Source of the DNA: Candidatus Scatosoma sp.
GTDB lineage: Bacteria > Bacillota > Clostridia > Christensenellales > Borkfalkiaceae
DNA: 64,000 bases
Assembly (NCBI GenBank): GCA_045128055.1
Contig: JBGVRC010000120.1
Span: 21,133-85,132 of the forward strand
Direction: 5' to 3'
Below, one piece after another: positions 1-64,000 of this stretch. Each line of letters begins with the position of its first letter. Position 1 is the first letter of the stretch. The position numbers and the translations under genes are program-made. The notes below the pieces were generated by a model, which saw only the letters and a list, made by a program, of their open reading frames with translations, did no database searches and was not told the origin of the DNA.

Positions 1-122
1 GTATAATCCCATTTGTCCGTTTCGGGAACGTCTTTATCCCATACAAATTCCGTTATATTTGCATTTTGCGCCGTTGTTTCATAGGAAAAATCAAATTCTT
101 CTTCTATTCTTTCGTAGTCCAT
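1..122 (-). CDS. hypothetical protein, 5' fragment (gene continues past left edge)
   Basis: ATG at 122-120 behind an AAGGGGAAG SD-like run; frame open to base 1 (MDYERIEEEFDFSYETTAQ...); absent from ORF track because it has no stop in the window. Confidence 0.35.
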   Translation of the reverse strand, partial: MDYERIEEEFDFSYETTAQNANITEFVWDKDVPETDKWDY

Positions 123-188
123 ATCTTCCCCTTTTTAAAAAAAGAACACACTTTTGATAGGTACGTTCTTTTTAGAGTGCATTATAAA

Positions 189-1031
189 TCACAATTTAAT
201 TGCGCCTTTGTCAAGCAATACGTCCGACAAAATCGCCAAACGCTGCGGTGACAACGTTTCCCCGCGCGCTTTTTCTTCTACGCCTGCCAAAGTCAAAATT
301 TCTTTGGCTTCGTCACGCGTCAATTTAAAGAAATTCACCAAATTGTTTTCCAAGGTTTTGCGACGGTTTAAAAAGGCGCATTTCACCGTTTGGCGATATG
401 CCTTTTCATCTTTCACCGCGACCCTGCCCCGCTCAAATTCGATTTTTACCACTGCGGAGTCCACGTTCGGTCTGGGATAAAAAAGGTTGCGGGAAACCCG
501 TTTTACGACCTTTGCGCTGCCCTTCAAAGCAATCGCCGCCGTGATAGAGCCGTATTCGGGCGTGTTCTCTTTCGCGCAAAATCTATCCGCCACTTCTTCC
601 TGCACCATAATCGATAGACCTTGCACTTTGTCGCTTTCTTCCAAGAGCTTGGTGACGAGCGGCGTTGTGATATAATAGGGCAGGTTGGCAACAACGGTGT
701 ATTCTTCGATTTCGTTTTCAAACTCTTTCAAATTCAGCTTATTGAAATCGCGGAAAATTACTTCGACGTTTTCAAGCCCGGCAAGCGTTTCCGCCAAAAC
801 GGGCTGTAAATCGCGGTCTATATCAAAAGCGTACACTTTTTTCGCCGCTTCGGCGAGCGCACGCGTGAGCGTACCTGCTCCGCAACCGATTTCCACCACC
901 GTGGTGTCCTTGGTAATGCCCGAAGCTTCGACGATGGAACGCAATAAGTTGCCGTCGGATATGAAATTTTGTCCAAATTGTTTCTTGAAATGAAATCCGT
1001 GTTTTTCAAGAACAGAGCGAAGCTCTTGCAT
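189..1031 (-). CDS. rsmA: 16S rRNA dimethyladenosine transferase RsmA/KsgA
   Basis: 280-aa ORF; KKQFGQNFI signature and VVEIGCGAGTLT SAM loop of the KsgA/Erm family. Confidence 0.93.
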   Translation of the reverse strand: MQELRSVLEKHGFHFKKQFGQNFISDGNLLRSIVEASGITKDTTVVEIGCGAGTLTRALAEAAKKVYAFDIDRDLQPVLAETLAGLENVEVIFRDFNKLNLKEFENEIEEYTVVANLPYYITTPLVTKLLEESDKVQGLSIMVQEEVADRFCAKENTPEYGSITAAIALKGSAKVVKRVSRNLFYPRPNVDSAVVKIEFERGRVAVKDEKAYRQTVKCAFLNRRKTLENNLVNFFKLTRDEAKEILTLAGVEEKARGETLSPQRLAILSDVLLDKGAIKL

Positions 1032-1252
1032 AATAATATTATACTCCTAATTTTCACTACGCTGCCGCGTACTTACCGCTTCGCGGTGGGTTTTTATTTG
1101 GATACGGTTTTCGCCCGTTTGAAACGGGAAAAACGGCGAAGATGCGAGCAGTTCAAGGCGTAGCGAGTACCCACGATGGAGCGTACATAGACGTACGTGA
1201 CTGAGTGGGCACGGAGCTACAACGCTGAAATGCGACGCATATGCGTCGTTTT

Positions 1253-2269
1253 TTAGGAATCCGTAATATATTTTCTGACGTATAAAGGAATTTTCACGCT
1301 TTCGGCAAGACGTTTGCACGCTTCCACTTCGTCTTCCCCGATACAATCCACGATAGAGAATCGGCAAGCTACTCCGTTTTTACGGCAAAGCTTTGCAAAC
1401 TCTATCAAGCCCGAAAACCCGCTTTCACCGAACTGCGAACGGCAAATAGGTTGATACTTTTCCACACAGGACGCATTGAGCGAAATATTGACAAAATCAA
1501 TTTTCCCCTTCAAATCGGGTACGATGTCCCGCTTGTTGATAAGGTTGCCCTGCCCGTTGGTATTCAAACGCGTTTTTAAGCCCTTTTCGTGGAAATAATC
1601 GCACAAAGCCACCATTTCCGCCACCTTGTAGGTCGGCTCGCCAAAGCCGCAGAAAACCACTTCCTTAAAACGGGTCAAATCCCCAAAGCCCTTTGTCGCC
1701 GCAATCACCTTTTCCACGGTAGGATCGCCGTTGCGAAGCCATAAATAGTTGCCGTAATAACTACTGCGCTCGTTTCTTACGCAAAAATCACAGCCGTTGG
1801 AGCATTTGTTGGTTAAGTTGATATACAAATTCCCGTCCAAGGTATATACGTAGGTATCCTTGCGGTTTTCTTCCTTTTTATCATTCTTAGCCTGATTGTT
1901 TTGCTGGTTTTGCTTGTTCTGCTGTTTGTTTTTTTGCTTATTTTGTTGGTTTTGCTGATTTTTATTGTTTTGCTGACCTTGCTGGGGCTGCACTTGCTTG
2001 GGCTGTTGCTTGTTCTTTTGCTTGTTTTGTTGATTTTGTTGCCCTTGTTGCCCGTGCTGTTGCGCTTGGTGGTTTTGGGACGAAGCGGCGTTTTGCTGGG
2101 GCTGATTTTGCTGGGCTTGGTTTTGTTGCCCTTGCCCGCCGTTGCCACCGTTTCCGCCTTTTCCGCCGCGATGATGATGGCGTCTTTTCCGCCCGCCGTT
2201 GCCGCCGTTGCCACCGTTTGCGTGTTGCCCATTGTTCATTTGTTGATTGTTGTTTTTCTTTTCTTCCAT
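1253..2269 (-). CDS. TatD-associated radical SAM protein with about 140-aa Q/N/G/K-rich N-terminal extension
   Basis: 338-aa ORF; CX3CX2C cluster motif (CSNGCDFC) in C-terminal 200 aa; directly upstream of tatD; N-terminus is low complexity. Confidence 0.8.
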   Translation of the reverse strand: MEEKKNNNQQMNNGQHANGGNGGNGGRKRRHHHRGGKGGNGGNGGQGQQNQAQQNQPQQNAASSQNHQAQQHGQQGQQNQQNKQKNKQQPKQVQPQQGQQNNKNQQNQQNKQKNKQQNKQNQQNNQAKNDKKEENRKDTYVYTLDGNLYINLTNKCSNGCDFCVRNERSSYYGNYLWLRNGDPTVEKVIAATKGFGDLTRFKEVVFCGFGEPTYKVAEMVALCDYFHEKGLKTRLNTNGQGNLINKRDIVPDLKGKIDFVNISLNASCVEKYQPICRSQFGESGFSGLIEFAKLCRKNGVACRFSIVDCIGEDEVEACKRLAESVKIPLYVRKYITDS

Positions 2270-2273
2270 AGGA

Positions 2274-3059
2274 TTATTTCAACCTGAAAAACAGCTCTTT
2301 TGCGTTTTGCAAAATGCGTTCTTTCAGCTCCTTTTCGTTTTCGTTGCGAAGCGCCGCCATATTTTCCACGACGTACTTCACGTTTTTCGGCTCGTTCGGG
2401 AAAGTACCCCTAAACGGCGCGGGGGTGAGATACGGACAGTCCGTTTCCGATAAAATGCGGCTACCAGGTACGCGTTGAACGCAATCCTGCGTCTTTTTCG
2501 CGTTTTTAAAGGTGGACGTACCGCCAAAGGAAAAGCTCAACCCAAGCTTTTCAAATTCCGCCATCATTTCCACGGAATACGAATAACAATGCATAAGCCC
2601 GCCGCGTTTTAATAAATGCTTGTGTTCTTGAAGCAAACAAAGAGTTTCCTGCGCGGCGTCGCGGCTGTGCAACACCACGGGCAAGCCCACTTCGTCCGCC
2701 AAAATAAGCTGACGGATAAACAAATCCCTTTGCACTTCCTTGGGCGGGTTGTCGTCGAAATGGTAATCCAACCCGATTTCCCCCACCGCCACGCACTTCT
2801 CGCGTGCGCACAAAGCGCGGATTTTGTCTAAATCTCCGTCGTTATACTTGGCAAGCTCGCTCGGATGAAAACCCGCGCAAAAATACAAGTTTTCAAAGCG
2901 GTCGCAAAGCTCGGCGCTTATTTTAGACGAAGCCAAGTCAAACCCCGAACAAATGATAATACCCACGCCGTTTTCTTGGGCGTTTTTTATAATTTGTTCT
3001 ACACCGCCAAGCTCGTTATATTCGTCGCCCGTCAAATGGCAATGTACGTCGATATACAT
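2274..3059 (-). CDS. tatD: TatD family metal-dependent hydrolase/DNase
   Basis: 261-aa ORF starting MYIDVHCHL (HxH metal motif); typical TatD/YabD length and position next to metG. Confidence 0.9.
   Translation of the reverse strand: MYIDVHCHLTGDEYNELGGVEQIIKNAQENGVGIIICSGFDLASSKISAELCDRFENLYFCAGFHPSELAKYNDGDLDKIRALCAREKCVAVGEIGLDYHFDDNPPKEVQRDLFIRQLILADEVGLPVVLHSRDAAQETLCLLQEHKHLLKRGGLMHCYSYSVEMMAEFEKLGLSFSFGGTSTFKNAKKTQDCVQRVPGSRILSETDCPYLTPAPFRGTFPNEPKNVKYVVENMAALRNENEKELKERILQNAKELFFRLK
2457..2479 (+). repeat. dispersed motif M01 (TACCAGGTAC class)
   Basis: GCGGCTACCAGGTACGCGTTGAA; core 15/15; in tatD, antisense. Confidence 0.85.
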
Positions 3060-3062
3060 AGC

Positions 3063-5090
3063 TTAACCAAGACGAGTGCCGCTCAAAACGTCCTTGTTTT
3101 CAGGCACGATCAAGGACAAAACGCCGTTTTCGTCTTCCGCCGCCATAATCATACCTTCGGACACGACGCCGCATACCTTTCTGGGCGCAAGGTTGGTGAC
3201 GAACACCACTTTTTTGCCTACCATTTCTTCGGGTTTGAAATGCTTTGCAATCCCCGAAACGATGGTGCGCGTTTCATCGCCGAATTTCACCGTTTCTTTC
3301 AAAAGCTTGGACGATTTGGGTACGGGCTCGCACGCGATAATTTCCCCTACGCGCAATTCCACTTTTAGAAAATCGTCAAAGGAAATTTCGGGCGTTTTTT
3401 CTTTTTCTTCTTCATTTTCCACACCCGTGTCCGTATTCACCGCATTTTCAGCGGGTTTTTGTTCGGTTGCTTGCGGAGCGGTTTTCGCCATTTCCGCCGC
3501 GTATGCCGCCGCTTGTTCTTCACGGATTTTTTCGATTGCAGGCGCAAGCGTCTTGAAATCCAAGCGCGCAAACAAGGGGGAAATCGCCGTCACCGTTACG
3601 CTGTCGCGAAGCGCAAAGCTTTCGCATTCTTCCAGCGTTCTGCTTACCCCGCCGTATGCCGCGAAGATTTTTTCGCTCGTTTCCGGCATAAAGCTGTCCA
3701 AAAGCGAAGCGCCGATTTGGATTGCTTCGGCAAGGTTATACAACACGTCGTTAAGACGCGCTTTCTTTGCTTCGTCCTTGGCGAGCGCCCAAGGCATCGT
3801 TTCATCGATGTATTTATTCGCACGGCGGAAAAGAGCAAACACTTCGCTGATTGCATCCGCAATACGCAATTCGTCCGCTTTCGCACGTACTTTGGATACA
3901 ACGCCCGTCACCGTTGCTTTAAATTCCGCGTCGGGATCTTCTTCGTTTGCAGGCAATGATTTTACAACCGTACCGCCGAAATATTTATCAATCATCGCAA
4001 TCGTACGGCTGACAAGGTTACCCAAAACGTTGGCAAGCTCGGTGTTGAAACGTTCGGTTACAAGTTCCCAAGTAATGGAACCGTCGTTGTCAAACGGCAT
4101 TTCGTGCAATACGAAATAGCGCACAGCATCCACCCCGAACAAACGCGCCAAATCATCCGCGTAAATCACGTTGCCTTTGGATTTACTCATTTTACCATCG
4201 CCTTGCAAAAGCCAAGGGTGGCCAAACACCTGCTTGGGCAAAGGTTCACCCAAAGCCATCAAGAAAATAGGCCAGTAAATGGTGTGGAAACGCAAAATAT
4301 CCTTACCGATAAGATGCAAATCCGCAGGCCAGTATTTTTTATATTTTTCGTCGTGGTTGCCATCCACGTCAAAGCCGATACCCGTGATGTAGTTGGTTAA
4401 GGCATCCAACCAAACGTATACAACGTGACGGCTGTCAAATTCTACGGGCACGCCCCACGTAAAGGACGTACGGGATACGCACAAATCCTGCAACCCCTTT
4501 AAAAGGAAGTTGTTCATCATCTCGTTTTTACGGGAAACGGGCTGAATAAACTCGGGATGGGTGTTGATATGCTCGATAAGCTTGTCCGCATACTTGCTCA
4601 TTTTAAAGAAGTACGCTTCTTCCTTCGCAGGCTTTACGTCCCTGCCGCAGTCGGGGCATTTCCCGTCTACAAGCTGGCTTTCCGTCCAGAAGGATTCGCA
4701 AGGAGTACAGTACATACCTTCGTAGTAGCCCTTGTAAATATCCCCTTGGTCGTAGAACTTCTTAAAAATTTTCGACACTTGTTTCACGTGATACTCGTCC
4801 GTCGTACGCATAAATTTATCGTACGAAGTGCCCATCAAGTCCCAAATGCCTTGGATATCACCCGCGATTTTATCCACGAAAGCCTGCGGCGTTACGCCTG
4901 CCGCTTCCGCTTTTTCCTGAATTTTTTGACCGTGTTCGTCCGTACCCGTTTGGAAGAAAACGTCATAGCCTTCCTTTCTTTTAAAGCGCGCGATCGCGTC
5001 CGCCAAAATCGCTTCGTAGGTGTTGCCGATGTGGGGCTTGCCCGAAGTATACGCAATCGCCGTCGTAATATAATAAGGTTTCTTTGCCAT
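3063..5090 (-). CDS. metG: methionine--tRNA ligase with C-terminal tRNA-binding domain
   Basis: 675 aa; class I HIGH-type motif (GKPHIGN) and KMSKS present. Confidence 0.95.
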   Translation of the reverse strand: MAKKPYYITTAIAYTSGKPHIGNTYEAILADAIARFKRKEGYDVFFQTGTDEHGQKIQEKAEAAGVTPQAFVDKIAGDIQGIWDLMGTSYDKFMRTTDEYHVKQVSKIFKKFYDQGDIYKGYYEGMYCTPCESFWTESQLVDGKCPDCGRDVKPAKEEAYFFKMSKYADKLIEHINTHPEFIQPVSRKNEMMNNFLLKGLQDLCVSRTSFTWGVPVEFDSRHVVYVWLDALTNYITGIGFDVDGNHDEKYKKYWPADLHLIGKDILRFHTIYWPIFLMALGEPLPKQVFGHPWLLQGDGKMSKSKGNVIYADDLARLFGVDAVRYFVLHEMPFDNDGSITWELVTERFNTELANVLGNLVSRTIAMIDKYFGGTVVKSLPANEEDPDAEFKATVTGVVSKVRAKADELRIADAISEVFALFRRANKYIDETMPWALAKDEAKKARLNDVLYNLAEAIQIGASLLDSFMPETSEKIFAAYGGVSRTLEECESFALRDSVTVTAISPLFARLDFKTLAPAIEKIREEQAAAYAAEMAKTAPQATEQKPAENAVNTDTGVENEEEKEKTPEISFDDFLKVELRVGEIIACEPVPKSSKLLKETVKFGDETRTIVSGIAKHFKPEEMVGKKVVFVTNLAPRKVCGVVSEGMIMAAEDENGVLSLIVPENKDVLSGTRLG

Positions 5091-5238
5091 AAAAACAGCT
5101 CCTTTTTCACATTTTCCACCCCATTATACACCATTTTACTTAAAAAGTAAAATGATTTTCCCCCGTGCAAAGCAAAAGAGCCGCCCCTTTCCCCCTATCT
5201 TTCTTCATTTTTTCGGCTTTTTTCGCATATAGTATGCT

Positions 5239-5865
5239 ATGAATACCATTTTTGTTCTTCTTTTTTTGATTTCCACCTTTTTACTGCTTCTTTTTTCGCC
5301 CACCGCCTTTCTTTCCGCTATGCTGGACGGAGCAAGCAAAGCCGCCCTTTTATGCGTTTCGCTCGTCGCTACCTATTCCGTATGGATGGGGCTTATGAAA
5401 GTATGGGAAGACAGCGGCTTGGCGCGCGGCGTTTCCCGCATTTTAAAACCGATTGCGCGGCGTATTCTAAAAACGGACGACGAAGAAGCCATCGAAACGG
5501 CTTGTATGAGTTTTTCCGTCAATATGCTGGGCATTTCAGGCGCGGCAACCCCGTACGGTATCAAAACCGCGCAGCTTTTAGACAAAACGGAAAACGCGGA
5601 ATACTCTTCCGCTATGTTTTTCGTGCTAAACGCCACTTCCTTGCAAATTTTACCGTCTTCCCTTGTCGCCGTGCGCCTTGCGATGGGCAGCGCCGCCCCC
5701 AACGACATTATCCTGCCCACCCTAATCGTCAGCGTCTTTTCCACCCTTTTGGGTGCTTTGCTCACACGGGTGTTGATAAAACCCCAACCCAAACGAAAAA
5801 CAAGCCAAAAAAAAGACTTCATTTTACATAAAAATATAAAAATGCCGGGGGCAGGTACGCGATGA
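5239..5865 (+). CDS. spmA: spore maturation protein A (nucleoside-recognition domain membrane protein)
   Basis: 208-aa polytopic ORF resembling SpmA; overlaps spmB by ATGA. Confidence 0.8.
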   Translation: MNTIFVLLFLISTFLLLLFSPTAFLSAMLDGASKAALLCVSLVATYSVWMGLMKVWEDSGLARGVSRILKPIARRILKTDDEEAIETACMSFSVNMLGISGAATPYGIKTAQLLDKTENAEYSSAMFFVLNATSLQILPSSLVAVRLAMGSAAPNDIILPTLIVSVFSTLLGALLTRVLIKPQPKRKTSQKKDFILHKNIKMPGAGTR

Positions 5866-5866
5866 A
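5844..5866 (+). repeat. dispersed motif M02 (G-run class)
   Basis: GCCGGGGGCAGGTACGCGATGAA; 15/15; forms the spmA stop / spmB start. Confidence 0.9.
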
Positions 5867-6377
5867 ATTTGTTTTACCTATTATTATCCCCCTTATTTTT
5901 TTACTTTCCTTCGCCTTTGCCGCCATTAGAAAAGTGCGGGTGTACGATTCGTTCGCGGAAGGGGTAAAAGGCGCGATTCCGCTTATTTTATCCATTTTTC
6001 CATACATAGCCGTCATCAGCATTCTTTCTAAATTGTTGGAAGTGAGCGGTTTGGGCGCAAAAATCGCCGATTTTCTATCCCCCGTCTTTCATTTTACGGG
6101 TATCCCCGAAGAAATCGCTCCGCTTCTGCTCGTAAAACCCCTTTCGGGGGGCGGCAGCGTCGCCGTTTTGTCGGAAATTTTAGAAAGGTACGGCGCGGAT
6201 AGCTATATTTCCCGTTGCGCTTGCGTAATCTACGGCGCGTCCGAAACGATTTTTTACGTCGGCGCGGTGTATTTTGCGGGCTTAAAACGCAAAAAGTTAA
6301 ACGTCGCTTTGATAATCGCCGTTCTTTCTTTTCTTGCTTCCGCCATTTTCGCTTGTTTTTTATGTCGTTTTTTATAA
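5862..6377 (+). CDS. spmB: spore maturation protein B
   Basis: 171-aa membrane ORF translationally coupled to spmA. Confidence 0.8.
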   Translation: MKFVLPIIIPLIFLLSFAFAAIRKVRVYDSFAEGVKGAIPLILSIFPYIAVISILSKLLEVSGLGAKIADFLSPVFHFTGIPEEIAPLLLVKPLSGGGSVAVLSEILERYGADSYISRCACVIYGASETIFYVGAVYFAGLKRKKLNVALIIAVLSFLASAIFACFLCRFL

Positions 6378-6474
6378 AACCTTGCTTTTTTATAAAAATT
6401 ATGCTATAATCATAACAAAAAGGGTATTTTATACCCTTTAACCCTAAAAATACCTTTTACAAAGGAGAAATACA

Positions 6475-9400
6475 ATGAAAAAATGGCTTTCTATTTTGGC
6501 GTTATCGGCGATTTTTGCGTTGGTAGGCTGTAACGGTACGGGCGCGAGCAACTCTAACAGCTCCACCCCCGACAATCCTTCTTCCAGCCAACAAAGCTCG
6601 CCTTTGGATAGCTCCGAAATCGACCCCGACCACGTACACGCCAACCAAAACGGCGACGCTTATTGCGACGGCTGCGGCACGCCGATTTTGGCTACCTTGG
6701 ACGTTTTTTCCATCAACGACTTACACGGTAAGTTTTCCGACACCGACGAAAACTGCGGCGTAGACGAAATGACGACCTTCCTTCGCAATAAACAGCAAGC
6801 CAACCCCAACACCGTGATTTTATCGGCTGGGGATATGTGGCAGGGCAGCCCTGAATCCAACCTTACCTACGGCAATATCATTACCGAATGGATGAACGAT
6901 TTGGGCTTTGCCGCGATGACGCTTGGCAATCACGAATACGACTGGGGTGAAGAATACATCTCGCAAAACGCCGAGCTGGCAAACTTCCCCATTTTGGGTA
7001 TCAACGTGTTTGACCCCGACACCAACGAACGGGAAGAATACGCCGCTCCGTCCGTTTTGATTGAAAGAAGCGGCGTTAAAATCGGTATTATCGGCGCAAT
7101 CGGGGATTGTATGTCGTCCATCGCCCCCGATAAAACGACGGACGTATATTTCAAAACGGGCAACGAGCTCACCAACCTTATCAAGGACGAATCCACTTCC
7201 TTGCGCGAACAAGGCGCGGATATCATCATCTACACCGTGCACGATTCGGAAAACTCCAACGAATCGTATTACGACGTAGAGCTTTCCAACGGCTACGTGG
7301 ATTTGGTATTTGAAGGCCATTCCCACTCTACCGTTCGCCAAAAGGATAAATACGGCGTATGGCATTTGCAGGCGGGCGGCGACAATGGCACGGGGCTTTC
7401 CCACGCGGAAATTAAAATCGACATCATTTCGGGTGCAATCACCGTTGCGCAAACCAAAATCGTCGAACACAGCGCCTATCTCCACCTTGACGACGACCCC
7501 ATCGTAAACGAATTGATGGAAAAATACGCCGACCAAATCTCCAAAATGAACGAGTATTTGGGTATGAACGACAGCTATCGAAACTCGGACGCTTTGGCAA
7601 GCTACGCGGCGGAAGCTATGTTCAACGTCGGGTACGCGCATTGGAACAGCGACGCGCGCTATGCAGGCAAAATCGTACTCGGCGGCGGGTTCTTAAACGT
7701 GCGCAGCCCGTACAAGCTGGACGCGGGCAAAGTCACCTACGGCGATATTTACCCCCTGTTCCCGTTCGATAACCTGCTCGTGCTTTGTAAGGTAAACGGA
7801 AATCGACTTTTGGAACAGTTTATTTACAGCTCTAACTACGTTTGCTATTACGGCGAAGACGGCAACCAAATCAAAAACAACGTACAAAACAACGAAACGT
7901 ACTACGTAATCGTAGACACCTATTGCGCAAACTATAACTTTAAGGGCATGGGTTGGCTGGAAATCGTCGAATATTACCAAGACAACTATTATACGCGCGA
8001 CGCGCTCGCGCAGTTTATTAAGGACGGGGGTATGTCCGCGAAATCCGCTGACAAAACGAGTACCATTCCCGAGCTTCTCGACCTTGGTTTTAGCTTGGCA
8101 GACAACGAAGAAACCAAGGAAAAATACCGTACCGTCGGCAAAATCGTCGCTTTGGAAAACACCACCTACGGCAACGCGGTCATTGAAGATGAAGACGGCA
8201 ACCAAATCTACGTCTACGGTATGTACGATACCGACCGCAACCGCTACGACGCGATGGCAACCAAGCCCCAAGAAGGGGACGTCGTCACCGTAGAAGGGGT
8301 GATTAAAAACTTCGTCAACGCCTATTACGGGCAAAAAATCGAATTTGTCAACGCCACCGTTTTGGAAATTCAAGACGACTTCCCGGGCAACGATAAAGAC
8401 GACCCCTTAACCCCGCCTGAAACGGATGCAAACTACACCCCCATTCGCGAAATTTTAGAAATCGGCAACGCGCTTCCCGAAGGCGGCGAAACCACGGAAA
8501 GCTATATCATTAAAGGTACGCTTACAAGCAACCCCACCCACCCCTACGGGAATATGTACGTTCAAGACGAAAACGGCGACGCCCTTTATATCTACGGTCT
8601 GTACGACGTAAACGGCAATCGTTACGACGCGATGGCAACCAAGCCCCAAATGGGCGACGAAGTCGTTTTGCAGGGCGTAATTAAAAACTATTACAACAAA
8701 TCGGGCGAGCAAATCATCGAAATGATAAGCTCCACCCTTTTGGAAATCGTTGACGATACGCCAAACGGCGACACACCCGATACACTTTCCACGCTTACCT
8801 TAAATAAAAACTTCGGCGGCGACCTTTCCGAATACGACACGGGTACGTACGGACAAGGCGCGGTTGGCGGCGTGTATTTCGAATATTATCGCGCCTATAA
8901 AACCTTTGGCGAAAATCTCGTAACCAGCCTGCTCCCTTCCCCCGGCGAGCTGTCGGTAGGTCACGCGGAAGGCGCGCTGTACAACACTACCCCTATCTAC
9001 GGCATACAGTCCATTTCTATCACCTATAAAAGCGACTCGGCGGCTATTTTGTACACAAGCGACGATAGAATTGCGGACGCAACGGCGTACACCCTGCCCA
9101 AAGCTACGTCCTTCCAAACGATAAGCTTTGAAGTGGATACGGACAATTTCTTTAAAATTATCACGGGCAACTCCACCCTTTCCTTGCAGGAAATTTCCAT
9201 TTCCTACACCGACGAAGCAGTAGCCTACAACACCCAAAAACAGCTTTCGGGAATAGAAGCTTTCCGCTTGAACCCCACCACCTTTGAAGGTACGCTCGTT
9301 GCGGGGCAAAGCTCCGTTTCCGTACCCGTAAAAGTAGAATATGACGGGGGCAGGTACGAGATTAAGCAAACAAAGACCTATACCTACTACACCGTAGAAT

Positions 9401-9900
9401 ACGTAGAAGCTCACCCCGAAATCAAGGACAAAGCGGCCATGATCACCCCCGAAGACGTAGCGGCATACTACGCGGCGTTTAAACAAATTCCCGCCAACTA
9501 CGCAGCCAAAACGAAAAACTTAAACTCCGTTTTGCCTACGTATGACACTTTGTATAAAATCTTCGGCGAAGACACCCGCTACGCTTCCAAATACGACCGC
9601 ACCAACGGTTACGCGCAATACGTTCCCCACGAATCGCAAAACGTGTATTACGAATTTGACATCGCGCTGTCCGCTTCCTACTGGGAAAGCGGCGAACGCG
9701 GCGTAGGCAGAGTGGTTACTTGGGAATACGGCTGGGTTGGCGACGAATACGATTCTTCCCCCGTTTCCGTCTACACCGACGACCATTACGCGACCTTCCA
9801 AGAATATTTAAACACGGGCGAATTTGGCACGCGTTTCGATGCGGAAATGAATTTGACCTTTATCCAACATTCCGAACCCGACACCGTGCAAGTTTCTTGA
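6475..9900 (+). CDS. secreted lipoprotein: metallophosphatase/5'-nucleotidase + two OB-like repeats + C-terminal RNase Sa/barnase-like domain
   Basis: 1141 aa; signal peptide with lipobox LVGC; DLHGKF, GDMWQGS and GNHEYDWG phosphoesterase motifs; duplicated YGNxxxxDExGxxxYxYGxYDxxxNRYDAMATKPQxGD segment; tail YYEFDI...RGVGRVV...YTDDHYATF like guanyl-specific RNases; strong RBS. Confidence 0.8.
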   Translation: MKKWLSILALSAIFALVGCNGTGASNSNSSTPDNPSSSQQSSPLDSSEIDPDHVHANQNGDAYCDGCGTPILATLDVFSINDLHGKFSDTDENCGVDEMTTFLRNKQQANPNTVILSAGDMWQGSPESNLTYGNIITEWMNDLGFAAMTLGNHEYDWGEEYISQNAELANFPILGINVFDPDTNEREEYAAPSVLIERSGVKIGIIGAIGDCMSSIAPDKTTDVYFKTGNELTNLIKDESTSLREQGADIIIYTVHDSENSNESYYDVELSNGYVDLVFEGHSHSTVRQKDKYGVWHLQAGGDNGTGLSHAEIKIDIISGAITVAQTKIVEHSAYLHLDDDPIVNELMEKYADQISKMNEYLGMNDSYRNSDALASYAAEAMFNVGYAHWNSDARYAGKIVLGGGFLNVRSPYKLDAGKVTYGDIYPLFPFDNLLVLCKVNGNRLLEQFIYSSNYVCYYGEDGNQIKNNVQNNETYYVIVDTYCANYNFKGMGWLEIVEYYQDNYYTRDALAQFIKDGGMSAKSADKTSTIPELLDLGFSLADNEETKEKYRTVGKIVALENTTYGNAVIEDEDGNQIYVYGMYDTDRNRYDAMATKPQEGDVVTVEGVIKNFVNAYYGQKIEFVNATVLEIQDDFPGNDKDDPLTPPETDANYTPIREILEIGNALPEGGETTESYIIKGTLTSNPTHPYGNMYVQDENGDALYIYGLYDVNGNRYDAMATKPQMGDEVVLQGVIKNYYNKSGEQIIEMISSTLLEIVDDTPNGDTPDTLSTLTLNKNFGGDLSEYDTGTYGQGAVGGVYFEYYRAYKTFGENLVTSLLPSPGELSVGHAEGALYNTTPIYGIQSISITYKSDSAAILYTSDDRIADATAYTLPKATSFQTISFEVDTDNFFKIITGNSTLSLQEISISYTDEAVAYNTQKQLSGIEAFRLNPTTFEGTLVAGQSSVSVPVKVEYDGGRYEIKQTKTYTYYTVEYVEAHPEIKDKAAMITPEDVAAYYAAFKQIPANYAAKTKNLNSVLPTYDTLYKIFGEDTRYASKYDRTNGYAQYVPHESQNVYYEFDIALSASYWESGERGVGRVVTWEYGWVGDEYDSSPVSVYTDDHYATFQEYLNTGEFGTRFDAEMNLTFIQHSEPDTVQVS
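9343..9365 (+). repeat. dispersed motif M03 (G-run class)
   Basis: GACGGGGGCAGGTACGAGATTAA; 13/15; sense in the lipoprotein gene (DGGRYEIK). Confidence 0.8.
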
Positions 9901-9910
9901 CAATACAGTA

Positions 9911-9938
9911 AAAAGCGGCTCGACAAGACCGCTTTTTC
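9911..9938 (+). terminator. intrinsic terminator
   Basis: AGCGG-loop-CCGCT followed by a T-run after the lipoprotein gene. Confidence 0.6.
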
Positions 9939-10119
9939 TTTGCGATATTCGTTGATGTAAATCATTTTGCGTTTTTGATAAATATTTTTCTTATCCTTGC
10001 GCAAAATTATTGACGAATGGAAAAATTTGTGTTACAATATTAAATGGACAAGAACGGACTTATATTTCGTTTTTTAAATACGTCACTAAATATTATTCAT
10101 ATATTGGAGGAACTTTATT

Positions 10120-11139
10120 ATGGCAAACGTTAAAGTTGCAATCAACGGTTTCGGTCGTATCGGTCGTCTTGCGTTCAGACAAATGTTCGGCGCAGAAGGC
10201 TATGAAGTAGTTGCTATCAACGACCTTACCAGCCCCACGATGCTCGCGCACCTTCTTAAGTATGACTCCGCGCAAGGCAGATATGCTCTTGCTGAAACGG
10301 TTTCCGCTGACGAAGAAGCAAGCACCATCACCGTAAACGGCAAAACCATCAAAATTTATGCAGAAAAAGACGCTGCAAACTGCCCTTGGGCTGCTTTGGA
10401 CGTAGACGTAGTTCTCGAATGTACCGGTTTCTACACTTCCAAAGCTAAGAGCGAAGCGCACATCAAAGCAGGCGCAAAGAAAGTTGTTATTTCCGCTCCC
10501 GCTGGTAACGACCTTCCCACCATCGTTTACAGCGTAAACGAAAAGACGTTGTCCAAGAACGACACGATCATCTCCGCTGCTTCTTGTACGACCAACTGCC
10601 TTGCTCCTATGGCTAACACCCTTAACAAGCTTTCCAAGATCAAGAAGGGTTACATGACCACGATCCACGCTTACACGGGTGACCAAATGGTACTCGACGG
10701 CCCCCACAGAAAGGGCGACCTTCGTCGTGCTCGTGCAGCAGCAGAAAACATCGTTCCCAACTCCACGGGCGCAGCAAAGGCTATCGGCCTTGTTATCCCT
10801 GAATTGAACGGCGTTTTGGACGGTTGCGCTCAACGTGTCCCCGTTTGCACCGGTTCGCTTACCCAACTCGTTGCTATCTGCGACGGTGAAGTAGACGCAG
10901 CTACCGTAAACGCAGCAATGAAAGCAGCAGCTTCCGCTTCCTTTGGTTACACCGAAGAAGAACTTGTTTCCTCCGACATCATCGGTATCACGTATGGTTC
11001 GTTGTTCGACGCTACGCAAACGAAGTGCATGCCCATGGGCGACGGCACGACGCTTGTTAAAGTTGTTTCCTGGTATGACAACGAAAACTCCTACACCAGC
11101 CAAATGGTTAGAACGATTAAATACTTCGCAGAACTCTAA
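10120..11139 (+). CDS. gap: glyceraldehyde-3-phosphate dehydrogenase
   Basis: 339 aa; [12 protein letters not shown] motif and SCTTNC active site. Confidence 0.97.
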
Positions 11140-11177
11140 TTCGTTTTACGAAGTTTCTAAATCATAGCGAAAAAAGA

Positions 11178-11207
11178 AATCTCCGACCTGCGGTCGGAGA
11201 TTTTTTA
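11178..11207 (+). terminator. intrinsic terminator of gap
   Basis: CTCCGACC-TGC-GGTCGGAG followed by T6. Confidence 0.85.
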
Positions 11208-11328
11208 TTGTGTTACAATATCCATGCGCTTCACAAAAATTATAATTGCTTTTATGTGTAAGTCTTGACATAGCCAAAAAGACATGGTATAATAAAGAAA
11301 ACTTTATTATATAAGGACGGAATTATCC

Positions 11329-12600
11329 ATGAAAAAATCTTTGCTTTTTGTTTTATGCGCATCACTCCTGCTTGCAAGCTGTGGTGGAAGCGCCACTTCT
11401 TCGTCGAGCAGTAGCACTCCTAATGCTCCTACCTCTTCTTCAAGTATCCCTGATTCCAGCAGCACACAAGAAGAATCTTCCGAACAAGAAGAAAGTAACG
11501 AATCTATCAGCAGTGAACAAACAGGCAACGTAAATAAAATCGACAAATCTAAAATAACCAGTGCACGCCCTTTCTCCGAAGGTAAAACCTTTGTAAAATA
11601 TACGGGCATAGACAATATGGCAACAGAATATTGTATCGACAAAGACGGGAATATTTTGTTTAGCTTACAATTAGGTACTCTCAATGAATCTCCTGGTTTC
11701 TATAATGGTATCGCTACGTTTAGAAGCCCCGACTTTGAAGGCGTTTGTTTCTGTGATGAAAAAGGCAATATCACCACTCCTGCTGATCTTGGCGCAGATG
11801 AGTTTTTATTTGATGTTTTCCCTGAAACCGACCCTGGCTTATTCTTTGTAGATGGCTACTTCTTTGCAAGAAAAACCGAGTCTTCCTTCGAAGGCAATGT
11901 ACATAAAGCTGCCATTTATAATTCCAAGTTTGAAAAAGTCGTAGACTTCTCTACTGAACTTTTTGGCTTATATACTAAATATATTGAAGAACATGAATGC
12001 CTCTATTATGAAGGTTATTTGTATTATCTGGAACAAGGCGAAGATGATGAAATGTTGTTTAACTGTTTAGATATTAGAACGGGTAAAGAATCTCACGATT
12101 ATCAAGAAATTTTAAACAAGGTTTCCATTAAATACCCTTCCATGTTCTGGCAATACGATTGGGACGGCACTACGTATAAATACGTTAATATGCTGACGGG
12201 TGAAACCGTTATTGATTTGAACAAGTATTCAACCATTAGCAGTGTTGGCAACTTTAAAAACGGATTAGCGCCTATTTTCTTTGAAGTACGAGATGATGTT
12301 GGAACAACCAACTATTTCACCCTTTTAAAAGAAGACGGCTCGTTTGCTTTTGATCCCATCAAAATCGATTCTCCTTGGGGTTCCTATGAAAGCAACGGCG
12401 TATATCTTATTACTGCTTTCATCGACAACAACACTTCCATGCTTCTCACCTTTGACGTGAACGGAAAAATTGCAGAAACCATTTGTACACTTGGCAACCC
12501 TGGCAACTGCTCGTTTAAGTTCAGCGACGGAGTAATTAACGTTGATGGCAGATACGACGGTTTCGAATTCTACGATATCAACCTTCAACCCCTTTTCTAA
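11329..12600 (+). CDS. lipoprotein of unknown function (possible WG-repeat type)
   Basis: 423 aa; signal peptide plus lipobox LLASCGG; Ser-rich linker; repeated DKDGNILF / GFYNGIA-like units; visibly more AT-rich codon use than neighbours. Confidence 0.65.
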   Translation: MKKSLLFVLCASLLLASCGGSATSSSSSSTPNAPTSSSSIPDSSSTQEESSEQEESNESISSEQTGNVNKIDKSKITSARPFSEGKTFVKYTGIDNMATEYCIDKDGNILFSLQLGTLNESPGFYNGIATFRSPDFEGVCFCDEKGNITTPADLGADEFLFDVFPETDPGLFFVDGYFFARKTESSFEGNVHKAAIYNSKFEKVVDFSTELFGLYTKYIEEHECLYYEGYLYYLEQGEDDEMLFNCLDIRTGKESHDYQEILNKVSIKYPSMFWQYDWDGTTYKYVNMLTGETVIDLNKYSTISSVGNFKNGLAPIFFEVRDDVGTTNYFTLLKEDGSFAFDPIKIDSPWGSYESNGVYLITAFIDNNTSMLLTFDVNGKIAETICTLGNPGNCSFKFSDGVINVDGRYDGFEFYDINLQPLF

Positions 12601-12614
12601 ATAAAAATACAATA

Positions 12615-12650
12615 ATCCCCTTTGGTTCAATACCAAAGGGGATTTCTTAT
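12615..12650 (+). terminator. intrinsic terminator
   Basis: ATCCCCTTTGG-loop-CCAAAGGGGAT followed by a T-rich run. Confidence 0.75.
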
Positions 12651-12673
12651 TCAACACGTACCTGGTACGCCTG
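12650..12673 (-). repeat. dispersed motif M04 (GTACCTGGTAC class)
   Basis: + strand reads TTCAACACGTACCTGGTACGCCTG; 14/15; intergenic, right after a terminator. Confidence 0.85.
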
Positions 12674-12766
12674 TTTTTATTTTTTACATGATAAAAGACC
12701 GCCCTAAAGGCGGCCTTTATTATATTCTATACAAAACGGTGTAATTAGATATAGATTAAAGTTGCC

Positions 12767-13501
12767 TTAATCCCTTCTTCTTCTGCCAAATAATATCATC
12801 ACCCAAAGCAAAAAACGTAAAAAGTATATCAACGACACAGCCAAAGACGCTACGTACGTTTGCGCCGCCGCGTCCAACATTTTGTCCGCGTACGGAAGCT
12901 CGTCTTGCGTCAAAATCCCTTCGGAAATCAACAGCTTTTTCGCTCTGCGGCTTGCGTTAAATTCCACGGGCAAGGTGACAAGCGCGAATATAAACGACAA
13001 TCCGTACAACGCTACGCCCACAAGTGCCACGTAAAAGCCCGTGTTCGAATTTTCCGTCGCTATCACGAAAAAATCCAAAACCAAGCCCAGCAACACCAGC
13101 GGCATAGCCAAAATACTGCCGATATTCGTCACTTTGACAAGCGCGGTGCGTAATTTATAAGGCAAATATCCGCTCTTTTTTTGCAAAACGTGCCCAACTT
13201 CGTGCGCCGCAACCGCCACAGCCGCAATCGAATCATTGCCGTACACGCTGTCGGAAAGGTTTACCTGCTTTTTCATCGGGTGATAATGGTCGGTCAAGTG
13301 CCCGCGCACCCGTCCAACGGAAATATCCGTCACACCGCCGCGCCGAAGCAATCTTCGCGCCGTATCATACCCCGTCATATGCGATTTCGTCCCCATTGCG
13401 CCGTATTTTTGGTAGGCGGATTTCACTTTCGAGCTGGCAATCCCCGCTATCAACCCGCAGACGAGCATCGCTCCAATGGAAATAATATAATATTCAATCA
13501 T
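12767..13501 (-). CDS. YugP-type membrane zinc metallopeptidase
   Basis: 244 aa; HEVGH zinc motif between N- and C-terminal TM segments. Confidence 0.85.
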   Translation of the reverse strand: MIEYYIISIGAMLVCGLIAGIASSKVKSAYQKYGAMGTKSHMTGYDTARRLLRRGGVTDISVGRVRGHLTDHYHPMKKQVNLSDSVYGNDSIAAVAVAAHEVGHVLQKKSGYLPYKLRTALVKVTNIGSILAMPLVLLGLVLDFFVIATENSNTGFYVALVGVALYGLSFIFALVTLPVEFNASRRAKKLLISEGILTQDELPYADKMLDAAAQTYVASLAVSLIYFLRFLLWVMILFGRRRRD

Positions 13502-13568
13502 TTTTTTGTCCTTATGAAAGTATTTCGTTTATATTATACCCGATTTGCTATACTTTCAATACATAAAA

Positions 13569-14372
13569 TCACAAATCTATCGAGAAGGAATACAAATCGG
13601 ACTTGGAAACGCCGCGGTCTTTCGCCGCGCGCTTCAACGCTTCCTTTTTATCCAACCCAGCCGCCATATAATGCTGGATATGTTCTTTTTCAGACAAAGC
13701 GTTAAGCGGGCTTTCCTTTTCTTCCGCGCCGCCGACGACAAGCACGTACTCCCCGCGTTTTTCGCCCGCCAAGCCTTCCGCCAAGCGGAACGACTGCGCT
13801 TCTTCGTGGATTTTGGTAATTTCGCGCACCGCGCACGCAGGTCTGTCCCCAAACACTTCCGCCATCGCCGCAATATCCTTGTCTACGTCTTGGGGCGCGC
13901 AGTGGAACGCAAGGGTCAAATCGCTGTCCTTATATTTTTCCAAAACCGCGCGTTTTTCACTCTTTTTTTCGGGCAAAAATCCAATGAACGCGAACCTGCG
14001 TGCCGGTAATGCCGACAAAACAAGCGCCGCCACAAAAGCGCAAGCCCCGGGAATAAGGGTGTACGGCTCGTTATTTTCCCGCAAAAACTTACAAACGACG
14101 TTGCCGGGGTCGGACACGACGGGCGTTCCTGCGTCGGACACCACCGCCACCTTTTCCCCGCGACGACTCGCCGCCAAAATCTTCTCCGCGGCTTCCGCTT
14201 CGTTAAATTTATGACAAGCGTACAACGGCTTTTTAATCTCGTACGCGTTCAAAAGCTTAATCGTATGCCGCGTATCTTCGCAAAAAATCACGTCCGCTTC
14301 TTTCAACGTTTCCAAAGCGCGCAAAGTGATGTCTTTCAAATTCCCTATCGGCGTAGCCACAAAACTGACCAT
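13569..14372 (-). CDS. rsmI: 16S rRNA (cytidine1402-2'-O)-methyltransferase RsmI
   Basis: 267 aa; FVATPIGNLKDITLRA...DVIFCEDTR tetrapyrrole-methylase-fold signature; GGAGAG RBS. Confidence 0.9.
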   Translation of the reverse strand: MVSFVATPIGNLKDITLRALETLKEADVIFCEDTRHTIKLLNAYEIKKPLYACHKFNEAEAAEKILAASRRGEKVAVVSDAGTPVVSDPGNVVCKFLRENNEPYTLIPGACAFVAALVLSALPARRFAFIGFLPEKKSEKRAVLEKYKDSDLTLAFHCAPQDVDKDIAAMAEVFGDRPACAVREITKIHEEAQSFRLAEGLAGEKRGEYVLVVGGAEEKESPLNALSEKEHIQHYMAAGLDKKEALKRAAKDRGVSKSDLYSFSIDL

Positions 14373-14382
14373 TTTTCTCTCC

Positions 14383-15090
14383 TTATTCTTCCGTTTTTAC
14401 GTTTTTAATCGTAGGCAAAATTTCCACGCTCGGTTTACCGCCCTTCACCCCTTCAATCATAACCAAATAGGGCTTCAACTCGTCCCTGCCCCCCACAAAT
14501 TGCATTTTCTTCACTTCAATATTGTATTTTTTAAGGGTGTAGCAAACTTCCGCTATCCTGTCCGCCCGATGCAACATACAAAGCCTACCGCCAAACTTCA
14601 AAGCCCTGCCCGCCGCTTGGGCTATATCGGACAAAGTAATGGTGATTTCCTTGCGGCAAATGGCTTTTTTATACTCGCTGCTGTCAAAACCGTCGTTTGC
14701 GCGCTCGTACGGGGGATTGCATAAAATCAAGGAAAAGCTTTCGTTGTATTTTTTAGGCAAATCCTGCAACCGACCCTGCTCAAAGGTAAAATTATCAAAC
14801 CCGTTATATTGCGCCGTCTTTTGCGACAAAGCGGACAACTCTTCTTGCAGTTCGAACAAAGTAAATCGCAAATTTTTCTTATTCTTATTCAAAGCGTAAA
14901 AATGAAAGGCGACGATACCGCTTCCCGCGCAAAAATCCGCTACGTTTTCATTATTTTTCGCCTTTGCAAACCGCGAAAGCAACACGGAATCGGACGTAAA
15001 CCGATACAAGCACGTATCCTGCACGATTTTCAGCCCGTCTAAAAGCATATCTTCCAACACTTCATATTCGCCAAGCGTAAATTCTTCCAT
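14383..15090 (-). CDS. YabB-like N6-adenine methyltransferase (tRNA m6A37-type)
   Basis: NPPY motif (LILCNPPYE); start moved to MEEFTLGEY (ATG 15090) with GGAG RBS; the ORF-track extension to 15180 lacks an RBS. Confidence 0.75.
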   Translation of the reverse strand: MEEFTLGEYEVLEDMLLDGLKIVQDTCLYRFTSDSVLLSRFAKAKNNENVADFCAGSGIVAFHFYALNKNKKNLRFTLFELQEELSALSQKTAQYNGFDNFTFEQGRLQDLPKKYNESFSLILCNPPYERANDGFDSSEYKKAICRKEITITLSDIAQAAGRALKFGGRLCMLHRADRIAEVCYTLKKYNIEVKKMQFVGGRDELKPYLVMIEGVKGGKPSVEILPTIKNVKTEE

Positions 15091-15211
15091 TTCTCGCTCC
15101 TTTTCTTCTCTCCGTTTCAGTATATCACGCTCCGCATCTTTTGTCAAGCCCGTCCGCGCCCGCAGGGCAATTCCACGCATACTTTTCTACAAAATCACCC
15201 ACGCTATTTCC

Positions 15212-16747
15212 GTGAAAAAACTGTATTCTTCTTTACAAGACAACTTAACCGAGTTTAAAACCCTGCTTCCGTCCGAAGATATTTTAACCTATACCTTTGA
15301 AACGCAGGACAAAACGGCTTGCGCGATTATTTACGCGGACGGCATTGTAAACAAGCAGCTTTTAGGCGAGCTTGTCGCAAAGCCCTTATCCCAGCTCACT
15401 TTACCCCAAGAAAAACAAAATGACGGGGGCAGGTACGCGATGAAATCCCAACAAAGCGAAAGTTCCACCCCCCAACAGCTCCCCAAAAAAGCGGAAATTA
15501 TCCAAAAATCTACGCTTTTTCCCGAGCTGAAAACAAAATTCGATTTCGACAGCGCCGTGCAAGAAATTTTGGACGGAAACTCCATTTTACTTGTTGACGG
15601 CATAGCCGTCGGCTTTGTCGTGGGCGCAAAAATGCCCCCGAACCGAGCCGTGGTCGAACCCCCAACCGACGTTTCCATAAAAGGTCCGCGCGAAGGCTTT
15701 ATCGAAGACATCAAAACGAATATGTCGCTTATTCGAAAACGCTTAAAAACTCCCGATTTGCGTTTTGAAACGCTGCGGGTAGGGAAACGTTCGGACACGA
15801 TGGTTTCCCTTTGCTGGCTCAACGGTATCGCCCGCGCGGAATTAAAAGACGAGCTAAAAACAAAAATTCAGCAAATCAGCGTGGATAATATCCCCGATTC
15901 TTCGTATATCGCGGCGTTTATCACGCCCAGAAAGCACTCCGTCTTCCAAACGCTGGGTACGACGGAAAAGCCCGACGTGTTTACCGCCAAGCTCGCGGAA
16001 GGCAGGGTGGGGATTTTGGTGGACGGATCGCCCATTGCGCTCACCGCCCCTTTTTTGCTGACGGAAAATTTACAAAGCTGCGAAGATTACTACGTTTCCC
16101 CCTTCGCCGCCACGTCCTTTCGGTTTTTGCGTTGCCTTGCGCTGTTCGTTGCAATCCTGTTGCCCGCTTTTTATATCTCGGCGCAGCTTTTTAAAATGCA
16201 GCTCTTTCCGCTCGGCTTGATGCTCACCATAGCCAGCAGCGTCCGTTCCCTGCCCCTATCGCCAAGCTTGGAAATGTTCGTCGTATTGCTGCTTTTGGAA
16301 ATTCTAAAAGAATCGAGTATCCGTATGCCAAAATACGTAGGAATGTCCCTATCCGTCGTCGGCGCGCTCGTATTAGGGGAAACGGCGGTGAGCGCGGGCT
16401 TTTTATCCACGCCCGCCATAATCATCGTCGCCTTTTCGGGAATTTGCTTGTATACCATTCCAAATTTCGTGGAAACGGGTAGCATTTTGCGTTGGATTTT
16501 TTTATTCATAGCAGGCTCACTCGGCCCGTTCGGCATCGTACTGTTTATTGCATTTTTGGCGTATTACTTGCTGTCGGCGGACTCCTTCGGTTCGCCTATG
16601 CTCGCGCCGTTTTCACCGCTTGTGAAAGGGGACTTGCGCGATTCCGCCGTCAAGTACGATTTATTATCCCTTACAAAGCGTCCCCGCGTCTTTCGTTTGA
16701 AAAACAAAACGCGTATCCGCCAAAACAAGAACCAAACCAACCGTTAA
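15212..16747 (+). CDS. spore germination protein, GerA family A subunit
   Basis: 511 aa with C-terminal polytopic domain typical of GerAA/GerKA; GTG start uncertain. Confidence 0.85.
   Translation: MKKLYSSLQDNLTEFKTLLPSEDILTYTFETQDKTACAIIYADGIVNKQLLGELVAKPLSQLTLPQEKQNDGGRYAMKSQQSESSTPQQLPKKAEIIQKSTLFPELKTKFDFDSAVQEILDGNSILLVDGIAVGFVVGAKMPPNRAVVEPPTDVSIKGPREGFIEDIKTNMSLIRKRLKTPDLRFETLRVGKRSDTMVSLCWLNGIARAELKDELKTKIQQISVDNIPDSSYIAAFITPRKHSVFQTLGTTEKPDVFTAKLAEGRVGILVDGSPIALTAPFLLTENLQSCEDYYVSPFAATSFRFLRCLALFVAILLPAFYISAQLFKMQLFPLGLMLTIASSVRSLPLSPSLEMFVVLLLLEILKESSIRMPKYVGMSLSVVGALVLGETAVSAGFLSTPAIIIVAFSGICLYTIPNFVETGSILRWIFLFIAGSLGPFGIVLFIAFLAYYLLSADSFGSPMLAPFSPLVKGDLRDSAVKYDLLSLTKRPRVFRLKNKTRIRQNKNQTNR
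15422..15444 (+). repeat. dispersed motif M05 (G-run class)
   Basis: GACGGGGGCAGGTACGCGATGAA; 15/15; sense in gerAA-type gene (DGGRYAMK). Confidence 0.9.
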
Positions 16748-16792
16748 AATACCAACTGCTTCGCATACAAGAAAATAAAAAAGGAGCTTTTT

Positions 16793-17923
16793 ATGAAAAC
16801 GCCCACTCTTCCCAAACAAAACCAATCGGAAAAGGTTTACGCCCGCCAAATCGCTTTCGCGGGCGCATTTTTACTGCCCGCCGCGCAGTTTTTAGAATCC
16901 CCGTCCATTCTCGCAAGACACGCGAAAGGGGATTTGTTGTTGCCCGCGATTATGCATTTTCTATTACAATCTCTCGTGCTCCTTGCTATCGTGTACGCAG
17001 CTTCGCAAAGCGAAACGTCCATTTTAGACCGTCTGAAAGGGGTGTTTGGCAAAGCCATGCCCGTCCTTTACGCTGTTTTTGCCGTTTTTTATTTATTTTT
17101 CGGCGTTTTACCGCTTTTGGATATGGAAAAGTACGCCTATGCGGCGTTTTTCGACACCGCGCCCACCGCTTTTTCCTTTGGCCCGTTTTTTCTTTTCAGC
17201 GCGTATGTCTGCGCCAAAGGTATAAAATCCATCGCGCGAAGCGCCGATTTATGTCTTTTCTTATTCTTATTTCCCTTTCTCGCTTTGCTTGCTATGTCCT
17301 TGACCAAAGCCGATTTTTCTTCCTTGATGCCCTTATTCGGCACGGAATTTTCTCAAATCGGAAGGGCTTTTTCCCGTACGACGCCCCATTTTTCAAGCGC
17401 AATCTTGTTGTTGCCGCTGATTGCCAACCTGCAATACAAAGCAGGGGACGGCGTCAAAATTATGTCAGGCTACTGGATCGGCGCGCTTTTATCCCTGCTG
17501 TTTTTGGCGATTTTTTACGCGGTGTTTTCTTCGCTCGCTCCGCGCGAACATTACGCGTTTTCTAAAATAGCGCAATATTTCCCCGCCTTGTCCGTAATCG
17601 GACGGTTCGACTTGATTTTTATCTACCTTTTATCCGTCGTTTTGCTCTTTTATACCTGCTTACCCTTGCAATACACAACCGAATGTATCGCAAACCTTTT
17701 TAAAATCGAGCGCAAAACGTGGATCAGCGCCGTTTTACACCTGCTCTTGTTTATCGGCGTTTTGTTTTTAAACAAATATTACGACGCTATTTATCAATCC
17801 ATCAGCGGAAATTTGTTTTGGGTTTTTATATTCATCGCGGACATGGTACCACCATTTTTAATTTTTTTACCAAAAAATCGGGGTTTTGACAAACCACGTA
17901 AAAAGGAGCAAAACTATGCATAA
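16793..17923 (+). CDS. spore germination protein, GerA family B subunit (APC-type permease)
   Basis: 376-aa 10-TM-like ORF following the A subunit; AAGGAG RBS. Confidence 0.8.
   Translation: MKTPTLPKQNQSEKVYARQIAFAGAFLLPAAQFLESPSILARHAKGDLLLPAIMHFLLQSLVLLAIVYAASQSETSILDRLKGVFGKAMPVLYAVFAVFYLFFGVLPLLDMEKYAYAAFFDTAPTAFSFGPFFLFSAYVCAKGIKSIARSADLCLFLFLFPFLALLAMSLTKADFSSLMPLFGTEFSQIGRAFSRTTPHFSSAILLLPLIANLQYKAGDGVKIMSGYWIGALLSLLFLAIFYAVFSSLAPREHYAFSKIAQYFPALSVIGRFDLIFIYLLSVVLLFYTCLPLQYTTECIANLFKIERKTWISAVLHLLLFIGVLFLNKYYDAIYQSISGNLFWVFIFIADMVPPFLIFLPKNRGFDKPRKKEQNYA
17831..17854 (-). repeat. dispersed motif M06 (CATG class)
   Basis: + strand reads TTCATCGCGGACATGGTACCACCA; 14/15; in the GerAB-type gene. 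Confidence 0.8.
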
Positions 17924-19169
17924 CACCCACGCGCGCAATACCGTTCGGTATTATATTTTAATCCTTCTCGTACTTTCGTTTTTATTCTTTTCGGGGGATT
18001 TCGGCTTGTTAGACGTACAAAAAACAGCCCTTATCCTTGCCGTCGGCATAGACAAGGAAGAAGACGAGTTTATCATCACTTCGCAAATCGCCCTGCCGCA
18101 GGATTCCAAACAAGGCAAATCCACACAAACCGTCCAGCTCGTCAGCCACGGCAAAACGGTCGCCGACGCCTTTGAAGAAATCAACGCAAAAACAGGCTGG
18201 TATCCTAAGCTCGTCTTTTGCAACCTTATCGTTTTAGGCGAAAGCGCCGTAACGGAAGACGTATTCGGCTCGCTTGACTATTTCATTCGCGACGAGTATT
18301 TTTCCGATAACTGCCAAATCGCAACCTGCGACGGCTACGCAAAAGACCTGCTCAACGTTTCCGCGTTGGTCGACCCGTCCAGCAGCACCGCCATCGGCAA
18401 AGTCCTTTCCGCGCACGCCGAACGGCTTGGTACGGTGTTGCCCACCACCCTGCACGACTTCGCCATCGGCTATTACGGGGACGCGCAATGCGCCTTTGCG
18501 CCCATCGTCACCACTCAGCCCCAGCAAGAACCCACCGCAAACGGTGAAAAGGATTCGGGCAACCAAAGCGGTCAAGGCGGACAGGGCGGCCAAGACGGAG
18601 CAAGCGAGCAGGGCGGTCAAAGCGGTCAAAACGGACAAAGCGGCTTGGCGCAACAGGAAAAACCCGTGTTCAGCGCCCGCGAAACGGCTTTGTTTTTGCG
18701 CGGAAAACGAGTCGCCACGCTCACCGCAGAAGAAACCTTTGCTTTCAACGTCGTCATCGCTTCCTTAAAGCTCGCCCCGCTCACGGTCGAAAAAGACAGC
18801 GCCGCCTGCACCTTGACGATAAAACACAACGACCCCAAGCTTTCCTTGCGCGTTTCCCAGGACGGCAAAGCCACCCTTTTGGTCAAGGTCACGCTGACGG
18901 CGGGGATTTTGGACTATTCGCAATCCCTGCCGCTTGACAAAATCGCCGACGCAGGGGACGTGCCCGACGGCATCTTTTTCGCCGCGGAAAAGAAATTAGC
19001 CGCGGATATACACTCCGTTTTCGACAAAGCGAAAGCCAGCGGCTGCGACTTGTTTGGTATTCAAGACCTACTTTTAAAACACAAACCGCGAAGCTTGCAA
19101 AAATACCAAAACACCATTTTACAAAACACCGCCGCCGACGTCAAAATCCATTTCCGCAACCTGCGCTAA
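17916..19169 (+). CDS. spore germination protein, Ger(x)C family, with G/Q-rich insert
   Basis: Third gene of the gerA-type operon; start set at MHNTHARN (AAGGAG RBS); insert GNQSGQGGQGGQDGASEQGGQSGQNGQSG. Confidence 0.75.
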   Translation: MHNTHARNTVRYYILILLVLSFLFFSGDFGLLDVQKTALILAVGIDKEEDEFIITSQIALPQDSKQGKSTQTVQLVSHGKTVADAFEEINAKTGWYPKLVFCNLIVLGESAVTEDVFGSLDYFIRDEYFSDNCQIATCDGYAKDLLNVSALVDPSSSTAIGKVLSAHAERLGTVLPTTLHDFAIGYYGDAQCAFAPIVTTQPQQEPTANGEKDSGNQSGQGGQGGQDGASEQGGQSGQNGQSGLAQQEKPVFSARETALFLRGKRVATLTAEETFAFNVVIASLKLAPLTVEKDSAACTLTIKHNDPKLSLRVSQDGKATLLVKVTLTAGILDYSQSLPLDKIADAGDVPDGIFFAAEKKLAADIHSVFDKAKASGCDLFGIQDLLLKHKPRSLQKYQNTILQNTAADVKIHFRNLR

Positions 19170-19195
19170 GCTTTCCATTTTGCCTTTCTTTCTCT

Positions 19196-19622
19196 ATGTG
19201 GAAAACGGAAATTTATCCACATAGCTTTTTGTGAAAATGAAAAAATTATGCAATATTTTGTCAAATTATGCATATATCCACTTGGCAAAACCCCGCAAAA
19301 TTTCTATTTTGTGGATAAATAAGGGTTGTCCACCCGTCGATTTCACAAATTGTGGATAACTATCACAAATCCTTTGTGGATAAAAAAGCATTTTCACGGA
19401 TTTCAGGGATTAATCGGGCAAAAAGGGGGCTTTTTCTGTGGATAACTATACCAAAACAAGCTTTTTCAAATCCTTTCAAAACCCTTGTTTTGGTGGAAAA
19501 CTTTTCTTTCGGGTGTATAATTTGCTCTTTATGCACGCTTTTTTGAATAAAATCGGGGCATTTATCCACAAACAAACGTTCTTTTGTTGTTTTATCACAA
19601 AACTTATCCACAGTTATCCACA
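19196..19622. other. DnaA-box cluster 1 (oriC half or DnaA-titrating cluster)
   Basis: Perfect TTATCCACA/TGTGGATAA at 19213, 19310, 19351, 19375, 19437, 19562, 19604 and 19614; one-mismatch boxes at 19196 and 19592; AT-rich stretch 19231-19275; GGGTTGTCCACC at 19323. Confidence 0.8.
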
Positions 19623-19651
19623 CCAAGCCAAATATTTCCGTATGCATAAAA

Positions 19652-19686
19652 AGAAAAACCGCGGCTTTGCACGCCGCGATTTTTTA
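19652..19686. terminator. bidirectional intrinsic terminator (ends cvpA)
   Basis: CGCGGC-loop-GCCGCG stem flanked by an A-run and a T-run. Confidence 0.65.
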
Positions 19687-19713
19687 TGCCGAAAACCTTT
19701 TAAAATTCCGTTT

Positions 19714-20439
19714 TTATAACATCAAACCGAAACATTTGATAATCAAATTTTGTTCGTATAACCAAGATAAGAAAATGGCGTCGGACAAATAACCTTCAAT
19801 CGTAGCCGACGGCATTAAGGTTACGATACCCAAAATCGCGTAGATAATCAGCAAAGCCTGAAACACGCCCACGCACGCGCCCAAAACAGCGTTCAAAGTA
19901 CCCAAAATAGGCAACGATTTGATGACTGCGGACAGAATTTTTTTGATTAGGAACAAAAGAATAAAGCTGATTGCAAACACAATCGCGCCCGCAATCAAAA
20001 GGGATAAAAGCCTTGCGCAAACTTCGCCCAACACCATCGCAAGCGTCGTGTTTTCGGGCAAGCCTTCGCCCGCGCCAAACCATTTTGTCGCCAAGCTTAC
20101 CAACACGCCGGGTAAATCCTGCTCTTTTAACGCATTTTCCAAGCCGTCCGCCGAAATCACGACGGAAAAACCTTCCGATTCGCTAAACGATTGCGTAAAC
20201 GAAGCCGTCAAGGATTCCTGTACGCCGAACAAACCGCCCGTCATATTCAACGTCGCTTTCGCAAGAGAAAACGCCAAAATCAAAGAAATCGTCACCGTAA
20301 CAAAGCCAAAAAAGCACTCGATAAAACCTTTTCGCATACATACGATAACGTAGCCTATAATAAAAAGTATCGCGATGGCGTCCAGGATATAATGCGACCA
20401 TTGCACCGCGCATACGTTTTGTAAAACCCAAGAAAACAT
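19714..20439 (-). CDS. cvpA: CvpA family membrane protein
   Basis: 4-TM ORF resembling colicin V production protein; ATG at 20439 with GAAAGGTG RBS. Confidence 0.78.
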   Translation of the reverse strand: MFSWVLQNVCAVQWSHYILDAIAILFIIGYVIVCMRKGFIECFFGFVTVTISLILAFSLAKATLNMTGGLFGVQESLTASFTQSFSESEGFSVVISADGLENALKEQDLPGVLVSLATKWFGAGEGLPENTTLAMVLGEVCARLLSLLIAGAIVFAISFILLFLIKKILSAVIKSLPILGTLNAVLGACVGVFQALLIIYAILGIVTLMPSATIEGYLSDAIFLSWLYEQNLIIKCFGLML

Positions 20440-20606
20440 ACGACTTTTCACCTTTCTTCACTTTTTATTGTAGTAAAATTATAACACATTTTTTCCCTTT
20501 TTTCAATAGCTAATACCATTCTTTTTCTCTTTTTTCTTTCCAAAAAAAGGTTTATTTTCTCTCTTTTTGTCAATACTTTGAAAACCACCAAACAAAGGAG
20601 CGAACA

Positions 20607-21260
20607 ATGGAATATTCCTTTCATATATATAATAAGCTCGCCGCCGACGGCGTTACTATGTCCGCAGAAAAACTCTTACGCGAAGCTTTTCAACGGAAAA
20701 AAGACAAAATGACGGGGGCAGGTACGCGTTCAAACGAAAAAAATAGTGATTTTACACCCCAAGCAACCGCAAAAAACGAAGCCCCGCCCCCCGTCGTCGT
20801 TTGCGTGGGGAGCGACCTTGCCATCGGGGATAGCTTAGGCCCTATTTGCGGCTCTCTTTTAAAATACAAAACACAGGGGGTCCAATGCTTTTTGTACGGC
20901 ACGCTCGCCGCCCCCGTCACCGCAAAAGAAATTAAATATATGCGCTCCTTTTTAAAAAAGACCCACCCAAATAGCCCGATTTTGGCAATCGACGCGGCGG
21001 TGGGGGAGAAAGGGGACATCGGCGTTATCCGCGTCACCGACTCCCCCTTGTTTCCAGGCGCAGGCGCAAATAAGCAGCTCGGCAGTCTTGGCGACGTGTC
21101 TATTTTGGGTATCGTAGCCGAAAAATCGGTAACAAACTACGGCATTTTAAACACTACCCGATTGAATTTGGTGTATACCATGTCCGAGATTATTTCCGAA
21201 GGGGTGTCCGCTTTGCTTTGGGAGCAGGCAGGAAAATCCACTTACTTGCAAAATGCGTAA
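20607..21260 (+). CDS. yyaC: sporulation protein YyaC (GPR-like protease fold)
   Basis: 217 aa; VCVGSDLAIGDSLGPICG core typical of YyaC; about 60-aa variable N-terminal extension. Confidence 0.8.
   Translation: MEYSFHIYNKLAADGVTMSAEKLLREAFQRKKDKMTGAGTRSNEKNSDFTPQATAKNEAPPPVVVCVGSDLAIGDSLGPICGSLLKYKTQGVQCFLYGTLAAPVTAKEIKYMRSFLKKTHPNSPILAIDAAVGEKGDIGVIRVTDSPLFPGAGANKQLGSLGDVSILGIVAEKSVTNYGILNTTRLNLVYTMSEIISEGVSALLWEQAGKSTYLQNA
20711..20733 (+). repeat. dispersed motif M07 (G-run class)
   Basis: GACGGGGGCAGGTACGCGTTCAA; 15/15; sense in yyaC (TGAGTRS). Confidence 0.9.
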
Positions 21261-21276
21261 ACTTTATAAAAAACGA

Positions 21277-21306
21277 TTGACAAACCCCACGCCTTGGTCT
21301 TATAAT
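21277..21306 (+). promoter_or_regulatory. sigma-A-type promoter of queT
   Basis: TTGACA (21277-21282), 18 nt spacer, TATAAT (21301-21306). Confidence 0.6.
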
Positions 21307-21315
21307 AGAAAAACA

Positions 21316-21364
21316 AAGGAAGGTTTTCGGTAGAACACTTCCTTACAATAAAAAAACCGAGGAC
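21316..21364 (+). promoter_or_regulatory. preQ1-I-like riboswitch
   Basis: GGAAG...CUUCC P1 stem; loop UCGG can pair with CCGA after an A-rich tail (UUACAAUAAAAAAACCGAGGA), which would sequester the SD; lies upstream of queT, a known preQ1-regulated gene. Confidence 0.6.
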
Positions 21365-21370
21365 ACATAA

Positions 21371-21898
21371 ATGAAAACATCCATCACCAAGCGTCTTTGC
21401 CGCGCAGGTATTATCGCCGCGCTGTACACGACGTTGACGTACGTTTTTGCGCCCTTTGCCTTCGGACCTTTTCAAATCCGTCCCGCAGAGGCGCTTTGTC
21501 TTTTAGCTCTTATCTACCCCGAAGCCATACCCGCGCTTGCCGTTGGCTGCGCGCTGTCAAACTTGGCTTCACCCTACGCCTTTTACGATATAACGTTCGG
21601 ATCGCTCACAACCCTGCTTTCCGCGTTCATCACGTACCTGGTAGGGGCAAAATTAAAAAATAAGCCTTTAAAAATCTTCGTCGGCGGACTTTTTCCCGTC
21701 CTTTTAAACGCCTTTTTGATTCCGTTCGTCATCGTATTTTTATGCGACGGCGGTGGGGATTCCGTATGGGTGGCATACTTCACCTTTGTCGGCTCTATCT
21801 TCCTTACGCAAAGCGTTTGGGTGTACGGGCTCGGCGCGCCGTTATACGTTACGATTGCGCGTTTAAAGAAAAAAGGCGTCCGTTTTTTAGCGGATTGA
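21371..21898 (+). CDS. queT: queuosine precursor transporter QueT
   Basis: 175-aa 5-6 TM ORF with a QueT-like N-terminus (IAALYTTLTYVFAPFAFGPFQIRPAEAL). Confidence 0.85.
   Translation: MKTSITKRLCRAGIIAALYTTLTYVFAPFAFGPFQIRPAEALCLLALIYPEAIPALAVGCALSNLASPYAFYDITFGSLTTLLSAFITYLVGAKLKNKPLKIFVGGLFPVLLNAFLIPFVIVFLCDGGGDSVWVAYFTFVGSIFLTQSVWVYGLGAPLYVTIARLKKKGVRFLAD
21626..21649 (-). repeat. dispersed motif M08 (CCWGG class)
   Basis: + strand reads TTCATCACGTACCTGGTAGGGGCA; 14/15; in queT. Confidence 0.8.
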
Positions 21899-21962
21899 CC
21901 GCTTTTTCCCGATATTTTTAGCAAAAAATACCTTTTTCGCCAAAAAAATTTTCAAAAAAGTA

Positions 21963-21991
21963 TTGCATTTTGGCTTTGCGTGTAGTATAAT
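21963..21991 (+). promoter_or_regulatory. sigma-A-type promoter
   Basis: TTGCAT (21963-21968), 17 nt spacer, TATAAT (21986-21991). Confidence 0.55.
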
Positions 21992-22014
21992 ACATCTCCA
22001 AACAAAACTAAACA

Positions 22015-22061
22015 AACAACTTTCCGTAGTTTCTGTATCAAATACGGCAAAGTTGTTTTTT
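22015..22061 (+). terminator. leader terminator/attenuator hairpin upstream of 22078 gene
   Basis: AACAACTTTCCGTA / TACGGCAAAGTTGTT 14-bp stem (one bulge) followed by T6, ending 5 nt before the RBS. Confidence 0.6.
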
Positions 22062-22077
22062 AATATAGGAGTAAATT

Positions 22078-23193
22078 ATGAAGAGAAGATTTAAATTATC
22101 CACAGCGCTCGACATTGACGACGTTTTGATGGAATGTACGGCGTACGCAGTCAAGCTCGCCAACGAAAAATACAAATTTGACCCGCCCCTTTCCATTTAC
22201 GAAATCAAACAATGGGGCAAGCAGGGCACTCGCTCGGACGTGATACACGAATTTTTTTCCGACCCCGATTTCTATCGCACCCAACCCGTGATGGAAGGCG
22301 CAAAAGAATTCGTCCGCGAGCTTTCCAAACGCACGGAAGTATTCGTTTCCACGGCTATCCCGCCCGAGTTTATGGGCATTCGCGCTAAGCGTATCTTGGA
22401 AGAATTCCCCGAAATCCCCGCCGATCACATTTACATGGGCGCGCGCAAGGATAAAATCAAGGTGGACATTCTTTTCGACGACGGTATGCACAACGTAATG
22501 CGTTCCAGCGCGCAGTACCCCATTTTACGTCGTTGGCCTTGGAACCAAGCGGCTACGGGCGTGCTCGCCGTCAACACCTACGACGAATTTTTAAAGATGG
22601 TGGAAGTGATAGCCGACAGCTATTCGATAAAGCAAGACGCGGAGATTTTAAGCGAACCGAGCGCCGTCGTTTTCGTCGGACCTTCGGGCAGCGGGAAATC
22701 CAAGATCGCTACGCAAATTTTATCCAAGACGGATAAGTTTGAAAAACTCGTCAGCTACACCACCAAAGACCCCACCGCCGTCACACCCAACGCTTGGTAC
22801 AACTACGTTTCGGAAGAAACCTTTATCCAAATGAAAGAAAGCGGAGAGCTGTTTCAATCGACCATGTACGCAGGGCAGGGGTACGGCTCGAAAAAATCGG
22901 ACGTAGAAAAAATTCTATCTTCCGGAAAACACGTGTTGGCTACTATGGATATTTGCGGCGCGATGTCGCTCAAAACCAACTTCAAAAACGTTATCACCAT
23001 TTATATCAAGCGTGATAAAAAGGGCTTGCTTGGCAACATTTTGCGCAAAAACTCGTCCATCGAAGACAAAGTAAACCGCATCATCGCCATCGAATCGGAA
23101 GCGCAAACGGCGGCGATTTGCGATTACGTAGTCGAATTTGACAACTACGCAGACGCCATCGCGCAGGTCAACGAAATTTTAAAAATCAAATAA
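22078..23193 (+). CDS. fusion protein: HAD 5'(3')-deoxyribonucleotidase-like domain + guanylate-kinase-like P-loop domain
   Basis: 371 aa; N-terminal LDIDDVL HAD motif; C-terminal VGPSGSGKS Walker A and YTTKDP... GK-like segment. Confidence 0.65.
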   Translation: MKRRFKLSTALDIDDVLMECTAYAVKLANEKYKFDPPLSIYEIKQWGKQGTRSDVIHEFFSDPDFYRTQPVMEGAKEFVRELSKRTEVFVSTAIPPEFMGIRAKRILEEFPEIPADHIYMGARKDKIKVDILFDDGMHNVMRSSAQYPILRRWPWNQAATGVLAVNTYDEFLKMVEVIADSYSIKQDAEILSEPSAVVFVGPSGSGKSKIATQILSKTDKFEKLVSYTTKDPTAVTPNAWYNYVSEETFIQMKESGELFQSTMYAGQGYGSKKSDVEKILSSGKHVLATMDICGAMSLKTNFKNVITIYIKRDKKGLLGNILRKNSSIEDKVNRIIAIESEAQTAAICDYVVEFDNYADAIAQVNEILKIK

Positions 23194-23195
23194 AG

Positions 23196-23235
23196 CAAAA
23201 AACGACCCGTTTTTCGGGTCGTTTCGTTTTTATTT
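23196..23235 (+). terminator. intrinsic terminator
   Basis: AACGACCCG-TTTTT-CGGGTCGTT stem followed by a T-rich run. Confidence 0.75.
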
Positions 23236-23240
23236 CTTGT

Positions 23241-23264
23241 TTCATCGCGTACATGGTACGACTA
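23241..23264 (-). repeat. dispersed motif M09 (CATG class)
   Basis: + strand reads TTCATCGCGTACATGGTACGACTA; 15/15; intergenic after a terminator. Confidence 0.9.
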
Positions 23265-23318
23265 TTTTCCTTTTCTGCAATAAAAAGCTCCGTTTGTACG
23301 GAGCTTTTTTCTCATTGT

Positions 23319-23594
23319 TTACGCGTTGGGATAAACGCTTGCTTTTTTCTTGTCTTTGCCCATTCTTTCATAACGAACAACGCCGTCAACAAGAGCAAAC
23401 AACGTATCGTCTTTGCCGATGCTTACGTTCGTGCCGGGATGAATTTTCGTACCTCTTTGGCGAACGAGAATGTTGCCAGCGAGAACAGCTTGACCATCGC
23501 TACGCTTTACGCCAAGTCTTTTCGCTTCGCTGTCTCTACCGTTGTGGGAAGAGCCGGTACCTTTTTTATGAGCGAATAAACTGATAAAAATCAT
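23319..23594 (-). CDS. rpmA: 50S ribosomal protein L27 with N-terminal propeptide
   Basis: 91 aa; MIFISLF precedes the conserved AHKKGTGSS mature N-terminus. Confidence 0.95.
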
Positions 23595-23659
23595 CTTTAT
23601 TTCTCCTTAAATTCAAATTTTCCTGTCCTTTTTATCAGGACGAAGTGCAGCATAAGTAA

Positions 23660-23965
23660 TTAGAGTTCGATCTTTTCAACTTTTACTGCGGTGAAGGGCT
23701 GTCTGTGACCCTGCTTCTTACGTTCGTTTTTCTTAGCTTTGTACTTGAAGACGATGATTTTCTTCGCCTTGTCTTGCTTAACGACCGTAGCGGTAACTTT
23801 TGCGGATTCAACTTCCGCGCCCGTCTTGATACCGTTTTCGTCAGCAACCATCAATACTTTGAAGGATACGGTTTCGCCTTCCGCTGCTGCGAGCTTTTCA
23901 ACTCTTACAACGTCGCCTTCCGCTACTTTGTATTGCTTGTTGCCGTTATCGATGATAGCGTACAT
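23660..23965 (-). CDS. rplU: 50S ribosomal protein L21
   Basis: 101 aa starting [14 protein letters not shown]. Confidence 0.95.
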
Positions 23966-24085
23966 AAAAAGTTTTTACCTCCTCTTTCCAGTCTCGAAGA
24001 ATATCCAAGGCGCAGCATTTTATAAAAAATTGCTGACTTAAAAAAGCCCGTTTCTATCGGCTCGACTATCACTATACCATATTTT
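23966..24085 (-). promoter_or_regulatory. possible L21-operon leader
   Basis: On the - strand, a TATAGT -10 box followed by AGCC...GGCT + T6 hairpin and a second CAGCA...TGCTG hairpin before the rplU RBS. Confidence 0.35.
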
Positions 24086-24167
24086 TTTCGCTTCCGTCAA
24101 GCATTTTTGCTTTATTTTGCGTATTTTTTTACTTTTTTTCAGCATACTAAACGAAAAGGAGAGATTT

Positions 24168-24614
24168 ATGGAAAACAAAGCAATCAAAAAAACGGAAGAA
24201 GCCCTTGCGGAAATTTATCGCAACGCCCAACTCGCGCTCGTGTCCATTTCTGACATTTTGCCCGCTGTGGAAGACGAAACGATTAAAAACGAGCTGCATT
24301 CTCAACACGAAGAATACGAACGCTTTTCGGCAAAAGCCGCCGTTCTTGCCCGCGATATGGGCTTGGAATTAAAAGAACCCAACCCTATGAAAAAGGCTAT
24401 GATGTGGGGTTCTATCAAAATGAACACGTTGACGGACAACTCCCGCTCGCACATCGCGGAAATGATGGTGCAGGGCACGGTTATGGGCATCACCGCTCTC
24501 CGCGCGACGGCAGGGGACGTACCCGCCGACGGCAATCAGGAAATCATTTCCCTTTTAAACGAGATGATCCACAAGGAAGAACAGTTTGAAAAAACGTGGA
24601 AAAACTACCTTTAA
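24168..24614 (+). CDS. hypothetical helical protein
   Basis: 148 aa from MENKAIKK (AAGGAG RBS); no family recognised. Confidence 0.6.
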   Translation: MENKAIKKTEEALAEIYRNAQLALVSISDILPAVEDETIKNELHSQHEEYERFSAKAAVLARDMGLELKEPNPMKKAMMWGSIKMNTLTDNSRSHIAEMMVQGTVMGITALRATAGDVPADGNQEIISLLNEMIHKEEQFEKTWKNYL

Positions 24615-24636
24615 TATCTTTTCAATGCATCATAAG

Positions 24637-24660
24637 ACCCGCCGCAAGGCGGGTTTTTTG
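24637..24660 (+). terminator. intrinsic terminator
   Basis: ACCCGCC-GCAA-GGCGGGT followed by T6. Confidence 0.8.
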
Positions 24661-24680
24661 TCTTGTACCCATATTATTAT

Positions 24681-24704
24681 TTCAACGCGTACCTGCCCCC
24701 GTCG
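24681..24704 (-). repeat. dispersed motif M10 (G-run class)
   Basis: + strand reads TTCAACGCGTACCTGCCCCCGTCG; 15/15; intergenic. Confidence 0.9.
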
Positions 24705-24711
24705 TTTTTCA

Positions 24712-24735
24712 TTTAACCCGTACCTGGTATGCCCG
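24712..24735 (-). repeat. dispersed motif M11 (CCWGG class)
   Basis: + strand reads TTTAACCCGTACCTGGTATGCCCG; 13/15; in tandem with M10. Confidence 0.7.
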
Positions 24736-25013
24736 TTTTACCAAACAAAGCTTTTCAAGCGGGGAATATTTTTATATATTCCCCAAGAAAATATCCCCCG
24801 TTCCTTTACTTTTTTAAAAATTTGTGTTATAATGGAAAATGCGAGAGAATACGGGGTTTTCTCCACAACAACGAAACGGGGAGAAAACCAACCATTTTTT
24901 GCCCATTCTCCCGTGATAGCAAAAATAAAAATTTAAGAGATTATTCTATAATCTCTTAAAAGTATAAAAAACACTTATATTTTATCGGGATTTTTACCCC
25001 GAAAAAGGATACT

Positions 25014-25988
25014 ATGCAAACGCTTTTTCAGTCTTTAAAGGCATACCGCCTTATCAAAACCGAATATGCGGAAAACAAGCTTTCGCACGCGTATATGCTC
25101 TTGTTCGACGATACGCGCAATCTTCGTTTCGCTTTAAAAACGTTTGCAAAAATTTTCTTTTGCGAAGACGAATTTTCCCCCGATTTCGCCCGTATTTCTT
25201 CCCTTATCGACGACGAAGCTTTTTCCGATTGTTTGCTTTTCCCTGCCGAAAAGGACAAAAAGATTAAGGTGGAAGACGCGGAAAAAATCGTAGAAGAAAG
25301 CCTTTTAACCCCCGTCGAAGGGGATAAAAAGCTGTTTGTCATCGGCGACTTTGCCGAAGCTAACGTACAAACACAAAACAAGCTTTTAAAGCTCTTGGAA
25401 GAACCGCCCAAAGGCGTGTATTTCCTTTTGGGCGCAACTTCTCCCCACTCCGTCCTTACCACCGTCTTATCCCGCGTAAAAACGCTGGAAATAAACGGGT
25501 TTGAAACAAATTTACTCACCCAGGCGTTGGCGCGGATTTACGGCGATAAATACGAAAAAACCGCCCTTTCCTTGTGCGCGGCGGCAGCGGACGGAAGCCT
25601 TGGCAAAGCGCAAAATATGCTGGAAGGCGGGTATTACAAAAACCTTTTGGAAGACGCAAAAGAGCTGTGTCTTTGCGAGAATTACCGCTTGCCGAGCGTA
25701 GTGAAAACGGTTGGCGAAACCAAACGCCAAAAAGAATTTTTATCCGTTTTACGGCTGATTTTCAGGGACGCTTTGGTGTTGAAAGCCCAAGGCAAAGCGG
25801 GCGAGAAAAATCTTCTTTTGCAAGCGGAAAAATCCGCTTTGTACGAAGTGGCGGAAAAATACTCCGCCCACGCGCTCTTGTTTGCGCAAGAAGCCCTTTC
25901 CGCAGCGGAAAAACAAATCTTCACAAACGCGAATTTCGCGCAATGTATAGAAATTTGCGCGGCAAAAATCCGAAAAGAAAACAAATAA
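25014..25988 (+). CDS. holB: DNA polymerase III delta' subunit
   Basis: 324 aa; LSHAYML start region and NKLLKLLEEPP box; followed by yaaT as in Bacillus. Confidence 0.85.
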   Translation: MQTLFQSLKAYRLIKTEYAENKLSHAYMLLFDDTRNLRFALKTFAKIFFCEDEFSPDFARISSLIDDEAFSDCLLFPAEKDKKIKVEDAEKIVEESLLTPVEGDKKLFVIGDFAEANVQTQNKLLKLLEEPPKGVYFLLGATSPHSVLTTVLSRVKTLEINGFETNLLTQALARIYGDKYEKTALSLCAAAADGSLGKAQNMLEGGYYKNLLEDAKELCLCENYRLPSVVKTVGETKRQKEFLSVLRLIFRDALVLKAQGKAGEKNLLLQAEKSALYEVAEKYSAHALLFAQEALSAAEKQIFTNANFAQCIEICAAKIRKENK

Positions 25989-26018
25989 GCAGCGGTTATG
26001 TCTGCATAAGGAATATTT

Positions 26019-26879
26019 ATGATAAAAGTAGTTGGTATTAAATTTAAAAACGGCGGGAAGCTGTATTACTTTTCGCCCAAAGCAGGGGACGTGTACGAAC
26101 GGAATATGCCCGTCGTTGTGGAAACTTCGCGCGGTTTGGAATACGCTTGGGTGGCGTATCCCGAAAAAATCGTTTCCGACGACGAAGTGGTACAACCCTT
26201 AAAGCCCGTCATTCGTATCGCCACGCAAAAGGACAAAGAATATTACGCCGCTTGCGAAGCAAAACGCCCGCAAGCTATGCAAATTTGCAGGGAAAAAATA
26301 GCGGCGCGGGGCTTGGAAATGAAGCTTGTTGACTGCGAATACGCTTTTGACGGCAGTAAGATTTCTTTCTTTTTCACGTCCGACAATCGCGTGGATTTCA
26401 GAGAGCTTGTCAAAGATTTGGCTTCCACTTTCCATTCCCGTATCGAGCTTCGCCAAGTGGGTACGCGCGACGAAACCAAGTATTTGGGCGGGCTTGCGCC
26501 CTGCGGCAGAATTTGTTGCTGCGCGGGGAATATGCCCGAATTTAAAAAGGTGAGCGTGAAGATGGCGAAAACGCAGGGTCTTTCCTTGAACCCCGGTAAA
26601 ATCAGCGGGCTTTGCGGTAGGTTGATGTGCTGTTTGAGCTATGAAAACGATTACTATGCCGAAGCCAGCAAGAAAATGCCGAAAATCGGCTCGGAAGTCA
26701 GCACGCTGGAAGGCAAGGGCATCGTCGTGTCCGTCAATATGCTGAAAATGCAGGTAAAAGTGAAGATTGACGATAGAAACGGCGACTGGATTTATAAGGA
26801 TTTCGACGTGGAAGACGTACGCTTTAAAAAGCCTATCAACAGCGACAAAGCGGACGATGACGACAAAGATGATGAATAA
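26019..26879 (+). CDS. yaaT: PSP1-domain stage 0 sporulation protein YaaT/RicT
   Basis: 286 aa; PSP1 core and Cys-rich CGRICCC / CGRLMCCL motifs. Confidence 0.9.
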   Translation: MIKVVGIKFKNGGKLYYFSPKAGDVYERNMPVVVETSRGLEYAWVAYPEKIVSDDEVVQPLKPVIRIATQKDKEYYAACEAKRPQAMQICREKIAARGLEMKLVDCEYAFDGSKISFFFTSDNRVDFRELVKDLASTFHSRIELRQVGTRDETKYLGGLAPCGRICCCAGNMPEFKKVSVKMAKTQGLSLNPGKISGLCGRLMCCLSYENDYYAEASKKMPKIGSEVSTLEGKGIVVSVNMLKMQVKVKIDDRNGDWIYKDFDVEDVRFKKPINSDKADDDDKDDE

Positions 26880-26888
26880 TAACTAAAT

Positions 26889-27067
26889 TTGCCCTTGCGG
26901 GCAAGTGAAGTTTACTTTGTAAGTGAAGTTATCCTTTGGATAGTGAAGTTTTGCCTTTGGCAAAGTAAAAAATAATTTCCATAACTTGCGCACAGCGCAA
27001 ACTTCACTTGTTTATAAACAAACTTCACTGCGTAGCAACTTCACTTTCGCGACAGCGAAAACTTCAC
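26889..27067. repeat. array of 8 distinct mini-hairpins separated by a constant heptamer (GTGAAGT x3, then ACTTCAC x4)
   Basis: Hairpins: TTGCCC/GGGCAA, TTAC/GTAA, TATCC/GGATA, TTTGCC/GGCAAA, TTGCGC/GCGCAA, TTGTTTA/TAAACAA, TGC/GCA, TTTCGC/GCGAAA. GTGAAGT at 26905, 26923, 26943; ACTTCAC at 27001, 27022, 27038, 27061. Confidence 0.9.
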
Positions 27068-27072
27068 CCTTA

Positions 27073-27129
27073 ACAAGCCACCAGGTATGCGATGAAATAG
27101 AAAAAACAGCCTTTTTAGGGCTGTTTTTT
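27073..27129. repeat. 57-nt repeat copy A (motif M12 + terminator hairpin)
   Basis: 27073-27109 is identical over 37 nt to 34796-34832, and near-identical through the CAGCC...GGCTG hairpin and T-run. Confidence 0.9.
27075..27096 (+). repeat. dispersed motif M12 (CCAGG class)
   Basis: AAGCCACCAGGTATGCGATGAA; 14/15; part of repeat copy A. Confidence 0.85.
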
Positions 27130-27816
27130 GTTTTGATCAATTATTGCCAATAAAACGGAATAAACGTCTCTATTACATTTTTCAATAGGGCTATTGTATT
27201 CATATGTAGGCTCAATAATATCGGATAAATAAATTATAACTCCGTCCACATGATGATTTGTTATTGTTTCACTGTTGGCTGTTTCCGTTGCCGTTGCTGC
27301 GCCGATAATTGCACCCGCTTCCCCAGCTATAAGCCCACCTAAAAAAGCTCTTCCTATTGCTTTATTTTTATTTGTATCGGTTTTTGTATGATGGGAAGTG
27401 GAAATTTTTAATTCCGCTTTTATAATTTTTTCAAAAGTAATAACTTTTTTTCCAAAGATTAAAAACTTATTTTTCTCATCTATAGCAACAATCCAATTTC
27501 TTTTTATATCCACCAATTCTTCGCTCTCATCATAAAAACCTATTATTTTAGATATTTTATAATTTTGATTTAACCAATTAAAATACGCTTCTTTTACTTT
27601 TTCTATCCTTTCCTTTTCTTTCTTCCTTTCTTCTTCTTTTTTCATTTTTGCTTTTTCTTCGCTTTCTTTTTCAAGCTTTAACATTTTAATAATAAAAATA
27701 ATCATAGCTATACCAAAAAGTATAACACCTATAATAGAAAGCTCTGTCATATTTACAAACATACTGGCACAAATAAATACTAATGCCAATATTATAAAAA
27801 AAATAAAAAGTTTCAT
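27115..27816 (-). CDS. hypothetical membrane protein (2 TM + charged coiled coil + Gly-zipper)
   Basis: 233 aa from MKLFIFFIIL (AGGAGC RBS); KMKKEEERKKEKERIEK; GGLIAGEAGAIIGAA; the ORF-track extension to 27918 was rejected. Confidence 0.6.
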   Translation of the reverse strand: MKLFIFFIILALVFICASMFVNMTELSIIGVILFGIAMIIFIIKMLKLEKESEEKAKMKKEEERKKEKERIEKVKEAYFNWLNQNYKISKIIGFYDESEELVDIKRNWIVAIDEKNKFLIFGKKVITFEKIIKAELKISTSHHTKTDTNKNKAIGRAFLGGLIAGEAGAIIGAATATETANSETITNHHVDGVIIYLSDIIEPTYEYNSPIEKCNRDVYSVLLAIIDQNKKQP

Positions 27817-27884
27817 AAAAGCTCCTAAAAATAAAAAAGTACGCCAACCGAAGCTGACGTACAAAAACACAGACTCCGATTGTC

Positions 27885-28025
27885 GCTCAACAAACTTTAC
27901 GTGAAATGGGTAAAACACTTACATAAAAAGAATCTGTATTTTATCAAATTCAATATGTAAGTGCGCAAAAAAGAGCTATTTTTACAAAAAAATAAACCCA
28001 AATTCACCTATTAAGTTTGTTGAGC
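27885..28025. repeat. nested inverted repeats in AT-rich spacer
   Basis: Outer GCTCAACAAACTT (27885-27897) / AAGTTTGTTGAGC (28013-28025); inner CACTTACAT (27916-27924) / ATGTAAGTG (27955-27963). Confidence 0.7.
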
Positions 28026-28071
28026 ATTATTAGTATAACACATATTCATTTTTTTATCAAGTATATTTATA

Positions 28072-28106
28072 AAAAAAGAAAAACTCCGATTTTGTCGGAG
28101 TTTTTT
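28072..28106 (-). terminator. intrinsic terminator of rsmG (bidirectional shape)
   Basis: AAACTCCGA-loop-TCGGAGTTT with A-run and T-run flanks. Confidence 0.75.
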
Positions 28107-28107
28107 G

Positions 28108-28806
28108 TTATAATATAGGATTCTTTCGTTCCTTGCCTTGTCCGCGGGGATATTTCGGGGGAGTGGGGCTCGTCTTTTTCACCACCGCCAACACCCGTTC
28201 GCCGTAGTTTTCCGGCAATTCGTATGCATACGCCTTTTCCAGCTTACCGCCCAAAACCTTATACGCCGTTTTCGCTTCGTCGATTTCCGTTTTGTCGCCG
28301 CTCTTGTACGCGATAAAGCTTCCGCCGACCTTGACAAAGGGCATACAGTATTCGCAAAGGGTGTTCATTCTCGCCACCGCGCGCGCCGTTACGCAATCGT
28401 ATTTTTCCCGAAAATTTTTATCCCGCGCCGCGTCTTCCGCGCGAATGTTATAAATATGCACGTTTTGCATATTCAACTTATCCACAACCACTTTCAAAAA
28501 CTCGCATTTTTTCCCCACGCTTTCAAAAAGATCAAAGGATAAATCGTCGCGTAAAATTTTTAAGACCATCGACGGAAAACCCGCGCCCGAGCCGATTTCC
28601 GCCACTTTCGCGTTGGTTTTAAACAAATCCATACCCGCCGCGCTGTCTAAAAAATGCTTGTACGTGACGTCTTTTTCTTCCAAAATCGCCGTCAGATTGT
28701 ATTTTTGATTGTATTCCAAGAGAAAAGCACGAAAAATTTCCAACTTTTCCCGCTTTTCTCCTAAAATCTCTTGTTCGTAAATCGCGTAAATATCTCTCAT
28801 TTCCAT
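28108..28806 (-). CDS. rsmG: 16S rRNA (guanine527-N7)-methyltransferase RsmG/GidB
   Basis: 232 aa; EIGSGAGFPS SAM loop; typical GidB length. Confidence 0.92.
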   Translation of the reverse strand: MEMRDIYAIYEQEILGEKREKLEIFRAFLLEYNQKYNLTAILEEKDVTYKHFLDSAAGMDLFKTNAKVAEIGSGAGFPSMVLKILRDDLSFDLFESVGKKCEFLKVVVDKLNMQNVHIYNIRAEDAARDKNFREKYDCVTARAVARMNTLCEYCMPFVKVGGSFIAYKSGDKTEIDEAKTAYKVLGGKLEKAYAYELPENYGERVLAVVKKTSPTPPKYPRGQGKERKNPIL

Positions 28807-28868
28807 AGCTCCTTTATTATACCACCTTTTTTATCAAATAGCAATCCTTTTTTTATACTTTTCCCCAG

Positions 28869-29123
28869 CTTTCCACAGCGGTGTAGATAGTTTTATCCAC
28901 AATGTTTATAACTGCTGTGGATTACTCAATTTTTGTATAATTATACATTTTATTTTTGTATTTTTTCCGATGAATTTTATATTTTTTCACTTTTTTATAC
29001 ACTTTTCCACAAAATTTCCACTTTTTTATCCACCTAAAAAATAGGGGTTGTCCACCGCTTGAAAAATCGCGCAAACCCTTTATATTCCAAGGAAAAATTT
29101 GGCTTTTTTAGGGGTTGTCCACA
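28869..29123. other. DnaA-box cluster 2 with AT-rich putative unwinding tract, adjacent to dnaN
   Basis: Perfect TTATCCACA at 28893; one-mismatch boxes at 28916, 29003, 29026 and 29115; AGGGGTTGTCCAC at 29043 and 29110; 75-nt AT-rich run 28925-29000. Confidence 0.7.
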
Positions 29124-29326
29124 TATCCCCACGCCCTACTACTAATACTTCTACTTTTTATTTATATAAAATATAATCAATCGACAAAAACGGACGGCTG
29201 AACAAAGAGCAAAGCTTGGAAAAATTTTTTAAATTTTCGACAAAAAAGATGACAGTAGTCCGTTGACAAAAACAAAAGCTGTGTTATAATATAACACGAA
29301 AGAAAAAACAAGGAGAAAAATGCGCT

Positions 29327-29824
29327 GTGGAACAGCTTTGTTTCGATACGATAAACGATAAAAAGCCCGCAAAAAGCTGCGTCTTTACCGGGCATAGAAT
29401 ATTAGACGACGATTTTTCTCCGCGCGCCTTAAAAAAAGAGATAAAAAACGCCGTTTTGCAAGGGGTGGAAGTCTTTTACAACGGTATGGCGATGGGGTTT
29501 GATTTGGCTGCCGCCGAAGCCGTTTTATCCCTGCGAAAAAAATTTCCGCAAATCAGGCTTGCTGCTTGCGTACCCTGCTACGGTCAGGAAAAAAACTTTT
29601 CCGATAAGGATAAAAAACGGTACGTAAATATTTTAAAAAAAGCGGATGAGAAGGTGGTTTTGTCCGAATATTATTATAAGGGTTGTATGCACGTTCGGGA
29701 TAAATATATGGTGGATTTAGGGGATATGATGATTTGCTATTGCAAAAAAGAAACGGGGGGCGCGGCGTTTACCTTGCGGTATTTCCAAAAGAAAAAGCCC
29801 ACGGCGAAAATAGTTTTTATTTAG
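29327..29824 (+). CDS. SLOG-fold DUF1273 (YpsA-like) protein
   Basis: 165 aa; FTGHR...GMAMGFDLAAAEAVL...ACVPC pattern typical of DUF1273; GTG start after AAGGAG. Confidence 0.65.
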   Translation: MEQLCFDTINDKKPAKSCVFTGHRILDDDFSPRALKKEIKNAVLQGVEVFYNGMAMGFDLAAAEAVLSLRKKFPQIRLAACVPCYGQEKNFSDKDKKRYVNILKKADEKVVLSEYYYKGCMHVRDKYMVDLGDMMICYCKKETGGAAFTLRYFQKKKPTAKIVFI

Positions 29825-29936
29825 GGAAAAATACCCGAAAATCAAGGCTTTTTTACTTGCTAAAAACTATGTTTTTATGGTATAATTTAAAGGATAAAAA
29901 TAAACGAGCTTTTTAAGCTTTTCGGAGAAGAAGAAA

Positions 29937-31043
29937 ATGAAATTTGTATGTGACGGAATGGTTCTTTCGGACGCGGCGTTTACCGTATGCAAGGCTTGCG
30001 CGGTAAAAACCATCACCCCTGTTTTGGAATGTATCAAGCTCAAAGCGGAAAACGACGGGTTGACCTTGACTGCGTACGACGGCGAAATTTCCATTAAAAA
30101 GAAAATCAACGCGGAAATTATGGAAGAAGGCGAAGTTTGCGTAAACGGCAAAACGTTTGCCGATTTCGTGGGGAAAATTTCTTCCTTTGAAGTCGTTATT
30201 CATACCGAAGAAAACGGTATGTTTATTAAATATGGCGACAGCGAATCCCGTATGCAAATTCTTCCCGCGGACGATTTTCCTCGTATCAATAAATCGTTGG
30301 ACGGCAAGGAGTATTTCGAAATCAAGGAAAGAGATTTAAAAAACTTGATTGCAAAAATCGTATTTTGTTGCGCTACGGACGAAAGCAGACCTATTTTGAA
30401 AGGCACTTTGTTGGAAGCGAAAAACGGAGCTTTGGAATGTACCGCTCTCGACGGGTTTAGAATGGCGTACGGCGCTTGCGAAACGCAGGAAACGAGCGCG
30501 GATATGAAAATCGTTTGCCCGGCAAGAACGCTTTTGGAAATTTCCCGTATGCTCGGCGATGAAGAAAATATCAAGGTTTACGCGGACAAAAATTCCCTTT
30601 CCGTTACGGTAAAGGACACCGTTATCACGTCCCGTTTGTACGCAGGCGAATTTGTAAAAAGAGAAAATATCTATCCCATCGATTTCACCACCTACGTATC
30701 GGTGAACAGAGCGGAGCTTATCGACAGCGTAGAACGCGCTTCCGTTTTGATCCGCGGGGATAAAAACAACCTTATTACCTTTGATATCAAAAACGGTAAA
30801 ATCGTATTGACGGCAAATTCGGACATGGGTAAAGTAGAAGAAAGCGTAGCGGCGAATTTGGACGGTAAGGAACTGAAAATCGCTATGAACGGCAAGTATT
30901 TGTTGGACGCGGTGAAGGCTTTGGAAGAAGACGAAGTGTTGCTTTCCTTCAATACGTCCGTATCCCCTTTCACGCTGGAAAACGCTGCGGAAAAGAAATG
31001 CAAATACTTAATTCTCCCCGTACGTACGGGCGCAGGTCAGTAA
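29937..31043 (+). CDS. dnaN: DNA polymerase III beta sliding clamp
   Basis: 368 aa, three-domain clamp length; MKFVCDG... with PILKGTLLEA, typical of DnaN. Confidence 0.95.
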   Translation: MKFVCDGMVLSDAAFTVCKACAVKTITPVLECIKLKAENDGLTLTAYDGEISIKKKINAEIMEEGEVCVNGKTFADFVGKISSFEVVIHTEENGMFIKYGDSESRMQILPADDFPRINKSLDGKEYFEIKERDLKNLIAKIVFCCATDESRPILKGTLLEAKNGALECTALDGFRMAYGACETQETSADMKIVCPARTLLEISRMLGDEENIKVYADKNSLSVTVKDTVITSRLYAGEFVKRENIYPIDFTTYVSVNRAELIDSVERASVLIRGDKNNLITFDIKNGKIVLTANSDMGKVEESVAANLDGKELKIAMNGKYLLDAVKALEEDEVLLSFNTSVSPFTLENAAEKKCKYLILPVRTGAGQ

Positions 31044-31132
31044 AAATTTATAAAAAACAGCGAAAAAGCGGAAAAAACCCGTTGAAAAACCGCAAAGAAA
31101 GGAAAAAAGACTTAAAAATTGCTTGACGGAGT

Positions 31133-31152
31133 TTGTTTGTTTGCGGTATAAT
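31133..31152 (+). promoter_or_regulatory. promoter of rpmH operon
   Basis: TTGACG, then a GTATAAT -10 box ending at 31152. Confidence 0.5.
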
Positions 31153-31229
31153 GGTGAAGTTATCGTGGGGTGAACCGCGATAAAACCAAAAATTAAGAAA
31201 AGATAAAAAACCATATTAGGAGAAAAATT

Positions 31230-31364
31230 ATGAAAAGAACCTATCAACCCAAAAAGAGACAGAGAAGCAAAGTACACGGTTTCCGTAAGAGAATGGCTAC
31301 GACCGCAGGCAGAAAGGTTTTGAAAAGACGTAGAGCAAAGGGCAGAAAGAGATTGACCCACTAA
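31230..31364 (+). CDS. rpmH: 50S ribosomal protein L34
   Basis: 44 aa [44 protein letters not shown]; AGGAG RBS; below the ORF-track size cutoff. Confidence 0.95.
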
Positions 31365-31501
31365 TTCTCAATTTCAAACGTTTTCTTAACTTATAAATGA
31401 TAATATAAAAAATCAATTCCTTTCCTTTTTTTAAAGGGGAGGATTTGCCATTTTTATACACGGAAGTATTTTGGTAGACAAAACGCTCGTTTCAAGGAAG
31501 A

Positions 31502-31819
31502 ATGAAATATTTACGATTAAAAAAACAAGCGGATTTCGAACGGCTTTTTCATAAGGGAAAGCGCGCGTTTTCCCCTTCTTTGACTCTTATTTATCGCCCG
31601 TCGGATAGTATGCGAATGGGGATTTCGATTGGTAAAAGACACGGGAAAAGCGTCAAAAGAAACCGTATCAAAAGGCTGATTAGAGAAGCTTTTGCAAAAA
31701 CGCAAGGAGAAATGAAAGGCACGTATTCTATCGTCATCATTCCCAAAGTGAACGAAACGTACGAGTACGCGACTTTTGTACGCCACTTACAATGCATGAT
31801 CAAGAAAGAAAAGCTTTAA
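31502..31819 (+). CDS. rnpA: ribonuclease P protein component
   Basis: 105 aa basic protein following rpmH; KRNRIKRLIREAF RNR-type motif. Confidence 0.9.
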   Translation: MKYLRLKKQADFERLFHKGKRAFSPSLTLIYRPSDSMRMGISIGKRHGKSVKRNRIKRLIREAFAKTQGEMKGTYSIVIIPKVNETYEYATFVRHLQCMIKKEKL

Positions 31820-31893
31820 ATTTAGACTTTCTTTCGCTGTGCAGAGCGAACAGAAAATATCTACGCAGAACGGTGTTTAAGCCGTACGTAGAG

Positions 31894-32124
31894 ATGTTTT
31901 GTTTGCGCGCGATCCGTTTTTATCAAAAGTATCTTTCCCAAGGCAAGGGCGTTTGCCGATATACCCCTACCTGCTCGCAGTATACTTTGGAGAGTATCCA
32001 TAACAACGGCGTGATTTTGGGTATTTTGTTGGGGTGTTGGCGAATTATGCGCTGTAATCCCTTATCCAAGGGTGGGTTTAATCCCGCGCCCTTTCCTTAT
32101 CACAAGAAAAAATGGCTGCTTTGA
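31894..32124 (+). CDS. yidD: membrane protein insertion efficiency factor YidD
   Basis: CRYTPTCSQYTLESI core; start placed at MFCLRAIRFYQ; upstream ORF extension uncertain. Confidence 0.75.
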   Translation: MFCLRAIRFYQKYLSQGKGVCRYTPTCSQYTLESIHNNGVILGILLGCWRIMRCNPLSKGGFNPAPFPYHKKKWLL

Positions 32125-32203
32125 TACGTTTTGTAAGATAAAAAAACGGGTATAAGCAATGTAAATAAGATTGCGGCTTTTCGCCGTATTAGTAAGGAAA
32201 ATT

Positions 32204-33721
32204 ATGAATTTTTTTAACTTGTTAGCAAACGTGCAGTTCTTTAACGAATTGCATACAATAGAGCTCGACTTCATCGGCAGATTTATCAAATGGCTGGTGG
32301 CGATTACGGGCAGCGTTGGCGTTGCTATTATTTTATTTTCGCTTGCTTTGAAGCTGGTAACTTTGCCCTTTGACGTATATCAAAGGGTTTCCATGCGCAA
32401 GCAAAATTTGAAAATGAAGCAAAACCAAGAAAGAATGGAAAAACTGCAAAAGCAGTATGCCAACGACAAAGCGACCTACAATCAAAAGGTTACGGAAATG
32501 TATAAGGAAAGCGGAATTTCGATGTTCTCTTCCTGTCTTCCCATGATTTTGTCGATGGTAATTTTCTTTATCGCAATCGGCGCGTTTAACTCTTTCGCGG
32601 CGTATTCCAACGTGAAAAATTATAACACGCTCGTCACTTCGTACAACGAAAAAATCGAAGACTTTGCTTTGGATTTAAATGATAAAGACGCAAACGGCGC
32701 GTACGTTTTAAAAGAAAACAACGTATCCTATCGTATCAGCGACGATAAGCTTTCCGTTATTTACACCGTCAAAGGGGACAGAGAAAACGATTATTTGTAT
32801 TTCGACGCGTACTATACCTTGGCGGAAGGCGAAACGGCGGACAGCTTTGTTTATGATTTTGAAAAAGCAAAAGAGCATATCGCCAACACGGGTACGACGA
32901 TTTTCTACGTGAACGAAGAAAAAATAGACGATAGTATGCTTGCGCAAATGCAAACGATTGCCGAAGCTTTGAAGCGTGAAGCGGAAGAAGAAGGCAAGAC
33001 CTTGACGGACGCGGAAGCTTTGGAAAAAGCAAAGGCGAACTATTTTGAAAGCCAAGCGCAGGACGCGGTTCTTGAAACCTATAAAACGGATTTGAAGAGC
33101 GAAACCAAATTCCTTTGGATTAAGAATATTTGGGTTACGGACGCAAGCTATAAGCACCCCGTATTGAAATATTCCGACTTTGCAAATGAAATTGTAGAAA
33201 GAAAATCCTGCTCCTGTTCGCAGGATACGAGCGTACGTAAAATTTCCGCGTACACGGAAGATGGGTATGAGCTTGTAACGGCGAAAATGGGCGCGCAAAA
33301 GAGCGAAGCGAACGGGTACTTTATCCTTATCGCCCTTTCTATCGGTACGATTTTGTTGCAACAGTTCTTGTCTATGCGTTCGCAAAAGGAACAACAAAAA
33401 TATTCGTCGGTAGACGGTCAAGGCGCGGGCAATCAAAAAATGATGCTCGTTATGATGACGGGTATGTTTGCGATTTTCTCGTTTATGTATTCGTCGGCGT
33501 TCTCTACCTATCTTATCGTCAGCAACGTATTCTCGATGGCGTCCATGTTCGTCATCAATAAAATTGTAGACTCGAAGGACAAGAAAAAGCAAGAAGCGAT
33601 CGTCATTGAAAGAAGCCAAAGCTATAACGCGAAGAGAATCGAAGCGGCGAAGGAAGCGGGCAAGAAAGCTGCGCAAGAAAAGCGCGGCATCGTGGACGAT
33701 AAATCCAAGAAGAAAAAATAA
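32204..33721 (+). CDS. yidC: YidC/Oxa1 membrane insertase, unusually long (505 aa)
   Basis: Start MNFFNLL with AAGGAAA RBS; PMILSMVIFF and later TM blocks of YidC; about 215-aa hydrophilic insert; Lys-rich tail. Confidence 0.85.
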   Translation: MNFFNLLANVQFFNELHTIELDFIGRFIKWLVAITGSVGVAIILFSLALKLVTLPFDVYQRVSMRKQNLKMKQNQERMEKLQKQYANDKATYNQKVTEMYKESGISMFSSCLPMILSMVIFFIAIGAFNSFAAYSNVKNYNTLVTSYNEKIEDFALDLNDKDANGAYVLKENNVSYRISDDKLSVIYTVKGDRENDYLYFDAYYTLAEGETADSFVYDFEKAKEHIANTGTTIFYVNEEKIDDSMLAQMQTIAEALKREAEEEGKTLTDAEALEKAKANYFESQAQDAVLETYKTDLKSETKFLWIKNIWVTDASYKHPVLKYSDFANEIVERKSCSCSQDTSVRKISAYTEDGYELVTAKMGAQKSEANGYFILIALSIGTILLQQFLSMRSQKEQQKYSSVDGQGAGNQKMMLVMMTGMFAIFSFMYSSAFSTYLIVSNVFSMASMFVINKIVDSKDKKKQEAIVIERSQSYNAKRIEAAKEAGKKAAQEKRGIVDDKSKKKK

Positions 33722-33768
33722 TAGAGAGATATGATTTTCCCAAAGTTAGGGAGCAAGGAGATTTAAAA

Positions 33769-34701
33769 ATGAACTACACGGAATTTACGGGTAAGACGGT
33801 TGACGACGCCGTCGAAAAAGGGCTGAAAGAGCTTGGTATCAGCAGAGAAAACGCGGATATCAGAGTGTTGGAAGAAGGCAAGAAAAAGTTGTTCGGTTCG
33901 GTGAAGGCTCGCGTGGAAATCGCTGTAAAATGCGAAGAAAAAGCGGAAAAATGCTGCTGTGATAAAGCGGCAAAGACGGAAAACAGCGCAAAGGACGGCG
34001 CTACGGACGGCGAAAGAACGGTGGAATTTTTGGAAGGCTTGTTTGAGCTGTTGAATATCACCGCTTGTACGGAGCTTGTTTCGGAAGGTGAAAAGGTGGA
34101 AATCAACGTTACGGCGGCGAACACCACTTCTATCATCGGTAAGCACGGCGCTATGTTGGACGCGATTCAAACGCTTGCGGGCGCGGTTGCGAACACGGGC
34201 AGGGACGAATATAAGCGCGTGGTTGTGGATTGCGAAAACTATCGCGAAAACCGTGAAGCGACCCTTAACAAATTGTCCGAAAACTTGGCGCAAAAAGCTA
34301 TTCGCTTGGGCAAGAAAATCAAGCTTGAACCCATGAACCCCTACGAAAGAAGAATTATTCACGCGGCTTTGTCGGAAAGAGAAGGCGTTTCGACGGTAAG
34401 CGAAGGCAAAGAACCTAACCGTTATATCGTGATTATTCCCGACAACGTAGGAGATCCTGACGCGCCTGCTATCCCCGCAAGAAACGAACGCGGCGGTAGA
34501 AACGGCGGCAGAAATTTCAATCGTGGCGGTAGAAACAACGGCCGCGGCGGGTATAACAGAAACGGTGGTAAGAGCTTTGATAAAAAGCCTTATAACCGTG
34601 ATAGAAAATCGTCTTCGAGCTCTTCGACGGGCGGTACGACGTTGAAGCCGAATAATGATTTCTTTGGTATTTTCCTTGGAAACAGCAACAAAGACGAATA
34701 A
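33769..34701 (+). CDS. jag: Jag/KhpB RNA-binding protein (Jag_N, KH, R3H) with RGG-rich tail
   Basis: 310 aa; IIGKHGAMLDAIQ KH motif, ERRIIHAAL R3H motif; tail RGGRNGGRNFNRGGRNNGRGGYNRNGG. Confidence 0.85.
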   Translation: MNYTEFTGKTVDDAVEKGLKELGISRENADIRVLEEGKKKLFGSVKARVEIAVKCEEKAEKCCCDKAAKTENSAKDGATDGERTVEFLEGLFELLNITACTELVSEGEKVEINVTAANTTSIIGKHGAMLDAIQTLAGAVANTGRDEYKRVVVDCENYRENREATLNKLSENLAQKAIRLGKKIKLEPMNPYERRIIHAALSEREGVSTVSEGKEPNRYIVIIPDNVGDPDAPAIPARNERGGRNGGRNFNRGGRNNGRGGYNRNGGKSFDKKPYNRDRKSSSSSSTGGTTLKPNNDFFGIFLGNSNKDE

Positions 34702-34702
34702 T

Positions 34703-34731
34703 AAAAAGAGCCCTTTTCGGGGCTCTTTTTT
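34703..34731 (+). terminator. intrinsic terminator of jag
   Basis: GAGCCC-loop-GGGCTC followed by T6. Confidence 0.8.
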
Positions 34732-34795
34732 GCAAGGTAATAAGTAAAAGTGAAAAGTGAAAAAGTGTGGCTGGAATTTAGGAAAAATTGATATT

Positions 34796-34853
34796 ACAAG
34801 CCACCAGGTATGCGATGAAATAGAAAAAACAGTCTTTTTTAAGGCTGTTTTTT
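34796..34853. repeat. 57-nt repeat copy B (motif M13 + terminator hairpin)
   Basis: See copy A; 34796-34832 is identical to 27073-27109. Confidence 0.9.
34798..34819 (+). repeat. dispersed motif M13 (CCAGG class)
   Basis: Identical to M12; part of repeat copy B. Confidence 0.85.
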
Positions 34854-35112
34854 TAGTTTGTTTTTAAGTTTAATATTTCCATCAAAGCCTGCGCGCCCGT
34901 TTGAAAACTCAAAACGTAGAACTCTTTTTCTTCTTCTACATATCTTTTGTTTTTTAAATCGTCAAATCGCAACAAAAGATTTTTTTGCTCGTCCGTCAAG
35001 TTTTTTTTAATTCTTCGTTAATTGTAATTTTTTCCTTGCTTACCTTTGTTTCGTTATTATTTATCGGTTTTTCTATGGCTTCATAAAACAACTTTTCTAT
35101 AATCGACTGCAT
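34853..35112 (-). pseudogene. small helical protein gene interrupted at an A8 tract (frameshift or slippage)
   Basis: MQSIIEKLFYEAIEKPINNNETKVSKEKITINEELKK then TGA; the -1 frame continues NLTDEQKNLLLRFDDLKNKRYVEEEKEFYVLSFQTGAQALMEILNLKTN; T8 on the + strand at 35000-35007. Confidence 0.5.
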
Positions 35113-35134
35113 AAAACACCTTTTTTATTTTATT

Positions 35135-35170
35135 GGCTCTGTCACATCAACCATTTTCCGTGACACAGCC
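35135..35170. promoter_or_regulatory. inverted repeat in divergent control region
   Basis: GGCTCTGTCAC ... GTGACACAGCC (one mismatch). Confidence 0.5.
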
Positions 35171-35182
35171 ATTTTTATTATA

Positions 35183-35200
35183 ATAGCAATATATTGCTAT
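35183..35200. promoter_or_regulatory. 18-bp perfect palindrome, candidate XRE operator 1
   Basis: ATAGCAATATATTGCTAT. Confidence 0.6.
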
Positions 35201-35212
35201 GTCAAGCGTTTA

Positions 35213-35230
35213 ATAGCAAAATTTTGCTAT
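35213..35230. promoter_or_regulatory. 18-bp perfect palindrome, candidate XRE operator 2
   Basis: ATAGCAAAATTTTGCTAT, overlapping a TATAAT-like box. Confidence 0.6.
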
Positions 35231-35261
35231 AATATAATAAAATTAAAAAGGAAGTATAGAA

Positions 35262-35474
35262 ATGTACGGAAATAATATAAAAACGGCAAGATTAAACGCG
35301 GGGTTGACGCAAAAAGAAGTATCTGCAAAAACGGGAATCCCACAAAATACGATTTCTTGGATAGAGTTAGACAAAGGATTAGCCAACATAGAACAATGCA
35401 GATTGTTGGCGGAGTGTTACAATATTACGATAAACGAATTGATAGGAATAGAACCTAAAAAAGAATGGAAATAA
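35262..35474 (+). CDS. XRE-family helix-turn-helix regulator
   Basis: 70 aa; LTQKEVSAKTGIPQNTISWIE HTH. Confidence 0.85.
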   Translation: MYGNNIKTARLNAGLTQKEVSAKTGIPQNTISWIELDKGLANIEQCRLLAECYNITINELIGIEPKKEWK

Positions 35475-35477
35475 AAG

Positions 35478-35508
35478 AAAAACAGCCTTTTTTAAGGCTG
35501 TTTTTGCA
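35478..35508 (+). terminator. intrinsic terminator (third copy of CAGCC...GGCTG hairpin)
   Basis: AAAAACAGCCTTTTTTAAGGCTGTTTTT. Confidence 0.75.
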
Positions 35509-35561
35509 AGATGATCTTGCAGTCAATCTTACGGCAAGATGATCTTGCAGCCAGACTTACG
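35506..35561. repeat. 2 x 28-bp tandem repeat, each starting with a 15-bp palindrome
   Basis: GCAAGATGATCTTGCAG+TCAATCTTACG / GCAAGATGATCTTGCAG+CCAGACTTACG, followed by partial TCTTGCAAACG. Confidence 0.85.
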
Positions 35562-35627
35562 TCTTGCAAACGTTCTTTAAGTTTATAAACGACTGTATAA
35601 ATTTCGTACTTTCTATAAGAATAAAAA

Positions 35628-35656
35628 TTAAAGCACAGGATTTCCTGTGCTTTTTA
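35628..35656. terminator. bidirectional terminator
   Basis: AGCACAGG-loop-CCTGTGCT with A-rich and T-rich flanks. Confidence 0.65.
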
Positions 35657-35678
35657 CGTTATGTATTCGTTAAGCTGT

Positions 35679-36377
35679 TTAGTCAGTAACTTCTTCCGTT
35701 GAAGTAATCGGCGTTTTCTTGAAAAGACAAGGCATTACGATGCACGTGCAAACTAAGTATCCTATAAGACAAATATATGCCAAAATACCGCACGTATCAA
35801 TCAATCCAAACCAGAATTTTAAAGCCTTTCCGTTTTTAGCAATAGCCTTGAAGATGGAAATGAAAATCCAGAAAACGATGGGCGCAAATTCGAAAATAAG
35901 CGTAGGAATAAAGAAATTCTTTGCCGTTTTTTCTTCGGGGGATAATTTCCAAGTCGTTTCTTCTTCAAACGTAGCCGTGTTTATCCAAGGTTGGAATTTG
36001 ATGCCGCCAAACGTGCTGATATAGAACGTGATTTGCAGGTTGAACCATTGGAAATAGAAGAAGAAGCTGAAAAATGCAATCAGTATTCTTAAAAAGAAGA
36101 TAAAGGACGTCGTGCAGAATAAAACAACGGCTTTCGGAGCAGGGTGCATATCCTTGGTACGTTCTTTTTCCCAAGATTCCAAATACGAACAAGGCGAAAG
36201 GAGCGCGTTATAGAAGAACAACGCTACGTAGTAGCCTACAACGCCAAAAAATGCGAACACGTAGAAAGGAATCATGCAAACGATGGCAAAAATCTTTAAA
36301 AGAAGGTTTAAGCGTTTGTACTGAATACCCTTTTTCGCTTCTGCCAACAAAGAGCCGATAAGTTTTTGATAATCCAT
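35679..36377 (-). CDS. hypothetical polytopic membrane protein
   Basis: 232 aa from MDYQKLIGSL (AAGGAG RBS; TTGACA / TGgTATAAT promoter upstream); ORF-track extension rejected. Confidence 0.6.
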   Translation of the reverse strand: MDYQKLIGSLLAEAKKGIQYKRLNLLLKIFAIVCMIPFYVFAFFGVVGYYVALFFYNALLSPCSYLESWEKERTKDMHPAPKAVVLFCTTSFIFFLRILIAFFSFFFYFQWFNLQITFYISTFGGIKFQPWINTATFEEETTWKLSPEEKTAKNFFIPTLIFEFAPIVFWIFISIFKAIAKNGKALKFWFGLIDTCGILAYICLIGYLVCTCIVMPCLFKKTPITSTEEVTD

Positions 36378-36480
36378 AAAAACACTCCTTAAAACATAAG
36401 TGTTTTTATTATATACCACAAAATATATTATGTCAAGGGGTTTACTTTTTTTATTTAAACAAAATTTTTGACTATGAAAT

Positions 36481-36511
36481 ACCCCCAAAAAGATATAACC
36501 TTTTTGGGGGT
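36481..36511 (-). terminator. hairpin downstream of clpX
   Basis: 12-bp stem ACCCCCAAAAAG / CTTTTTGGGGGT; weak T-run. Confidence 0.45.
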
Positions 36512-36537
36512 AGATGATACACCGATTAGATGCAAGC

Positions 36538-37782
36538 TTAGCTTGCTTTTTTGTAGACAAGCTTGGGCGTTGCGCCGTTGGTTAAGCAGTCTTTGGTGAT
36601 GACGACTTCTTCTACGTCCGTTTCCGACGGGATTTTGTACATAACTTCCGTCATTACGTTTTCGATAATCGTTCTAAGCCCGCGCGCGCCCGTTTTTAAG
36701 CGGATTGCCGTCTGCGCGATTTCGCGTACCGCGTCGTCTTCCACCGTCAATTTTACGCCGTCAAAGCCCACTAATTTTTGGTATTGCTTGATGATGGCGT
36801 TCTTGGGTTCGGTTAAGATTTTTACAAGCGCGTTTTCGTCTAACGGGTCGAGATTGACCACGATGGGAATTCTACCCACGAACTCGGGAATCAGCCCGAA
36901 TTTGGTCAAATCCTGCGGTTTTACGTCTTCTAAAACGGAGTAGTCCGCTTCGTTTGCGCCCAAACGTACTTTGCCGCCAAAACCCAGCGTCGTGTCGTCC
37001 TTTCTTGACGAAACGATTTTATCCAAGCCCACGAATGCGCCGCCGCAAATGAATAAAATATTCGTCGTGTCGATACGCAGACATTCCTGACCGGGGTGTT
37101 TTCTGCCGCCCTGCGGGGGTACGCTTGCCGTCGTGCTTTCGATAATCTTTAAAAGCGCCTGCTGTACGCCTTCGCCCGAAACGTCGCGGGTGATGGATAC
37201 GTTTTCGCTCTTTCTGGCAATCTTGTCGATTTCGTCGATATAGATAATGCCGCGTTGTGCGCGTTCGATGTCGTAATCGGCGTTTTGGATAAGCTTCAAT
37301 AAAATATTTTCTACGTCTTCGCCAACGTAGCCCGCTTCCGTGAGCGTGGTTGCGTCCGAAGTTGCGAAAGGCACGTTTAAAATTTTAGCAAGCGTCCGCG
37401 CGAGCAGGGTTTTGCCGCTGCCCGTAGGACCGAGCAAAAGAACGTTGCTCTTTTCGATTTCTATGCCGTCGTCGTCCGATTTTTTCGTCTTGGCAAGGGC
37501 GTTGATACGCTTGTAATGGTTGTAAACCGCTACGGACAAAACGCGTTTCGCTTTGTCCTGGCCGACGATGTAATTATCCAGCTCGGCTTTGATTTCAGCG
37601 GGTTTTTTAAGGGGGATTTCTTCTGCGGGAGAAGAATGTTCCGTCATCCATTCGTCCACCATGGATTTGCAAATTTCAACGCATTCGTCGCAAATGCAAA
37701 CCCCGTCGGGACCGGAAATTAAACGGCGGGTTTCTTCTTTTTCTTTGCCGCAAAAAGAACAATGTTGATGATTATTTGACAT
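36538..37782 (-). CDS. clpX: ATP-dependent Clp protease ATP-binding subunit ClpX
   Basis: CSFCGK zinc-finger start, GPTGSGKT Walker A; ATG at 37782 with GGAG RBS. Confidence 0.97.
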
Positions 37783-37821
37783 AATTAACTCCAAATTTTG
37801 ATAAAAACGAAGCGGGTTTGC

Positions 37822-38415
37822 TTATTGACGGCTGGTGAATACTTTGTCAATCAAGCCGTATTCCTGCGCTTCGTCCGCGGACATATAATTGTCGCGGTCG
37901 GTATCTTTTTCGATGACGGAAAGCTTTTTGCCCGTGTTTTCCGACAAGATTTTGTTCAGCTTTGCCTTGGTACGCAAAATGTGTTCGGCTTGGATTTTGA
38001 TATCGCTTGCCTGACCCTGCGCGCCGCCTAAGGGTTGGTGAATCATAATTTCGGAGTTGGGCAAAGCGTAACGCTTGCCTTTCGCGCCGCTGGAAAGCAA
38101 GAACGCGCCCATGGACGCCGCCATGCCCACGCAAATGGTGGATACGTCGCACTTGATATAGTTCATCGTGTCGTAAATCGCCATACCCGCCGAAACGCTG
38201 CCGCCGGGGGAGTTGATGTACAAGCTGATGTCTTTGGTGGAATCTTTGCCTTCCAAATAAATGAGCTGCGCAACGACGGTGTTTGCAAGCGCGTCGTTGA
38301 TTTCGCCGCTTAAAAAGATGATTCTGTCGTCCAAAAGACGGGAATATAAATCGTACGTGCGTTCGCCCGAAGACGTGCGTTCTACTACGTAGGGAATTAA
38401 AACATTACTGCTCAT
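37822..38415 (-). CDS. clpP: ATP-dependent Clp protease proteolytic subunit
   Basis: 197 aa; GMAASMGA active-site Ser region and RIIFL motif. Confidence 0.97.
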
Positions 38416-38502
38416 AATAGTTTCCTTTTTAGTTTGTCAACGCCGCAAAAACAATCTTTTGCGGCGTTGGAATTTCGTTTTGTTTTCGTATTGTTATGGA
38501 AA

Positions 38503-39804
38503 TTACGCTTCTTCAACGTACATTTCGTTGTTTGCTTTCAAGAACGAGAAGAGCTTGGTGATTACGATATCGCTGCGGATATAGTCGAATTGACGGGGAT
38601 CCATATTCTTCTTGTATTCTTCCGTCGTCTTTTCAACGGACGCAGCTTGTTCTGCAACCTTTGCGTCAACTTCTTCTTCCGTAGCTTCCAAGTTTTCTTC
38701 CTTGATGATTTGGGAGATGATAAGTTGATTGAGAACGTTCTTCTTCGCTAGTTCGTCGTAGTTCTTTCTGAAATCTGCAACGGAAATCTTCAAGAAGTCG
38801 AGATAGTCTTGCAACTTCAAGCCCTGGTACATAAGTTGATATTCGAACTTTTGAACAAGGCCGTCTACTTCTTTTTCAATCATAGCTTGGGGAATTTCCG
38901 CTTCCGCGTTCGCTGCGATTGCTTCCAAAATGCTGTTTTCCGTAGCGTCGTTTGCGCGGCGGTCAGCTTGTTGTTGCAATCTTTCCGTAGCCTTTGCTTT
39001 GTACGCTTCTACCGTTTCGTTGCCCGTAGCTTCCTTGATAAATTCGTCGGTGAGTTCGGGAAGTTCTTTTGCCTTCAAAGCGTTGAGCTTCACTGCGAAT
39101 ACAGCCGCCTTACCCTTCAAGTTTTCCGCTTGGTAATTTTCGGGGAAGGTTACGTTGATATCTTTGGTTTCGCCGATGTTCATACCGATAACTTGGTCTT
39201 CAAAACCGGGGATAAATTGACCGCTGCCAAGCGTCAAATCAAAGCCTTCCGCTTCGCCGCCGTCGAACTTAACGCCGTCAACGCTGCCGCTAAAATCGAT
39301 GTTTGCGATGTCGCCGTTTGCCGCTGCGCGGTCGGTTACGTCTACTTTACGAGCGTTTCTGTCAAGTACGCGGTCGATTTCAGCCTGCACTTCTTCGTCT
39401 TTTACAGTATACGCGAACTGCTTGATTTTCATACCCTTATAGGAAGAAATTTTCACTTCGGGTTTTACGGGAACGATAGCAACGAGGGTTACGCCGTCGT
39501 CTTCAAGCTTTTCAACGGATACTTCGGGGTCGCCGACAACCGTGTATTTAGCCGCGTCTTTTTCCAAAACCTTGCCGTAGTTTTCAGCGAAAAGGTTGTT
39601 GAGCGCTTCTTCGTAGAATACGCCTTTGCCGTACGCGTTTTCGATTACGTTTTTAGGCGCTTTGCCTTTACGGAAGCCGTTGATGGCAAATTTGTTTCTC
39701 AATTTAAGGTATGCGCTTTGTTGCGCTGCCTTCCATTCTTCGCCGTCGAATTTGAGCGTGATTTTTACCGTGCTCTTTTCTGCTGCTTTGCTAGTGTGTT
39801 TCAT
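38503..39804 (-). CDS. tig: trigger factor
   Basis: GFRKGKAP ribosome-binding signature; FKBP-type middle domain; ATG at 39804 after AGGAGA. Confidence 0.93.
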   Translation of the reverse strand: MKHTSKAAEKSTVKITLKFDGEEWKAAQQSAYLKLRNKFAINGFRKGKAPKNVIENAYGKGVFYEEALNNLFAENYGKVLEKDAAKYTVVGDPEVSVEKLEDDGVTLVAIVPVKPEVKISSYKGMKIKQFAYTVKDEEVQAEIDRVLDRNARKVDVTDRAAANGDIANIDFSGSVDGVKFDGGEAEGFDLTLGSGQFIPGFEDQVIGMNIGETKDINVTFPENYQAENLKGKAAVFAVKLNALKAKELPELTDEFIKEATGNETVEAYKAKATERLQQQADRRANDATENSILEAIAANAEAEIPQAMIEKEVDGLVQKFEYQLMYQGLKLQDYLDFLKISVADFRKNYDELAKKNVLNQLIISQIIKEENLEATEEEVDAKVAEQAASVEKTTEEYKKNMDPRQFDYIRSDIVITKLFSFLKANNEMYVEEA

Positions 39805-39983
39805 AATTGTCTCCTGCATATATATGATTGTTTTTTATTTTTTGTTTACACTGCCTTATATTCTACCATATTTAAAAAAGAAAATAAAGCGTTTTTTGCT
39901 CGTTTTTATTTACAATTTGCATTTTTTGCGGTATAATTAAAGGAAAGACGAGTCGTTTTTTATTTTACCCAAAGGAGAGATAT

Positions 39984-41705
39984 ATGCCGCAGGACGCCTT
40001 TCATATCAAAAGACTTACCGCCGAGCTGCGGGATTTTCTCGTCGGTGGGAAGATAAACCGCATTTCCCAAGTCAACAAAGACGAGCTTACCCTTATTATA
40101 TACACCGGAAAAAGCACAATTAAACTCATTTTAAGCGCAAATGCGTCAAATGCTCGCGTTTGTTTGTCTTTAACGGAAAAAGAGCCCGCCCCCGTTGCGC
40201 CGAATTTTTGTATGTTGCTTAGAAAACACCTGCAAGGCGCGGAGATTTTGGACGTTCGGCAACACGAGTTCGAGCGTATCATTGAAATCGATTTCCATTG
40301 CACCACCGATTTTTCGGAGAGCAAGCGCACCTTGCATTGCGAGCTGATGGGGAAATACTCCAACGTGATTTTGACGGAAAACGGGGTGATTTTGGGCGCG
40401 TTGAAAACGACGGCTTTGGAAGACAATTCCCGTCGGATTTTCCTTTCGGGCGCGAAGTATTCCTACCCCCCTGCGCAGGACAAATTAAGCATTTTGGACG
40501 GGGCAGGTATGCGTTCACGCTTGGAAAGTCGTTTTTTGGGTTGTATGGAAAGCTTGGATGAAGAAGCCCTTGCGTTCTTTATTTTCGAAAACGTTTCGGG
40601 GTTGGCTTTGCCTACGGCAAGAGAAATCGTTTTGCGGGCGAAAAAGCAAGCGGGAAGCCTTGCGTTGACCCTTTCTCCGTCGTCGAAAGCGCCGATTTGG
40701 GAGTTTATCAAGGAGTTTTGCTTAAACGAGCCTTGCGTTCCTTGCGTAAAGGTGGAAAAGGGCGAATACGTGGACTTTTTTGCCTTTTGGGTAGACGGCG
40801 GCGTAGAAATGCCGTCGCTTTGTAAGGCGGAAGACGATTTTTTCACCCGTCGGGAAGGGAAAAAGGATTTTGAAAACAAAAAGCGCAAGCTGGAAAACAC
40901 GGCGCGCGCTTTGAAAAAGAAACAAACGAAAAAGTTGCAGGATACCTTGGAACGGTTGAAGGACGCGGAAAAAGCGGAAGAATACCGCATAAAAGGCGAG
41001 CTGTTGACGGCGAATTTATACCGCGTGGAAAAGGGCTCGATCGGCGTAGAGCTGGAAAACTGGTACGAAGACGGCTGTCCGCGCGTCAAAATTGCGTTGG
41101 ACGCGACCCTGTCCCCTGCAAAAAACGCGCAACGGTATTTTAAGACGTACAATAAATACAAGCGCGCGAAAGAAGTTTTGTTGCCGATGTTGGAGAGTGA
41201 AAAAGCGGAAATTGAGTACACGGACAGCGTGCTTTGTTCGATTTTGCTTGCGGAAACCGCGGAAGATTTAAAGGAAATCGAAGCGGAGCTTATCGAGCTT
41301 GGATTGCTTCGCGCGCCTGCTTTGCGGGCGGGGGCAAAGCGCAAGGAAATTGTCACGCCGTTTAGAGAATACGAGTTTGACGGGGTAAAAATTTACGCAG
41401 GACGCAACAATTTACAAAACGATAGGTTGCTTCGTTTGGCTGACCCCGACGATATTTGGCTGCACACGCAAAAATACCATTCTTCGCACGTAATTATTGC
41501 CATTCGTGGGGGGCAGGTACGCGATGAACTGCTTTTATATGCGGCGGAAATATGCGCGTATTATTCGGACGCGCAAGGCGGCGACAAAATCCCCGTCGAT
41601 TACTGTCCAAGAAAATTTGTCAAAAAGCCGAGCAAAAGCAAAGCGGGTTTTGTCACCTATACCAACTATAAAACGGTGCTGGTTACGCCAAACGCGCATA
41701 AATAA
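39984..41705 (+). CDS. rqcH: NFACT-family ribosome quality control protein RqcH (FbpA-like)
   Basis: 573 aa; NFACT-N start (LTAELRDFLVGGKINRISQ) and C-terminal DUF814 region (WLHTQKYHSSHVII). Confidence 0.88.
   Translation: MPQDAFHIKRLTAELRDFLVGGKINRISQVNKDELTLIIYTGKSTIKLILSANASNARVCLSLTEKEPAPVAPNFCMLLRKHLQGAEILDVRQHEFERIIEIDFHCTTDFSESKRTLHCELMGKYSNVILTENGVILGALKTTALEDNSRRIFLSGAKYSYPPAQDKLSILDGAGMRSRLESRFLGCMESLDEEALAFFIFENVSGLALPTAREIVLRAKKQAGSLALTLSPSSKAPIWEFIKEFCLNEPCVPCVKVEKGEYVDFFAFWVDGGVEMPSLCKAEDDFFTRREGKKDFENKKRKLENTARALKKKQTKKLQDTLERLKDAEKAEEYRIKGELLTANLYRVEKGSIGVELENWYEDGCPRVKIALDATLSPAKNAQRYFKTYNKYKRAKEVLLPMLESEKAEIEYTDSVLCSILLAETAEDLKEIEAELIELGLLRAPALRAGAKRKEIVTPFREYEFDGVKIYAGRNNLQNDRLLRLADPDDIWLHTQKYHSSHVIIAIRGGQVRDELLLYAAEICAYYSDAQGGDKIPVDYCPRKFVKKPSKSKAGFVTYTNYKTVLVTPNAHK
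40496..40518 (+). repeat. dispersed motif M14 (G-run class)
   Basis: GGACGGGGCAGGTATGCGTTCAC; 13/15; sense in rqcH (DGAGMRS). Confidence 0.75.
41505..41528 (+). repeat. dispersed motif M15 (G-run class)
   Basis: CGTGGGGGGCAGGTACGCGATGAA; 15/15; sense in rqcH (RGGQVRDE). Confidence 0.9.
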
Positions 41706-41709
41706 TAAG

Positions 41710-41740
41710 AAAAAACCCGTCTTAATAGACGGGTTTTATA
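41710..41740. terminator. bidirectional terminator between rqcH and engB
   Basis: AAAAAACCCGTC-TTAATA-GACGGGTTTT. Confidence 0.8.
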
Positions 41741-41753
41741 TTTTGTGAATTGC

Positions 41754-42422
41754 TTATTCATTATCAGGTTCGTCGTTAACGTAGACGGGGGCGTTGGCGG
41801 TGTCGATAATATCGCGCAATTTTTTCAGGACGCTATCTTTGCCATAGCCCGTTTCGCTACTGGTCGCAAGCATATTATCAGGGGCGAGATACAAATCTGC
41901 CGCAATCGCCTTTAAATGCTCTTTCAGCTTCATTTTCGAAAGCTTGTCCGACTTGGTCAAAACAATGGTAAACGGCAGGGTGTAATAGTGCAAATACTGT
42001 ATCATTTGCACGTCGTCCGCCGTGGGATCGTGACGGGAATCGACAAGCATAAACACGTGCGCGATTTTTTCTCTATCGGTAAAGAAGCTGTCGAGCGTTT
42101 TCGCCCACTTTTCCTTTTCGCCCTTGGATACGCGCGCAAAGCCGTAACCGGGCAGGTCGGCAAGGATAAACTCGCCGAAATCAAAATAGTTGACAAGGCG
42201 GGTTCTACCAGGCTCGCTACTCGTTTTCGCGAGCTTTTTTTGGTTCGCCATCATATTGATAAAGGAGCTTTTTCCGACGTTGGATTTACCGCAAACGGCA
42301 ATCATCGGTTTGTCGGGCTGAATAAACTGCTCCCTTTTCGCCGCCGAAGTGATAAAGGTGGCGTTTTTTATGACGAGCGCGGGCTCGGCTTTTTCTTTCT
42401 TTGGATAATTCGGCGCGTACAT
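41754..42422 (-). CDS. engB: ribosome biogenesis GTPase EngB/YsxC
   Basis: 222 aa; GKSNVGKSS G1 motif and DLPGYG G3 motif. Confidence 0.9.
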   Translation of the reverse strand: MYAPNYPKKEKAEPALVIKNATFITSAAKREQFIQPDKPMIAVCGKSNVGKSSFINMMANQKKLAKTSSEPGRTRLVNYFDFGEFILADLPGYGFARVSKGEKEKWAKTLDSFFTDREKIAHVFMLVDSRHDPTADDVQMIQYLHYYTLPFTIVLTKSDKLSKMKLKEHLKAIAADLYLAPDNMLATSSETGYGKDSVLKKLRDIIDTANAPVYVNDEPDNE

Positions 42423-42432
42423 GGTAGCCCCC
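42409..42432 (-). repeat. dispersed motif M16 (CATG class)
   Basis: - strand reads GGGGGCTACCATGTACGCGCCGAA; 13/15; contains the engB SD and start codon. Confidence 0.75.
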
Positions 42433-42446
42433 TTTTGTAAAATTCG

Positions 42447-44873
42447 TTATAAACAGCGGACGGAATCTCTACCGTTTTCCGTGGGGATAACGGGCAAGGT
42501 TTTCGTCTTTTTTTGGCTGGGTTTTGCGGTTTTATTTTGGTTTTTGCTCTCGCCCAGCATCACGTCGAACACTTCGTCCACCGTCTTTACGGGGATAAAG
42601 GCAACGTCTTTTTGTACGACGGCGGGCAGCTCTTCGATTTCCCGTTTGTTGTCGTAAGGGATAATCACCGTTTTAATGCCCAAACGCCGCGCGGCAAGGG
42701 ATTTTTCCTTTAAGCCGCCGATGGGCAATACTTTGCCGCGGAGCGTGATTTCGCCCGTCATCGCTACGTCGCCGCGAACGGGCGTACCCGTGTATGCGGA
42801 CAGCATAGCCGTCGCCATCGTGATACCTGCGCTGGGTCCGTCCTTGGGCGTTGCGCCTTCGGGAACGTGTACGTGCAGGTCGAAATTGCTAAATTTTTCG
42901 CTTTCAATGCCGTATTTATCGGCGTGGGAGCGGATATAGGAAAGGGCGGCAAGCGCCGATTCTTTCATTACGTCGCCGAGCTTACCCGTGAGCTTCAACT
43001 CCCCTTTGCCTGGCATAATCGTGGCTTCGACGATGAGCAAAGCGCCGCCGACTGCCGTCCAAGCAAGCCCCGTAACCGCGCCGATTTCTTGGCGGAAGCG
43101 GGTTTCGTCCTTTTTATATTTGGGCGCGCCGAGAAGATTTAAAACTTCCTTTTCGTCCACTTTTACAAGGGGCAGGGCTTTGTCCTTGGCGTATTGCACC
43201 GCGATTTTACGGCACAAAGTACCTACCGTTCTTTCCAAATTACGCACCCCTGCTTCGCGGGTATAGCCTTCGATTGCCGCGTGGATACCCTTGGTTGTAA
43301 ACGAAGCGTTGTTGTCCGTTAAGCCGTTTTGGACGAGCTGTTTGGGCACGAGATAGCGACGGGCGATTTCCGTCTTTTCTTCCATCGTATAGCCCGAAAG
43401 CTCGATGATTTCCATTCTGTCGCGCAAAGGCCCGGGAATGGTATCCAAGGTGTTTGCGGTGGTGATGAAAAGCACTTTGCTTAAATCGTAAGGATATTCT
43501 AAATATCTATCGCGGAAAGAGACGTTTTGTTCGGGGTCTAATACTTCCAACAAAGCGCTGGCGGGATCCCCGTGCATATCCGACGTGATTTTGTCGATTT
43601 CGTCGAGTAAGAATACGGGATTGATAGAACCGGCATTTTTCATACCATACAAAATTCTGCCCGGCATAGCGCCGATATAGGTACGGCGGTGGCCGCGGAT
43701 TTCCGCTTCGTCCTTGACACCGCCAAGGCTCATACGGACAAATTTTCTATTCAAAGCGCGCGCAATCGACTGTGCAATGCTTGTTTTGCCCACGCCAGGG
43801 GGGCCGACAAAGCACAAAATCGGTGCTTTCATATTTCCCGTCAATTTCAAAACCGCGAGATATTCGGTGATGCGGTCTTTGATTTTTTCCAAGCCGTAGT
43901 GGTCGGCGTTGAGTACCTTGATACAGTCGGTCAACTTTTCCGTGTCTTGGGTTTCTTCCGTCCAAGGCAAAGAAAGGACTTGGTCTAAATAGCTGGCGAT
44001 CACCGTATATTCAGCGGCGGACGACGGCATTTTCGAGAGCCTGTCCACTTCCTTTAAGCACTTTTCTTCCAAGCCCGCAGGAAGGTGTTTTTCCGCGATT
44101 TTCGCGCGGTATTCGTCTTCTTCCTTATTATCGTCGCCAAGCTCGGTGTGGATAGCCTTTAACTGCTCGCGCAAAAAATATTCCTTTTGGTTTTTGTCGA
44201 TGCTTTGGCGAACGGCTGTGGCGATTTTCTTTTCGATTTTGGAAATTTCCAGCTCGTCGTTTAAGCAGCGTTCAAACTGCTTCAAGCGTTCCACTACCTT
44301 ATTTTCTTCTAAAATCGCCTGCTTGACTTCCAAACGCACACGCATAGCCGAAAGGGCTACGTCGATATATTCGTCTGGGTCGGAGCATTTTTCGAGTTTG
44401 GTCACCGTTTCCTTGGCGATTTTTCCGTCCGAAGAGAGCACGTCTTTCACCAGCTCTTTCGCCGTGCGGAAATACGCTTCTTCCAGCACTTCGTCGCCGT
44501 GAACGGACGAAATGGGGTCGGCAACGGCGTAAAAATAGCCGCTTTCCATAGAAATTACGCGGGCGCGAGCGCGGTATAAGCATTCGCAAAGCACGCGGAT
44601 AGCGCCGCCCGTAAGCTGGGCGATTTGTTTGATTTTGGCTACGCAGCCAACCGCGTATAAATCGCTTGCTTCCACGTCCGTTTTTTCCGTTTGGCGCTGG
44701 GTGAGAATAAACACCGTTCTATCCGTTGCGGAAGCGCGGTCGATGGCTTTGAGAGTGACTTGCCTACCCACTTCGAAAGAAATGTTGGTATGCGGAAACG
44801 CCACCTTGCCGCGAAGGGGCACGATGGGCAAAATATTCGTTGTGTTTTCAGTTTGTTTCGTTACATTTTCCAT
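42447..44873 (-). CDS. lon: ATP-dependent Lon protease
   Basis: Start at MENVTKQ (44873); GPPGVGKTS Walker A; PKDGPSAG catalytic Ser motif; extra basic C-terminal tail. Confidence 0.95.
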   Translation of the reverse strand: MENVTKQTENTTNILPIVPLRGKVAFPHTNISFEVGRQVTLKAIDRASATDRTVFILTQRQTEKTDVEASDLYAVGCVAKIKQIAQLTGGAIRVLCECLYRARARVISMESGYFYAVADPISSVHGDEVLEEAYFRTAKELVKDVLSSDGKIAKETVTKLEKCSDPDEYIDVALSAMRVRLEVKQAILEENKVVERLKQFERCLNDELEISKIEKKIATAVRQSIDKNQKEYFLREQLKAIHTELGDDNKEEDEYRAKIAEKHLPAGLEEKCLKEVDRLSKMPSSAAEYTVIASYLDQVLSLPWTEETQDTEKLTDCIKVLNADHYGLEKIKDRITEYLAVLKLTGNMKAPILCFVGPPGVGKTSIAQSIARALNRKFVRMSLGGVKDEAEIRGHRRTYIGAMPGRILYGMKNAGSINPVFLLDEIDKITSDMHGDPASALLEVLDPEQNVSFRDRYLEYPYDLSKVLFITTANTLDTIPGPLRDRMEIIELSGYTMEEKTEIARRYLVPKQLVQNGLTDNNASFTTKGIHAAIEGYTREAGVRNLERTVGTLCRKIAVQYAKDKALPLVKVDEKEVLNLLGAPKYKKDETRFRQEIGAVTGLAWTAVGGALLIVEATIMPGKGELKLTGKLGDVMKESALAALSYIRSHADKYGIESEKFSNFDLHVHVPEGATPKDGPSAGITMATAMLSAYTGTPVRGDVAMTGEITLRGKVLPIGGLKEKSLAARRLGIKTVIIPYDNKREIEELPAVVQKDVAFIPVKTVDEVFDVMLGESKNQNKTAKPSQKKTKTLPVIPTENGRDSVRCL

Positions 44874-44919
44874 ACGTATATTGTTTACCCGTTTTTTTAT
44901 ATTTTCAAACAGAAACGGG

Positions 44920-44950
44920 GGAAAGAAAGGGTGGGAAAACTTCCCACCCC
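44920..44950 (-). terminator. intrinsic terminator of the BY-kinase operon
   Basis: GGGTGGGAA-loop-TTCCCACCC, followed by TTTCTTT on the - strand. Confidence 0.65.
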
Positions 44951-44999
44951 CTTGTTTGTTTTGTCGTTTACACGGCGAGATTGCCAAGCGGCTGTGTTT

Positions 45000-45848
45000 T
45001 TACGCTTCGCTTCTTTCCGACTCGTCTTCGGTTTCGTCGCTGGACACGTAGCCCTTGGAATCGTAGGCATAGGAATTATAATAATAATATTTTTTATAAC
45101 CGTAGCCGTAATAGCCGCCGTAGTAACCCTTGGATTTGGGGGTTTTGTAGTCGTTGACAACTACCCCAAGCACGTTCACTTTCGAGAATTTAAGGGTGTC
45201 GAGCGCGCGTTCGATGTCGCTGATGTAGGATACTTGGTGGCGGCAAACAAGCACCGCGCCGTCTACTGCGGGGGAGAGCGCCAAGGCGTCCGAAAGGAGC
45301 AATACGGGGGGCGTATCAATGATGATATAGTCGTATTCTTCGCGGAGCTGGTTTAAAAGCGCAACCATTTCTTCGCTTTCCAACAATTCGTAGGGGCGGG
45401 GAGAATGCGTACCGCAGGTGATATACGAAAGGTTTTTATTCACGTGGGAAACGTGCGTAACTTCCTGCAAGGACTTTTGACCGGAAAGACAGTCGGAAAG
45501 CCCGGGTACGGTTTTTTGCTTGAAATATTTAGCCACTCTGCCCTTTCTAATGTCGGCGTCTACGAGAATAACCTTTGCGTCCGATTGCGCAAACATCAAG
45601 GCAAGGTTGACGGTGACCGTCGTTTTTCCGTCTTCGGGGAAGGCGGACGTCGCCATGATTGCCAAGCCGCCGCTCTTTTTGGGGACGGATACGGAGATGG
45701 AAGCCTTTAAATTACGGAACGCTTCCGTAACGTCGAAGGGCGTGTCGTCGCTTAATAAATATTCTGCTCTGGAAGAAAGATGTTTCGTTTTTTCAGAAGC
45801 TTTGATTGCGCGTTTTTCGCGCGTTTTATTTTTCGAAAAAATACCCAT
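45000..45848 (-). CDS. CpsD/CapB-type bacterial tyrosine kinase
   Basis: 282 aa; P-loop SAFPEDGKTT; C-terminal Tyr cluster GYYGGYYGYGYKKYYYYNSYAY. Confidence 0.88.
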   Translation of the reverse strand: MGIFSKNKTREKRAIKASEKTKHLSSRAEYLLSDDTPFDVTEAFRNLKASISVSVPKKSGGLAIMATSAFPEDGKTTVTVNLALMFAQSDAKVILVDADIRKGRVAKYFKQKTVPGLSDCLSGQKSLQEVTHVSHVNKNLSYITCGTHSPRPYELLESEEMVALLNQLREEYDYIIIDTPPVLLLSDALALSPAVDGAVLVCRHQVSYISDIERALDTLKFSKVNVLGVVVNDYKTPKSKGYYGGYYGYGYKKYYYYNSYAYDSKGYVSSDETEDESERSEA

Positions 45849-45851
45849 AGC

Positions 45852-47345
45852 TTATCTCCTAGAACCGTTCTTTTTCTTATTGTTTGCGGTTTGTTGCTTT
45901 GCGGGGGCAGGAGCGCTCTTGGTTTGTTTTTCCTGCTTCGCCTGTAACTCCGCTTGTTTCTTTGCTTGTTCAGCGTCCTTTTTGGTTTGTTTTTCTTTTT
46001 CCTTTAATTGTTTTGCTTTTTCTTTCTTTTCCAAAACGCTGCGTTTTGCGCGTTCCTTTTTCTTGGTGGCGGAAAGCGTGGTAAGGTCTTCAATCGTAGG
46101 CACGATACCGAGTACGGGAACGTTGAAAAGACGGGTGATGGTTTCTTGGTCGCGGAGACGTTTGTCCGATCTGTCTACAATAATAATCAGAACCGCTGCG
46201 ATAACAGCTGCCGCCGCCGCAAAAAGAACAGCGTATTTTATTGCTTGGTTGGTGGTGTAAAGGGGGTTGGTTAAATGAATTTCGTCCGTACGGGTGATTC
46301 TTTGACAGTTGGTGCCTTCGTAATCGGAGGGAACCGCCATATTTGCTTCAACGTACGAGGGAACGACTTTAATAACTTTTTCGTACAAGTCATTGGCGAA
46401 TTCTCTTTGTTTTTCCTTTACTTCTTTGTCTGGAGAGTCCACCAAAACGGAAATTTTCACGTAGATGAAGCTTCGCGCAAGATTGTTTGCGTCGTCCGTA
46501 TCGGCATTTGCTTCGAGGTAGGAGTAGGAAATTTTACCGCTATGGAGATTGAGGTCGGCTTTATAATTATTTGTTGTTCTCCAAAGCGCAAGCGTTTCTT
46601 CCGTTTTGTTTTCTGCAATTTCTACAGCAAGATCGGCTTCGGCTTGTAATTCTTTCGCTTGCAACTTCTTGGACTGATAATCTTCACACAAAGTTTTCAA
46701 CTCGGCCGGCAATTTGGTCTGCAAGTGTGTGTAAGCGATGTCGCTATAAGACCAATAAGCGTTGGAGATATCGGGAAGAGAAGGGACAATGGCAAGCCAA
46801 GCCTCCTGCACCTGTTCTAAGGCTTCATCAGCAATCTTTTTTGCTGCTGTAACCGCATTTCTTGCCGCCGTTGCATCGTTAAGAAGAAGCTCGGTTTCCT
46901 CAATGGAAGCATTGAGTTTTTTATTAAACTCTTTATTTTTCTGCTCTATTTCTGCTTCAGATTCCGGGTTTTTTATGGTAATTTTCCAAGGTTTTTCGTC
47001 CGTAGATTGTTTAGGAATAGTTCTACCGTCCAAAATTAATTGTTCCGTAAAACTTTCCGAGCCGAGCAGCTTGACCATGTTATCCATGACGTGTCTGCCG
47101 TACGCGCCGTAAACGCCGTATTGGCTGCCTTCCGAGCTTGCCGTTTGTTTGGGCCGTTCGGGGTTGACGTAAAATTGCACTTCCGTACCATAGTAGTCAA
47201 TGTTAACTGTGCGCCAAACAGCAAACGATCCGCCTAAAATTCCGCCGATGATCACGACGAGAATAAGTAGCTTGATTTTGCTTAAAAGAAGTTGGAGTAT
47301 ATCCATTAAGCTAATGCCTTCTTCTTTCTGGATTTTTTCTTCCAT
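45852..47345 (-). CDS. Wzz/CpsC-type chain-length determinant (kinase modulator) with long coiled-coil insert and K/Q-rich tail
   Basis: 497 aa; Wzz-like N-terminus (ISLMDILQLLLSKIKLLILV), second TM near the C-terminus, tail KKEKAKQLKEKEKQTKK... Confidence 0.75.
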   Translation of the reverse strand: MEEKIQKEEGISLMDILQLLLSKIKLLILVVIIGGILGGSFAVWRTVNIDYYGTEVQFYVNPERPKQTASSEGSQYGVYGAYGRHVMDNMVKLLGSESFTEQLILDGRTIPKQSTDEKPWKITIKNPESEAEIEQKNKEFNKKLNASIEETELLLNDATAARNAVTAAKKIADEALEQVQEAWLAIVPSLPDISNAYWSYSDIAYTHLQTKLPAELKTLCEDYQSKKLQAKELQAEADLAVEIAENKTEETLALWRTTNNYKADLNLHSGKISYSYLEANADTDDANNLARSFIYVKISVLVDSPDKEVKEKQREFANDLYEKVIKVVPSYVEANMAVPSDYEGTNCQRITRTDEIHLTNPLYTTNQAIKYAVLFAAAAAVIAAVLIIIVDRSDKRLRDQETITRLFNVPVLGIVPTIEDLTTLSATKKKERAKRSVLEKKEKAKQLKEKEKQTKKDAEQAKKQAELQAKQEKQTKSAPAPAKQQTANNKKKNGSRR

Positions 47346-47514
47346 TATACGCTCCTTATATTGTTCTTTTGCTTTCGTTTTTCTTGGGTTTTATAAAGAA
47401 TTTATAAAAACACTCTAAGTCCAACCCATTATACCATTATTTTTTTCGCTTGTAAAGTGTTTTTTCACAAAAAAGCGGTTACCGCGGCGAAAAAAGGCAG
47501 GAAAATAAAGACAA

Positions 47515-47546
47515 AGCAAAAAAACCGTCCTTTTAGGACGGTTTCG
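47515..47546 (-). terminator. intrinsic terminator of rng
   Basis: AAACCGTCC-TAAAA-GGACGGTTT followed by T7 on the - strand. Confidence 0.8.
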
Positions 47547-47565
47547 TTTGATAAAAGCAGCGGAA

Positions 47566-49086
47566 TTATCCGCGTAAAAGCTGCGCGTTGGCGGGCAGAG
47601 CAGACGGCTCTTTTTCTTCGCCGCGGACGGTGAAATAATTTTCTTTATACGTTTTGTGGGGGATAAAATACACTCGTTTGTCCGCCCAGCGCGTTCGGGC
47701 TTCGATTGTCAGCAAGCCTTCGTTTAAAATCTTTTGCATAATGTTTTGGTTAAGCTCTACCACGACGGTATCGAAACCGTCGGCAAAGCAATCGAGAATA
47801 CTCGCGCGCATTCGCGTAATCACGAAAATGTCTTCGTGTACGTACGCCATACCTTGACAATGCGGGCAGGGTTTTACCAAATACGAATGGGCGTCGTGTC
47901 CTACTCTTTTGCGGGTAAACTGCGTAATACACAGCTCGCTCATGGGCAAAACGTTGCATTTCGCTTTGTCCGCGGAGAGCTTTTCACGGAGCTTTTCGGT
48001 GACGGCTTCGCGGTGCGCTTCGTCCGCCATATCGATAAAATCCACCACGACGATGCCGCCGATATTACGCAGGCGAACCTGTCTTGCGATTTCTTCCGCG
48101 GCGGCGAGATTGACGGCGAACACGGTGTCTTCCAAATTGTCGCTGCCGACGTAGCCGCCCGTATTTACGTCCACGACGGTCATAGCTTCGGTGGGCTCGA
48201 TGACGATATGCGCGCCGTTTTCCAAGGGCACGATGGGGTCTGCCGCGCCGTAAACCAGCGGGGAAATCCCATATTCTTTCATCATAGCTCTGTCGCCGTT
48301 GTGGAAAACGAGCTTGCTTTCGGGAATATCTTTTCTAAGGTTGATAAGACGGAGCAAACGCTCGTACAATTCCTTATCCCCTACGTGAATGGCGTCAAAA
48401 TCTTCGCCGTACGAATCGCGCATTACGCGGGCGGGCAAATCGTCGTCTTCATACAAAAGCGTGCCGATTTCCGCTGTTTTGGACAAAGCGTTCATATCCG
48501 CGTAAAGCTGTTTTAAATAAGCGGCTTCCGCTTGGATTTGTTCGTCGGAAGCGAAGGGGGCTTGGGTGCGCACGATAAAGCCTTCGTCCTGTCTTTCGCG
48601 CAGGTTATCCACCTTTTGCAAAAGCGTTTGACGGGTAGCTTCGTCGGTGATTTTTCTGGAAATGCCCAAAAAGTTTGTCGTGGGCATATAAATGACGAGC
48701 TTACCAACGAAAGAAAGGTGGGTAGTGACCTTTGCGCCCTTGTTGCCGCGGGGCGGTTTTACCACCTGTACGATAATCTCGTCCCCTTCTTTAAGTTGCA
48801 TCGAATTTACGTTTAACGCGGACATGGTACCGTCATATTTGGTATGGTCGGCGTACGTTTCGTCCATAGACAGGTAACAATTTTTATCCAAACCGCAGTG
48901 GATAAAGGCGGCGTTCATACCCGAAAGCACGTTGACGACCTTGCCTTTATAAATACTGCCGACGCTGGTTGCTCTCGGTTCGAACTCGCAGGAAAATTCC
49001 ATCAATTTTCCGTCTTCTACCAAAGCGGCGAACTGCTGGCCGCAATATCTATCTAAAAACCATTCTGTCTTTATCTTCGTTGACAT
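47566..49086 (-). CDS. rng: Rne/Rng family ribonuclease (RNase G-like)
   Basis: 506 aa; S1 domain (GSIYKGKVVNVLSGMNAAFI) and the VVVDFIDM catalytic region. Confidence 0.88.
   Translation of the reverse strand: MSTKIKTEWFLDRYCGQQFAALVEDGKLMEFSCEFEPRATSVGSIYKGKVVNVLSGMNAAFIHCGLDKNCYLSMDETYADHTKYDGTMSALNVNSMQLKEGDEIIVQVVKPPRGNKGAKVTTHLSFVGKLVIYMPTTNFLGISRKITDEATRQTLLQKVDNLRERQDEGFIVRTQAPFASDEQIQAEAAYLKQLYADMNALSKTAEIGTLLYEDDDLPARVMRDSYGEDFDAIHVGDKELYERLLRLINLRKDIPESKLVFHNGDRAMMKEYGISPLVYGAADPIVPLENGAHIVIEPTEAMTVVDVNTGGYVGSDNLEDTVFAVNLAAAEEIARQVRLRNIGGIVVVDFIDMADEAHREAVTEKLREKLSADKAKCNVLPMSELCITQFTRKRVGHDAHSYLVKPCPHCQGMAYVHEDIFVITRMRASILDCFADGFDTVVVELNQNIMQKILNEGLLTIEARTRWADKRVYFIPHKTYKENYFTVRGEEKEPSALPANAQLLRG
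48812..48835 (-). repeat. dispersed motif M17 (CATG class)
   Basis: - strand reads TGACGGTACCATGTCCGCGTTAAA; 13/15; sense in rng. Confidence 0.7.
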
Positions 49087-49255
49087 CTACCTTTGTTTCC
49101 TTTACGAAATATTTGGGGGTATTACCCAGCCGATTTTTGTCGGTGACAAATCGTAAAAGCTACGTAGGACCGTTTATCACACGGGTAATAGTATAACACA
49201 CAGTCGTTTTTTTGCAAAGCGTTTTTTGCTTCTTTTGGCGGGAAATTATACGATT

Positions 49256-50227
49256 TTAAGGCAAATATACGTCTTTTTCAACCATTTCTCGTATTGGGGT
49301 GTACGGAGAAGGGGCTTTTTCGAACAAAGCGGCGAGTTTGTTTTGGGGTAAATTGCAAAGGTGGCGCTCTTTTTCGTCGTAAATTTCAAGCACCAAATAG
49401 CTGCCGCGGGATAAAAACCGAAAAACGTCTTTTACGGGGCAGCTTGCCAAAACGGCGACGCGGCGTATCTCTATCCCCCGTTTTAGCGGTTGATTTTGCG
49501 CGAAATCGATGCGGGAGTAGACGGCGGCTTTGTCCTTGTTGCCCAAAAACCCCGCAAAGAGAAACACGGAGAACACGAGCAGGCTGAAATTTGGATTTTT
49601 TTGAACGCACGAAACAAGAAAAAAGCCCGATAGGCAAAGGGAAAAAGCCAAGGTTAGAAAACGGCAAAATTTTTCCGCTTTTTCTTCTGCCAAGGTGACG
49701 TCCGCGTGTTTTTTCGATAGCATTTTCGCGAGCGAGCATTTTAAAATTCTGCCCCCGTCCAAGGGGTAGGCGGGCAGTAAATTTACAATCGCGATAGCGA
49801 GCGAAGAATGGAAAGCTACGTCCGTGAACGCGTACATGGTAGGGACAAACCACCACAAAGCGACGAAAAATACGGCGGTTATAAAATTGCAAAGCGGGCC
49901 GCAAAGCGCGACGATAATTTCGTCTTTGAGAGAAATCCCCCTTAAATCCCCGTCGATAACCGCACCAAAGGGCATAAGTACGACGCGGTTGAGTTTATAG
50001 CCTAATTTGGCGGCGGCGTAGGCGTGCGCGAGCTCGTGCTGAATGGCGACGAGAGCGGAGAGAAAGAATAAAAACAACTCCCCCGTGAAGGCGTACCAAA
50101 CTCCGACCAGCCAAAAGAGCGGATGGACGCGAAAAAGGCGGGTTTTTCTTTTTTTGGGATAAGAAAAAGAGCGGTTTTGCCGCCCGTTTTCTCGTCTTGA
50201 TGGTTTGTTGTTTTGAAATGCGCGCAT
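49256..50227 (-). CDS. spoIVFB: M50 site-2 protease, SpoIVFB-like
   Basis: HELAHA zinc motif and NLLPAYPLDGGR motif; ATG overlaps the upstream stop as TAATG; the 92 N-terminal codons in the ORF track were rejected. Confidence 0.75.
   Translation of the reverse strand: MRAFQNNKPSRRENGRQNRSFSYPKKRKTRLFRVHPLFWLVGVWYAFTGELFLFFLSALVAIQHELAHAYAAAKLGYKLNRVVLMPFGAVIDGDLRGISLKDEIIVALCGPLCNFITAVFFVALWWFVPTMYAFTDVAFHSSLAIAIVNLLPAYPLDGGRILKCSLAKMLSKKHADVTLAEEKAEKFCRFLTLAFSLCLSGFFLVSCVQKNPNFSLLVFSVFLFAGFLGNKDKAAVYSRIDFAQNQPLKRGIEIRRVAVLASCPVKDVFRFLSRGSYLVLEIYDEKERHLCNLPQNKLAALFEKAPSPYTPIREMVEKDVYLP
49824..49847 (-). repeat. dispersed motif M18 (CATG class)
   Basis: - strand reads TGTCCCTACCATGTACGCGTTCAC; 14/15; sense in the spoIVFB-like gene. 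Confidence 0.8.
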
Positions 50228-51129
50228 TATTCCACCCACGCAAGGGAATTTTCCGCTGTAATTTGATAGCAGTTGAGCAAAACGCCGCCCGAATACATCG
50301 TCATTTGCACTTCCGTTTCCCCCGTTGTATACCCGACGGGCACGTTGCTTTTTACTTCGTCGCCCACTTGATAATATATATGGCTGAGCCCGCTGATAAT
50401 CCCCGTAAAAGAGTCGGAGTGGTTGATTTTTAAGGTGTATGTGCCGTCCGCGTTTTGGTACGCTTCGCTCACCGTGCCTTCGACCGCAGGATAGACGCAG
50501 CAATCGTCTTTAAAGGAAAGAATACCTGCGGCGGAAAGGGAAAGCTCTGCGTCGGAAAGCTCGGATACCACGGGCGAGAGCTTGAAATCGGAGTACGAGC
50601 GGTTGTCGACGGTGGCAACCGTTGCGTTGGGGTTGTTCATCGCGCGGAAAAAGGTGTTTACCGCGCTGTTGGGTAAAAATACGTTGGTCAAAAAGATAGC
50701 GCCGCAAAGCGCGCAGGCGATCGCGAACTCTGTGCCAAGCGTGACGCGGACGGCTTTTTGCGCCCGCGTTTCTTCGTTCATCGCGTACCTGCCCCCTTCA
50801 TTTTCTTTATAATCGAACGCATATTCTTCTTCAAAGGCGGCTTTGCGTTCTTGCTCGTCGGCAAAAAGTCGAACGGTGTCGATGCGGTCGGGAACGGCGT
50901 CGAAGGAAATAGAGCCTTCGCTGTTCGCGCCTTCCGCAAATGCGTCCGCGTCCACGGAAAGGGCGGTTTGCGTTTCTTCCACGCGGTTGTTCACCTGCCG
51001 TATCACGCTGTCTTTTAAGGGTGCGGTTTGTTCTAAGCGCGCTTTTTTACGGCGGCTTTTCTTGCGGATAATATTGACGGTGGATACAGGGATTTCTAAC
51101 ATTTCGGCGTATTCTATTTCTTCGTGCAT
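50227..51129 (-). CDS. spoIVFA: SpoIVFA-like membrane protein with degenerate M23/LytM domain
   Basis: 300 aa; one TM; C-terminal LytM-like beta domain; translationally coupled to the M50 protease. Confidence 0.6.
   Translation of the reverse strand: MHEEIEYAEMLEIPVSTVNIIRKKSRRKKARLEQTAPLKDSVIRQVNNRVEETQTALSVDADAFAEGANSEGSISFDAVPDRIDTVRLFADEQERKAAFEEEYAFDYKENEGGRYAMNEETRAQKAVRVTLGTEFAIACALCGAIFLTNVFLPNSAVNTFFRAMNNPNATVATVDNRSYSDFKLSPVVSELSDAELSLSAAGILSFKDDCCVYPAVEGTVSEAYQNADGTYTLKINHSDSFTGIISGLSHIYYQVGDEVKSNVPVGYTTGETEVQMTMYSGGVLLNCYQITAENSLAWVE
50777..50800 (-). repeat. dispersed motif M19 (G-run class)
   Basis: - strand reads TGAAGGGGGCAGGTACGCGATGAA; 15/15; sense in the spoIVFA-like gene (EGGRYAMN). 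Confidence 0.9.
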
Positions 51130-51257
51130 ACTAACTTCTCCTTTCGCTCGTTGTTTTAGCGTCTGTTTTATCGTATGCGAAAAAGTAAGCGTTTAGAACG
51201 AAAAAAGAAAAAATAAAAGGCAAAATGATACTTTTACCCATTTATAATATGATAAAG

Positions 51258-51971
51258 TTAATGATTTTTGTGACAATGTTCGAAATACCAGCACCTATAC
51301 GGGGCTTCGCAATGCACGCCAACGGAAACGTTTGGCATTATTGCGTCCTTTTTCTTGATTTTACCAAGCTCGAAAATACGCTCGCTCGCCATTTTTTGAT
51401 AGGGCTTTATCGCGTTGGTTACGTCGATAATACGATAGCGGAAGCCGTTGCTTTCCATATACGTCGCGGTGTGTTCAAAATCGTCTTTTACCGCGTCTTG
51501 GGGCGGTTCGTCCCCGCGCAAAACAAGGTGTACTCCCTTTAAAGAAACGCCGCATTTTTGCAGGATGAAGGCTTGAAAACCAAGGTCGGTCAAAAAGGCT
51601 TCGCGTGCGTAAAAAGTGTTCTTCACTTCGTACATGGTATAGCCGTTTCCCGTTTTTCGTAAAATATCGGCAGCGCAAAAATTGCCGTACCACGTAAACG
51701 AGCCTTCGCAAATAACGGGGGTTTGTTTTTCGATAAGCTCTTGGGTTTTGGCGATCATAGCGGCGTAGTTCAGCCTGCCGTCGTCGCGAAGCGTAGTGGT
51801 TTCGGTGTACTCGCCGAAAATACCCATAGCGGCGTCGCCAAACGCGTTGCCCGCGTCTAATTTTTCTTGGATTTCAGGCGGAATAATTTTCAGCTCGGGC
51901 GCGTGCGCGTCCAACCAAAGCATTTTTTCGCATTGTAAGCCGCGGACAAAGTCCGTTTTGGAAATAGGCAT
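51258..51971 (-). CDS. DUF2779-like PD-(D/E)xK nuclease-fold protein with C-terminal Cys cluster
   Basis: Start MPISKTDFVRGLQCEKMLWLD (AAGGAAG RBS); C-terminal CEAPYRCWYFEHC. Confidence 0.7.
   Translation of the reverse strand: MPISKTDFVRGLQCEKMLWLDAHAPELKIIPPEIQEKLDAGNAFGDAAMGIFGEYTETTTLRDDGRLNYAAMIAKTQELIEKQTPVICEGSFTWYGNFCAADILRKTGNGYTMYEVKNTFYAREAFLTDLGFQAFILQKCGVSLKGVHLVLRGDEPPQDAVKDDFEHTATYMESNGFRYRIIDVTNAIKPYQKMASERIFELGKIKKKDAIMPNVSVGVHCEAPYRCWYFEHCHKNH
51621..51644 (-). repeat. dispersed motif M20 (CATG class, degenerate)
   Basis: - strand reads GGCTATACCATGTACGAAGTGAAG; 12/15; sense in the DUF2779-like gene. Confidence 0.5.
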
Positions 51972-52109
51972 AAGCGTTTCTTCCTTTTGCGGGGGCGTTC
52001 CCCTTTTCGTGTAATTAGTATAGCTCTTTTTCTGGTTTTTGTCAAGAAAAAGGGCGGCAAGAAAACCCAGCCGTCCTTTTTCAAGGTAAATAAGTTGAAA
52101 ACGCAAAGA

Positions 52110-52823
52110 TTAGTTACAGCCGACGCTTTCGCTTGCGTCCAAAGCGTCCGTTTTGCTTTGGAAGGAATACAAGTCGAACTCGCTGTCGATGTCAAATTCG
52201 TCCGCGGAGTCAAACGCGGCGAGCTTGGAAACGGACACTTCGTACGCCGTCATCGTCCGCATTTCCGTTTCCGACAGCTTTTTTTGGTATTCGCGGCTTT
52301 GGATACGGCCGGAAATGGCAATCTTGTCGCCGACGGCGAGATTTTTGACAAAGCGCGCGTTTCTCCCCCACGCGATACAGGGAATATAGTCGGATTTATT
52401 GTACGCGCGGTTGACCGCCACCAGCACGTCGGCAATTTCGCGGTTGAAAGGCGTGGTGCGGTAGACGGGCGGTTTGCAAATATACCCGCTGAGCAAAATG
52501 CTGTTGGGATTTTTATCGGGGAGCTCGGGTAAGAGCTCGCGTACGAAAACGGTGAGCATTAGCCGAGAACGCCCGTTTTCGATTTTGTTATAGCTGCGGA
52601 ATTGACCGAGCGCGCAAATGCTTTTGCCTTTTTCCAACATTCCGTCCTGGATAAGCCGTTCGGAAAGGGTGACGGGTAAGACGTCCGCTTGACCGGAAAG
52701 GCGCATTACGCGTACGAAAAATTCGTAAAACCCTTCCCCGTAAATTTCGTGGGAAAAGCTTGCGTCGCTGATAATTTCACCTGCGATAAAGACTTTGTTG
52801 TTTTTTTCTGTGACGTAGTTCAT
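52110..52823 (-). CDS. SSB-like protein with two OB-fold-like repeats and acidic tail
   Basis: 237 aa; two similar halves (VFIAGEI... / ILLSGYI...); acidic DSADEFDIDSEFDLYSF tail; GGAGG RBS. Confidence 0.5.
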   Translation of the reverse strand: MNYVTEKNNKVFIAGEIISDASFSHEIYGEGFYEFFVRVMRLSGQADVLPVTLSERLIQDGMLEKGKSICALGQFRSYNKIENGRSRLMLTVFVRELLPELPDKNPNSILLSGYICKPPVYRTTPFNREIADVLVAVNRAYNKSDYIPCIAWGRNARFVKNLAVGDKIAISGRIQSREYQKKLSETEMRTMTAYEVSVSKLAAFDSADEFDIDSEFDLYSFQSKTDALDASESVGCN

Positions 52824-52847
52824 ATATTTTTACCTCCGAGTAATTTT

Positions 52848-53642
52848 TTATCCGTTTTTGTGCTGTCTGCCGTTATGGTCGATATAGTAATCGTCCGTAT
52901 AAATCAATTCGCTGATGGGAACAAAGGTAAAACCGCGGTTTTTCAAGGTGGAAAATATCAAGGGCAGAGCCTTGGCGGTGTGTAGGCCGTTGTTATGGCA
53001 AAGAATAATCGAACCGTTTTTCGCGCTGTTGATAATCCGCATAGCGATCTCCGTTGCGGATAAATTTTTCCAGTCCAGCGAGTCCACGTCCCATTGAATC
53101 GGATACAAGCCCATTTCGCGGCAGGTGTCGATAAGTAGATTGTTATAATCCCCGTACGGGGGACGAAAAAGCGTAACCTTTTGCTTAGTGATTTCTTCAA
53201 TCGCTTTTTTGGAAGTAGTTAGCTCGTCTACGATTTGTTCTTTGGTTAGGGTACTCATATACGGATGGGTGCGGCTGTGCGTACCCATTTCGTGGCCGTT
53301 CGCTACGATTTTTTCTACGTATTCCGGGTATTTTTTCACCCAAAATTCCACGGCGAAAAAGGTGCAGCGCACGTCGTTTTGTTGCATAACGTTAAGTAGT
53401 TCGTCCGTGTGGTCCACTCCCCACGCGCAATCGAAGCTGATGGCGATTTTCTTTTCTTCTATTTCCACCGAATAAATGGGCAGAGAACGGCTTGAACTCG
53501 TACCTGCCCCCGTCGTTTGTGAATTCGGCGCAACCAAATTGACGCAATAGGCGATGACGTAAATCACGCTTAAAAGAGCGGCGAAAACGAGCGTGGACAT
53601 AACAAAAGCCGCTGAAAAACGGCGTCGGATTTGTTTGGGCAT
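52848..53642 (-). CDS. polysaccharide deacetylase (PdaB-like, sporulation type)
   Basis: 264 aa; NodB motifs FDCAWG, HSRTHP and RPPYG; N-terminal TM anchor. Confidence 0.85.
   Translation of the reverse strand: MPKQIRRRFSAAFVMSTLVFAALLSVIYVIAYCVNLVAPNSQTTGAGTSSSRSLPIYSVEIEEKKIAISFDCAWGVDHTDELLNVMQQNDVRCTFFAVEFWVKKYPEYVEKIVANGHEMGTHSRTHPYMSTLTKEQIVDELTTSKKAIEEITKQKVTLFRPPYGDYNNLLIDTCREMGLYPIQWDVDSLDWKNLSATEIAMRIINSAKNGSIILCHNNGLHTAKALPLIFSTLKNRGFTFVPISELIYTDDYYIDHNGRQHKNG
53492..53515 (-). repeat. dispersed motif M21 (G-run class)
   Basis: - strand reads CGACGGGGGCAGGTACGAGTTCAA; 14/15; sense in the deacetylase gene (TGAGTSS). Confidence 0.85.
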
Positions 53643-53883
53643 AGGACTTCTCCATTGTAAGGGAAATTGTTTGTCGAAATTTTACATTTTGCGGCGAAAA
53701 AGGGGTGGCTTTGTCAAAAACGTAGCCCCGCTTTTTCAAGGGGGACAAAATACTGTATTCCTGCTTTGCGCGGAATATGCCCGTCAAAAGCCGAAAAAGA
53801 AAAAATGTCTATAAACGGTTTACTTTTTGCGGGAAATCGTGTATAATATTAGGCACACTATACAAGGGAGCAGGCGAAACGAG

Positions 53884-54138
53884 ATGAGAATTTGGGCAAA
53901 GCTTATGACGGACGGGCATATTAAAAAGCAATACGTTTATGAAAACCCCGAACAGTTGACGTATTCTCATTTTTTCGAGTATTTGACGGAAATTTGTTAC
54001 GCGTTGGATATTCCCACCCCCGTGTTGACCAAGACGCATATCTTCAATTTTGCCAAATTTAATCACGTTAAGTTTGTAAAAAGCGATTTTGTGGAGAGCT
54101 TGGGTTACGGATTTTTGATGCTGGAAAACTTGTTTTAA
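53884..54138 (+). CDS. hypothetical small protein
   Basis: 84 aa from MRIWAKLM; a TGTATAAT -10 box at 53840-53847 places the TSS upstream of this ATG. Confidence 0.5.
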   Translation: MRIWAKLMTDGHIKKQYVYENPEQLTYSHFFEYLTEICYALDIPTPVLTKTHIFNFAKFNHVKFVKSDFVESLGYGFLMLENLF

Positions 54139-54173
54139 TACACGAAACGAAAACCCCTTACAAGGAGAAAATT

Positions 54174-54665
54174 ATGACGGCTTTGGAAAGAGATATTGTC
54201 AATATTTTGCAGGAAGACGCGCGTATATCACCTAAAAAAATCGCGGCGATTTTGTCCGTGGACGAAGCGGTGGTAAAAGCTTGCATTTCGGAGATGGAGC
54301 AAAACGGCGTATTGGTGAAATACACGGCGATCGTCAACAGCGAAAAGGCGGAAGACGCCATTGTGGAAGCGTTGATCGAAGTGAAGGTTACGCCCAAGAA
54401 AAAGGAAGGCTTTGACGGAATCGCCAAGCAAATCGCCGCGTTCCCCGAAGTAAAAGCGGTGTATTTGATGAGCGGCGCGTACGATTTGGCGGTGTTTATC
54501 GAAGACAAGACCTTGCAACAGGTCGCCCGCTTTGTTTCCGAACGAATTTCCACCTTTGACGGGGTGATTTCGACGGCGACGCACTTTATCTTGAAAAAGT
54601 ATAAAATCGAAGGTACGCGCACCTATCGCGACGACGAAGATTTCCGTTTGTCTGTGCAGGCGTAA
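54174..54665 (+). CDS. Lrp/AsnC family transcriptional regulator
   Basis: 163 aa; HTH (ARISPKKIAAILSVDEAVV) plus an AsnC-type ligand domain. Confidence 0.88.
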   Translation: MTALERDIVNILQEDARISPKKIAAILSVDEAVVKACISEMEQNGVLVKYTAIVNSEKAEDAIVEALIEVKVTPKKKEGFDGIAKQIAAFPEVKAVYLMSGAYDLAVFIEDKTLQQVARFVSERISTFDGVISTATHFILKKYKIEGTRTYRDDEDFRLSVQA

Positions 54666-54669
54666 CGCG

Positions 54670-54693
54670 TTCAACGCGTACCTGGTACGGTCA
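54670..54693 (-). repeat. dispersed motif M22 (GTACCTGGTAC class)
   Basis: + strand reads TTCAACGCGTACCTGGTACGGTCA; 15/15; 5 nt after the lrp/asnC stop. Confidence 0.9.
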
Positions 54694-54714
54694 TTTTGAC
54701 GAAAGGACACGATT

Positions 54715-55884
54715 ATGCGTGATTTTGTAAACAAAAAAACCAAGCTTATCCAGCCGAGCGGTATCCGAAAATTTTTCGATATCGTATCGAGCACGAAGGA
54801 CGCCATTTCTCTTGGTGTGGGCGAGCCTGATTTCGTCACGCCTTGGAAGGTGCGTTCGGCTGCGATAACGTCTTTGCAAAGGGGGTATACGCAATATACG
54901 GGCAACCGCGGTATCCCCGCTTTGTTGGAATTGATTTCTCGGTATCTTTCCGAGCGGTTTGGCTTGGAATACGACCCCAAACATATCCTTGTTACCGTGG
55001 GCGGCAGCGAAGCGATTGACTTGGCGCTCCGTGCGTGTGTGGAAAGCGGCGACGAAGTGCTTATCCCCGACCCTGCCTACGTGTCTTACTCCCCTTTGGT
55101 TGCTCTGGCGGACGGCTTGCCCGTGCATGTGGAATGTAAAGAAGAAGACAATTTTGTATTAAAGCCCGAATATTTGGAAAAGGTGATTACGCCAAAAACC
55201 AAGGCGATTATTCTCACCTATCCCAACAACCCCACGGGCGCGATTATGACAAAGGAAGAATTGCAAGCGATTGCGGAAGTGTTTATCCGTCACGATTTGC
55301 TTGTGATTACGGACGAAATCTACGCGGAGCTTACGTACGGGAAAAAGCACGCTTCGATTGCGGCTTTGCCCGGTATGAAAGAGCGTACGGTGTATATCAG
55401 CGGTTTTTCCAAGGCGTTTGCGATGACGGGTTGGCGGTTGGGCTACGTATGCGCGCCCAAGGAAATTGACGAAGCGATGTTTAAAATTCATCAATACGGG
55501 ATTATGTGCGCGCCGATTATGTCTCAGCACGCAGCGATGGAAGCGCTCCGCGACGGATTTTCCGACGGGTTTGCGACGGTGGAAGAAATGCGGGATTCGT
55601 ATAATAAACGCCGTAAATTCGTACTCCACTCTCTTTCGGAAATCGGAATGGACTGTTTTGAACCGCAGGGCGCGTTTTACGCCTTTCCGTCCGTGAAAAA
55701 GACGGGGATGAACGGCGAAGAGTTTGCCAACGGGTTGCTGGCGGCGCAAAAGGTGGCGGTTGTCCCCGGCAGCGCGTTTGGGGATTTTGGCAGCGACAAC
55801 GTCCGTCTTTCCTACGCGACGAGTATGACGGCTTTGTCCGAAGCGTTTGATAGAACGTCGGCTTTTTTACAGCAAAGCAAATAA
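54715..55884 (+). CDS. class I/II pyridoxal-phosphate aminotransferase
   Basis: 389 aa; SGFSKAFAMTGWRLGY PLP-lysine motif. Confidence 0.9.
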   Translation: MRDFVNKKTKLIQPSGIRKFFDIVSSTKDAISLGVGEPDFVTPWKVRSAAITSLQRGYTQYTGNRGIPALLELISRYLSERFGLEYDPKHILVTVGGSEAIDLALRACVESGDEVLIPDPAYVSYSPLVALADGLPVHVECKEEDNFVLKPEYLEKVITPKTKAIILTYPNNPTGAIMTKEELQAIAEVFIRHDLLVITDEIYAELTYGKKHASIAALPGMKERTVYISGFSKAFAMTGWRLGYVCAPKEIDEAMFKIHQYGIMCAPIMSQHAAMEALRDGFSDGFATVEEMRDSYNKRRKFVLHSLSEIGMDCFEPQGAFYAFPSVKKTGMNGEEFANGLLAAQKVAVVPGSAFGDFGSDNVRLSYATSMTALSEAFDRTSAFLQQSK

Positions 55885-55981
55885 GCGGGCGTGTAAGGCT
55901 TTTTAAAGAGAAAAATCGACAAAAAAAACACCCGTAAATGGGGAAAACGGGTGAAAATCTTTTGAAAACTTATAAAAAACA

Positions 55982-56010
55982 TTGACAAAATGTAAAAAAT
56001 GATATATAAT
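55982..56010 (+). promoter_or_regulatory. sigma-A-type promoter of greA
   Basis: TTGACA (55982-55987), 17 nt spacer, TATAAT (56005-56010). Confidence 0.6.
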
Positions 56011-56026
56011 AAGGAACGTAAATCAA

Positions 56027-56088
56027 ACCGTGGCTCTTGGGAAAAAGAGTCACGGTAATTTTAACGTCCCGCGAAAAGGCGGTTTTTT
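56027..56088 (+). promoter_or_regulatory. greA leader: 12-bp hairpin plus short GC hairpin with T6
   Basis: ACCGTGGCTCTT / AAGAGTCACGGT; then CCGC-GAAAAG-GCGG followed by TTTTTT. Confidence 0.45.
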
Positions 56089-56165
56089 CACGCACTTTTT
56101 TACCCCAAACGGGTGAAAAGTGAAGAAATTTCCTTAAAAACAGCTTGCGGGATAGGAGGAATCAA

Positions 56166-56636
56166 ATGGCAGAACAGCAATTTATTATGACACAAAAAGG
56201 CTACGACGAAGCGTTGGAACGTTTGAGATATTTGCAAACGGAAAAGCGTCAAGAAATCGTAGAACGTATTTCTGAAGCAAGAAGCCACGGCGACTTATCG
56301 GAAAATGCGGAGTATGACGCGGCGCGTAATGAACAAGCGGCAAACGAAGGCGAAATCGCTGAATTGGATTACAAAATCAAAAATGCCGTTATTACCGACG
56401 TGAGCACGGATACTTCGTTTGTGCATATTGGTTCGAAAGTAAAAGTATACGACGAAGAAATGGATGAAGAAGAAGTATACGAAATTACGGGTACGATGGA
56501 AGCAAAACCTATGGAAAACAAAATTTCCAACGAATCCCCCGTTGGCGCGGCTTTGTTGAAGCACAAAGTAGGCGAATCGGTGAAGGTAGTTGCTCCCGAC
56601 GGTGAATACAGACTCGTTATCAAAGAAATTTTCTAA
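56166..56636 (+). CDS. greA: transcription elongation factor GreA
   Basis: Start MAEQQFIMTQKGY after AGGAGG; SENAEYDAA signature. Confidence 0.93.
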   Translation: MAEQQFIMTQKGYDEALERLRYLQTEKRQEIVERISEARSHGDLSENAEYDAARNEQAANEGEIAELDYKIKNAVITDVSTDTSFVHIGSKVKVYDEEMDEEEVYEITGTMEAKPMENKISNESPVGAALLKHKVGESVKVVAPDGEYRLVIKEIF

Positions 56637-56731
56637 AAAATTTACGAAACGGAGCGGATTAAAGGCTTAAAAAAGCTTGGATTGTAAGAAAAAACGCTTC
56701 GTAAAGAGAAAGATAAAAACGGAGATTGATT

Positions 56732-58243
56732 ATGCAAGAAAATAAAGGGATGAACAACGCGGTTGTTTCGGAAGAAGAACAGCTTATTGAACAGGCAAGA
56801 ATCCGTCGCGAAAAGCTCGCGAAGCTTGTTTCGGAAGGCAAAAACCCCTATGAACAAGTCAAATACGAAGTAAACGCGGATTCGGCGTCCATTAAAGAAA
56901 ACTTCGAAGCGTACGAAGGTAAAACGGTATCCATGGCAGGGCGTATGATGTCCCGCCGTATTATGGGTAAGGCTTCGTTTTCGCATATCGCGGACAGAAC
57001 GGGATCTATCCAAATTTACGTAACCCGTCAAGACATCGGGGAAGAAAACTACGCTTCCTATAAAAAGGATTACGACATCGGCGATATTTTCGGTTTTAAG
57101 GGCTTTGTGTTTAAAACGCAAACGGGCGAAGTTTCCGTACACGTAACGGAAATTATTTTGCTTTCCAAATCCTTGTTGCCCTTGCCTGAAAAATACAACG
57201 GCTTGCAAGATAAGGATATGAAATACCGTCTTCGTCACTTGGATTTGATTATGAACAAGGACGTACAGGATACCTTCCGCAAGCGTTCGCAAATTTTGAA
57301 AGAGATCCGCGCGTACCTTGACGGCAGGGGGTATTTGGAAGTGGACACCCCCACCCTTCTCACCATGGAAATAGGCGCGGACGCAAGACCTTTCAAAACC
57401 CACCACAACGCTTTGGATTTGGATATGTATATGCGTGTGGAAACGGAGCTTTGCTTGAAGAGATTGATTGTCGGCGGTTTGGATAAGGTATACGAAGTAG
57501 GCCGTATTTTCCGTAACGAAGGTATGGACGCGTACCACAACCCCGAATTTACCACCATCGAAATGTACGAAGCGTACACCGATTATATCGGTATGATGGA
57601 TATGATTGAAGATATGTACAAAACCGTTACCTTAAAGGTTTGCGGTACGTTGGACATTTCCTATCAAGGCACGGAAATCCACATGGGCGACTGGACGAGA
57701 TTGACTATGGCGGAAGCGGTGAAAAAATACGCTGGCGTAGATTATAACGATTGGGCAACCGACGAAGACGCGCGCGCTGCGGCGAAAGCGCTCGGTGTGG
57801 AATTAGAACACGAAAACGCAACCAAGGGCTGGGTGCTTATCGAGCTTTTCGACGCGTTTGTAGAAGACAAGCTCATTCAACCCACCGTCATCTACGATTA
57901 TCCCGTAGAAAACTCGCCTTTGGCAAAGCGTAAGCCTTCCAACCCCGCGTTTACCGAACGTTTCGAATACTTCATTTGCGGACACGAATACGGCAACGCT
58001 TTCTCGGAATTGAACGACCCCATCGACCAAAAACAACGTATGGTAAAACAAATCGAAGCAAAGCGCGCAAAGGGCAACAACGAAGCGCAGCTTGACGAAG
58101 ATTTCCTTAACGCTTTGGAATACGGTTTGCCCCCCACAGGCGGTTTGGGCATGGGTTTAGATCGTTTCGTAATGTTGCTTACGGACAGCTCTACTATCCG
58201 CGACGTCATCTTGTTCCCGACGATGAAGCCCAAAAAGGCATAA
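56732..58243 (+). CDS. lysS: lysine--tRNA ligase (class II)
   Basis: About 503 aa; class II motifs (FRNEGMD..HNPEFT, GGLGMGLDR); greA-lysS linkage as in Bacillota. Confidence 0.96.
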   Translation: MQENKGMNNAVVSEEEQLIEQARIRREKLAKLVSEGKNPYEQVKYEVNADSASIKENFEAYEGKTVSMAGRMMSRRIMGKASFSHIADRTGSIQIYVTRQDIGEENYASYKKDYDIGDIFGFKGFVFKTQTGEVSVHVTEIILLSKSLLPLPEKYNGLQDKDMKYRLRHLDLIMNKDVQDTFRKRSQILKEIRAYLDGRGYLEVDTPTLLTMEIGADARPFKTHHNALDLDMYMRVETELCLKRLIVGGLDKVYEVGRIFRNEGMDAYHNPEFTTIEMYEAYTDYIGMMDMIEDMYKTVTLKVCGTLDISYQGTEIHMGDWTRLTMAEAVKKYAGVDYNDWATDEDARAAAKALGVELEHENATKGWVLIELFDAFVEDKLIQPTVIYDYPVENSPLAKRKPSNPAFTERFEYFICGHEYGNAFSELNDPIDQKQRMVKQIEAKRAKGNNEAQLDEDFLNALEYGLPPTGGLGMGLDRFVMLLTDSSTIRDVILFPTMKPKKA

Positions 58244-58307
58244 AAACGATTTTTTCGTATAAGCCAAGCATTTATACGGAGCTTTTTCGTATAAATCGGA
58301 GAAAATT

Positions 58308-59339
58308 ATGGATGCAAAAATTACCAAAATCAGAATATCGAGAATGCTCTCGTACGATTGGCTGAAAATCGTGCTTGCGTCGTTGGCAGCGATTCTCGTT
58401 TGGGCGCTTGTCTTTTCAATGACGGCTACGCGCATTACGCCCGCGCAACAATTTAGCGTATTTAACTACACGGGGAATACTTCGTTTGCGTTGACGGATT
58501 TTAACAATTTGTACAACAAAGCGTTTGAAGACAAGATATTTTCGTATGAAGTAATCGAATTGACGCAAAACGATTTGGCGGCGAACAAAGAATACGCGGG
58601 AACGCTGATGGAAGCGAGAACGGCGGTGGAAGAAGGCGACGTTATTTTCGTTGCGGATATCGATAACCCCGACACGGCGCAAAAGGATGAAAACGGCGAA
58701 ATTATCGGCTATGAAAGAACGTACGTCGAATCCTTGCTTTGGGGGTATTACGCATATTTATACGACTTAAATCCCGAAAAGGAAGGCAGCTTCTTTTATA
58801 AAATGGAAGCGTATTTAGACGGGTTTTACACGGAAGGCTGGGAAAAGGCAGACAGTCTTGACGAAGAAAAGGTAAAGACGGAGTTTCGCGCTCGTGTCAA
58901 AAATGATAAACGCTTCAAGACGGAAGCGCAGTTGCTTCAAGGCGAAAAGGACGATATTGCGCGTATTGAAAAATACCGCGACGCGTTGGAACAATTTTAC
59001 GCTTGGTTAGACGAAGGGATTATCAGCTTCGCTACCACCACGCTGACGGACGGGGAATACACCATAGAAGGTACGTACACAATCAATCTTTGCCCTGACG
59101 AAAGCAAGATGGGCGGTTTGAAAAAATACGTTGCGTATTATGAAGAAGTAATCGAAAATGCGGACGCCGCAACGGGCGAAGAAGGGAAAACGCATTACGT
59201 TCAGACGGCGAAAGATATGAGCGTAGCCTTTTTCATGTTTGATGGCGTGGAAGACGGCTTCCAGTACGAAAGCTTGCTTTTTGTCAATTATTTGATTGAA
59301 AATGCGTTGATTGAAACGGAAAATATAGCGAAGAACTAA
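58308..59339 (+). CDS. hypothetical membrane-anchored protein
   Basis: 343 aa; one N-terminal TM and an acidic extracytoplasmic domain; good RBS. Confidence 0.6.
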   Translation: MDAKITKIRISRMLSYDWLKIVLASLAAILVWALVFSMTATRITPAQQFSVFNYTGNTSFALTDFNNLYNKAFEDKIFSYEVIELTQNDLAANKEYAGTLMEARTAVEEGDVIFVADIDNPDTAQKDENGEIIGYERTYVESLLWGYYAYLYDLNPEKEGSFFYKMEAYLDGFYTEGWEKADSLDEEKVKTEFRARVKNDKRFKTEAQLLQGEKDDIARIEKYRDALEQFYAWLDEGIISFATTTLTDGEYTIEGTYTINLCPDESKMGGLKKYVAYYEEVIENADAATGEEGKTHYVQTAKDMSVAFFMFDGVEDGFQYESLLFVNYLIENALIETENIAKN

Positions 59340-59390
59340 CGAAAAGAAACGGTTTAACCGTTTCTTTCCTTATTAAACGGGAAAAAGAGT

Positions 59391-60716
59391 ATGTTGCGTG
59401 AGATTTTAACGAAAAAAGAAATTTTAAAAAATTGCAAAATTTTTCGGATGCTTGCTACGCAAGCGGAAAAGGAACACGCGTCTTTTCACACGCCCGGGCA
59501 TAAGGTACACGGCTTTGACATCACCGAGCTGTCCTATTCGGACAATCTTTCCAGTCCCAAGGGCTGCATTTTGGAAGCGGAAAGGGACGTAGCGGAAATT
59601 CTTGGCGCGCGCAGAAGTTTTCTTTTGACGGACGGCAGCACTTGCGGTATTTTGTCTATGCTGTACGCGGCAAAGCAGCTCGGTGCGAAAAATATCGCCT
59701 TTTGCGAAAGCACCCATAAAAGTGTTTTCAACGGTTGCGCGGCGCTGGGCTTGACCCCGCTTGTCTATACGTCGTCAAAACGGGAAGAAATCCCGTTTGC
59801 CCCTACCATGTCCGTGTTGAGCGAGAAAAATGGTGACATTTTTGCCGCAGCGGACGCGATTTTATTTACGTCGCCCGACTATTACGGAAACGTAGCCGAT
59901 TTGCGCGGCGCAAGGGAATTTTGCGACAAGAACGGTAAAATTTTGCTTGTGGACGGCGCGCACGGCGGGCATTTACATTTTGAAAAGGAACTGCACGCGG
60001 GTAGCTATGCGGATATGTGGGTGGACGGCGTGCATAAGAGCCTGCCTGCTTTGACGCAGGGCGCGATCGTATCGGCAAAAAGCGAAAAATTTGCCCAAGC
60101 CTTGCAAAAGGGCGTGGATATTTTTCGCACCACCAGCCCGTCTTATCCGATTATGGCGTCTGTGGAATACGCGGTGAAATATCCCCGTAAAGTTACCTTG
60201 GAAAAACGAGTAAACTTGTTTAAAAAGAGATACGCGCGTATTTATCAAAACGACGATTGGACAAAGCTTTGCGCGCGGTTTGGTAAGCACGCCTTTCAAG
60301 TGGAAAAAATCTTGGAAGAAGAAGGGATTTTTGCGGAGTTTTGCGACGGGAACGTATTGATGTTTTATTTATCCCCTGCGACGAGAATGCAGGATTTTGA
60401 TAGATTAAAAACCCGTTTGACCGAGCTGTTTGTTCAATTCCCCGATTATGAGCCCAAAAAGAGCAAAAAAGAGAATGAACTCGACCCTGCCCCCCTTGTT
60501 TTTGATAAAAATGCGGAAACGGAGTGGGTGGATATGGACGGAGCGGAAGGCAGAATTTGCGCGAATAACTGCGGGTTGTTTCCCCCGTGTACGCCGCTCA
60601 TTTTGCAGGGCGAAAGGATAGAAAAAGAAAAGCTGCGGCTAATGCGGCAGGCGAACAACCTATTCGGTGTTCAAGACGGCAAAATTTTGGTGTTAAAAAA
60701 CAAGGATAAGGAATAA
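59391..60716 (+). CDS. Orn/Lys/Arg decarboxylase-family PLP enzyme (YaaO-like)
   Basis: 441 aa; HTPGHK start region and VDGVHKSLPALTQGA PLP-lysine motif; upstream of tmk as yaaO is in B. subtilis. Confidence 0.8.
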   Translation: MLREILTKKEILKNCKIFRMLATQAEKEHASFHTPGHKVHGFDITELSYSDNLSSPKGCILEAERDVAEILGARRSFLLTDGSTCGILSMLYAAKQLGAKNIAFCESTHKSVFNGCAALGLTPLVYTSSKREEIPFAPTMSVLSEKNGDIFAAADAILFTSPDYYGNVADLRGAREFCDKNGKILLVDGAHGGHLHFEKELHAGSYADMWVDGVHKSLPALTQGAIVSAKSEKFAQALQKGVDIFRTTSPSYPIMASVEYAVKYPRKVTLEKRVNLFKKRYARIYQNDDWTKLCARFGKHAFQVEKILEEEGIFAEFCDGNVLMFYLSPATRMQDFDRLKTRLTELFVQFPDYEPKKSKKENELDPAPLVFDKNAETEWVDMDGAEGRICANNCGLFPPCTPLILQGERIEKEKLRLMRQANNLFGVQDGKILVLKNKDKE

Positions 60717-60719
60717 ATT

Positions 60720-61349
60720 ATGGAAAAACGCGGAAAATTTATTACTTTTGAAGGTTGCGAAGGTTGTGGAAAGAGCACGCAGGTGCGCCTTTTTAATGAA
60801 TATTTGGCAAAGAAAGGCATACCGCACATTTTCACGCGTGAGCCCGGCGGGGAAAAGATTTCGGAAGAAATCCGCCGCATTTTACTCGACGCGAATAACG
60901 CGGAAATGACAAGCGAATGCGAAGCCTTGCTTTACGCCGCTTCGCGCGTACAGCATTTAAACGATAGAGTAGAGCCTGCATTGGCGGCTGGGAAGATAGT
61001 CGTTTGCGACAGATACGTCGATTCTTCGCTCGCCTACCAAGGCTATGGCCGTGGGCTTGGCGTGGAGTTTGTCAGCGGCGTAAACGCGTACGCTTTGCAA
61101 AACTATATGCCCGACGTGACGATTTTTATCGATCTTTCCCCCGAAGCGGCGTTTAAAAGAAAGCACGGCGCGGACGAAAACGATAGACTGGAACAGGCGG
61201 GAATGCCCTTCCATCAAAGGGTTTACGACGGGTTTAAGAAGCTTGCGGCGGCGTACCCGAATCGTTACGTCTGCGTAGACGGCAATCAAACGCCTGATGA
61301 AATTTTTGCGGAAGTTTTGGCGGTTTTACAGGAAAGAAACTGCTTATAA
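60720..61349 (+). CDS. tmk: thymidylate kinase
   Basis: 209 aa; FEGCEGCGKST P-loop and DRY motif. Confidence 0.95.
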   Translation: MEKRGKFITFEGCEGCGKSTQVRLFNEYLAKKGIPHIFTREPGGEKISEEIRRILLDANNAEMTSECEALLYAASRVQHLNDRVEPALAAGKIVVCDRYVDSSLAYQGYGRGLGVEFVSGVNAYALQNYMPDVTIFIDLSPEAAFKRKHGADENDRLEQAGMPFHQRVYDGFKKLAAAYPNRYVCVDGNQTPDEIFAEVLAVLQERNCL

Positions 61350-61358
61350 AGGATAGAT

Positions 61359-61994
61359 ATGACGGTTTTAGAAATTGTTTTAATCGGCGTGGCGCTTGCG
61401 ATGGACGCGTGCGCCGTAGCGATGACGGACGGAATGACCGATTCGAAAATGCCCTTTTGGAAGGTGCTGCGTATCGGTGTGTTCTTTGGGTTTTTCCAGT
61501 TCGCTATGCCCGTAATCGGGTATTTTATCACGGCGTTGATCGCGGACGTATTTTTGGATACTTTCCAACATATTTCCGCGTGGATTTCCTTTGCCTTGCT
61601 TGCCTTTTTGGGTGGGAAAATGCTGTTTGAATGTATCAGAGAAAAAATCAAGGAAAAACGCGAGAAGGGTGAAACGGACGGGGCAGGTACGTGTTCATGC
61701 TCCGCTTGTCAGCCGCAAACGGGGGTGTGGAAGCTCACGGTACAAGCGATTGCTACGTCTATTGACGCGTTGGCTGTGGGCGTAACCTTGCAGATGGCGG
61801 CAATCAATAAGGATTTGGCGCTTGGCGTATGGGGCGCGACGGGCGTAATCGGCGTGGTGACGCTTGGCTTGGCAATCGGCGCGGTGTATATAGGAAAGCT
61901 TGTCGGGAACAAGCTCGCGGACAAGGCGGGTATCGTCGGCGGGGTTGTCTTGCTGGGTATCGGCTTGAAGATTTTAATAGAGAGCTTTTTATAG
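61359..61994 (+). CDS. mntP: manganese efflux pump MntP
   Basis: 211 aa; duplicated DAxAV motifs (LAMDACAVAM, SIDALAVGV). Confidence 0.85.
   Translation: MTVLEIVLIGVALAMDACAVAMTDGMTDSKMPFWKVLRIGVFFGFFQFAMPVIGYFITALIADVFLDTFQHISAWISFALLAFLGGKMLFECIREKIKEKREKGETDGAGTCSCSACQPQTGVWKLTVQAIATSIDALAVGVTLQMAAINKDLALGVWGATGVIGVVTLGLAIGAVYIGKLVGNKLADKAGIVGGVVLLGIGLKILIESFL
61676..61698 (+). repeat. dispersed motif M23 (G-run class)
   Basis: GGACGGGGCAGGTACGTGTTCAT; 13/15; sense in the mntP central loop (DGAGTCS). Confidence 0.75.
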
Positions 61995-62005
61995 AGAAAA
62001 TCGAC

Positions 62006-62031
62006 AAAAAGAGCGCAAAAAGCGCTTTTTT
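62006..62031 (+). terminator. intrinsic terminator of mntP
   Basis: AGCGC-AAAAA-GCGCT followed by T6. Confidence 0.6.
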
Positions 62032-62242
62032 GTGTGTTGAGAATGTGAACGTTTGCTAAATGTTTGCGTTTTACTTTTGGAAACGCTTGAAAAAGGGTTT
62101 TCGTTATGGTAAAATAAACGAGAAAAGTAAATAAAAGCGTAGTTTTTTGTTTAGGAAACGCGCGTTTTGTTTATAAATAGAACAAAGCGTCTTCGCGCGT
62201 ACGCGGTTGCGTGCGTGAGCAAGACGGCTAAGGAGTAATATT

Positions 62243-64000
62243 TTGAAGAAAAAAACAAAGGTTTGGATTTGGATAGCCGTCGGCGTAGGGATTGCTATGT
62301 TGCTTTGGGTTTTGTTCTCCGATATTATCGGCGGAGCAACGGAGCTGAACTTCACCCAACTTATGTCCGCTGTTTATAACGGAAAATATTTCGACGGGGA
62401 TAAATGGGTTGAATCGGGCGCAATTACGCACATTTATTTGGACGGATATCAATGGACGGCTGTGACGGACGCGGGAAAACAATTTACCGCTATTGGTCCG
62501 AGCATGTACGATTCGCAGGCAATCGAAGTGGTGGAATCCCTTGCGGCAAAAGGCGTTTATTTGCAATATACCGACCCCAACGCGGGTAGTATTTGGTCGA
62601 GCCTTTTACCGTTCGCGGGTATGCTTTTAATTGGGCTTTTGTTCTTCTTTATGCTTCGCGGCGCGGCAAGCGGCGGTCCGAATATGAATATGAACAAGTC
62701 CAAAACGCAAGTGCAAAGCAATTTGAAGGTGCGTTTTAGTGACGTAGCGGGCGCGGAAGAAGAAAAGGAAGAATTGCAAGAAGTCGTTGAATTTTTGAAA
62801 TCTCCTAAAAAGTTTTCCAACCTTGGCGCGCGTATTCCGTCGGGCGTATTGCTCGTCGGCCCCCCGGGTACGGGTAAAACCTTGTTTGCGAAGGCGGTTG
62901 CGGGCGAAGCGGGTGTGCCCTTCTTCTCCGTTTCTGGTTCGGACTTCGTAGAAATGTACGTAGGTGTGGGTGCAAAGCGTGTACGCGACTTGTTTGATAT
63001 GGCGAAAAAGAGCCAGCCTTGTATCATTTTCATCGACGAAATCGACGCTGTGGGCAGACGCCGCGGCGCGGGGCTTGGCGGCGGCCACGACGAACGTGAA
63101 CAAACGCTTAACCAAATCCTTGTGCAAATGGACGGTTTTGAAAGCAACGAAGGGATTATCATCATGGCGGCGACCAACCGCGCGGATATTCTCGACCCTG
63201 CATTGCTTCGTCCCGGTCGTTTCGATAGACAAATCAACGTGAACCTTCCCGACGTGAAGGGGCGCGAACAAATTTTGAAAGTGCATGCGCGCAACAAGCC
63301 TATGGAAGCGGACGTCAACTTCAAGACGGTGGCGCGCATCACCGCAGGTTTTTCAGGCGCGGAGCTTGCCAACCTTCTCAACGAAGCGGCTATTTTGGCT
63401 GCGCGTAAGGGTAAAAAGCTTATCGGGAATTTGGAATTGTACGACGGTATCAATAAGGTGTTGATGGGTCCCCAAAAGAAATCCCGCGTCATCACCGAAT
63501 CGGATAAACGCTGTACGGCATACCACGAAGCGGGGCACGCAGTTTTGGCTTGTCTTTGCAAGCATTGCGATCCTGTGCACGAAGTATCCATTATTCCCCG
63601 CGGTCGCGCGGCTGGGTACACCATGACCAGACCAGAAACGGACGACAACGACGTTTCGTACAACAAGCTTATTGACAACATTTGTATGTCGCTTGGCGGC
63701 AGAGTTGCGGAAGAGCTCGTTATTCAAGACATCACGACGGGCGCAAGCGCGGACTTGCAACACGTAACGAATATTGCGCGCCGTATGATTACGCAATGGG
63801 GTATGAGCGAAAAGCTTGGCCTTGTGGCGTACGACGACGACGCTCCCGTGTTTATGGGTATGGAATACGGTCATCAAAACAGCGGGTATTCGCAGGAAAC
63901 GGCGGCGGCGATTGACGATGAAATCCGTCGTTTGATTGGCGAAGCGCATGCAAGAGCGACCAAGCTTTTGAAAGAAAACCGTTCGATTATGGATAACATG
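62243..64000 (+). CDS. ftsH: ATP-dependent zinc metalloprotease FtsH (3' end beyond window)
   Basis: TTG start 7 nt after AAGGAG; frame open to 64000; GPPGTGKT Walker A, second-region-of-homology residues and the HEAGHA zinc motif; not in the ORF track because there is no stop in the window. Confidence 0.93.

Follow-up and report, generated by a model that had tools for sequence, protein, structure and literature searches.

A dispersed 28-nucleotide element with phased A-tract arms in Candidatus Scatosoma, a possible counterpart of DNA uptake sequences

A repeated element in unrelated genes and spacers

The window, a 64-kb stretch of Candidatus Scatosoma sp. DNA, contains genes that Pfam assigns to unrelated families, and a preliminary description had listed 23 copies of one short sequence among them. 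The hosts were confirmed as GerA, a spore permease, a DUF1256/YyaC-like protein, QueT, TatD, RqcH (NFACT), an EngB-type GTPase, RNase E/G, M50 and M23 peptidases, a polysaccharide deacetylase, MntP and a metallophosphatase/nuclease; protein paralogy is excluded as the source of the repeats. The degenerate 15-mer CAKGTACGCGWTSAA has nine exact matches in the window, compared with a mean of 0.00 in 100 dinucleotide-preserving shuffles of the window, and 41 matches with up to three mismatches, compared with 8.55 ± 3.1 expected (shuffle maximum 18). Motif-derived words also rank top among the commonest 12-mers. A weight matrix of 28 columns, built from other genomes only, gave 30 window sites that scored 8 bits or more, compared with 3 in a reversed-sequence control. 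All 23 listed copies were recovered, with some correction of their positions: the plus-strand starts had included an 8-nt 5′ extension, the 15-mer beginning 8 nt later, and three or four positions were off by 1 nt (27082, 34805, 41514, 51622). The matrix added about four copies, at 412(−), 14474(−), 60475(−) and, weakly, 59807(+), for a total of about 27 in the 64-kb window, within and between genes. The weaker relatives suggested earlier fared less well. Those at 1175, 52398, 54606 and 62191 were not recovered, and those at 14238 and 28303, which have two mismatches and lack the 5′ part, resemble chance matches or conserved coding DNA of the ordinary kind.

The element is longer than the 15–23 nt originally assigned to it, an estimate that missed its A-rich 5′ part. 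Counted from the C of CAKG, information content extends from −13 to +14, giving a full element of about 28 nt, AAAnGAC-GG(GGG|TAC)-CAKGTACGCG-WTGAA. Its core is asymmetric and nearly invariant, and a single unit is not a palindrome. The three 5′ contexts of the preliminary description fall into two classes coupled to position +2, a coupling that it had overlooked: the GGG class is paired with CAGG in 93 of 98 copies, and the xAC or xCC class with CATG or CGTG in 26 of 37. Among the copies compared, no conserved sequence was seen outside the 28 nt. No target-site duplications were seen at the copies, the motif has no match in Rfam, and no hairpin forms inside a single unit.

Location of the copies relative to genes

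Sense copies are found in genes of diverse function. The rRNA adenine dimethylase gene at 189..1031(−), identified by Pfam, holds a weaker copy found by the weight matrix (412..439(−), 21.4 bits), and the methyltransferase gene at 14383..15180(−) holds a 27.4-bit copy (14474..14501(−)) that is kept in L023 and L047. Frame f1 is used by a two-mismatch copy in the 1141-aa metallophosphatase/nuclease gene (9338..9365(+)), an exact copy in the GerA linker (15417..15444(+)), the copy in the S1-domain loop of RNase E/G (48812..48839(−)), a one-mismatch copy in the M50 peptidase ORF (49824..49851(−)), an exact copy in the M23-like protein (50777..50804(−)) and a weak one with three mismatches and 16 bits in ORF 51258..52106(−) (51622..51649(−)). 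RqcH carries two copies, one with two mismatches in a variable loop (40491..40518(+), frame f2) and one that is exact (41501..41528(+), frame f0). Frame f2 also accommodates an exact copy in the DUF1256/YyaC-like gene (20706..20733(+)), where TTC replaces TTG and avoids an in-frame TGA, a one-mismatch copy of the same TTC form in the N-terminal linker of the polysaccharide deacetylase (53492..53519(−), kept in L013) and a two-mismatch copy in a loop of MntP (61671..61698(+)). Antisense copies lie in tatD at 2274..3059(−) (2452..2479(+), exact core, TAC class), in the spore permease gene at 16793..17923(+) (17831..17858(−), one mismatch, decayed in L047), in queT at 21371..21898(+) (21626..21653(−), one mismatch) and in ORF 59391..60716(+) (60475..60502(−), a weaker copy of 18.4 bits found by the weight matrix).

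Two copies coincide with gene starts. The copy at 5839..5866(+), which has an exact core, supplies the ATG with which ORF 5862..6377 begins; this ATG overlaps the TGA that ends ORF 5239..5865, and both ORFs are Gate-domain genes. In the copy at 42409..42436(−), the ATG within CATG provides the GTPase ORF 41754..42422(−) with its first start codon. The remaining copies are intergenic. A TAC-class copy at 12650..12677(−) has convergent genes on either side and two flanking hairpins, and its orthologue in L023 belongs to the GGG class. An exact copy of the TAC/CATG class (23241..23268(−)) likewise sits amid convergent genes and two terminator-like hairpins. Upstream of holB there is a tandem pair at 24681..24739(−) with a spacing of 31 nt, of which the member at 24681 is exact (43.2 bits) and that at 24712 has two mismatches. 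The one-mismatch copies at 27069..27096(+), followed by a terminator hairpin, and 34792..34819(+), downstream of jag, are part of a common 70-nt motif-plus-terminator module. Finally, the 49-nt spacer from an Lrp/AsnC regulator gene to an aminotransferase gene (both +) contains an exact copy (54670..54697(−)); its orthologue in L013 has kept the core with a different 5′ class.

When copies were sorted by context, 64 were sense, 34 antisense and 44 intergenic, so that about 69% are genic; the intergenic share of 31% compares with 11% of the DNA being non-coding. Intergenic copies are found at convergent gene ends about 10 times and at divergent promoters once or twice. Sense copies exceed antisense copies by about 2.8 : 1 once orthologous duplicates are removed, and we propose that tolerance of the encoded peptide explains this excess. 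Antisense copies nevertheless make up about one quarter to one third of genic copies, and some are conserved in up to nine genomes. The dominant frame is f1, in which WTG is read as a codon, and TTC substitutes for TTG in precisely the frame that would otherwise read TGA as a stop. In several genes the ATG, GTG or TTG of the motif is the real start codon, as in MKTVLVTGGVRGIG and VKYIIALDQGTTSSR, and the motif resembles an A-rich leader, a GGGGG Shine-Dalgarno sequence, a start codon and AAn. This double use as ribosome-binding site and start codon had gone unnoticed in the preliminary description, as had the roughly 170 bp of phased A-tract arms described below.

Conservation, spread and phased flanks

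Many genomes of Candidatus Scatosoma and of related gut Clostridia, all of them uncultured MAGs, are rich in the motif. When one genome per species was scanned with an 18-mer, at least 105 loci were returned, 83 of them low-GC Clostridia among the matches listed, mostly Ca. Scatosoma; about 22 high-GC matches among those listed compare with about 17 expected by chance. The distribution is lineage-wide, with more than 80 low-GC loci from Ca. Scatosoma and related Clostridia; local duplication is excluded. Elsewhere the density is about 0.16 per kb with the seeded copy left out, compared with about 0.4 per kb in the window. Inverted pairs and clusters were also seen between genes, in L036, L100, L061, L069 and L020.

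Alignment of host proteins, proposed earlier as a way to separate insertion from recoding, gave recoded residues with no insertion at the motif. The two copies in RqcH and the one in RNase G have no insertion at the motif relative to solved homologues, the latter in comparison with E. coli RNase E; at 41501..41528 RqcH has RGGQVRDE where B. subtilis has RSSEPDEQ, with a two-residue gap just upstream. The GerA copy has 27 of 28 bases the same in L047 within flanks that are 31% identical and contain large indels, and it adjoins deletions of 12 and 33 nt. The copy at 50777..50804 is kept in L013 and L091, where flanks are 54–55% identical. Overall, strong copies at orthologous sites are 86–96% identical, as opposed to 31–67% for their flanks. 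The preliminary description had placed the motif in both coding and non-coding DNA and in poorly conserved regions of proteins, and the four coding copies compared with homologues or orthologues (two in RqcH, one in RNase G, one in GerA) all lie in poorly conserved, variable loops. These alignments indicate that the copies arose not by insertion but by base substitution, in variable loops of proteins, around translation starts and in intergenic DNA. Sites with 0, 1 and 2 mismatches number 57 : 66 : 59. Because the corresponding sequence space is 1 : 45 : 945, the sites have been pushed to consensus far past what locating them would need.

On each side of the element A/T tracts (AA/TT) recur with a period of 11.6–11.7 bp (11.65) to about ±85 bp. 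The CWG centre (+1) is the axis of two-fold symmetry of this pattern, which has five to six repeats per side around a central block of about 28–36 bp and a total span of about 170 bp. Its Fourier amplitude is 0.046–0.051, compared with a maximum of 0.016 in 200 random sets, and phase agreement on both flanks holds for 72% of single sites, compared with 25% of controls. Phasing was observed for genic (including antisense) and intergenic copies, for both 5′ classes and for two-mismatch copies; the window's 23 copies alone display it (matched by 0 of 1000 controls). Given these symmetric phased tracts, the DNA around the copies is predicted to be pre-bent. The element is thus a putative DNA-level protein recognition site on pre-bent DNA, and judging from its sequence features neither an RNA signal nor a mobile insertion.

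Possible functions of the element

Our best guess, to which we give a probability of about 40%, is a tag for uptake or transfer of self-DNA that is kept by molecular drive. By analogy, the element has every sequence-level property of the uptake sequences USS and DUS that could be tested, in support of a comparison made in the preliminary description. USS and DUS originate through mutation and recombination rather than as insertions. They lie in either orientation with a relative excess outside genes, form intergenic dyad pairs, have a strong reading-frame bias and fall on poorly conserved residues; USS of A. pleuropneumoniae are mostly in coding orientation (PMC2817400). In the USS of Pasteurellaceae, AT-rich segments with centres 12 positions apart flank the core and are thought to permit kinking of the DNA for uptake (PMC1626085). 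Like the Hin-type AAGTGCGGT and Apl-type ACAAGCGGT, both of which have such segments, the element is hundreds-fold over-represented, clade-wide, made by substitution and stable at orthologous positions; it shares their use of both orientations, relative excess outside genes, frame bias, poorly conserved residues and AT-rich segments about 12 bp from the core and from one another. It differs in its core (about 28 bp rather than 9 bp), its two-fold symmetric arms on both sides rather than two segments on one side, its density (about 0.16–0.4 per kb rather than about 0.8 per kb, or roughly 1 per kb for USS/DUS) and its host, a spore-forming member of the Bacillota in which the likeness is known from sequence. 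The Neisseria DUS, GCCGTCTGAA, recognised by the minor pilin ComP, is similarly dispersed, non-palindromic and clade-specific, with inverted pairs near terminators, and is maintained by drive, as proposed here; unlike the element, it has no phased arms and lies mainly between genes (34.5% in ORFs, compared with about 69% in genes here). Several points count against the uptake reading. The symmetric footprint of about 170 bp resembles that of a wrapping protein more than a pilin contact, the two-sided arms differ from the one-sided segments of USS and from DUS, which have none, and the sense excess and the lower density count as well. To our knowledge, sequence-specific uptake occurs in only two families, Pasteurellaceae and Neisseriaceae, and DNA uptake by B. 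subtilis and S. pneumoniae is non-specific; we know of no DNA uptake signals in spore-forming Bacillota. The literature searched contained no description of the motif.

In the main rival reading, which we consider somewhat less probable and which was also among the analogies of the preliminary description, each copy would be bound with high affinity by a protein that shapes chromosome structure or topology, such as a lineage-specific nucleoid-associated protein, an Lrp-like disc or a gyrase-positioning factor; about 170 bp would be wrapped per copy, with roughly one anchored site every 3–6 kb. The E. coli gyrase motif of 130 bp consists of a central region, −16..+19, between periodic flanks that extend to ±63–66 (PMC6379681), and the symmetric arms around a central block of about 28–36 bp reproduce this layout; the Mu strong gyrase site is likewise two-fold symmetric over more than 130 bp, with periodic AT/GC flanks that indicate wrapping. 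The preference of intergenic copies for convergent ends, where positive supercoils accumulate, over divergent promoters suits such a protein, as does an orientation independent of the origin, and E. coli BIME-2 repeats are dispersed gyrase sites. The period of 11.65 bp, however, differs from that of gyrase (10.75 bp in vivo, about 10 bp in SELEX and footprints), and the gyrase centre is degenerate and read indirectly, unlike the near-invariant, asymmetric 28-mer. Selection acting separately on many hundreds of sites is moreover unlikely to hold the consensus; drive is favoured over it because it more easily explains 57 exact as against 59 two-mismatch sites. Drive-type signatures would equally be left by a pac-like packaging signal of a domesticated phage-like particle or gene transfer agent, in which a small-terminase-type ring would bind the core and wrap the phased flanks, a fit to the 170-bp footprint, and tagged DNA would be transferred preferentially. 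We regard this idea as improbable, since phages have one pac site per genome rather than one per 3 kb, and 2.9 million viral contigs lack the motif save for one match in 63%-GC DNA best explained by chance. The gene transfer agents known to us also package without sequence specificity.

The sense excess, the dominance of the WTG frame and the real start codons, including those of copies 5852 and 42409, could point to a shared translation-initiation module or the site of an RNA-binding regulator. This is still less probable given the antisense copies kept in up to nine genomes, the copies beyond terminators and amid convergent genes, the lack of an Rfam match or internal hairpin, and a symmetric phasing to 85 bp on each side that extends to antisense and intergenic copies and is a property of duplex DNA. 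We give the lowest probability to a miniature mobile element or a transposase-dispersed repeat of REP/BIME type. A few intergenic clusters do alternate in orientation like BIMEs (L100, L036), and copies 27082 and 34805 share their terminator module; REP/BIME repeats, however, are palindromic and strictly extragenic, whereas most copies here are genic, the unit is not palindromic, and neither target-site duplications nor conservation past 28 nt were found. Mobile insertion as the origin of the genic copies is contradicted by the insertion-free protein alignments. Chi, KOPS, SpoIIIE SRS and HIP1 are also over-represented words tolerated within genes, but they are 5–8 nt long. Chi, KOPS and SRS change strand at the origin, whereas replichore polarity, which the preliminary description had suggested plotting, was absent here, with no strand switch of the motif at the origin region in the window. 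The earlier analogy with HIP1 is a poor one, HIP1 being a perfect 8-bp palindrome without phased flanks.

Copies arise through point substitutions wherever the sequence is tolerated, in variable loops, at translation starts and in intergenic DNA near terminators, and are then kept near consensus across species. If the element is an uptake or transfer tag, a surface DNA receptor of transformation, or of a related DNA-transfer apparatus, would prefer the core, and the phased A-tracts, the most informative feature of the element, would let the duplex fold into a tight loop there. Preferential import and recombination of tagged DNA would then spread and maintain hundreds of near-perfect copies in the genomes of the lineage.

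Extent, conservation and spread of the element

Within the 64-kb window, the degenerate 15-mer CAKGTACGCGWTSAA had 9 exact matches (0.00 expected), and when up to three mismatches were allowed the number rose to 41, against an expectation of 8.55 ± 3.1 and a shuffle maximum of 18. All 23 copies listed in the preliminary description were found again; its plus-strand coordinates correspond to the 15-mer together with an 8-nt 5′ extension. Because the information in the aligned copies spans positions −13 to +14 relative to the C of CAKG, we define the element as about 28 nt, AAAnGAC GG(GGG/TAC) CAKGTACGCG WTGAA. A weight matrix was then trained solely on other genomes and run over the window. At a cut-off of at least 8 bits it returned 30 sites, compared with 3 in a reversed-sequence control, and it added copies at 412(−), 14474(−), 60475(−) and 59807(+), bringing the total to about 27. 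The 5′ triplet is coupled with positions +1 and +2, in that GGG is paired with CAGG in 93 of 98 copies and xAC or xCC with CATG or CGTG in 26 of 37. Words derived from the motif rank top among the commonest 12-mers of the window. Also dispersed in the window are the 12-mer GAAAAAGCGGAA, with six copies, and AAAAAGCGG, with 15. This word may simply reflect Lys/Ala/Glu coding; it contains AGCGG, the Chi word of B. subtilis.

To place the element in a wider set, one genome per species was scanned with the 18-mer GACGGGGGCAGGTACGCG, which matched at least 105 loci. Among the matches listed, 83 loci were below 57% GC, nearly all of them in metagenome-assembled genomes of Candidatus Scatosoma (Clostridia incertae sedis in NCBI) or of gut Clostridia/Eubacteriales, from chicken, human, roe deer, sheep and goat. 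About 22 listed matches were in high-GC genomes (Streptomyces and others), one per genome, where chance would give about 17 for an 18-mer. The fetched loci contained at least 182 copies at up to two mismatches, about 99 of them besides the seeded copy, a density of about 0.16 per kb besides the seeded copy versus about 0.4 per kb in the window. The scan of sister genomes suggested in the preliminary description thus revealed a word that is abundant in other Scatosoma and Clostridia genomes, and the counts indicate an element that is lineage-wide and not restricted to a local region.

Alignment with B. subtilis RqcH showed no insertion at either of the two motif copies in this protein. At the second copy, RGGQVRDE takes the place of the B. 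subtilis residues RSSEPDEQ, with a 2-residue gap directly upstream. No insertion was detected at the motif of the RNase E/G protein when aligned with E. coli RNase E either, and the copies in both proteins occupy loop positions. Of the two outcomes considered earlier, inserted or recoded residues, these three copies therefore represent the latter. Orthologue alignments of the fetched loci agree with the absence of an insertion, and in the few copies compared the element appears to have arisen by substitution. Synteny with the window was seen for several of the fetched loci (67–87% identity), and at orthologous positions the motif has been kept while the flanks have diverged. The GerA copy, for instance, is identical at 27 of 28 positions to that in locus L047; its flanks share no more than 31% identity, and deletions of 12 nt and of 33 nt adjoin it. 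The same retention amid diverging flanks was observed for the copies at 50777, 53492 and 20719. At 12650 and 54670 the 5′ class switches between orthologues and CAGGTACGCG is unchanged, and weak copies at 17831, 21626 and 51622 are decaying. Overall, identity was 78% for the motif versus 64% for the flanks. Loci of the L001/L077 group had no DNA-level match to positions 1–5 kb of the window and were left out of the gain/loss analysis.

Placement relative to genes and the origin region

Genes were called with our own codon-usage gene finder and host families were assigned by Pfam, which confirmed that the host genes are unrelated, as previously proposed. In a census of 142 copies at up to one mismatch, 64 were in the sense orientation inside genes, 34 were antisense inside genes and 44 were intergenic. 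The intergenic share is therefore 31%, although only 11% of the DNA is non-coding, and the genic share is 69%. The window by itself (13:3) had suggested that all genic copies are co-oriented with their genes, a view that was overturned by the larger set (64:34). Removal of orthologous duplicates gave a sense to antisense ratio of about 59:21. The antisense copies are genuine; one of them has been kept in nine genomes. Frame f1 (..D G G R Y A L/M K/N) is the preferred one for sense copies, and copies in f2 always carry TTC and never TTG because TGA would be a stop in that frame.

Intergenic copies lie chiefly between genes that converge or run in the same direction (about 10 convergent versus 1–2 divergent), often adjoined by terminator hairpins. 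A small number occur as inverted pairs or as clusters in which the orientation alternates (fetched loci L036, L100, L061, L069 and L020). In several genes the ATG, GTG or TTG of the motif itself is the true start codon, for example in MKTVLVTGGVRGIG and VKYIIALDQGTTSSR, and within the window the copies at 5852 and 42409 are at gene starts. The word resembles an A-rich leader followed by a GGGGG Shine-Dalgarno sequence, a start codon and AAn, and translation-start regions can thus hold it at little cost.

Several local arrangements were also noted. The only tandem coding array seen is in a locus from another genome (L104, 2237–2380), where three copies spaced by 84 and 42 nt lie in a single frame of a single gene and encode a repeated peptide segment. 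Two intergenic copies in the window, at 27073–27135 and 34796–34860, belong to near-identical modules of about 70 nt, in which ACAAGCCACCAGGTATGCGATGAAATAGAAAAAACAG precedes a terminator hairpin and a T-run; no other copies in the window resemble each other beyond the 28-mer. Four copies of AACTTCAC with a spacing of about 20 nt are present at ~27000–27075 (+), between a Gut-1 RNA and the motif copy at 27082, and a run of AAAGTGAAAAGTGAAAAAGTG, the same word on the other strand, is found upstream of the copy at 34805 (~34745–34775, +). The Gut-1 RNA (Rfam RF01706, 26880–26954 (+), 59.9 bits, E = 2e-9) directly follows a PSP1-domain gene and precedes the copy at 27082 by about 130 nt. Four nucleotides separate the end of an Lrp/AsnC-family regulator gene (54174–54665, +) from the copy at 54670, and 30 nt past that copy an aminotransferase gene begins. 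Proteins of the Lrp type wrap DNA; this adjacency is a single case. The gene at 52110–52823 (−) encodes a 237-aa protein with an SSB domain at residues 107–190 only and an N-terminal extension of about 100 residues without a family match.

The GC skew changes sign near 28 kb of the window, which contains the origin-region genes rsmG, dnaN, yidC and jag. Left of the switch the motif is found 6 times on the plus and 6 times on the minus strand, and right of it 4 and 7 times, respectively. The comparison with replichore proposed in the preliminary description gave no polarity: both orientations occur on either side. Since orientation does not reverse at the skew switch and origin genes, a role like that of Chi, KOPS or SRS is excluded. 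Those are words of 5–8 nt that reverse strand at the origin, whereas the element is 28 nt long and does not. The low-GC, motif-poor region at 24–40 kb was considered as a foreign island and rejected because it carries the core origin genes rsmG, dnaN, yidC, jag, clpX, clpP and tig. DnaA boxes at up to one mismatch number 43 in the whole window, with 9.9 expected. Eight perfect boxes (TTATCCACA) are crowded into 410 bp (19213–19622) of the non-coding DNA that separates the gerA operon from a CvpA-like gene, resembling an oriC-type cluster; there is no dnaA among the annotated ORFs of the window. A second cluster of two perfect and four one-mismatch boxes (28478–29123) coincides with the skew sign change, in the gap between rsmG (28108–28806, −) and an ORF at 29327. 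It is upstream of a YpsA/SLOG-like gene and dnaN (29937–31043), after which come yidC and jag on the same strand, an unusual gene order for an origin region.

Phased A-tracts on both sides of the core

The A+T content around the copies oscillates with a period of 11.6–11.7 bp (11.65). Peaks were located near −65.5, −53.8, −42.1, −30.4, −18.7 and −11 on one side and at +12.5, +21.3, +32.9, +44.6, +56, +68 and +79.5 on the other, with a symmetry centre at +1.2, the W of the GTAC-CWG-GTAC dyad. The Fourier amplitude was 0.046–0.051, whereas 200 random sets averaged 0.010 and did not exceed 0.016, and the periodicity was gone past ±100 bp. AA and TT steps (A-tracts on one strand or the other) account for the signal, and AT and TA steps do not. 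It was observed for genic (n = 75) and intergenic (n = 38) copies, for both 5′ classes and for copies with two mismatches, and it faded for matches with three mismatches, which are mostly chance. The 23 copies of the window by themselves gave amplitudes of 0.046 and 0.070, equalled by none of 1000 controls, and 72% of single sites were in phase on both sides versus 25% of controls.

The phased tracts are a property of duplex DNA, and we infer that some 170 bp of intrinsically bent DNA are centred on each copy. The helical repeat of DNA is 10.5 bp; since the period is longer than this, the path of the bent duplex would be superhelical rather than planar. No description of the motif was found in the searched literature. 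The element is thus undescribed in that literature, and it is real, strongly non-random and of unusual extended architecture.

Uptake signals and alternative functions

By analogy, the closest known system is that of the uptake signal sequences of Pasteurellaceae (USS) and Neisseria (DUS). The hallmarks listed for these by Findlay and Redfield (PMC2817400) and Redfield et al. (PMC1626085) are that they are not insertions, occur in both orientations, are in relative excess outside genes, form intergenic dyad pairs, show a reading-frame bias, fall on poorly conserved residues and are stable throughout a clade. USS also have AT-rich segments about 12 bp apart (PMC1626085), and that of A. pleuropneumoniae is in excess on the coding strand (PMC2817400). 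The element is likewise strongly over-represented, dispersed and common to relatives; it occurs in both orientations without replichore polarity, and it shows a non-coding excess, inverted intergenic pairs, a frame bias, loop positions, an excess on the sense strand and, with its period of 11.65 bp, helically spaced AT-rich flanks. Its phased flanks differ in kind from those of USS in being two-sided and much longer, and its density is lower than the approximately 1 per kb of USS/DUS. At the sequence level the uptake analogy drawn in the preliminary description thus holds up well. Among the annotated genes of the 64-kb window no competence genes were found.

Copies with zero, one and two mismatches number 57, 66 and 59, whereas the corresponding sequence space is 1 : 45 : 945, and the information per site is far above what is needed to locate it. 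Both observations argue for a drive-type process over site-by-site selection. To our knowledge, biased DNA uptake followed by recombination is the only established process by which substitutions create a long, non-polar word within coding DNA and its consensus is then kept, and sequence-specific uptake is known to us from two families only, Pasteurellaceae and Neisseriaceae. Because the sequence-level hallmarks of USS/DUS are all present, we rank first the reading that the element is a self-tag for uptake or transfer, at a probability of roughly 0.4; binding, bending and uptake we infer. Biased uptake and then recombination would write the word and keep its consensus, and the phased arms would allow the duplex to fold where the core is bound.

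The main rival, which we consider somewhat less likely than the self-tag, is a site that positions gyrase or a wrapping chromosomal protein. The layout of the element does resemble the 130-bp gyrase motif of E. coli, which is two-fold symmetric with periodic flanks. The gyrase period is 10–10.75 bp, however, against 11.65 bp here, and the flanks reach ±65 bp rather than ±85 bp. The gyrase centre is moreover degenerate and read indirectly, whereas that of the element is a near-invariant, asymmetric 28-mer. A packaging signal seems improbable. A phage element was rejected, the sole match among the viral contigs searched being in a 63%-GC contig and best explained by chance. Still less credit is given to a role in RNA or translation, as a search of the window with Rfam at the gathering threshold returned only Gut-1, and no tRNAs were found. 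The occurrence of copies in three frames and on both strands led us to reject a conserved peptide or mini-ORF (ATG..TGA). That the element is mobile is hardly credible, given that 69% of copies are genic, that there is no insertion at the motif and that the unit lacks a hairpin; MITE, REP and BIME elements, which are extragenic, palindromic and spread by insertion, were rejected on these grounds. Sigma-70 promoters (with TTGAAn as −35) and sigma-54, reverse-strand ECF-type and SigI-type promoters were rejected by inspection because spacing or hexamers did not fit, and no conserved −10 was seen downstream in intergenic copies. The operators cre, IHF consensus, Spo0A box, RacA ram and Ter did not match by eye.

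More tentatively than the self-tag as such, the element could be the first DNA uptake (self-recognition) signal of Bacillota, in uncultured spore-forming gut Clostridia and with a new architecture. A 28-bp receptor site would form the apex of a region of about 170 bp, with arms of about 85 bp (roughly 29 nm) each, in which two-fold symmetric A-tracts recur in phase every 11.65 bp. The A-tracts would fold the duplex in advance into a hairpin-like loop that can be drawn through the cell envelope. If so, this would be a third, independent case of sequence-specific uptake, in Gram-positive gut spore-formers, and would show that self-biased gene exchange evolves repeatedly; natural competence would be predicted in an uncultured lineage, and the word would provide a tag for tracing recombination in gut metagenomes. 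Should its role be architectural, no bacterial DNA-wrapping position known so far would be as sharply defined, and the element would give a handle on chromosome organisation every few kilobases. Under both readings the 28-nt word, together with the A-tract phasing that surrounds it over about 170 bp, shapes the coding sequences of the lineage; for protein-coding DNA such a constraint is strong and unusual.

Follow-up and report, generated by a model that had tools for sequence, protein, structure and literature searches.

A G-run word retained within genes of Candidatus Scatosoma, with helically phased flanks: a possible protein-wrapped or supercoil-shaping chromosome site

A G-run word recurs in genes and spacers along a contig of Candidatus Scatosoma sp., and the question that it raises is whether the word is read in RNA or in DNA. 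The window, by which we mean the whole stretch of 64,000 nt that was analysed, comprises positions 21,133-85,132 of the forward strand of JBGVRC010000120.1 (assembly GCA_045128055.1). A first-pass annotation of this window had listed nine coding copies, with coordinates and sequences that proved correct, the listed starts preceding the 11-mer core GGGGCAGGTAC by 4 nt. When up to one mismatch was allowed, this core was matched 12 times in the window compared to 0.39 expected, and none of 100 shuffles reached 12. A profile trained solely on copies from outside the window and applied with a threshold of at least 10 bits detected 15 copies, compared to 0.03 expected, the copy density in the window being about 1 per 4-6 kb.

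The same word is found at about 100 loci, which belong to Candidatus Scatosoma and to related Clostridia MAGs. The clade-wide logo gave the extended consensus AAAnGAnG-GGGGCAGGTAC-GcG-tTGAA or, spelled out, AAAnGAnG-GGGGC-A-GGTAC-GcG-tTGAA, which is 27 bp long and asymmetric. De-duplication resulted in a clade-wide set of 141 copies; as possession of the motif was the criterion by which the loci were picked, and as many of the contributing MAGs are related, counts taken from these loci are partly non-independent, and the sample is not genome-wide. The viral contigs searched gave a single match to the word, by which a phage-borne word was rejected. An Rfam scan of the window gave no match at any motif copy, its sole match being Gut-1 at 26880-26954, unrelated to the copies; a tRNA scan found none, an exact-protein lookup of the RqcH of the window returned no record, and a literature search with the strings of both strands yielded irrelevant matches only. 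The 15 copies in the window, given as coordinates, strand and description with the profile score, are the following:

412..438, minus strand: diverged sense copy GGGGCAGGGTC GCGGTGAA in a ksgA/rsmA-like ORF (18.0 bits)
5840..5866, plus strand: copy at the spmA/spmB junction, core in phase 0 in spmA (41.6 bits)
9339..9365, plus strand: sense copy read in phase 1 as DGGRYEIK, which falls between the Pfam domains of a lipoprotein-type phosphoesterase of 1141 aa (34.9 bits)
12650..12676, minus strand: intergenic variant with palindromic core GTACCAGGTAC GTGTTGAA, with terminator-like hairpins of convergent genes on either side (10.3 bits)
14474..14500, minus strand: diverged sense copy GGGGCAGGGAC GAGTTGAA in a methyltransferase gene (27.7 bits)
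15418..15444, plus strand: sense copy, phase 1, in the variable linker of a GerAA-type protein, codon 72 (44.8 bits)
20707..20733, plus strand: sense copy with a TTC tail, read in phase 0 as part of the N-terminal extension of YyaC (DUF1256) (43.9 bits)
24681..24707, minus strand: intergenic copy, TTG tail, antisense to both plus-strand neighbours, flanked by a terminator-like hairpin (24634-24657) and by promoter-like hexamers upstream of holB (45.9 bits)
40492..40518, plus strand: sense copy, phase 0, in RqcH, core GGGGCAGGTAT, tail GCGTTCAC (24.5 bits)
41502..41528, plus strand: sense copy, phase 2, in the NFACT-R domain of RqcH (RGGQVRDE) (36.3 bits)
50777..50803, minus strand: sense copy read in phase 1, located ahead of the hydrophobic segment of a SpoIVFA-like M23 protein (45.1 bits)
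53492..53518, minus strand: sense copy with a TTC tail, read in phase 0 in a polysaccharide deacetylase, where it lies after the N-terminal hydrophobic segment and before the catalytic domain (39.4 bits)
54670..54696, minus strand: intergenic variant with palindromic core GTACCAGGTAC GCGTTGAA CGCGT, antisense to the two flanking plus-strand genes and directly upstream of the ribosome-binding site of the 54715 gene (17.7 bits)
60475..60501, minus strand: diverged antisense copy GGGGCAGGGTC GAGTTCAT within a plus-strand Orn/Lys/Arg decarboxylase gene (20.3 bits)
61672..61698, plus strand: sense copy with a TTC tail, read in phase 0 within the central loop of MntP (29.4 bits)

A match at 871-881 in ksgA was rejected as a coincidence with the encoded SAM-binding GxGxG motif, its tail being mismatched.

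The nine coding copies listed in the first-pass annotation are indeed in sense orientation and occupy three phases with the peptides quoted there, in ORFs backed by Pfam or by the codon model. The statement that all coding copies are sense holds for these nine but not for the window, where the set was incomplete and an antisense copy is present (60493, minus strand); three further copies are intergenic (24699, 12668 and 54688, all minus strand). Direct reading confirmed that the reverse complement of the word has no stop codon in any frame. It is also correct that the four internal phase-0 copies have a TTC tail and that the copy at 5848 retains ATGA, the TGA of which is the stop of spmA; the same ATG doubles as the start of spmB, a point that had not been stressed. 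The association between TTC and frame is real clade-wide (Fisher p=6e-6), but it is forced, because a phase-0 copy within an open ORF cannot read TGA, and it does not count as separate evidence. The ATG that had been taken for the canonical tail is not so clade-wide, where the variable positions of the tail are T in 64% and G in 72% of the copies and TTG is the commonest form.

The claim that selection acts on the nucleotide word itself was borne out, as the word is retained in three frames and in non-coding DNA and exceeds its flanks in conservation. Between species, orthologous sites had an identity of 87% in the word compared to 76% in the flanks (p=3e-6). Regarding the copies of the window, the one at the spmA/spmB junction is also present in L027 and L072. 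The RqcH copy at 40492..40518 is kept in L063 and L053 although the flanks diverge in the alignment, and the one at 41502..41528 is exact in L053 and decayed through substitutions, with no indel, in L063. The antisense copy at 60475..60501 (core 60483-60493) aligns without indel to an exact copy, GGGGCAGGTACGCGTTGAA, in L019, and the MntP orthologue of the same locus has GGGGCATGTAC at the aligned position. Apparent counterparts, placed by coordinates, were found for the YyaC copy in L107, for the intergenic copy at 24681..24707 in L051 and for the deacetylase copy in L044; the GerAA gene of L107 has an apparent copy at the matching place, as judged by BLAST and match coordinates with no alignment across the motif. 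These comparisons show a G-run word that is real and evidently retained by selection even within genes, with selection on nucleotides maintaining it in place; the sites at which copies arise and decay are tolerant protein loops, intercistronic spacers and 3' UTRs.

The way in which copies come and go bears on a mobile origin. At sites where the word is present in one species and absent in another (alignments A1-A4), there is no indel in the motif; copies evidently arise and decay via substitution at conserved positions, not by insertion. If the copies were remnants of a mobile repeat, i.e. of a hairpin element of the REP or MITE kind that a RAYT-like transposase had dispersed, this would explain that a few of them are perfect hairpins with a 14-bp stem, GGGGCAGGTAcGCG-TTSAA-CGCgTACCTGCCCC, and the likely copy number and the placement in transcribed spacers recall REP elements (PMC6379681). 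The core is asymmetric, however, and the second arm was seen by eye in just three loci (L001, L071 and L079); 74 of the 141 de-duplicated copies, i.e. about half, lie inside ORFs, which are conserved, and not in extragenic DNA. Moreover, antisense copies keep the TTG polarity of the motif (11 TTG vs 3 TTC). With orthologous sites differing by substitutions and not by indels, an insertion origin was rejected, and we consider it very unlikely that the word is the trace of a mobile element.

The proposed restriction to the sense strand was found clade-wide as a strong bias and not as an absolute rule: 61 de-duplicated coding copies are sense and 13 antisense (p=1.4e-8), an antisense share of about 18%, and the antisense copies are conserved. 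In transcribed DNA, approximately 82-85% of the copies point along transcription. This bias extends to non-coding DNA, since in spacers between co-directional genes 44 copies have the same direction as the genes and 8 the opposite one (p=4e-7). A word with replication polarity, of the type of Chi, KOPS or SRS, could acquire such a bias as a by-product of the co-orientation of genes with replication, and within the sampled loci neighbouring genes tend to share a strand, a mean of 86% of the coding bases per 8 kb being on the majority strand. Genes on the minority strand, however, carry 10 sense copies and 1 antisense copy. In addition, a GC-skew switch at gidB/dnaN/yidC/jag falls within the window, and relative to fork direction the 15 copies of the window split into 7 co-oriented and 8 opposite; the orientation does not switch with the replichore there. 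On these two counts, a replication-polar word was rejected and is hardly conceivable. Chi, KOPS and SRS are likewise over-represented oriented words that are read by DNA machines, but they are oriented with replication, whereas the orientation of the G-run word follows transcription, not replication.

Clade-wide, 44% of the copies are intergenic compared to 14% expected. Divergent promoter regions contain 1 copy compared to 11.5 expected (p=1e-4), a depletion by which a sigma-70-type promoter was rejected, while convergent regions contain 11 copies compared to 11.0 expected from their length. In its sense orientation, the word holds AGG followed after 6 nt by ATG or TTG, as well as a TGA. Accordingly worded, it resembles Shine-Dalgarno regions and ATGA overlaps, in that a subset of the copies supplies AGG, a 6-nt spacer and ATG/TTG, or a TGA stop. 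The upstream gene is co-oriented with the copy in 55 intergenic cases, and in 32 of these its stop overlaps the motif or ends at most 10 nt before the core; for 18 copies, the downstream ORF is predicted to start at the ATG/TTG at +14, and spmB starts at the word in three species. These junctions show that some copies have been co-opted, as a putative ribosome-binding site plus start (spmB) or as a stop (spmA), and some inverted pairs form predicted terminator hairpins. The latter are confined to the three loci with a second arm and involve none of the coding copies of the window; outside the inverted pairs, the copies lack the G+C-rich hairpin plus T run of an intrinsic terminator. Spacer copies that are located behind terminators make up 3/8 of the antisense and 8/44 of the sense copies.

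Such features would be expected of an RNA-level cis element, i.e. a transcribed word that is bound by a protein or small RNA, or that acts as a Shine-Dalgarno-like ribosome tether at stop/start junctions, and that controls coupling, stability or processing. In favour of this explanation are the sense bias in genes and spacers, which follows the gene and not the replichore, the near absence of copies from non-transcribed divergent regions, and the stops and starts at the motif, including that of spmB. Unlike Shine-Dalgarno regions, however, most copies are internal to genes or have no ORF after them; the spacing fits spmB and the 18 predicted junctions but not the internal copies or those with a TTC tail, which have no start codon. 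The genes beside spacer copies have ordinary AAAGGAGG-type ribosome-binding sites, by which the word was also rejected as the canonical ribosome-binding site of the clade. The conservation of antisense copies between species and the lack of Rfam matches at the copies in the window likewise argue against an RNA element. Three further candidates were rejected: a conserved upstream mini-ORF (MTGAGTR-stop), since the clade as a whole does not conserve the ATG at -6 to -4; a resemblance of the TGACGGGGGCAGGTAC of the window to the complement of 16S rRNA near position 1400, which was put down to chance, the 5' bases not being conserved clade-wide; and a likeness to sigma-54 or ops/RfaH sites, which by eye is a misfit in spacing and copy number.

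The flanks of the word bear on the choice between RNA and DNA. Around the copies, A/T and G/C (W and S) alternate in phase over about 200 bp in a pattern that is strand-symmetric and mirror-symmetric and has a period of 11.65 bp. The W/S periodicity has z=15-22 compared to random anchors, is absent around control words and reaches z=4.5 in the window alone. On both flanks, the period is 11.6-11.7 bp, with A and T in phase and of equal amplitude and G and C likewise. The dyad template is centred on core position +5, with signal up to about 115 bp on each side, and when copies were fitted individually 96% of the 141 de-duplicated copies matched it compared to 50% of the controls. The control words, together with autocorrelation, led us to reject the periodicity as an effect of composition or of the genome as a whole. 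The phasing amplitude was 0.052 for intergenic, 0.052 for sense and 0.064 for antisense copies; by codon position, coding flanks gave 0.068 at third, 0.051 at first and 0.035 at second positions. Arrays of RNA hairpins do not account for the periodicity, as the folding energy of the flanks of coding copies is barely below that of W/S-preserving shuffles (mean z of about -0.3). With an amplitude that does not depend on whether a copy is intergenic, sense or antisense and that peaks at third positions, which are synonymous, the phasing is a property of duplex DNA, an indication that the duplex and not an RNA is recognised. An RNA-level role, as hinted at in the first-pass annotation, is not the best fit to a flank signal of this symmetry, and we regard it as rather unlikely; the earlier observation is partly confirmed and its interpretation partly supported.

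Dispersed DNA words of this kind bring to mind the uptake sequences of Pasteurellaceae (USS) and Neisseria (DUS), where the preference of a competence receptor together with recombination spreads a word by molecular drive. The G-run word has a clade-specific core in the range of 9-12 nt with an extended consensus, occurs in hundreds of copies, greatly over-represented, in ORFs in all frames and in spacers, where it is enriched, has helically phased A/T tracts, arises in place by point substitution and forms a few inverted-pair terminators. Viral contigs are nearly free of it. Known uptake sequences also share the bias in gene orientation, the bias towards gene termini and annotated ORFs that start from the word, and inside genes of N. 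meningitidis they are split 245 vs 123 by orientation (PMC2346458). On the other hand, the orientations of the G-run word are far from equal outside coding constraint (44 vs 8 in co-directional spacers), which uptake does not predict, and its density of about 1 per 4-6 kb is lower than the about 1 per kb of USS/DUS. The phasing around the word is dyad-symmetric, extends for about 100 bp on both sides and has full amplitude within genes, whereas for USS just two A/T tracts, on one side, are known. Furthermore, the host is a Gram-positive spore-former, and we know of no sequence-specific DNA uptake in any Gram-positive bacterium. An uptake sequence is in our opinion likewise a rather unlikely explanation. 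HIP1 of cyanobacteria is also an abundant clade-wide word in coding and non-coding DNA, with apparent selection on nucleotides and no established function; being an 8-bp palindrome, however, HIP1 lacks an orientation, and phased flanks have not been reported for it.

The results suggest that the word is a DNA site that matches no described family and may be a protein-wrapped or supercoil-shaping chromosome site. The explanation that we favour, albeit with somewhat less than even confidence, is that each copy would be the sequence-specific core of an architectural or topological site at the DNA level, because the word is over-represented, clade-wide and flanked by phased DNA, shows no indels, is conserved in antisense copies and is depleted from divergent regions. 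DNA phased in this way would be pre-bent, with about one right-handed superhelical turn per arm, and would suit wrapping around a protein or the tip of a supercoil together with its arms. The most concrete candidates would be a strong site for a type II topoisomerase (gyrase) or a site to which the core recruits a nucleoid-associated protein, analogous to the BIME-2/REP elements of E. coli and the strong gyrase site of phage Mu. The gyrase motif of E. coli has dyad symmetry, a central 36 bp and flanks with periodic GC%, 130 bp overall, and BIME-2 repeats, which form a dispersed intergenic family, are strong gyrase sites that the enzyme cleaves preferentially (PMC6379681). The G-run word shares with this motif and the Mu site the dyad, a centre of about 36-41 bp and helically periodic A/T vs G/C flanks. 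The gyrase motif is, however, degenerate and symmetric with a period of 10.75 bp over 130 bp, whereas the word is a sharp asymmetric 27-mer with 11.65 bp over about 200 bp. Like REP elements, the word occupies transcribed spacers and avoids divergent regions, but REP elements are palindromic and extragenic, whereas its copies are mostly non-palindromic and about half of them are in genes.

Three observations weigh against an architectural site: the orientation is linked to transcription also in non-coding DNA, where a DNA-level cause would have to be assumed; many copies fit stops and +14 starts so closely that a role in RNA or translation would suit them too; and convergent regions, as stated above, are not enriched beyond their length. 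The orientation bias would be explained if the opposite orientation were harmful, which is likely. A copy placed the wrong way could be a polar roadblock to RNA polymerase, could place a C-rich anti-Shine-Dalgarno-like or Rho-attracting sequence in mRNAs, or could base-pair with the transcripts of the many sense copies. Still more tentatively, the word may represent a new class of chromosomal site, in which a core in genes or spacers would set about 200 bp into a right-handed wrap or a supercoil crossing, with polarity set by transcription and with codon and amino-acid choice shaped for about 100 bp on each side; its role could be the loading of gyrase or a nucleoid protein, or the site could be tuned to the A-like, SASP-bound DNA of spores. 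According to the literature, SASP prefer GC-rich DNA and an A-like conformation is involved; a helical repeat for SASP-bound DNA that could be set beside 11.65 bp was not found there.

If the copies are indeed wrapped or supercoil-shaping sites, chromosome architecture would impose strong long-range constraints inside protein-coding genes, since over about 100 bp to either side of every copy the phasing takes in third-position bases and even those that determine amino acids. To our knowledge, no dispersed DNA word oriented by transcription and not by replication has been described before, and the G-run word would be the first. It would also provide a sequence handle with which to look for the factor that binds it in Candidatus Scatosoma and its relatives, a gut lineage that is abundant but uncultured. 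On the practical side, gene callers will misplace starts at the embedded ATG/TTG, and the word can be used as a lineage marker in metagenomes.

The central 11-mer of the word, GGGGCAGGTAC, was found 12 times in the 64-kb window at no more than one mismatch, compared to 0.39 expected matches, and none of 100 shuffles came close. Read with their flanks, the copies share a longer word, roughly aaaATGACG-GGGGCAGGTAC-GCGATGAAa. A position-weight profile trained exclusively on copies from other genomes gave 15 matches scoring 10 bits or more in the window (0.03 expected), 11 of which were sense intragenic, one antisense intragenic and three intergenic. The first-pass annotation had listed nine coding copies, all on the sense strand and translated in three frames. 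Their positions are right, given that starts were set 4 nt upstream of the core; all nine lie on the sense strand of ORFs backed by Pfam or by our own codon model, occupy three phases and encode exactly the peptides quoted for them, and the reverse complement of the word is, as had been stated, free of stops in all frames. The hosts are SpmA, a 1141-aa phosphoesterase with a lipoprotein signal, GerAA, YyaC/DUF1256, RqcH (two copies), an M23/SpoIVFA-like protein, a polysaccharide deacetylase and MntP. Sense-only placement stands for these nine, but the set was incomplete, as there is one antisense copy in the window and there are 13 clade-wide. The copies of the window not placed in sense are the following:

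60483-60493, minus strand: diverged antisense copy inside a plus-strand Orn/Lys/Arg decarboxylase gene
24699, 12668 and 54688, minus strand: intergenic copies, two of the three antisense to both neighbours

The antisense copy has a counterpart in L019, a related 8-kb locus with the word, where an exact copy, GGGGCAGGTACGCGTTGAA, aligns to it without indel; it can therefore not be dismissed as noise. In two of the intergenic copies, at 12650-12676(-) and 54670-54696(-), a palindromic core, GTACCAGGTAC, replaces GGGGCAGGTAC, while the tail is unchanged (GTGTTGAA or GCGTTGAA); CGTACATGGTACG at 23248-23260(+) resembles this variant. The third, at 24660-24730(-), contains a possible minus-strand mini-ORF of 11 codons, ATG AAA AAC GAC GGG GGC AGG TAC GCG TTG AAA TAA (MKNDGGRYALK), and TTG-AAA-stop also follows several spacer copies in other loci. 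The SAM-binding motif of ksgA/rsmA (EIGCGAGTLT) is encoded by GGAGCAGGTAC at 871-881(-) and by exact GGGGCAGGTAC in the related locus L027; both matches lack the motif tail and were taken as a protein-coding coincidence rather than as members of the family.

One scan of species-representative genomes returned at least 112 stretches with GGGGCAGGTACGNGWTSAA. Among the 112 listed, 102 belonged to gut MAGs (human, chicken and ruminant) carrying the label Candidatus Scatosoma, Clostridia, Clostridiales or Eubacteriales, and the other 10 were chance matches scattered over unrelated phyla; viral contigs gave a single match. The logo of 179 copies reads AAA (-8 to -6), n, G, A, n, G, then GGGGCAGGTAC, then G-c-G-t-T-G-A-A. 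No Rfam family matched at any copy, and a literature search with the exact string returned no relevant paper. The window genes spmAB, the gerA operon, spoIVFA/FB and yyaC indicate a spore-forming Clostridium-type organism.

The tail with ATG had been regarded as canonical and a TTC variant as a means of avoiding TGA in one of the frames. Clade-wide, the commonest tail is instead GCGTTGAA. TTC is indeed linked to the frame concerned, phase 0 (14 of 22 copies, against 3 of 39 in the others; Fisher p=6e-6), but this association is forced, because T-G-A is impossible at that position for such a copy within an open ORF. The association is informative in another way: where one base must change, the others of the word are kept.

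The relation of the copies to genes was assessed in the 102 listed loci plus the window. The sample consists of 8-kb blocks from many related MAGs, found through the motif itself, and genes were called with our own iteratively trained codon model (86% coding). After removal of near-duplicate orthologues, 67 spacer or gene-boundary, 61 sense intragenic and 13 antisense intragenic copies were left. The sense bias expected from the first reading is thus strong (61 vs 13, p=1.4e-8), but not absolute. Spacers hold 44% of the copies (14% expected), and co-directional spacers have the same polarity, with 44 co-oriented and 8 opposite copies (p=4e-7). Divergent, promoter-only regions are nearly devoid of the word (1 copy observed, 11.5 expected, p=1e-4), and convergent regions show no enrichment beyond their length (11 observed, 11.0 expected). 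In 32 of 55 intergenic copies with a co-oriented gene upstream, the stop of that gene overlaps the motif or lies at most 10 nt before the core, and in 18 cases the predicted downstream gene opens at an ATG or TTG at +14. The window copy at 5848 is itself a gene junction, in which spmA crosses the core and ends at the tail TGA and the overlapping ATG opens spmB; the same arrangement occurs in L027 and L072. Perfect inverted pairs GGGGCAGGTAcGCG-TTSAA-CGCgTACCTGCCCC followed by a T run in L001, L071 and L079 form terminator hairpins. As judged from these predicted genes and hairpins, individual copies are shown to serve as start, stop or terminator.

The polarity could in principle be that of replication, as for Chi, KOPS or SRS. 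The GC skew of the window switches sign at about 28-32 kb, with the cumulative minimum near 28 kb, at the following genes:

28108-28806, minus strand: gidB
29937-31043, plus strand: dnaN
32171-33721, plus strand: yidC
33769-34701, plus strand: jag/khpB

Since the switch coincides with these genes, the region is origin-proximal and the block is probably that of the replication origin; the ORFs scanned beside dnaN included none of DnaA type. With respect to the inferred fork direction, 7 of the 15 window copies are co-oriented and 8 opposite, whereas 11 of the 12 intragenic ones follow the strand of their gene and, in the clade sample, locally minor-strand genes carry 10 sense copies vs 1 antisense copy. 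A replication-polar word is therefore excluded by the window itself, and orientation is set by transcription, not replication. The 24-36 kb block has a lower G+C (0.40-0.41) and holds no motif copy apart from that at 24699(-). We also noticed words containing GGCAGGG (mostly GGGCAGGG), which we take to be KOPS-like, at 430, 4648, 14492 and 16256 (all minus strand), 34196 (plus) and 60493 (minus). Four minus-strand words thus lie to the left of the skew switch and one plus-strand word to the right, with one exception, but these numbers are very small and some of the words are diverged copies of the main word.

Parts of the window are syntenic, at 67-85% nucleotide identity, with L019, L027, L044, L051, L053, L063, L072, L077 and L107, and syntenic loci in this range of identity were compared site by site. 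The RqcH site at 40500 is kept in L063 and L053, where the sequence immediately downstream is too diverged to align. At the second RqcH site, 41510, L053 has an exact copy and L063 has GACGGCAAGCAGGTGCAAGACGAA in the same columns, without indel; the MntP site reads GGGGCATGTAC in L019. Such substitutions without indels at fixed sites imply that copies are gained and lost by substitution and not by insertion of a mobile element, and mobile repeats of the REP or MITE type were excluded, as indels and palindromy are lacking. Identity over 53 alignments that include a copy from another locus was 87% for the 27-bp motif and 76% for its flanks (p=3e-6), the former value being somewhat inflated as the partner loci were themselves found by the motif; 16 partners had at least four mismatches in the motif. 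Subject to this inflation, the alignments argue that the copies are under purifying selection or drive. In L053 and L063, rqcH adjoins the L21-side genes, so that their arrangement differs from that of the window between 24.7 and 38 kb (holB, gidB, dnaN, yidC, jag, clpX).

When A/T content was averaged around the copies, A/T-rich and G/C-rich stretches alternated regularly to the left and right. With random anchors from these loci as background, the Fourier amplitude at 11-12.5 bp had a z of 15-22, and it was far above the autocorrelation of the genome itself; the phasing was not found around control words such as GGGGC, GGAGGT and GTACGCG. The best period was 11.7 bp in the left and 11.6 bp in the right flank, and the signal weakens outward but can be followed for about 115 bp in either direction. 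A and T are in phase and of equal amplitude, as are G and C, which makes the signal strand-symmetric. It also has a mirror axis, at core position +5 (the A of GGGGC-A-GGTAC), and the resulting dyad template was fitted individually by 96% of 141 copies compared to 50% of controls. The amplitude was similar for intergenic (0.052), sense-coding (0.052) and antisense-coding copies (0.064), and the nine copies of the window alone gave z=4.5. Within genes, third codon positions carried most of it (0.068, z=12), followed by first (0.051) and second positions (0.035). Hairpin arrays were rejected as its source, because, in coding copies, folding of the flanks was hardly stronger than that of shuffles preserving the pattern of W (A or T) and S (G or C), with a mean z of about -0.3. 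A pattern that is strand-symmetric, dyad-symmetric and in phase with the helix, and for which synonymous sites are used first, bears the signature of a constraint on duplex DNA through bending or wrapping, and not of an RNA signal. As for the RNA-level or transcription-coupled role hinted at earlier, an RNA element would account for the polarity and for the way copies match stop and start codons, but leaves the duplex-type flanks and the conserved antisense copies unexplained.

The best-known genomic analogue is the DNA uptake sequence, for which orientation bias within genes, bias toward gene termini and annotated ORFs starting at the word have been described (PMC2346458), all of them also features of the present word. 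An uptake function predicts neither the 44 vs 8 bias of non-coding spacers nor phasing that extends symmetrically to 100 bp in either flank. Moreover, we know of no sequence-specific DNA uptake in Gram-positive bacteria. More generally, the word behaves similarly to other dispersed, clade-specific genomic words (USS/DUS, REP/BIME, HIP1, Chi/KOPS), but lacks some defining feature of each of these classes testable here.

The sequences show a conserved, asymmetric core of 27 bp set in about 200 bp of phased flanks. As the likeliest reading of this pattern, the copies would be sites at which a putative sequence-specific factor wraps DNA within or at the end of transcription units. Bends spaced by 11.65 bp on a helical repeat of about 10.5 bp would rotate by about 39 degrees per step, so that each arm of about 100 bp would make roughly one right-handed superhelical turn. 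This geometry would fit a positive toroidal wrap as on gyrase, but also a negatively supercoiled plectoneme in which the core is the tip and the flanks form the arms. The factor could be the type II topoisomerase or else a nucleoid protein recruiting or organising it. The two palindromic-core copies of the window (GTACC-A-GGTAC), whose centre is the dyad of the flank phasing, hint at a putative two-fold symmetric binder with a normally asymmetric site. The polarity may stem from selection against the reverse orientation in transcribed DNA, where it could be a polar block to RNA polymerase, give the mRNA a C-rich stretch that is anti-Shine-Dalgarno-like or attracts Rho, or form duplexes with the many transcripts carrying the sense word.

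The gyrase motif of E. coli is symmetric about the cleavage site, with a central segment from -16 to +19 and flanks periodic in GC% over 130 bp in total, and dispersed BIME-2/REP repeats are preferred gyrase sites (PMC6379681). The word and its flanks have the same architecture. Pointing against a gyrase-like wrap are three differences from known gyrase motifs, in period (11.65 vs 10.75 bp), in span and in the sharp conservation of the core, and the convergent regions, which are not enriched. There is a substantial chance that the word would be something new in kind, a transcription-oriented wrapping site shaping coding sequence over about 200 bp.

Two further features of the window were recorded. 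The mechanical ORF of the SpoIVFB-like M50 peptidase, 49256-50503(-), opens at a TTG and overlaps the SpoIVFA-like ORF 50227-51129(-) by 277 nt, and the true start of SpoIVFB probably lies further downstream. A Gut-1 RNA (Rfam; 59.9 bits, E=2e-9) was found at 26880-26954(+), directly 3' of a PSP1/YaaT-like gene (26019-26879).

Follow-up and report, generated by a model that had tools for sequence, protein, structure and literature searches.

Intergenic copies and their terminators

The window analyzed in this study is a stretch of 64,000 nucleotides from a contig of Candidatus Scatosoma sp., in which a motif of ~28 bp (an A/T tract, the core TTCAWCGCGTACCTG, 8 free nucleotides and two A/T tracts) recurs in genes and in spacers. 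The copy TTCAACACGTACCTG-GTACGCCT-GTTTT (12650-12677, plus strand) starts 5 nt past a 13-bp terminator hairpin (12614-12644), which ends the gene at 11329-12600, and is flanked by the terminators of two convergent genes, one lipoprotein-like (plus strand) and the other a Zn-peptidase gene (minus strand). Similarly, TTCATCGCGTACATG-GTACGACT-ATTTT (23241-23268, plus strand) is found between two terminators, 16 nt past the hairpin of a gmk-like gene (23200-23224, plus strand) and 14 nt to the left of the bidirectional hairpin (23282-23309) of rpmA (23319-23594, minus strand); it belongs to a 79-bp block that is missing in the 98%-identical strain L128, where the gmk-like terminator is lost together with the motif. 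The terminator hairpin of a 148-aa gene (24634-24657, plus strand) is followed by a tandem pair on the plus strand, composed of a C-run version at 24681-24708, 23 nt past the terminator and ahead of the holB promoter, and a second copy 31 nt after it (24712-24739). The first site is kept in six related species, and the 31-nt spacing in five relatives.

On the minus strand, the copy TTCATCGCATACCTG-GTGGCTTG (27069-27096) lies 4 nt past the bidirectional terminator hairpin (27101-27129) of a minus-strand gene, and faces ricT and the Gut-1 RNA in convergent orientation. A duplicate of this segment, with the same hairpin (34824-34854) and the motif (34792-34819, minus strand) separated by 4-5 nt, was found 3' of a DUF6809-type small gene that is convergent with jag. 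The last copy (54670-54697, plus strand) is located TTCA-first in the 50-nt lrp-aminotransferase spacer, 5 nt past the lrp stop, and is followed by ATTTTG. No separate terminator was found at this site, which is kept in L161 and L163; here the motif itself base-pairs with sequence at the 3' end of lrp (-21.5 kcal/mol). Given the short spacer, this copy is probably transcribed, as part of the aminotransferase 5' leader.

Polarity of non-coding copies

An earlier note on this DNA had proposed that all intergenic copies lie at 3' ends of transcription units with the TTCA end nearest the upstream gene. The seven copies that it listed are all present where it placed them and have this polarity, but two junction copies are oriented the opposite way. 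The first of these (5839-5866, minus strand, with the G-run on the sense strand) covers the ATGA overlap of spmA and spmB, the TGA of the motif being the spmA-like stop and its ATG the spmB-like start, and is perfectly kept in contigs of 73-83% identity. The second (42409-42436, plus strand) fills the lon-engB spacer, provides the SD (AAGGGGG) and ATG of the GTPase gene, and is kept in L157 and L158. Furthermore, as the copies at 27069 and 34792 represent one duplicated segment and those at 24681 and 24712 one tandem pair, the window contains only five independent sites, so that a polarity of five out of five corresponds to p ~0.06. Four of these five are situated in spacers between convergent genes, where the "upstream gene" is only the one with the nearest hairpin.

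The orientation of the copies was also surveyed in nine related genome segments. TTCA-first copies were found at 3' gene ends in nine locus groups, six of which had them 0-25 nt from terminator T-runs, and G-first non-coding copies were restricted to tight operon junctions. Across related species, copies thus do lie behind terminators with a fixed polarity, while the wording "all intergenic" does not hold.

Copy number and distribution

Copies were defined as matches of at least 14 bits to a weight matrix built on the 15-nt core, with shuffled sequences as control. The motif is over-represented, with 26 copies in the window versus 0.7 in shuffles, and the window together with the nine related segments (251 kb) contains 80 copies. 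In Candidatus Scatosoma and its relatives, a group of uncultured spore-forming gut Clostridia, this corresponds to a density of ~1 per 2.5-3 kb in a lineage sample of ~0.3 Mb, a large part of which is origin-proximal and orthologous across species. The motif was present in every related genome segment fetched, as well as in Ca. Scatosoma and Clostridiales MAG loci, and was essentially absent from the viral contigs searched. The seven intergenic sites are members of this one lineage-specific motif, which is scattered in genes and spacers alike.

Approximately half of all copies are located within genes, where each of the three reading frames is used. Of the 80 copies in the ten annotated segments 39 are non-coding, non-coding DNA makes up ~15% of the seven segments measured, and copies accumulate roughly five-fold outside genes, mostly at permissive 3' gene ends. 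Within the window, four copies were found in 918 nt of convergent spacers versus none in 1461 nt of divergent spacers. The strand of the motif tracks the gene and is independent of the replichore, as it shows no flip at the GC-skew minimum, unlike that of the oligomer GAAGCGG. A and T are equally tolerated in the flanking tracts, whether the copy is coding or non-coding, and tandem copies exactly 31 bp apart (~three helical turns) occur at two separate loci.

Copies within genes

In genes of the window, the TTCA strand is on the sense strand of a TatD gene (2452-2479, minus strand), of a spore permease gene with a CATGG-GTACC version (17831-17858, plus strand) and of queT (FITYLVGA; 21626-21653, plus strand). 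The queT site is kept in L154, L157 and L160, and L158 matches it weakly (14.2 bits). The G-run is on the sense strand in a gene for a 1141-aa phosphoesterase/nuclease-like protein (DGGRYE; 9338-9365, minus strand) and in minus-strand genes at 14474-14501 (plus strand, 17.9 bits) and, as a weaker copy of 15.6 bits in the same G-orientation, at 13984-14011 (plus strand). Further copies on the minus strand are located in gerA (NDGGRYAMK; 15417-15444), in a DUF1256 gene (TGAGTRSN, a stop-avoiding TGAAC variant; 20706-20733) with an orthologous copy kept in L154, twice in an NFACT gene (40491-40518, and RGGQVRDE at 41501-41528), both kept in all relatives examined, and in mntP (DGAGTCS; 61671-61698). 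Plus-strand copies were found in three minus-strand genes, encoding an RNase E/G (48812-48839, with a one-base strain difference and other strains nearer to the consensus), an M50 peptidase (49824-49851) and a 300-aa protein (NEGGRYAMN; 50777-50804), and in a polysaccharide deacetylase gene (TGAGTSS; 53492-53519). A protein motif was ruled out by the occurrence of coding copies in three frames and by the TGAAC variants at positions where the consensus would create a stop.

The motif is constrained at the DNA level. Identity at third codon positions in shared copies (both NFACT copies, DUF1256 and queT) reached 0.93-1.0 versus 0.46-0.64 elsewhere in the same genes, and pooled over all motif positions it was 0.82 versus 0.56 (p=3.6e-5). 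In comparisons with orthologs no gap codons coincided with coding copies, and the TatD copy has no counterpart in the 81%-identical L148 ortholog, which indicates that copies are gained by substitution and not by insertion. This largely refutes, for coding copies, the insertion of terminator-plus-motif cassettes by a miniature mobile element (MITE/RPE-like). Such an element would account for the 79-bp block of hairpin and motif missing from L128 and for the segment duplicated at 27.1 and 34.8 kb, but the sequences of the adjoining hairpins vary from site to site and across species, and neither terminal inverted repeats nor target duplications were evident at the L128 indel, so we regard it as the least credible of the explanations considered.

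The earlier note had also contrasted the polarity of intergenic copies with that of the coding G-run copies. The coding orientation bias of 24:8 (3:1) fits a codon-usage model of the full 28-mer, which predicts 2.8-5.5:1, and therefore needs no transcriptional function. It is nevertheless what would be expected of a polar signal at the RNA level, in which the TTCA strand marks read-through and antisense RNA for termination or decay, for instance as a C-rich site for Rho or another RNA-binding protein: all 12 C-run copies in genes of the window have the TTCA strand antisense (12:0), post-terminator copies have it sense, and this strand is C/U-rich. We consider such a signal very improbable, as the ratio in genes equals the expectation from codon constraint and about a quarter of the coding copies are sense-oriented, including the conserved one in queT and those in the real genes OppD and OppF. 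The tracts flanking coding copies are moreover rich in A/T (W 0.77-0.91 versus 0.43-0.58 in controls) and not U-specific, T alone reaching only ~0.5, and the likely leader position of the lrp-aminotransferase copy also speaks against it.

Hairpins, T-runs and terminator activity

The small hairpins and T-rich runs described in the earlier note were recovered. A CGTAC/GTACG mini-hairpin of 5 bp is predicted at 12650, 23241 and 54670, and the T fraction after copies is 0.60 for intergenic versus 0.34 for coding ones. The mean MFE of intergenic copies (-2.94 kcal/mol) is lower than that of coding copies (-1.01 kcal/mol, p=8e-5), and intergenic copies also fold better than their own shuffled controls (p ~0.005). 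These enrichments are modest. The hairpins mostly have 4-6 bp and a self-hairpin of -6.5 kcal/mol or lower was found in only 4 of 39 intergenic copies, so most are too weak for an intrinsic terminator. A few copies do look like genuine terminators, such as L161:1626, with a predicted self-fold of -11.3 kcal/mol followed by a T-run.

The suggestion of a post-terminator element was thus partly borne out. A dedicated device of this kind might be a backup intrinsic terminator, a signal for 3'-end processing or a polar roadblock, and coding copies would be unrelated or incidental to it. It would explain the TTCA-first copies near terminator T-runs and at 3' ends in general, the better folding and additional T of intergenic copies, the substantial hairpins followed by T at L161:1626 and at 54670 in the window, the motif inside terminator hairpin loops in L159, and the joint loss of terminator and motif in L128. 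A terminator role, however, leaves unexplained why the core is conserved at synonymous sites in genes, in both orientations, when about half of the copies lie there. The 8 nt that would form the mini-hairpin vary freely across species at the post-terminator site with the strongest conservation, where the core is conserved, and intrinsic terminators do not need a specific sequence of 24 bits. Finally, coding copies form hairpins less readily than expected by chance and are flanked by tracts of A/T instead of T, which makes them un-terminator-like in either direction. We hence consider a dedicated device improbable; terminator activity is not supported as the primary identity of the motif, and any such activity would be secondary.

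Comparison with known repeat systems

The reading that we favor, tentatively and at somewhat less than an even chance, is that of a DUS/USS-like motif recognized in double-stranded DNA throughout the lineage, whose copies accumulate in permissive 3' regions in an orientation compatible with terminators. Like the uptake sequences of Neisseriaceae (DUS) and Pasteurellaceae (USS), the motif combines a short specific core and flanking tracts of A/T, has a density of ~1 per 1-3 kb, is common to related species and occurs on both strands without replichore bias. Uptake sequences in genes likewise occupy several frames, with stop-avoiding variants and one predominant orientation, as in N. meningitidis (245 vs 123; PMC2346458). 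They are also enriched several-fold at the 3' ends of genes in non-coding DNA, with about half of them in terminators in a preferred configuration (PMC1852404; bioRxiv 10.1101/2025.10.24.684340). There are differences as well, given that DUS and USS form the terminator stem as inverted pairs, while this motif stands single or in direct tandem (31-nt period) beside the hairpin, is longer and bipartite with a free octamer, comes from a different phylum (Clostridia) and is related in sequence only through the terminal TGAA. To our knowledge, DNA uptake sequences occur only in relatives of Neisseria and Haemophilus, and we know of no case of sequence-specific DNA uptake in any Firmicute, which counts against this reading. 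That 3' ends strictly have TTCA-first copies, and that intergenic copies are significantly enriched in hairpins and T, could also reflect a real transcriptional function, and a DNA-binding protein without a role in uptake fits the same data.

Such a protein, with sites kept by ordinary selection, could be a nucleoid or topology factor (REP/BIME-like), a factor for condensation or segregation of the chromosome, or a defence or repair nuclease that reads the motif as a "self" marker. It would be consistent with a high-information core and A/T-tolerant flanks in coding and non-coding DNA, with the conservation of synonymous sites, the 31-bp tandem spacing at two loci, the enrichment between convergent genes and the phage contigs without the motif. 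We regard it as possible though unlikely, since the extrapolated ~800-1000 sites per genome far exceed those of known site-specific chromosome organizers; ParB, Noc, RacA, MatP and SlmA have tens of sites each. REP/BIME elements of enterobacteria and pseudomonads, which are bound by proteins (gyrase, IHF) at operon 3' ends, resemble the motif in their high copy number and in their position at gene 3' ends and between convergent genes. They are, however, extragenic imperfect palindromes spread by RAYT transposases, whereas this motif is asymmetric, found equally in coding DNA and arises by substitution.

The motif is most likely read in its double-stranded form by a sequence-specific protein, and if it is of the uptake-sequence kind, the process served would be DNA uptake. 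Copies arise in place through point substitution and would then be maintained, even at synonymous positions, either through selection or because uptake and recombination favor them, and they build up in non-coding DNA, particularly at 3' gene ends that tolerate them. Where a copy follows a terminator, its pyrimidine/T-rich strand coincides with the T-rich strand past the hairpin, and in the resulting TTCA-first orientation the free octamer and the T tract are often shaped into a weak hairpin and T-run that could contribute slight termination as a secondary use. The opposite orientation is seen where the motif is co-opted as SD, start or stop within operons. With intrinsic (Rho-independent) and tandem backup terminators the intergenic copies share the co-orientation with the upstream gene, the position after its terminator and, often, a small hairpin followed by a T tract; they differ in hairpins of ~-3 kcal/mol that are unconserved at orthologous sites, in the conserved 15-nt core and in the half of the copies located in genes. 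Skewed oligomers of the Chi/KOPS/SRS type are similarly over-represented and present within genes, but they measure only 5-8 nt and change strands at the origin, a replichore orientation that would also be expected of a Chi- or KOPS-like binding site and that is displayed in the window by GAAGCGG and not by the motif.

Motif search and abundance

A weight matrix was constructed from 20 copies of the motif, and matches scoring at least 14 bits were accepted, which gave 26 matches in the 64-kb window compared with 0.7 in shuffled sequence. Nine related segments were fetched around ricT and lysS and, together with the window, formed a set of ten annotated segments (251 kb) with 80 motif copies; extrapolation from the segments sampled gives approximately 800-1000 copies per genome. 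The motif is strongly over-represented, as are the DUS and USS uptake sequences. The core common to the copies in the window is TTCAWCGCGTACCTG, followed on its 3' side by an octamer of poorly constrained bases (most commonly CCCCCGTC or GTAsSnnC) and then by a T or A/T tract, and a logo of 90 copies shows two more A/T tracts, one covering +31 to +35 and one upstream (-9 to -6). A palindromic GTACG version interchanges with CCCCC at one orthologous site, and separate 'C-run' and 'GTACG-hairpin' classes were therefore rejected.

In the ten segments, 39 of the 80 copies were non-coding and 41 were located inside genes, so about half of the copies were non-coding, against a non-coding share of about 15% in the seven measured segments. 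Within the window, 4 copies fell in the 918 nt of convergent spacer and none in the 1461 nt of divergent spacer. Direct tandems of two copies, exactly 31 nt apart, were found at two separate loci. The first precedes the holB promoter by about 60-100 nt in the window (24681-24739) and in five relatives (related contigs and segments carry L-numbers, with the position after the colon: L152:8794-8852, L157:8717-8775, L158:8865-8923, L159:7641-7699, and L160:8793-8851), and the second, independent pair follows clpX in L161 (1626-1684).

Polarity of the intergenic copies

The earlier note had reported seven intergenic copies in the window, all at 3' ends of transcription units and all with the TTCA end nearest the upstream gene (TTCA-first). 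All seven were recovered in that orientation, i.e., 12650, 23241, 24681, 24712, and 54670 on the plus strand, and 27069-27096 and 34792-34819 on the minus strand. Strong terminator hairpins precede the copies at 12650 (hairpin 12614-12644), 23241 (23200-23224), and 24681/24712 (24634-24657), bidirectional hairpins precede the two minus-strand copies (27101-27129 and 34824-34854, respectively), and the 54670 copy begins 5 nt past the lrp stop. The observation was nevertheless confirmed only in part, as its extension to all intergenic copies did not stand: the window holds nine non-coding copies, two of them in the opposite polarity, with the G-run on the sense strand (G-first). One of these fills the 24-nt lon-engB spacer (42409-42436), its G-run strand serving as the SD and ATG, and the other forms the ATGA in which the stop and start codons of two spmA/spmB-like genes overlap (5839-5866). 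Moreover, the copies at 27069-27096 and 34792-34819 represent a single duplicated hairpin-plus-motif segment and the 24681 and 24712 copies form a tandem pair, which reduces the seven to five independent sites (p ~0.06 within the window). Four of these five lie between convergent genes, since rpmA and rplU, immediately to the right of the 23241 copy, are encoded on the minus strand.

Across the window and the nine related segments, TTCA-first copies at 3' gene ends formed nine locus groups, a count obtained by reading the sequence contexts, given that a simple hairpin finder overlooked terminators in which the T-run continues into the motif. Six of the groups lie downstream of a gene: the 148-aa gene that precedes holB (as a 31-nt pair in the window and in five relatives, as one copy in L154), clpX (five relatives, another 31-nt tandem pair among them), ricT (plus strand), DUF6809 or gidB (minus strand), NFACT (L158), and a pdaA-like gene (L163). 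The others are the window sites 12650 and 23241 and the lrp-aminotransferase spacer, the last in the window and in two relatives. G-first non-coding copies in the ten segments were confined to tight operon junctions (lon-engB, clpP-clpX, and spmA-spmB). Some metagenome contigs, for which only naive gene calls were available, add more junction cases, and at L149:5940 (metagenome contig, naive gene call) the G-run builds a terminator stem. Considering the recurrence of TTCA-first copies in relatives as nine locus groups, the non-coding enrichment, and the counts in convergent vs. divergent spacers, we regard the polarity rule for 3' ends as real, with part of the classification made after the data had been seen.

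The copies are concentrated at terminators, as single or direct-tandem units beside the hairpin, and inverted-pair-like stems occur at 54670, L149:5940, and in L159 only. The intergenic members of the family are polar neighbours of terminators. In L159, the motif makes up the loop and upper stem of the terminator hairpins after gidB and clpX (11005-11045 and 18247-18287), with the layout GGAGG-TTCACCGCGTACATGGTG-CCTCC-TTTTTT.

Terminator-like features

The same note had interpreted the intergenic copies as a post-terminator element, such as a backup terminator, a roadblock, or a 3'-end processing signal. The CGTAC/GTACG mini-hairpin is predicted at 12650, 23241, and 54670. Several features agree with a role in termination. 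Intergenic copies had a lower mean fold energy than coding copies (-2.94 vs. -1.01 kcal/mol, p=8e-5), folded better than their own shuffles (p ~0.005), and had a higher T fraction after the octamer (0.60 vs. 0.34). Individual copies fold strongly: at L161:1626 the octamer is complementary to its own core (-11.3 kcal/mol), and the 54670 copy pairs with the lrp end (-21.5 kcal/mol, z = -2.1). The location of the motif within terminator loops in L159 agrees with such a role as well. Coding copies, in contrast, had no terminator-like character. Among the traits of an intrinsic terminator, position/orientation and T enrichment (0.60) were present, while hairpin stability was mostly absent (mean -2.9 kcal/mol), with self-hairpins at or below -6.5 kcal/mol in 4 of the 39 intergenic copies. 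The mini-hairpin was not kept at orthologous sites. At the best-conserved site the octamer differs freely between species (CCCCCGTC, CCTATCCC, GTAGCCCT, CCCACCTC, CTACCCCT), with both core and T tract conserved, and the true terminator hairpins adjoining it also differ in sequence. Termination requires no specific sequence of about 24 bits. The polarity and the hairpin/T enrichment of the intergenic copies support the interpretation in part, a backup terminator as the primary role was not supported, and our conclusion is that some of the intergenic copies are weakly shaped like terminators as a secondary feature.

Copies inside genes

Coding copies occupy all three frames (DGGRYAMK, TGAGTRS, RGGQVRDE) in unrelated proteins, for which reason a protein motif was rejected as an explanation, and a TGAAC variant is used where the consensus would create a TGA stop. 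Orthologous genes were compared between the window and relatives with 85-89% identical RicT. In copies common to species, third-codon-position identity was 0.93-1.0 vs. 0.46-0.64 in the remainder of the same genes, and when all motif positions were pooled it was 0.82 vs. 0.56 (p=3.6e-5). No gap codon coincided with any motif copy in this comparison, and the copy in tatD is missing from its counterpart in an 81%-identical contig, which indicates that copies appear by substitution. The copies inside genes thus occur in several frames, arise by point substitution, and are constrained at the DNA level.

Dispersal by mobile elements (MITE or Rickettsia-palindromic-element type) was rejected for the coding copies, as there are no gap codons, and is left open only for one 79-bp indel, at which no TIR or TSD was evident (window vs. 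L128). The window strain carries the indel block (23200-23279, a terminator hairpin plus a motif copy), which the 98%-identical L128 lacks (L128:7262); there, the gmk-like gene and rpmA use one common bidirectional terminator. Small-gene modules of DUF6809 and an XRE-type HTH are duplicated and strain-variable (window 27055-27400 and 34796-35505; L128:11055-11700 and 18600-19200), and in the window a 267-aa ORF without family match takes the place of the copy at 27.1 kb. RAYT-dispersed REP/BIME elements were rejected as well, since these are expected to be extragenic imperfect palindromes, while 41 of the 80 copies lie in genes and the core is asymmetric.

The C-run copies within genes of the window all carry the G-run on the sense strand (12:0), and orientation in genes of seven annotated segments was 24:8. 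A codon model of the core alone predicts about 1:1, by which the bias seemed to point to a function of the RNA; the model of the full 28-mer with its A/T flank predicts 2.8-5.5:1 and fits the data. Sense-strand TTCA copies also exist in real genes (OppD/OppF, an MBL-fold protein, and queT, the last kept in L154, L157, and L160). Given both results, coding constraint explains the bias and an RNA-level function is not required. The flanking tracts of coding copies were A/T-rich (W 0.77-0.91 vs. 0.43-0.58 in controls) with T alone at about 0.5, and this lack of strand preference suggests a structural feature of the DNA rather than a U tract.

Distribution of the motif

Genes of the window include those for GerA, GerAC, a spore permease, and RicT, together with holB, dnaN, rnpA, yidC, and jag, and the host, judged by GerA/GerAC/spore permease and RicT, is a spore-forming Clostridia lineage. 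Proteins identical to those of the window were found in gut metagenome assemblies only, and homologs carry names such as 'Clostridia/Clostridiales bacterium'. The motif was present in 9/9 related genome segments and in 13 metagenome contigs; among the matches listed and re-screened, motif-bearing loci include Candidatus Scatosoma and Clostridiales MAGs, and unrelated genomes among those listed gave mostly single chance matches to the 14-base core. In this sample, the motif is common to related species and not to unrelated ones. Carriage by phages was essentially nil (1 and 0 matches in viral contigs). An inserted block in L159 (760-6133; resolvase, PadR, and MFS transporter) has no motif copy and its flanking core genes have copies, which would fit foreign DNA lacking the motif, although the block is short. 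Literature matches to the motif string were primers only, with nothing relevant on the lineage together with competence. A described RNA family was rejected, as no copy in the window overlapped an Rfam 15 match at the gathering threshold; the only match was a Gut-1 RNA (RF01706, 59.9 bits) at 26880-26954 (+), beginning directly 3' of the ricT stop codon.

Cumulative GC skew in the window falls to a clean minimum at 28-30 kb. The Chi-like GAAGCGG switches strand there (left +2/-10, right +14/-6); the motif has no such switch near 29 kb, and a replication-oriented signal of the Chi/KOPS type was rejected on this ground. The motif has no replichore orientation bias, as is the case for DUS/USS.

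Relation to DNA uptake sequences

Taken together, the underlying object appears to be a new DNA motif that is spread through the lineage and belongs with uptake sequences in kind. On a more far-reaching reading, it would be the first uptake-sequence-type system outside Proteobacteria, a bipartite signal of ~28-45 bp that is read by the DNA-uptake or other self-DNA-recognition machinery of Ca. Scatosoma and relatives and has since been incorporated at gene ends, singly or in tandem, next to terminators. More radically, it could instead be the site of a sequence-specific polar insulator protein closing transcription units. Both are tentative proposals that we consider rather unlikely. To our knowledge, sequence-specific DNA uptake signals are known from two proteobacterial families only and such uptake is not known in Firmicutes; for this reason, and because receptor-mediated uptake by the motif is putative, its recognition by another DNA-binding protein is a serious rival. 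The origin of uptake signals is itself debated (molecular drive vs. selection), and the extended H. influenzae USS also has flanking A/T tracts.

The overall signature of the motif corresponds to that of DUS/USS. One orientation predominates in genes for the motif as for DUS (245 vs. 123 in N. meningitidis; PMC2346458). About half of uptake sequences are located in terminators, in a preferred configuration (PMC1852404; bioRxiv 10.1101/2025.10.24.684340); the motif, too, is concentrated at terminators, though in another arrangement. Uptake sequences also have biased reading frames and avoid stop-creating frames (bioRxiv 10.1101/2025.10.24.684340). In contrast to DUS/USS, the motif belongs to another phylum (Clostridia), has another sequence and a bipartite layout, and is arranged in direct tandem or beside the hairpin, whereas DUS/USS typically form the stem as inverted pairs; its host lies outside Neisseriaceae/Pasteurellaceae and its sequence does not resemble either the DUS or the USS consensus as given in PMC2346458. 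DUS/USS are moreover defined by enhanced uptake or transformation via a dedicated receptor (ComP or ComN-type pilin), a property that is putative for the motif.

If the uptake reading is true, its density, synonymous-site constraint, coding-shaped frame and orientation pattern, and terminator association would mark a third, independent uptake-signal case, in spore-forming gut Clostridia. Such a case would point to natural transformation that favours self DNA in an abundant uncultured gut lineage, and the motif would be a ready sequence tag to track the lineage's DNA. If another protein reads it, the motif would constitute a new, very abundant class of chromosomal site. With either reading, the polarity rule is a testable link between such motifs and transcription-unit ends.

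Other features of the window

A 1141-aa protein (6475-9900, +) with metallophosphoesterase, 5'-nucleotidase C-terminal, and barnase-type ribonuclease domains has a motif copy in its gene and may be a secreted nuclease. Both GAAGCGG and AAAAGCGG are frequent across the window and change strand at about 29 kb, as a Chi-like site would be expected to do. At 19205-19614, eight perfect DnaA boxes (TTATCCACA) occur within ~400 bp, and the 94-aa ORF called at 19363-19647 is probably no gene; this region, ~10 kb away from the minimum in GC skew, could represent a cluster of DnaA boxes or one part of a bipartite origin. No dnaA gene adjoins dnaN in the window and relatives. Between gidB and ypsA/dnaN (28000-30000), the skew minimum is accompanied by a second, looser DnaA-box cluster (boxes 28478-29115), and most genes to either side point toward this position, an arrangement that would be head-on if the minimum is an origin.
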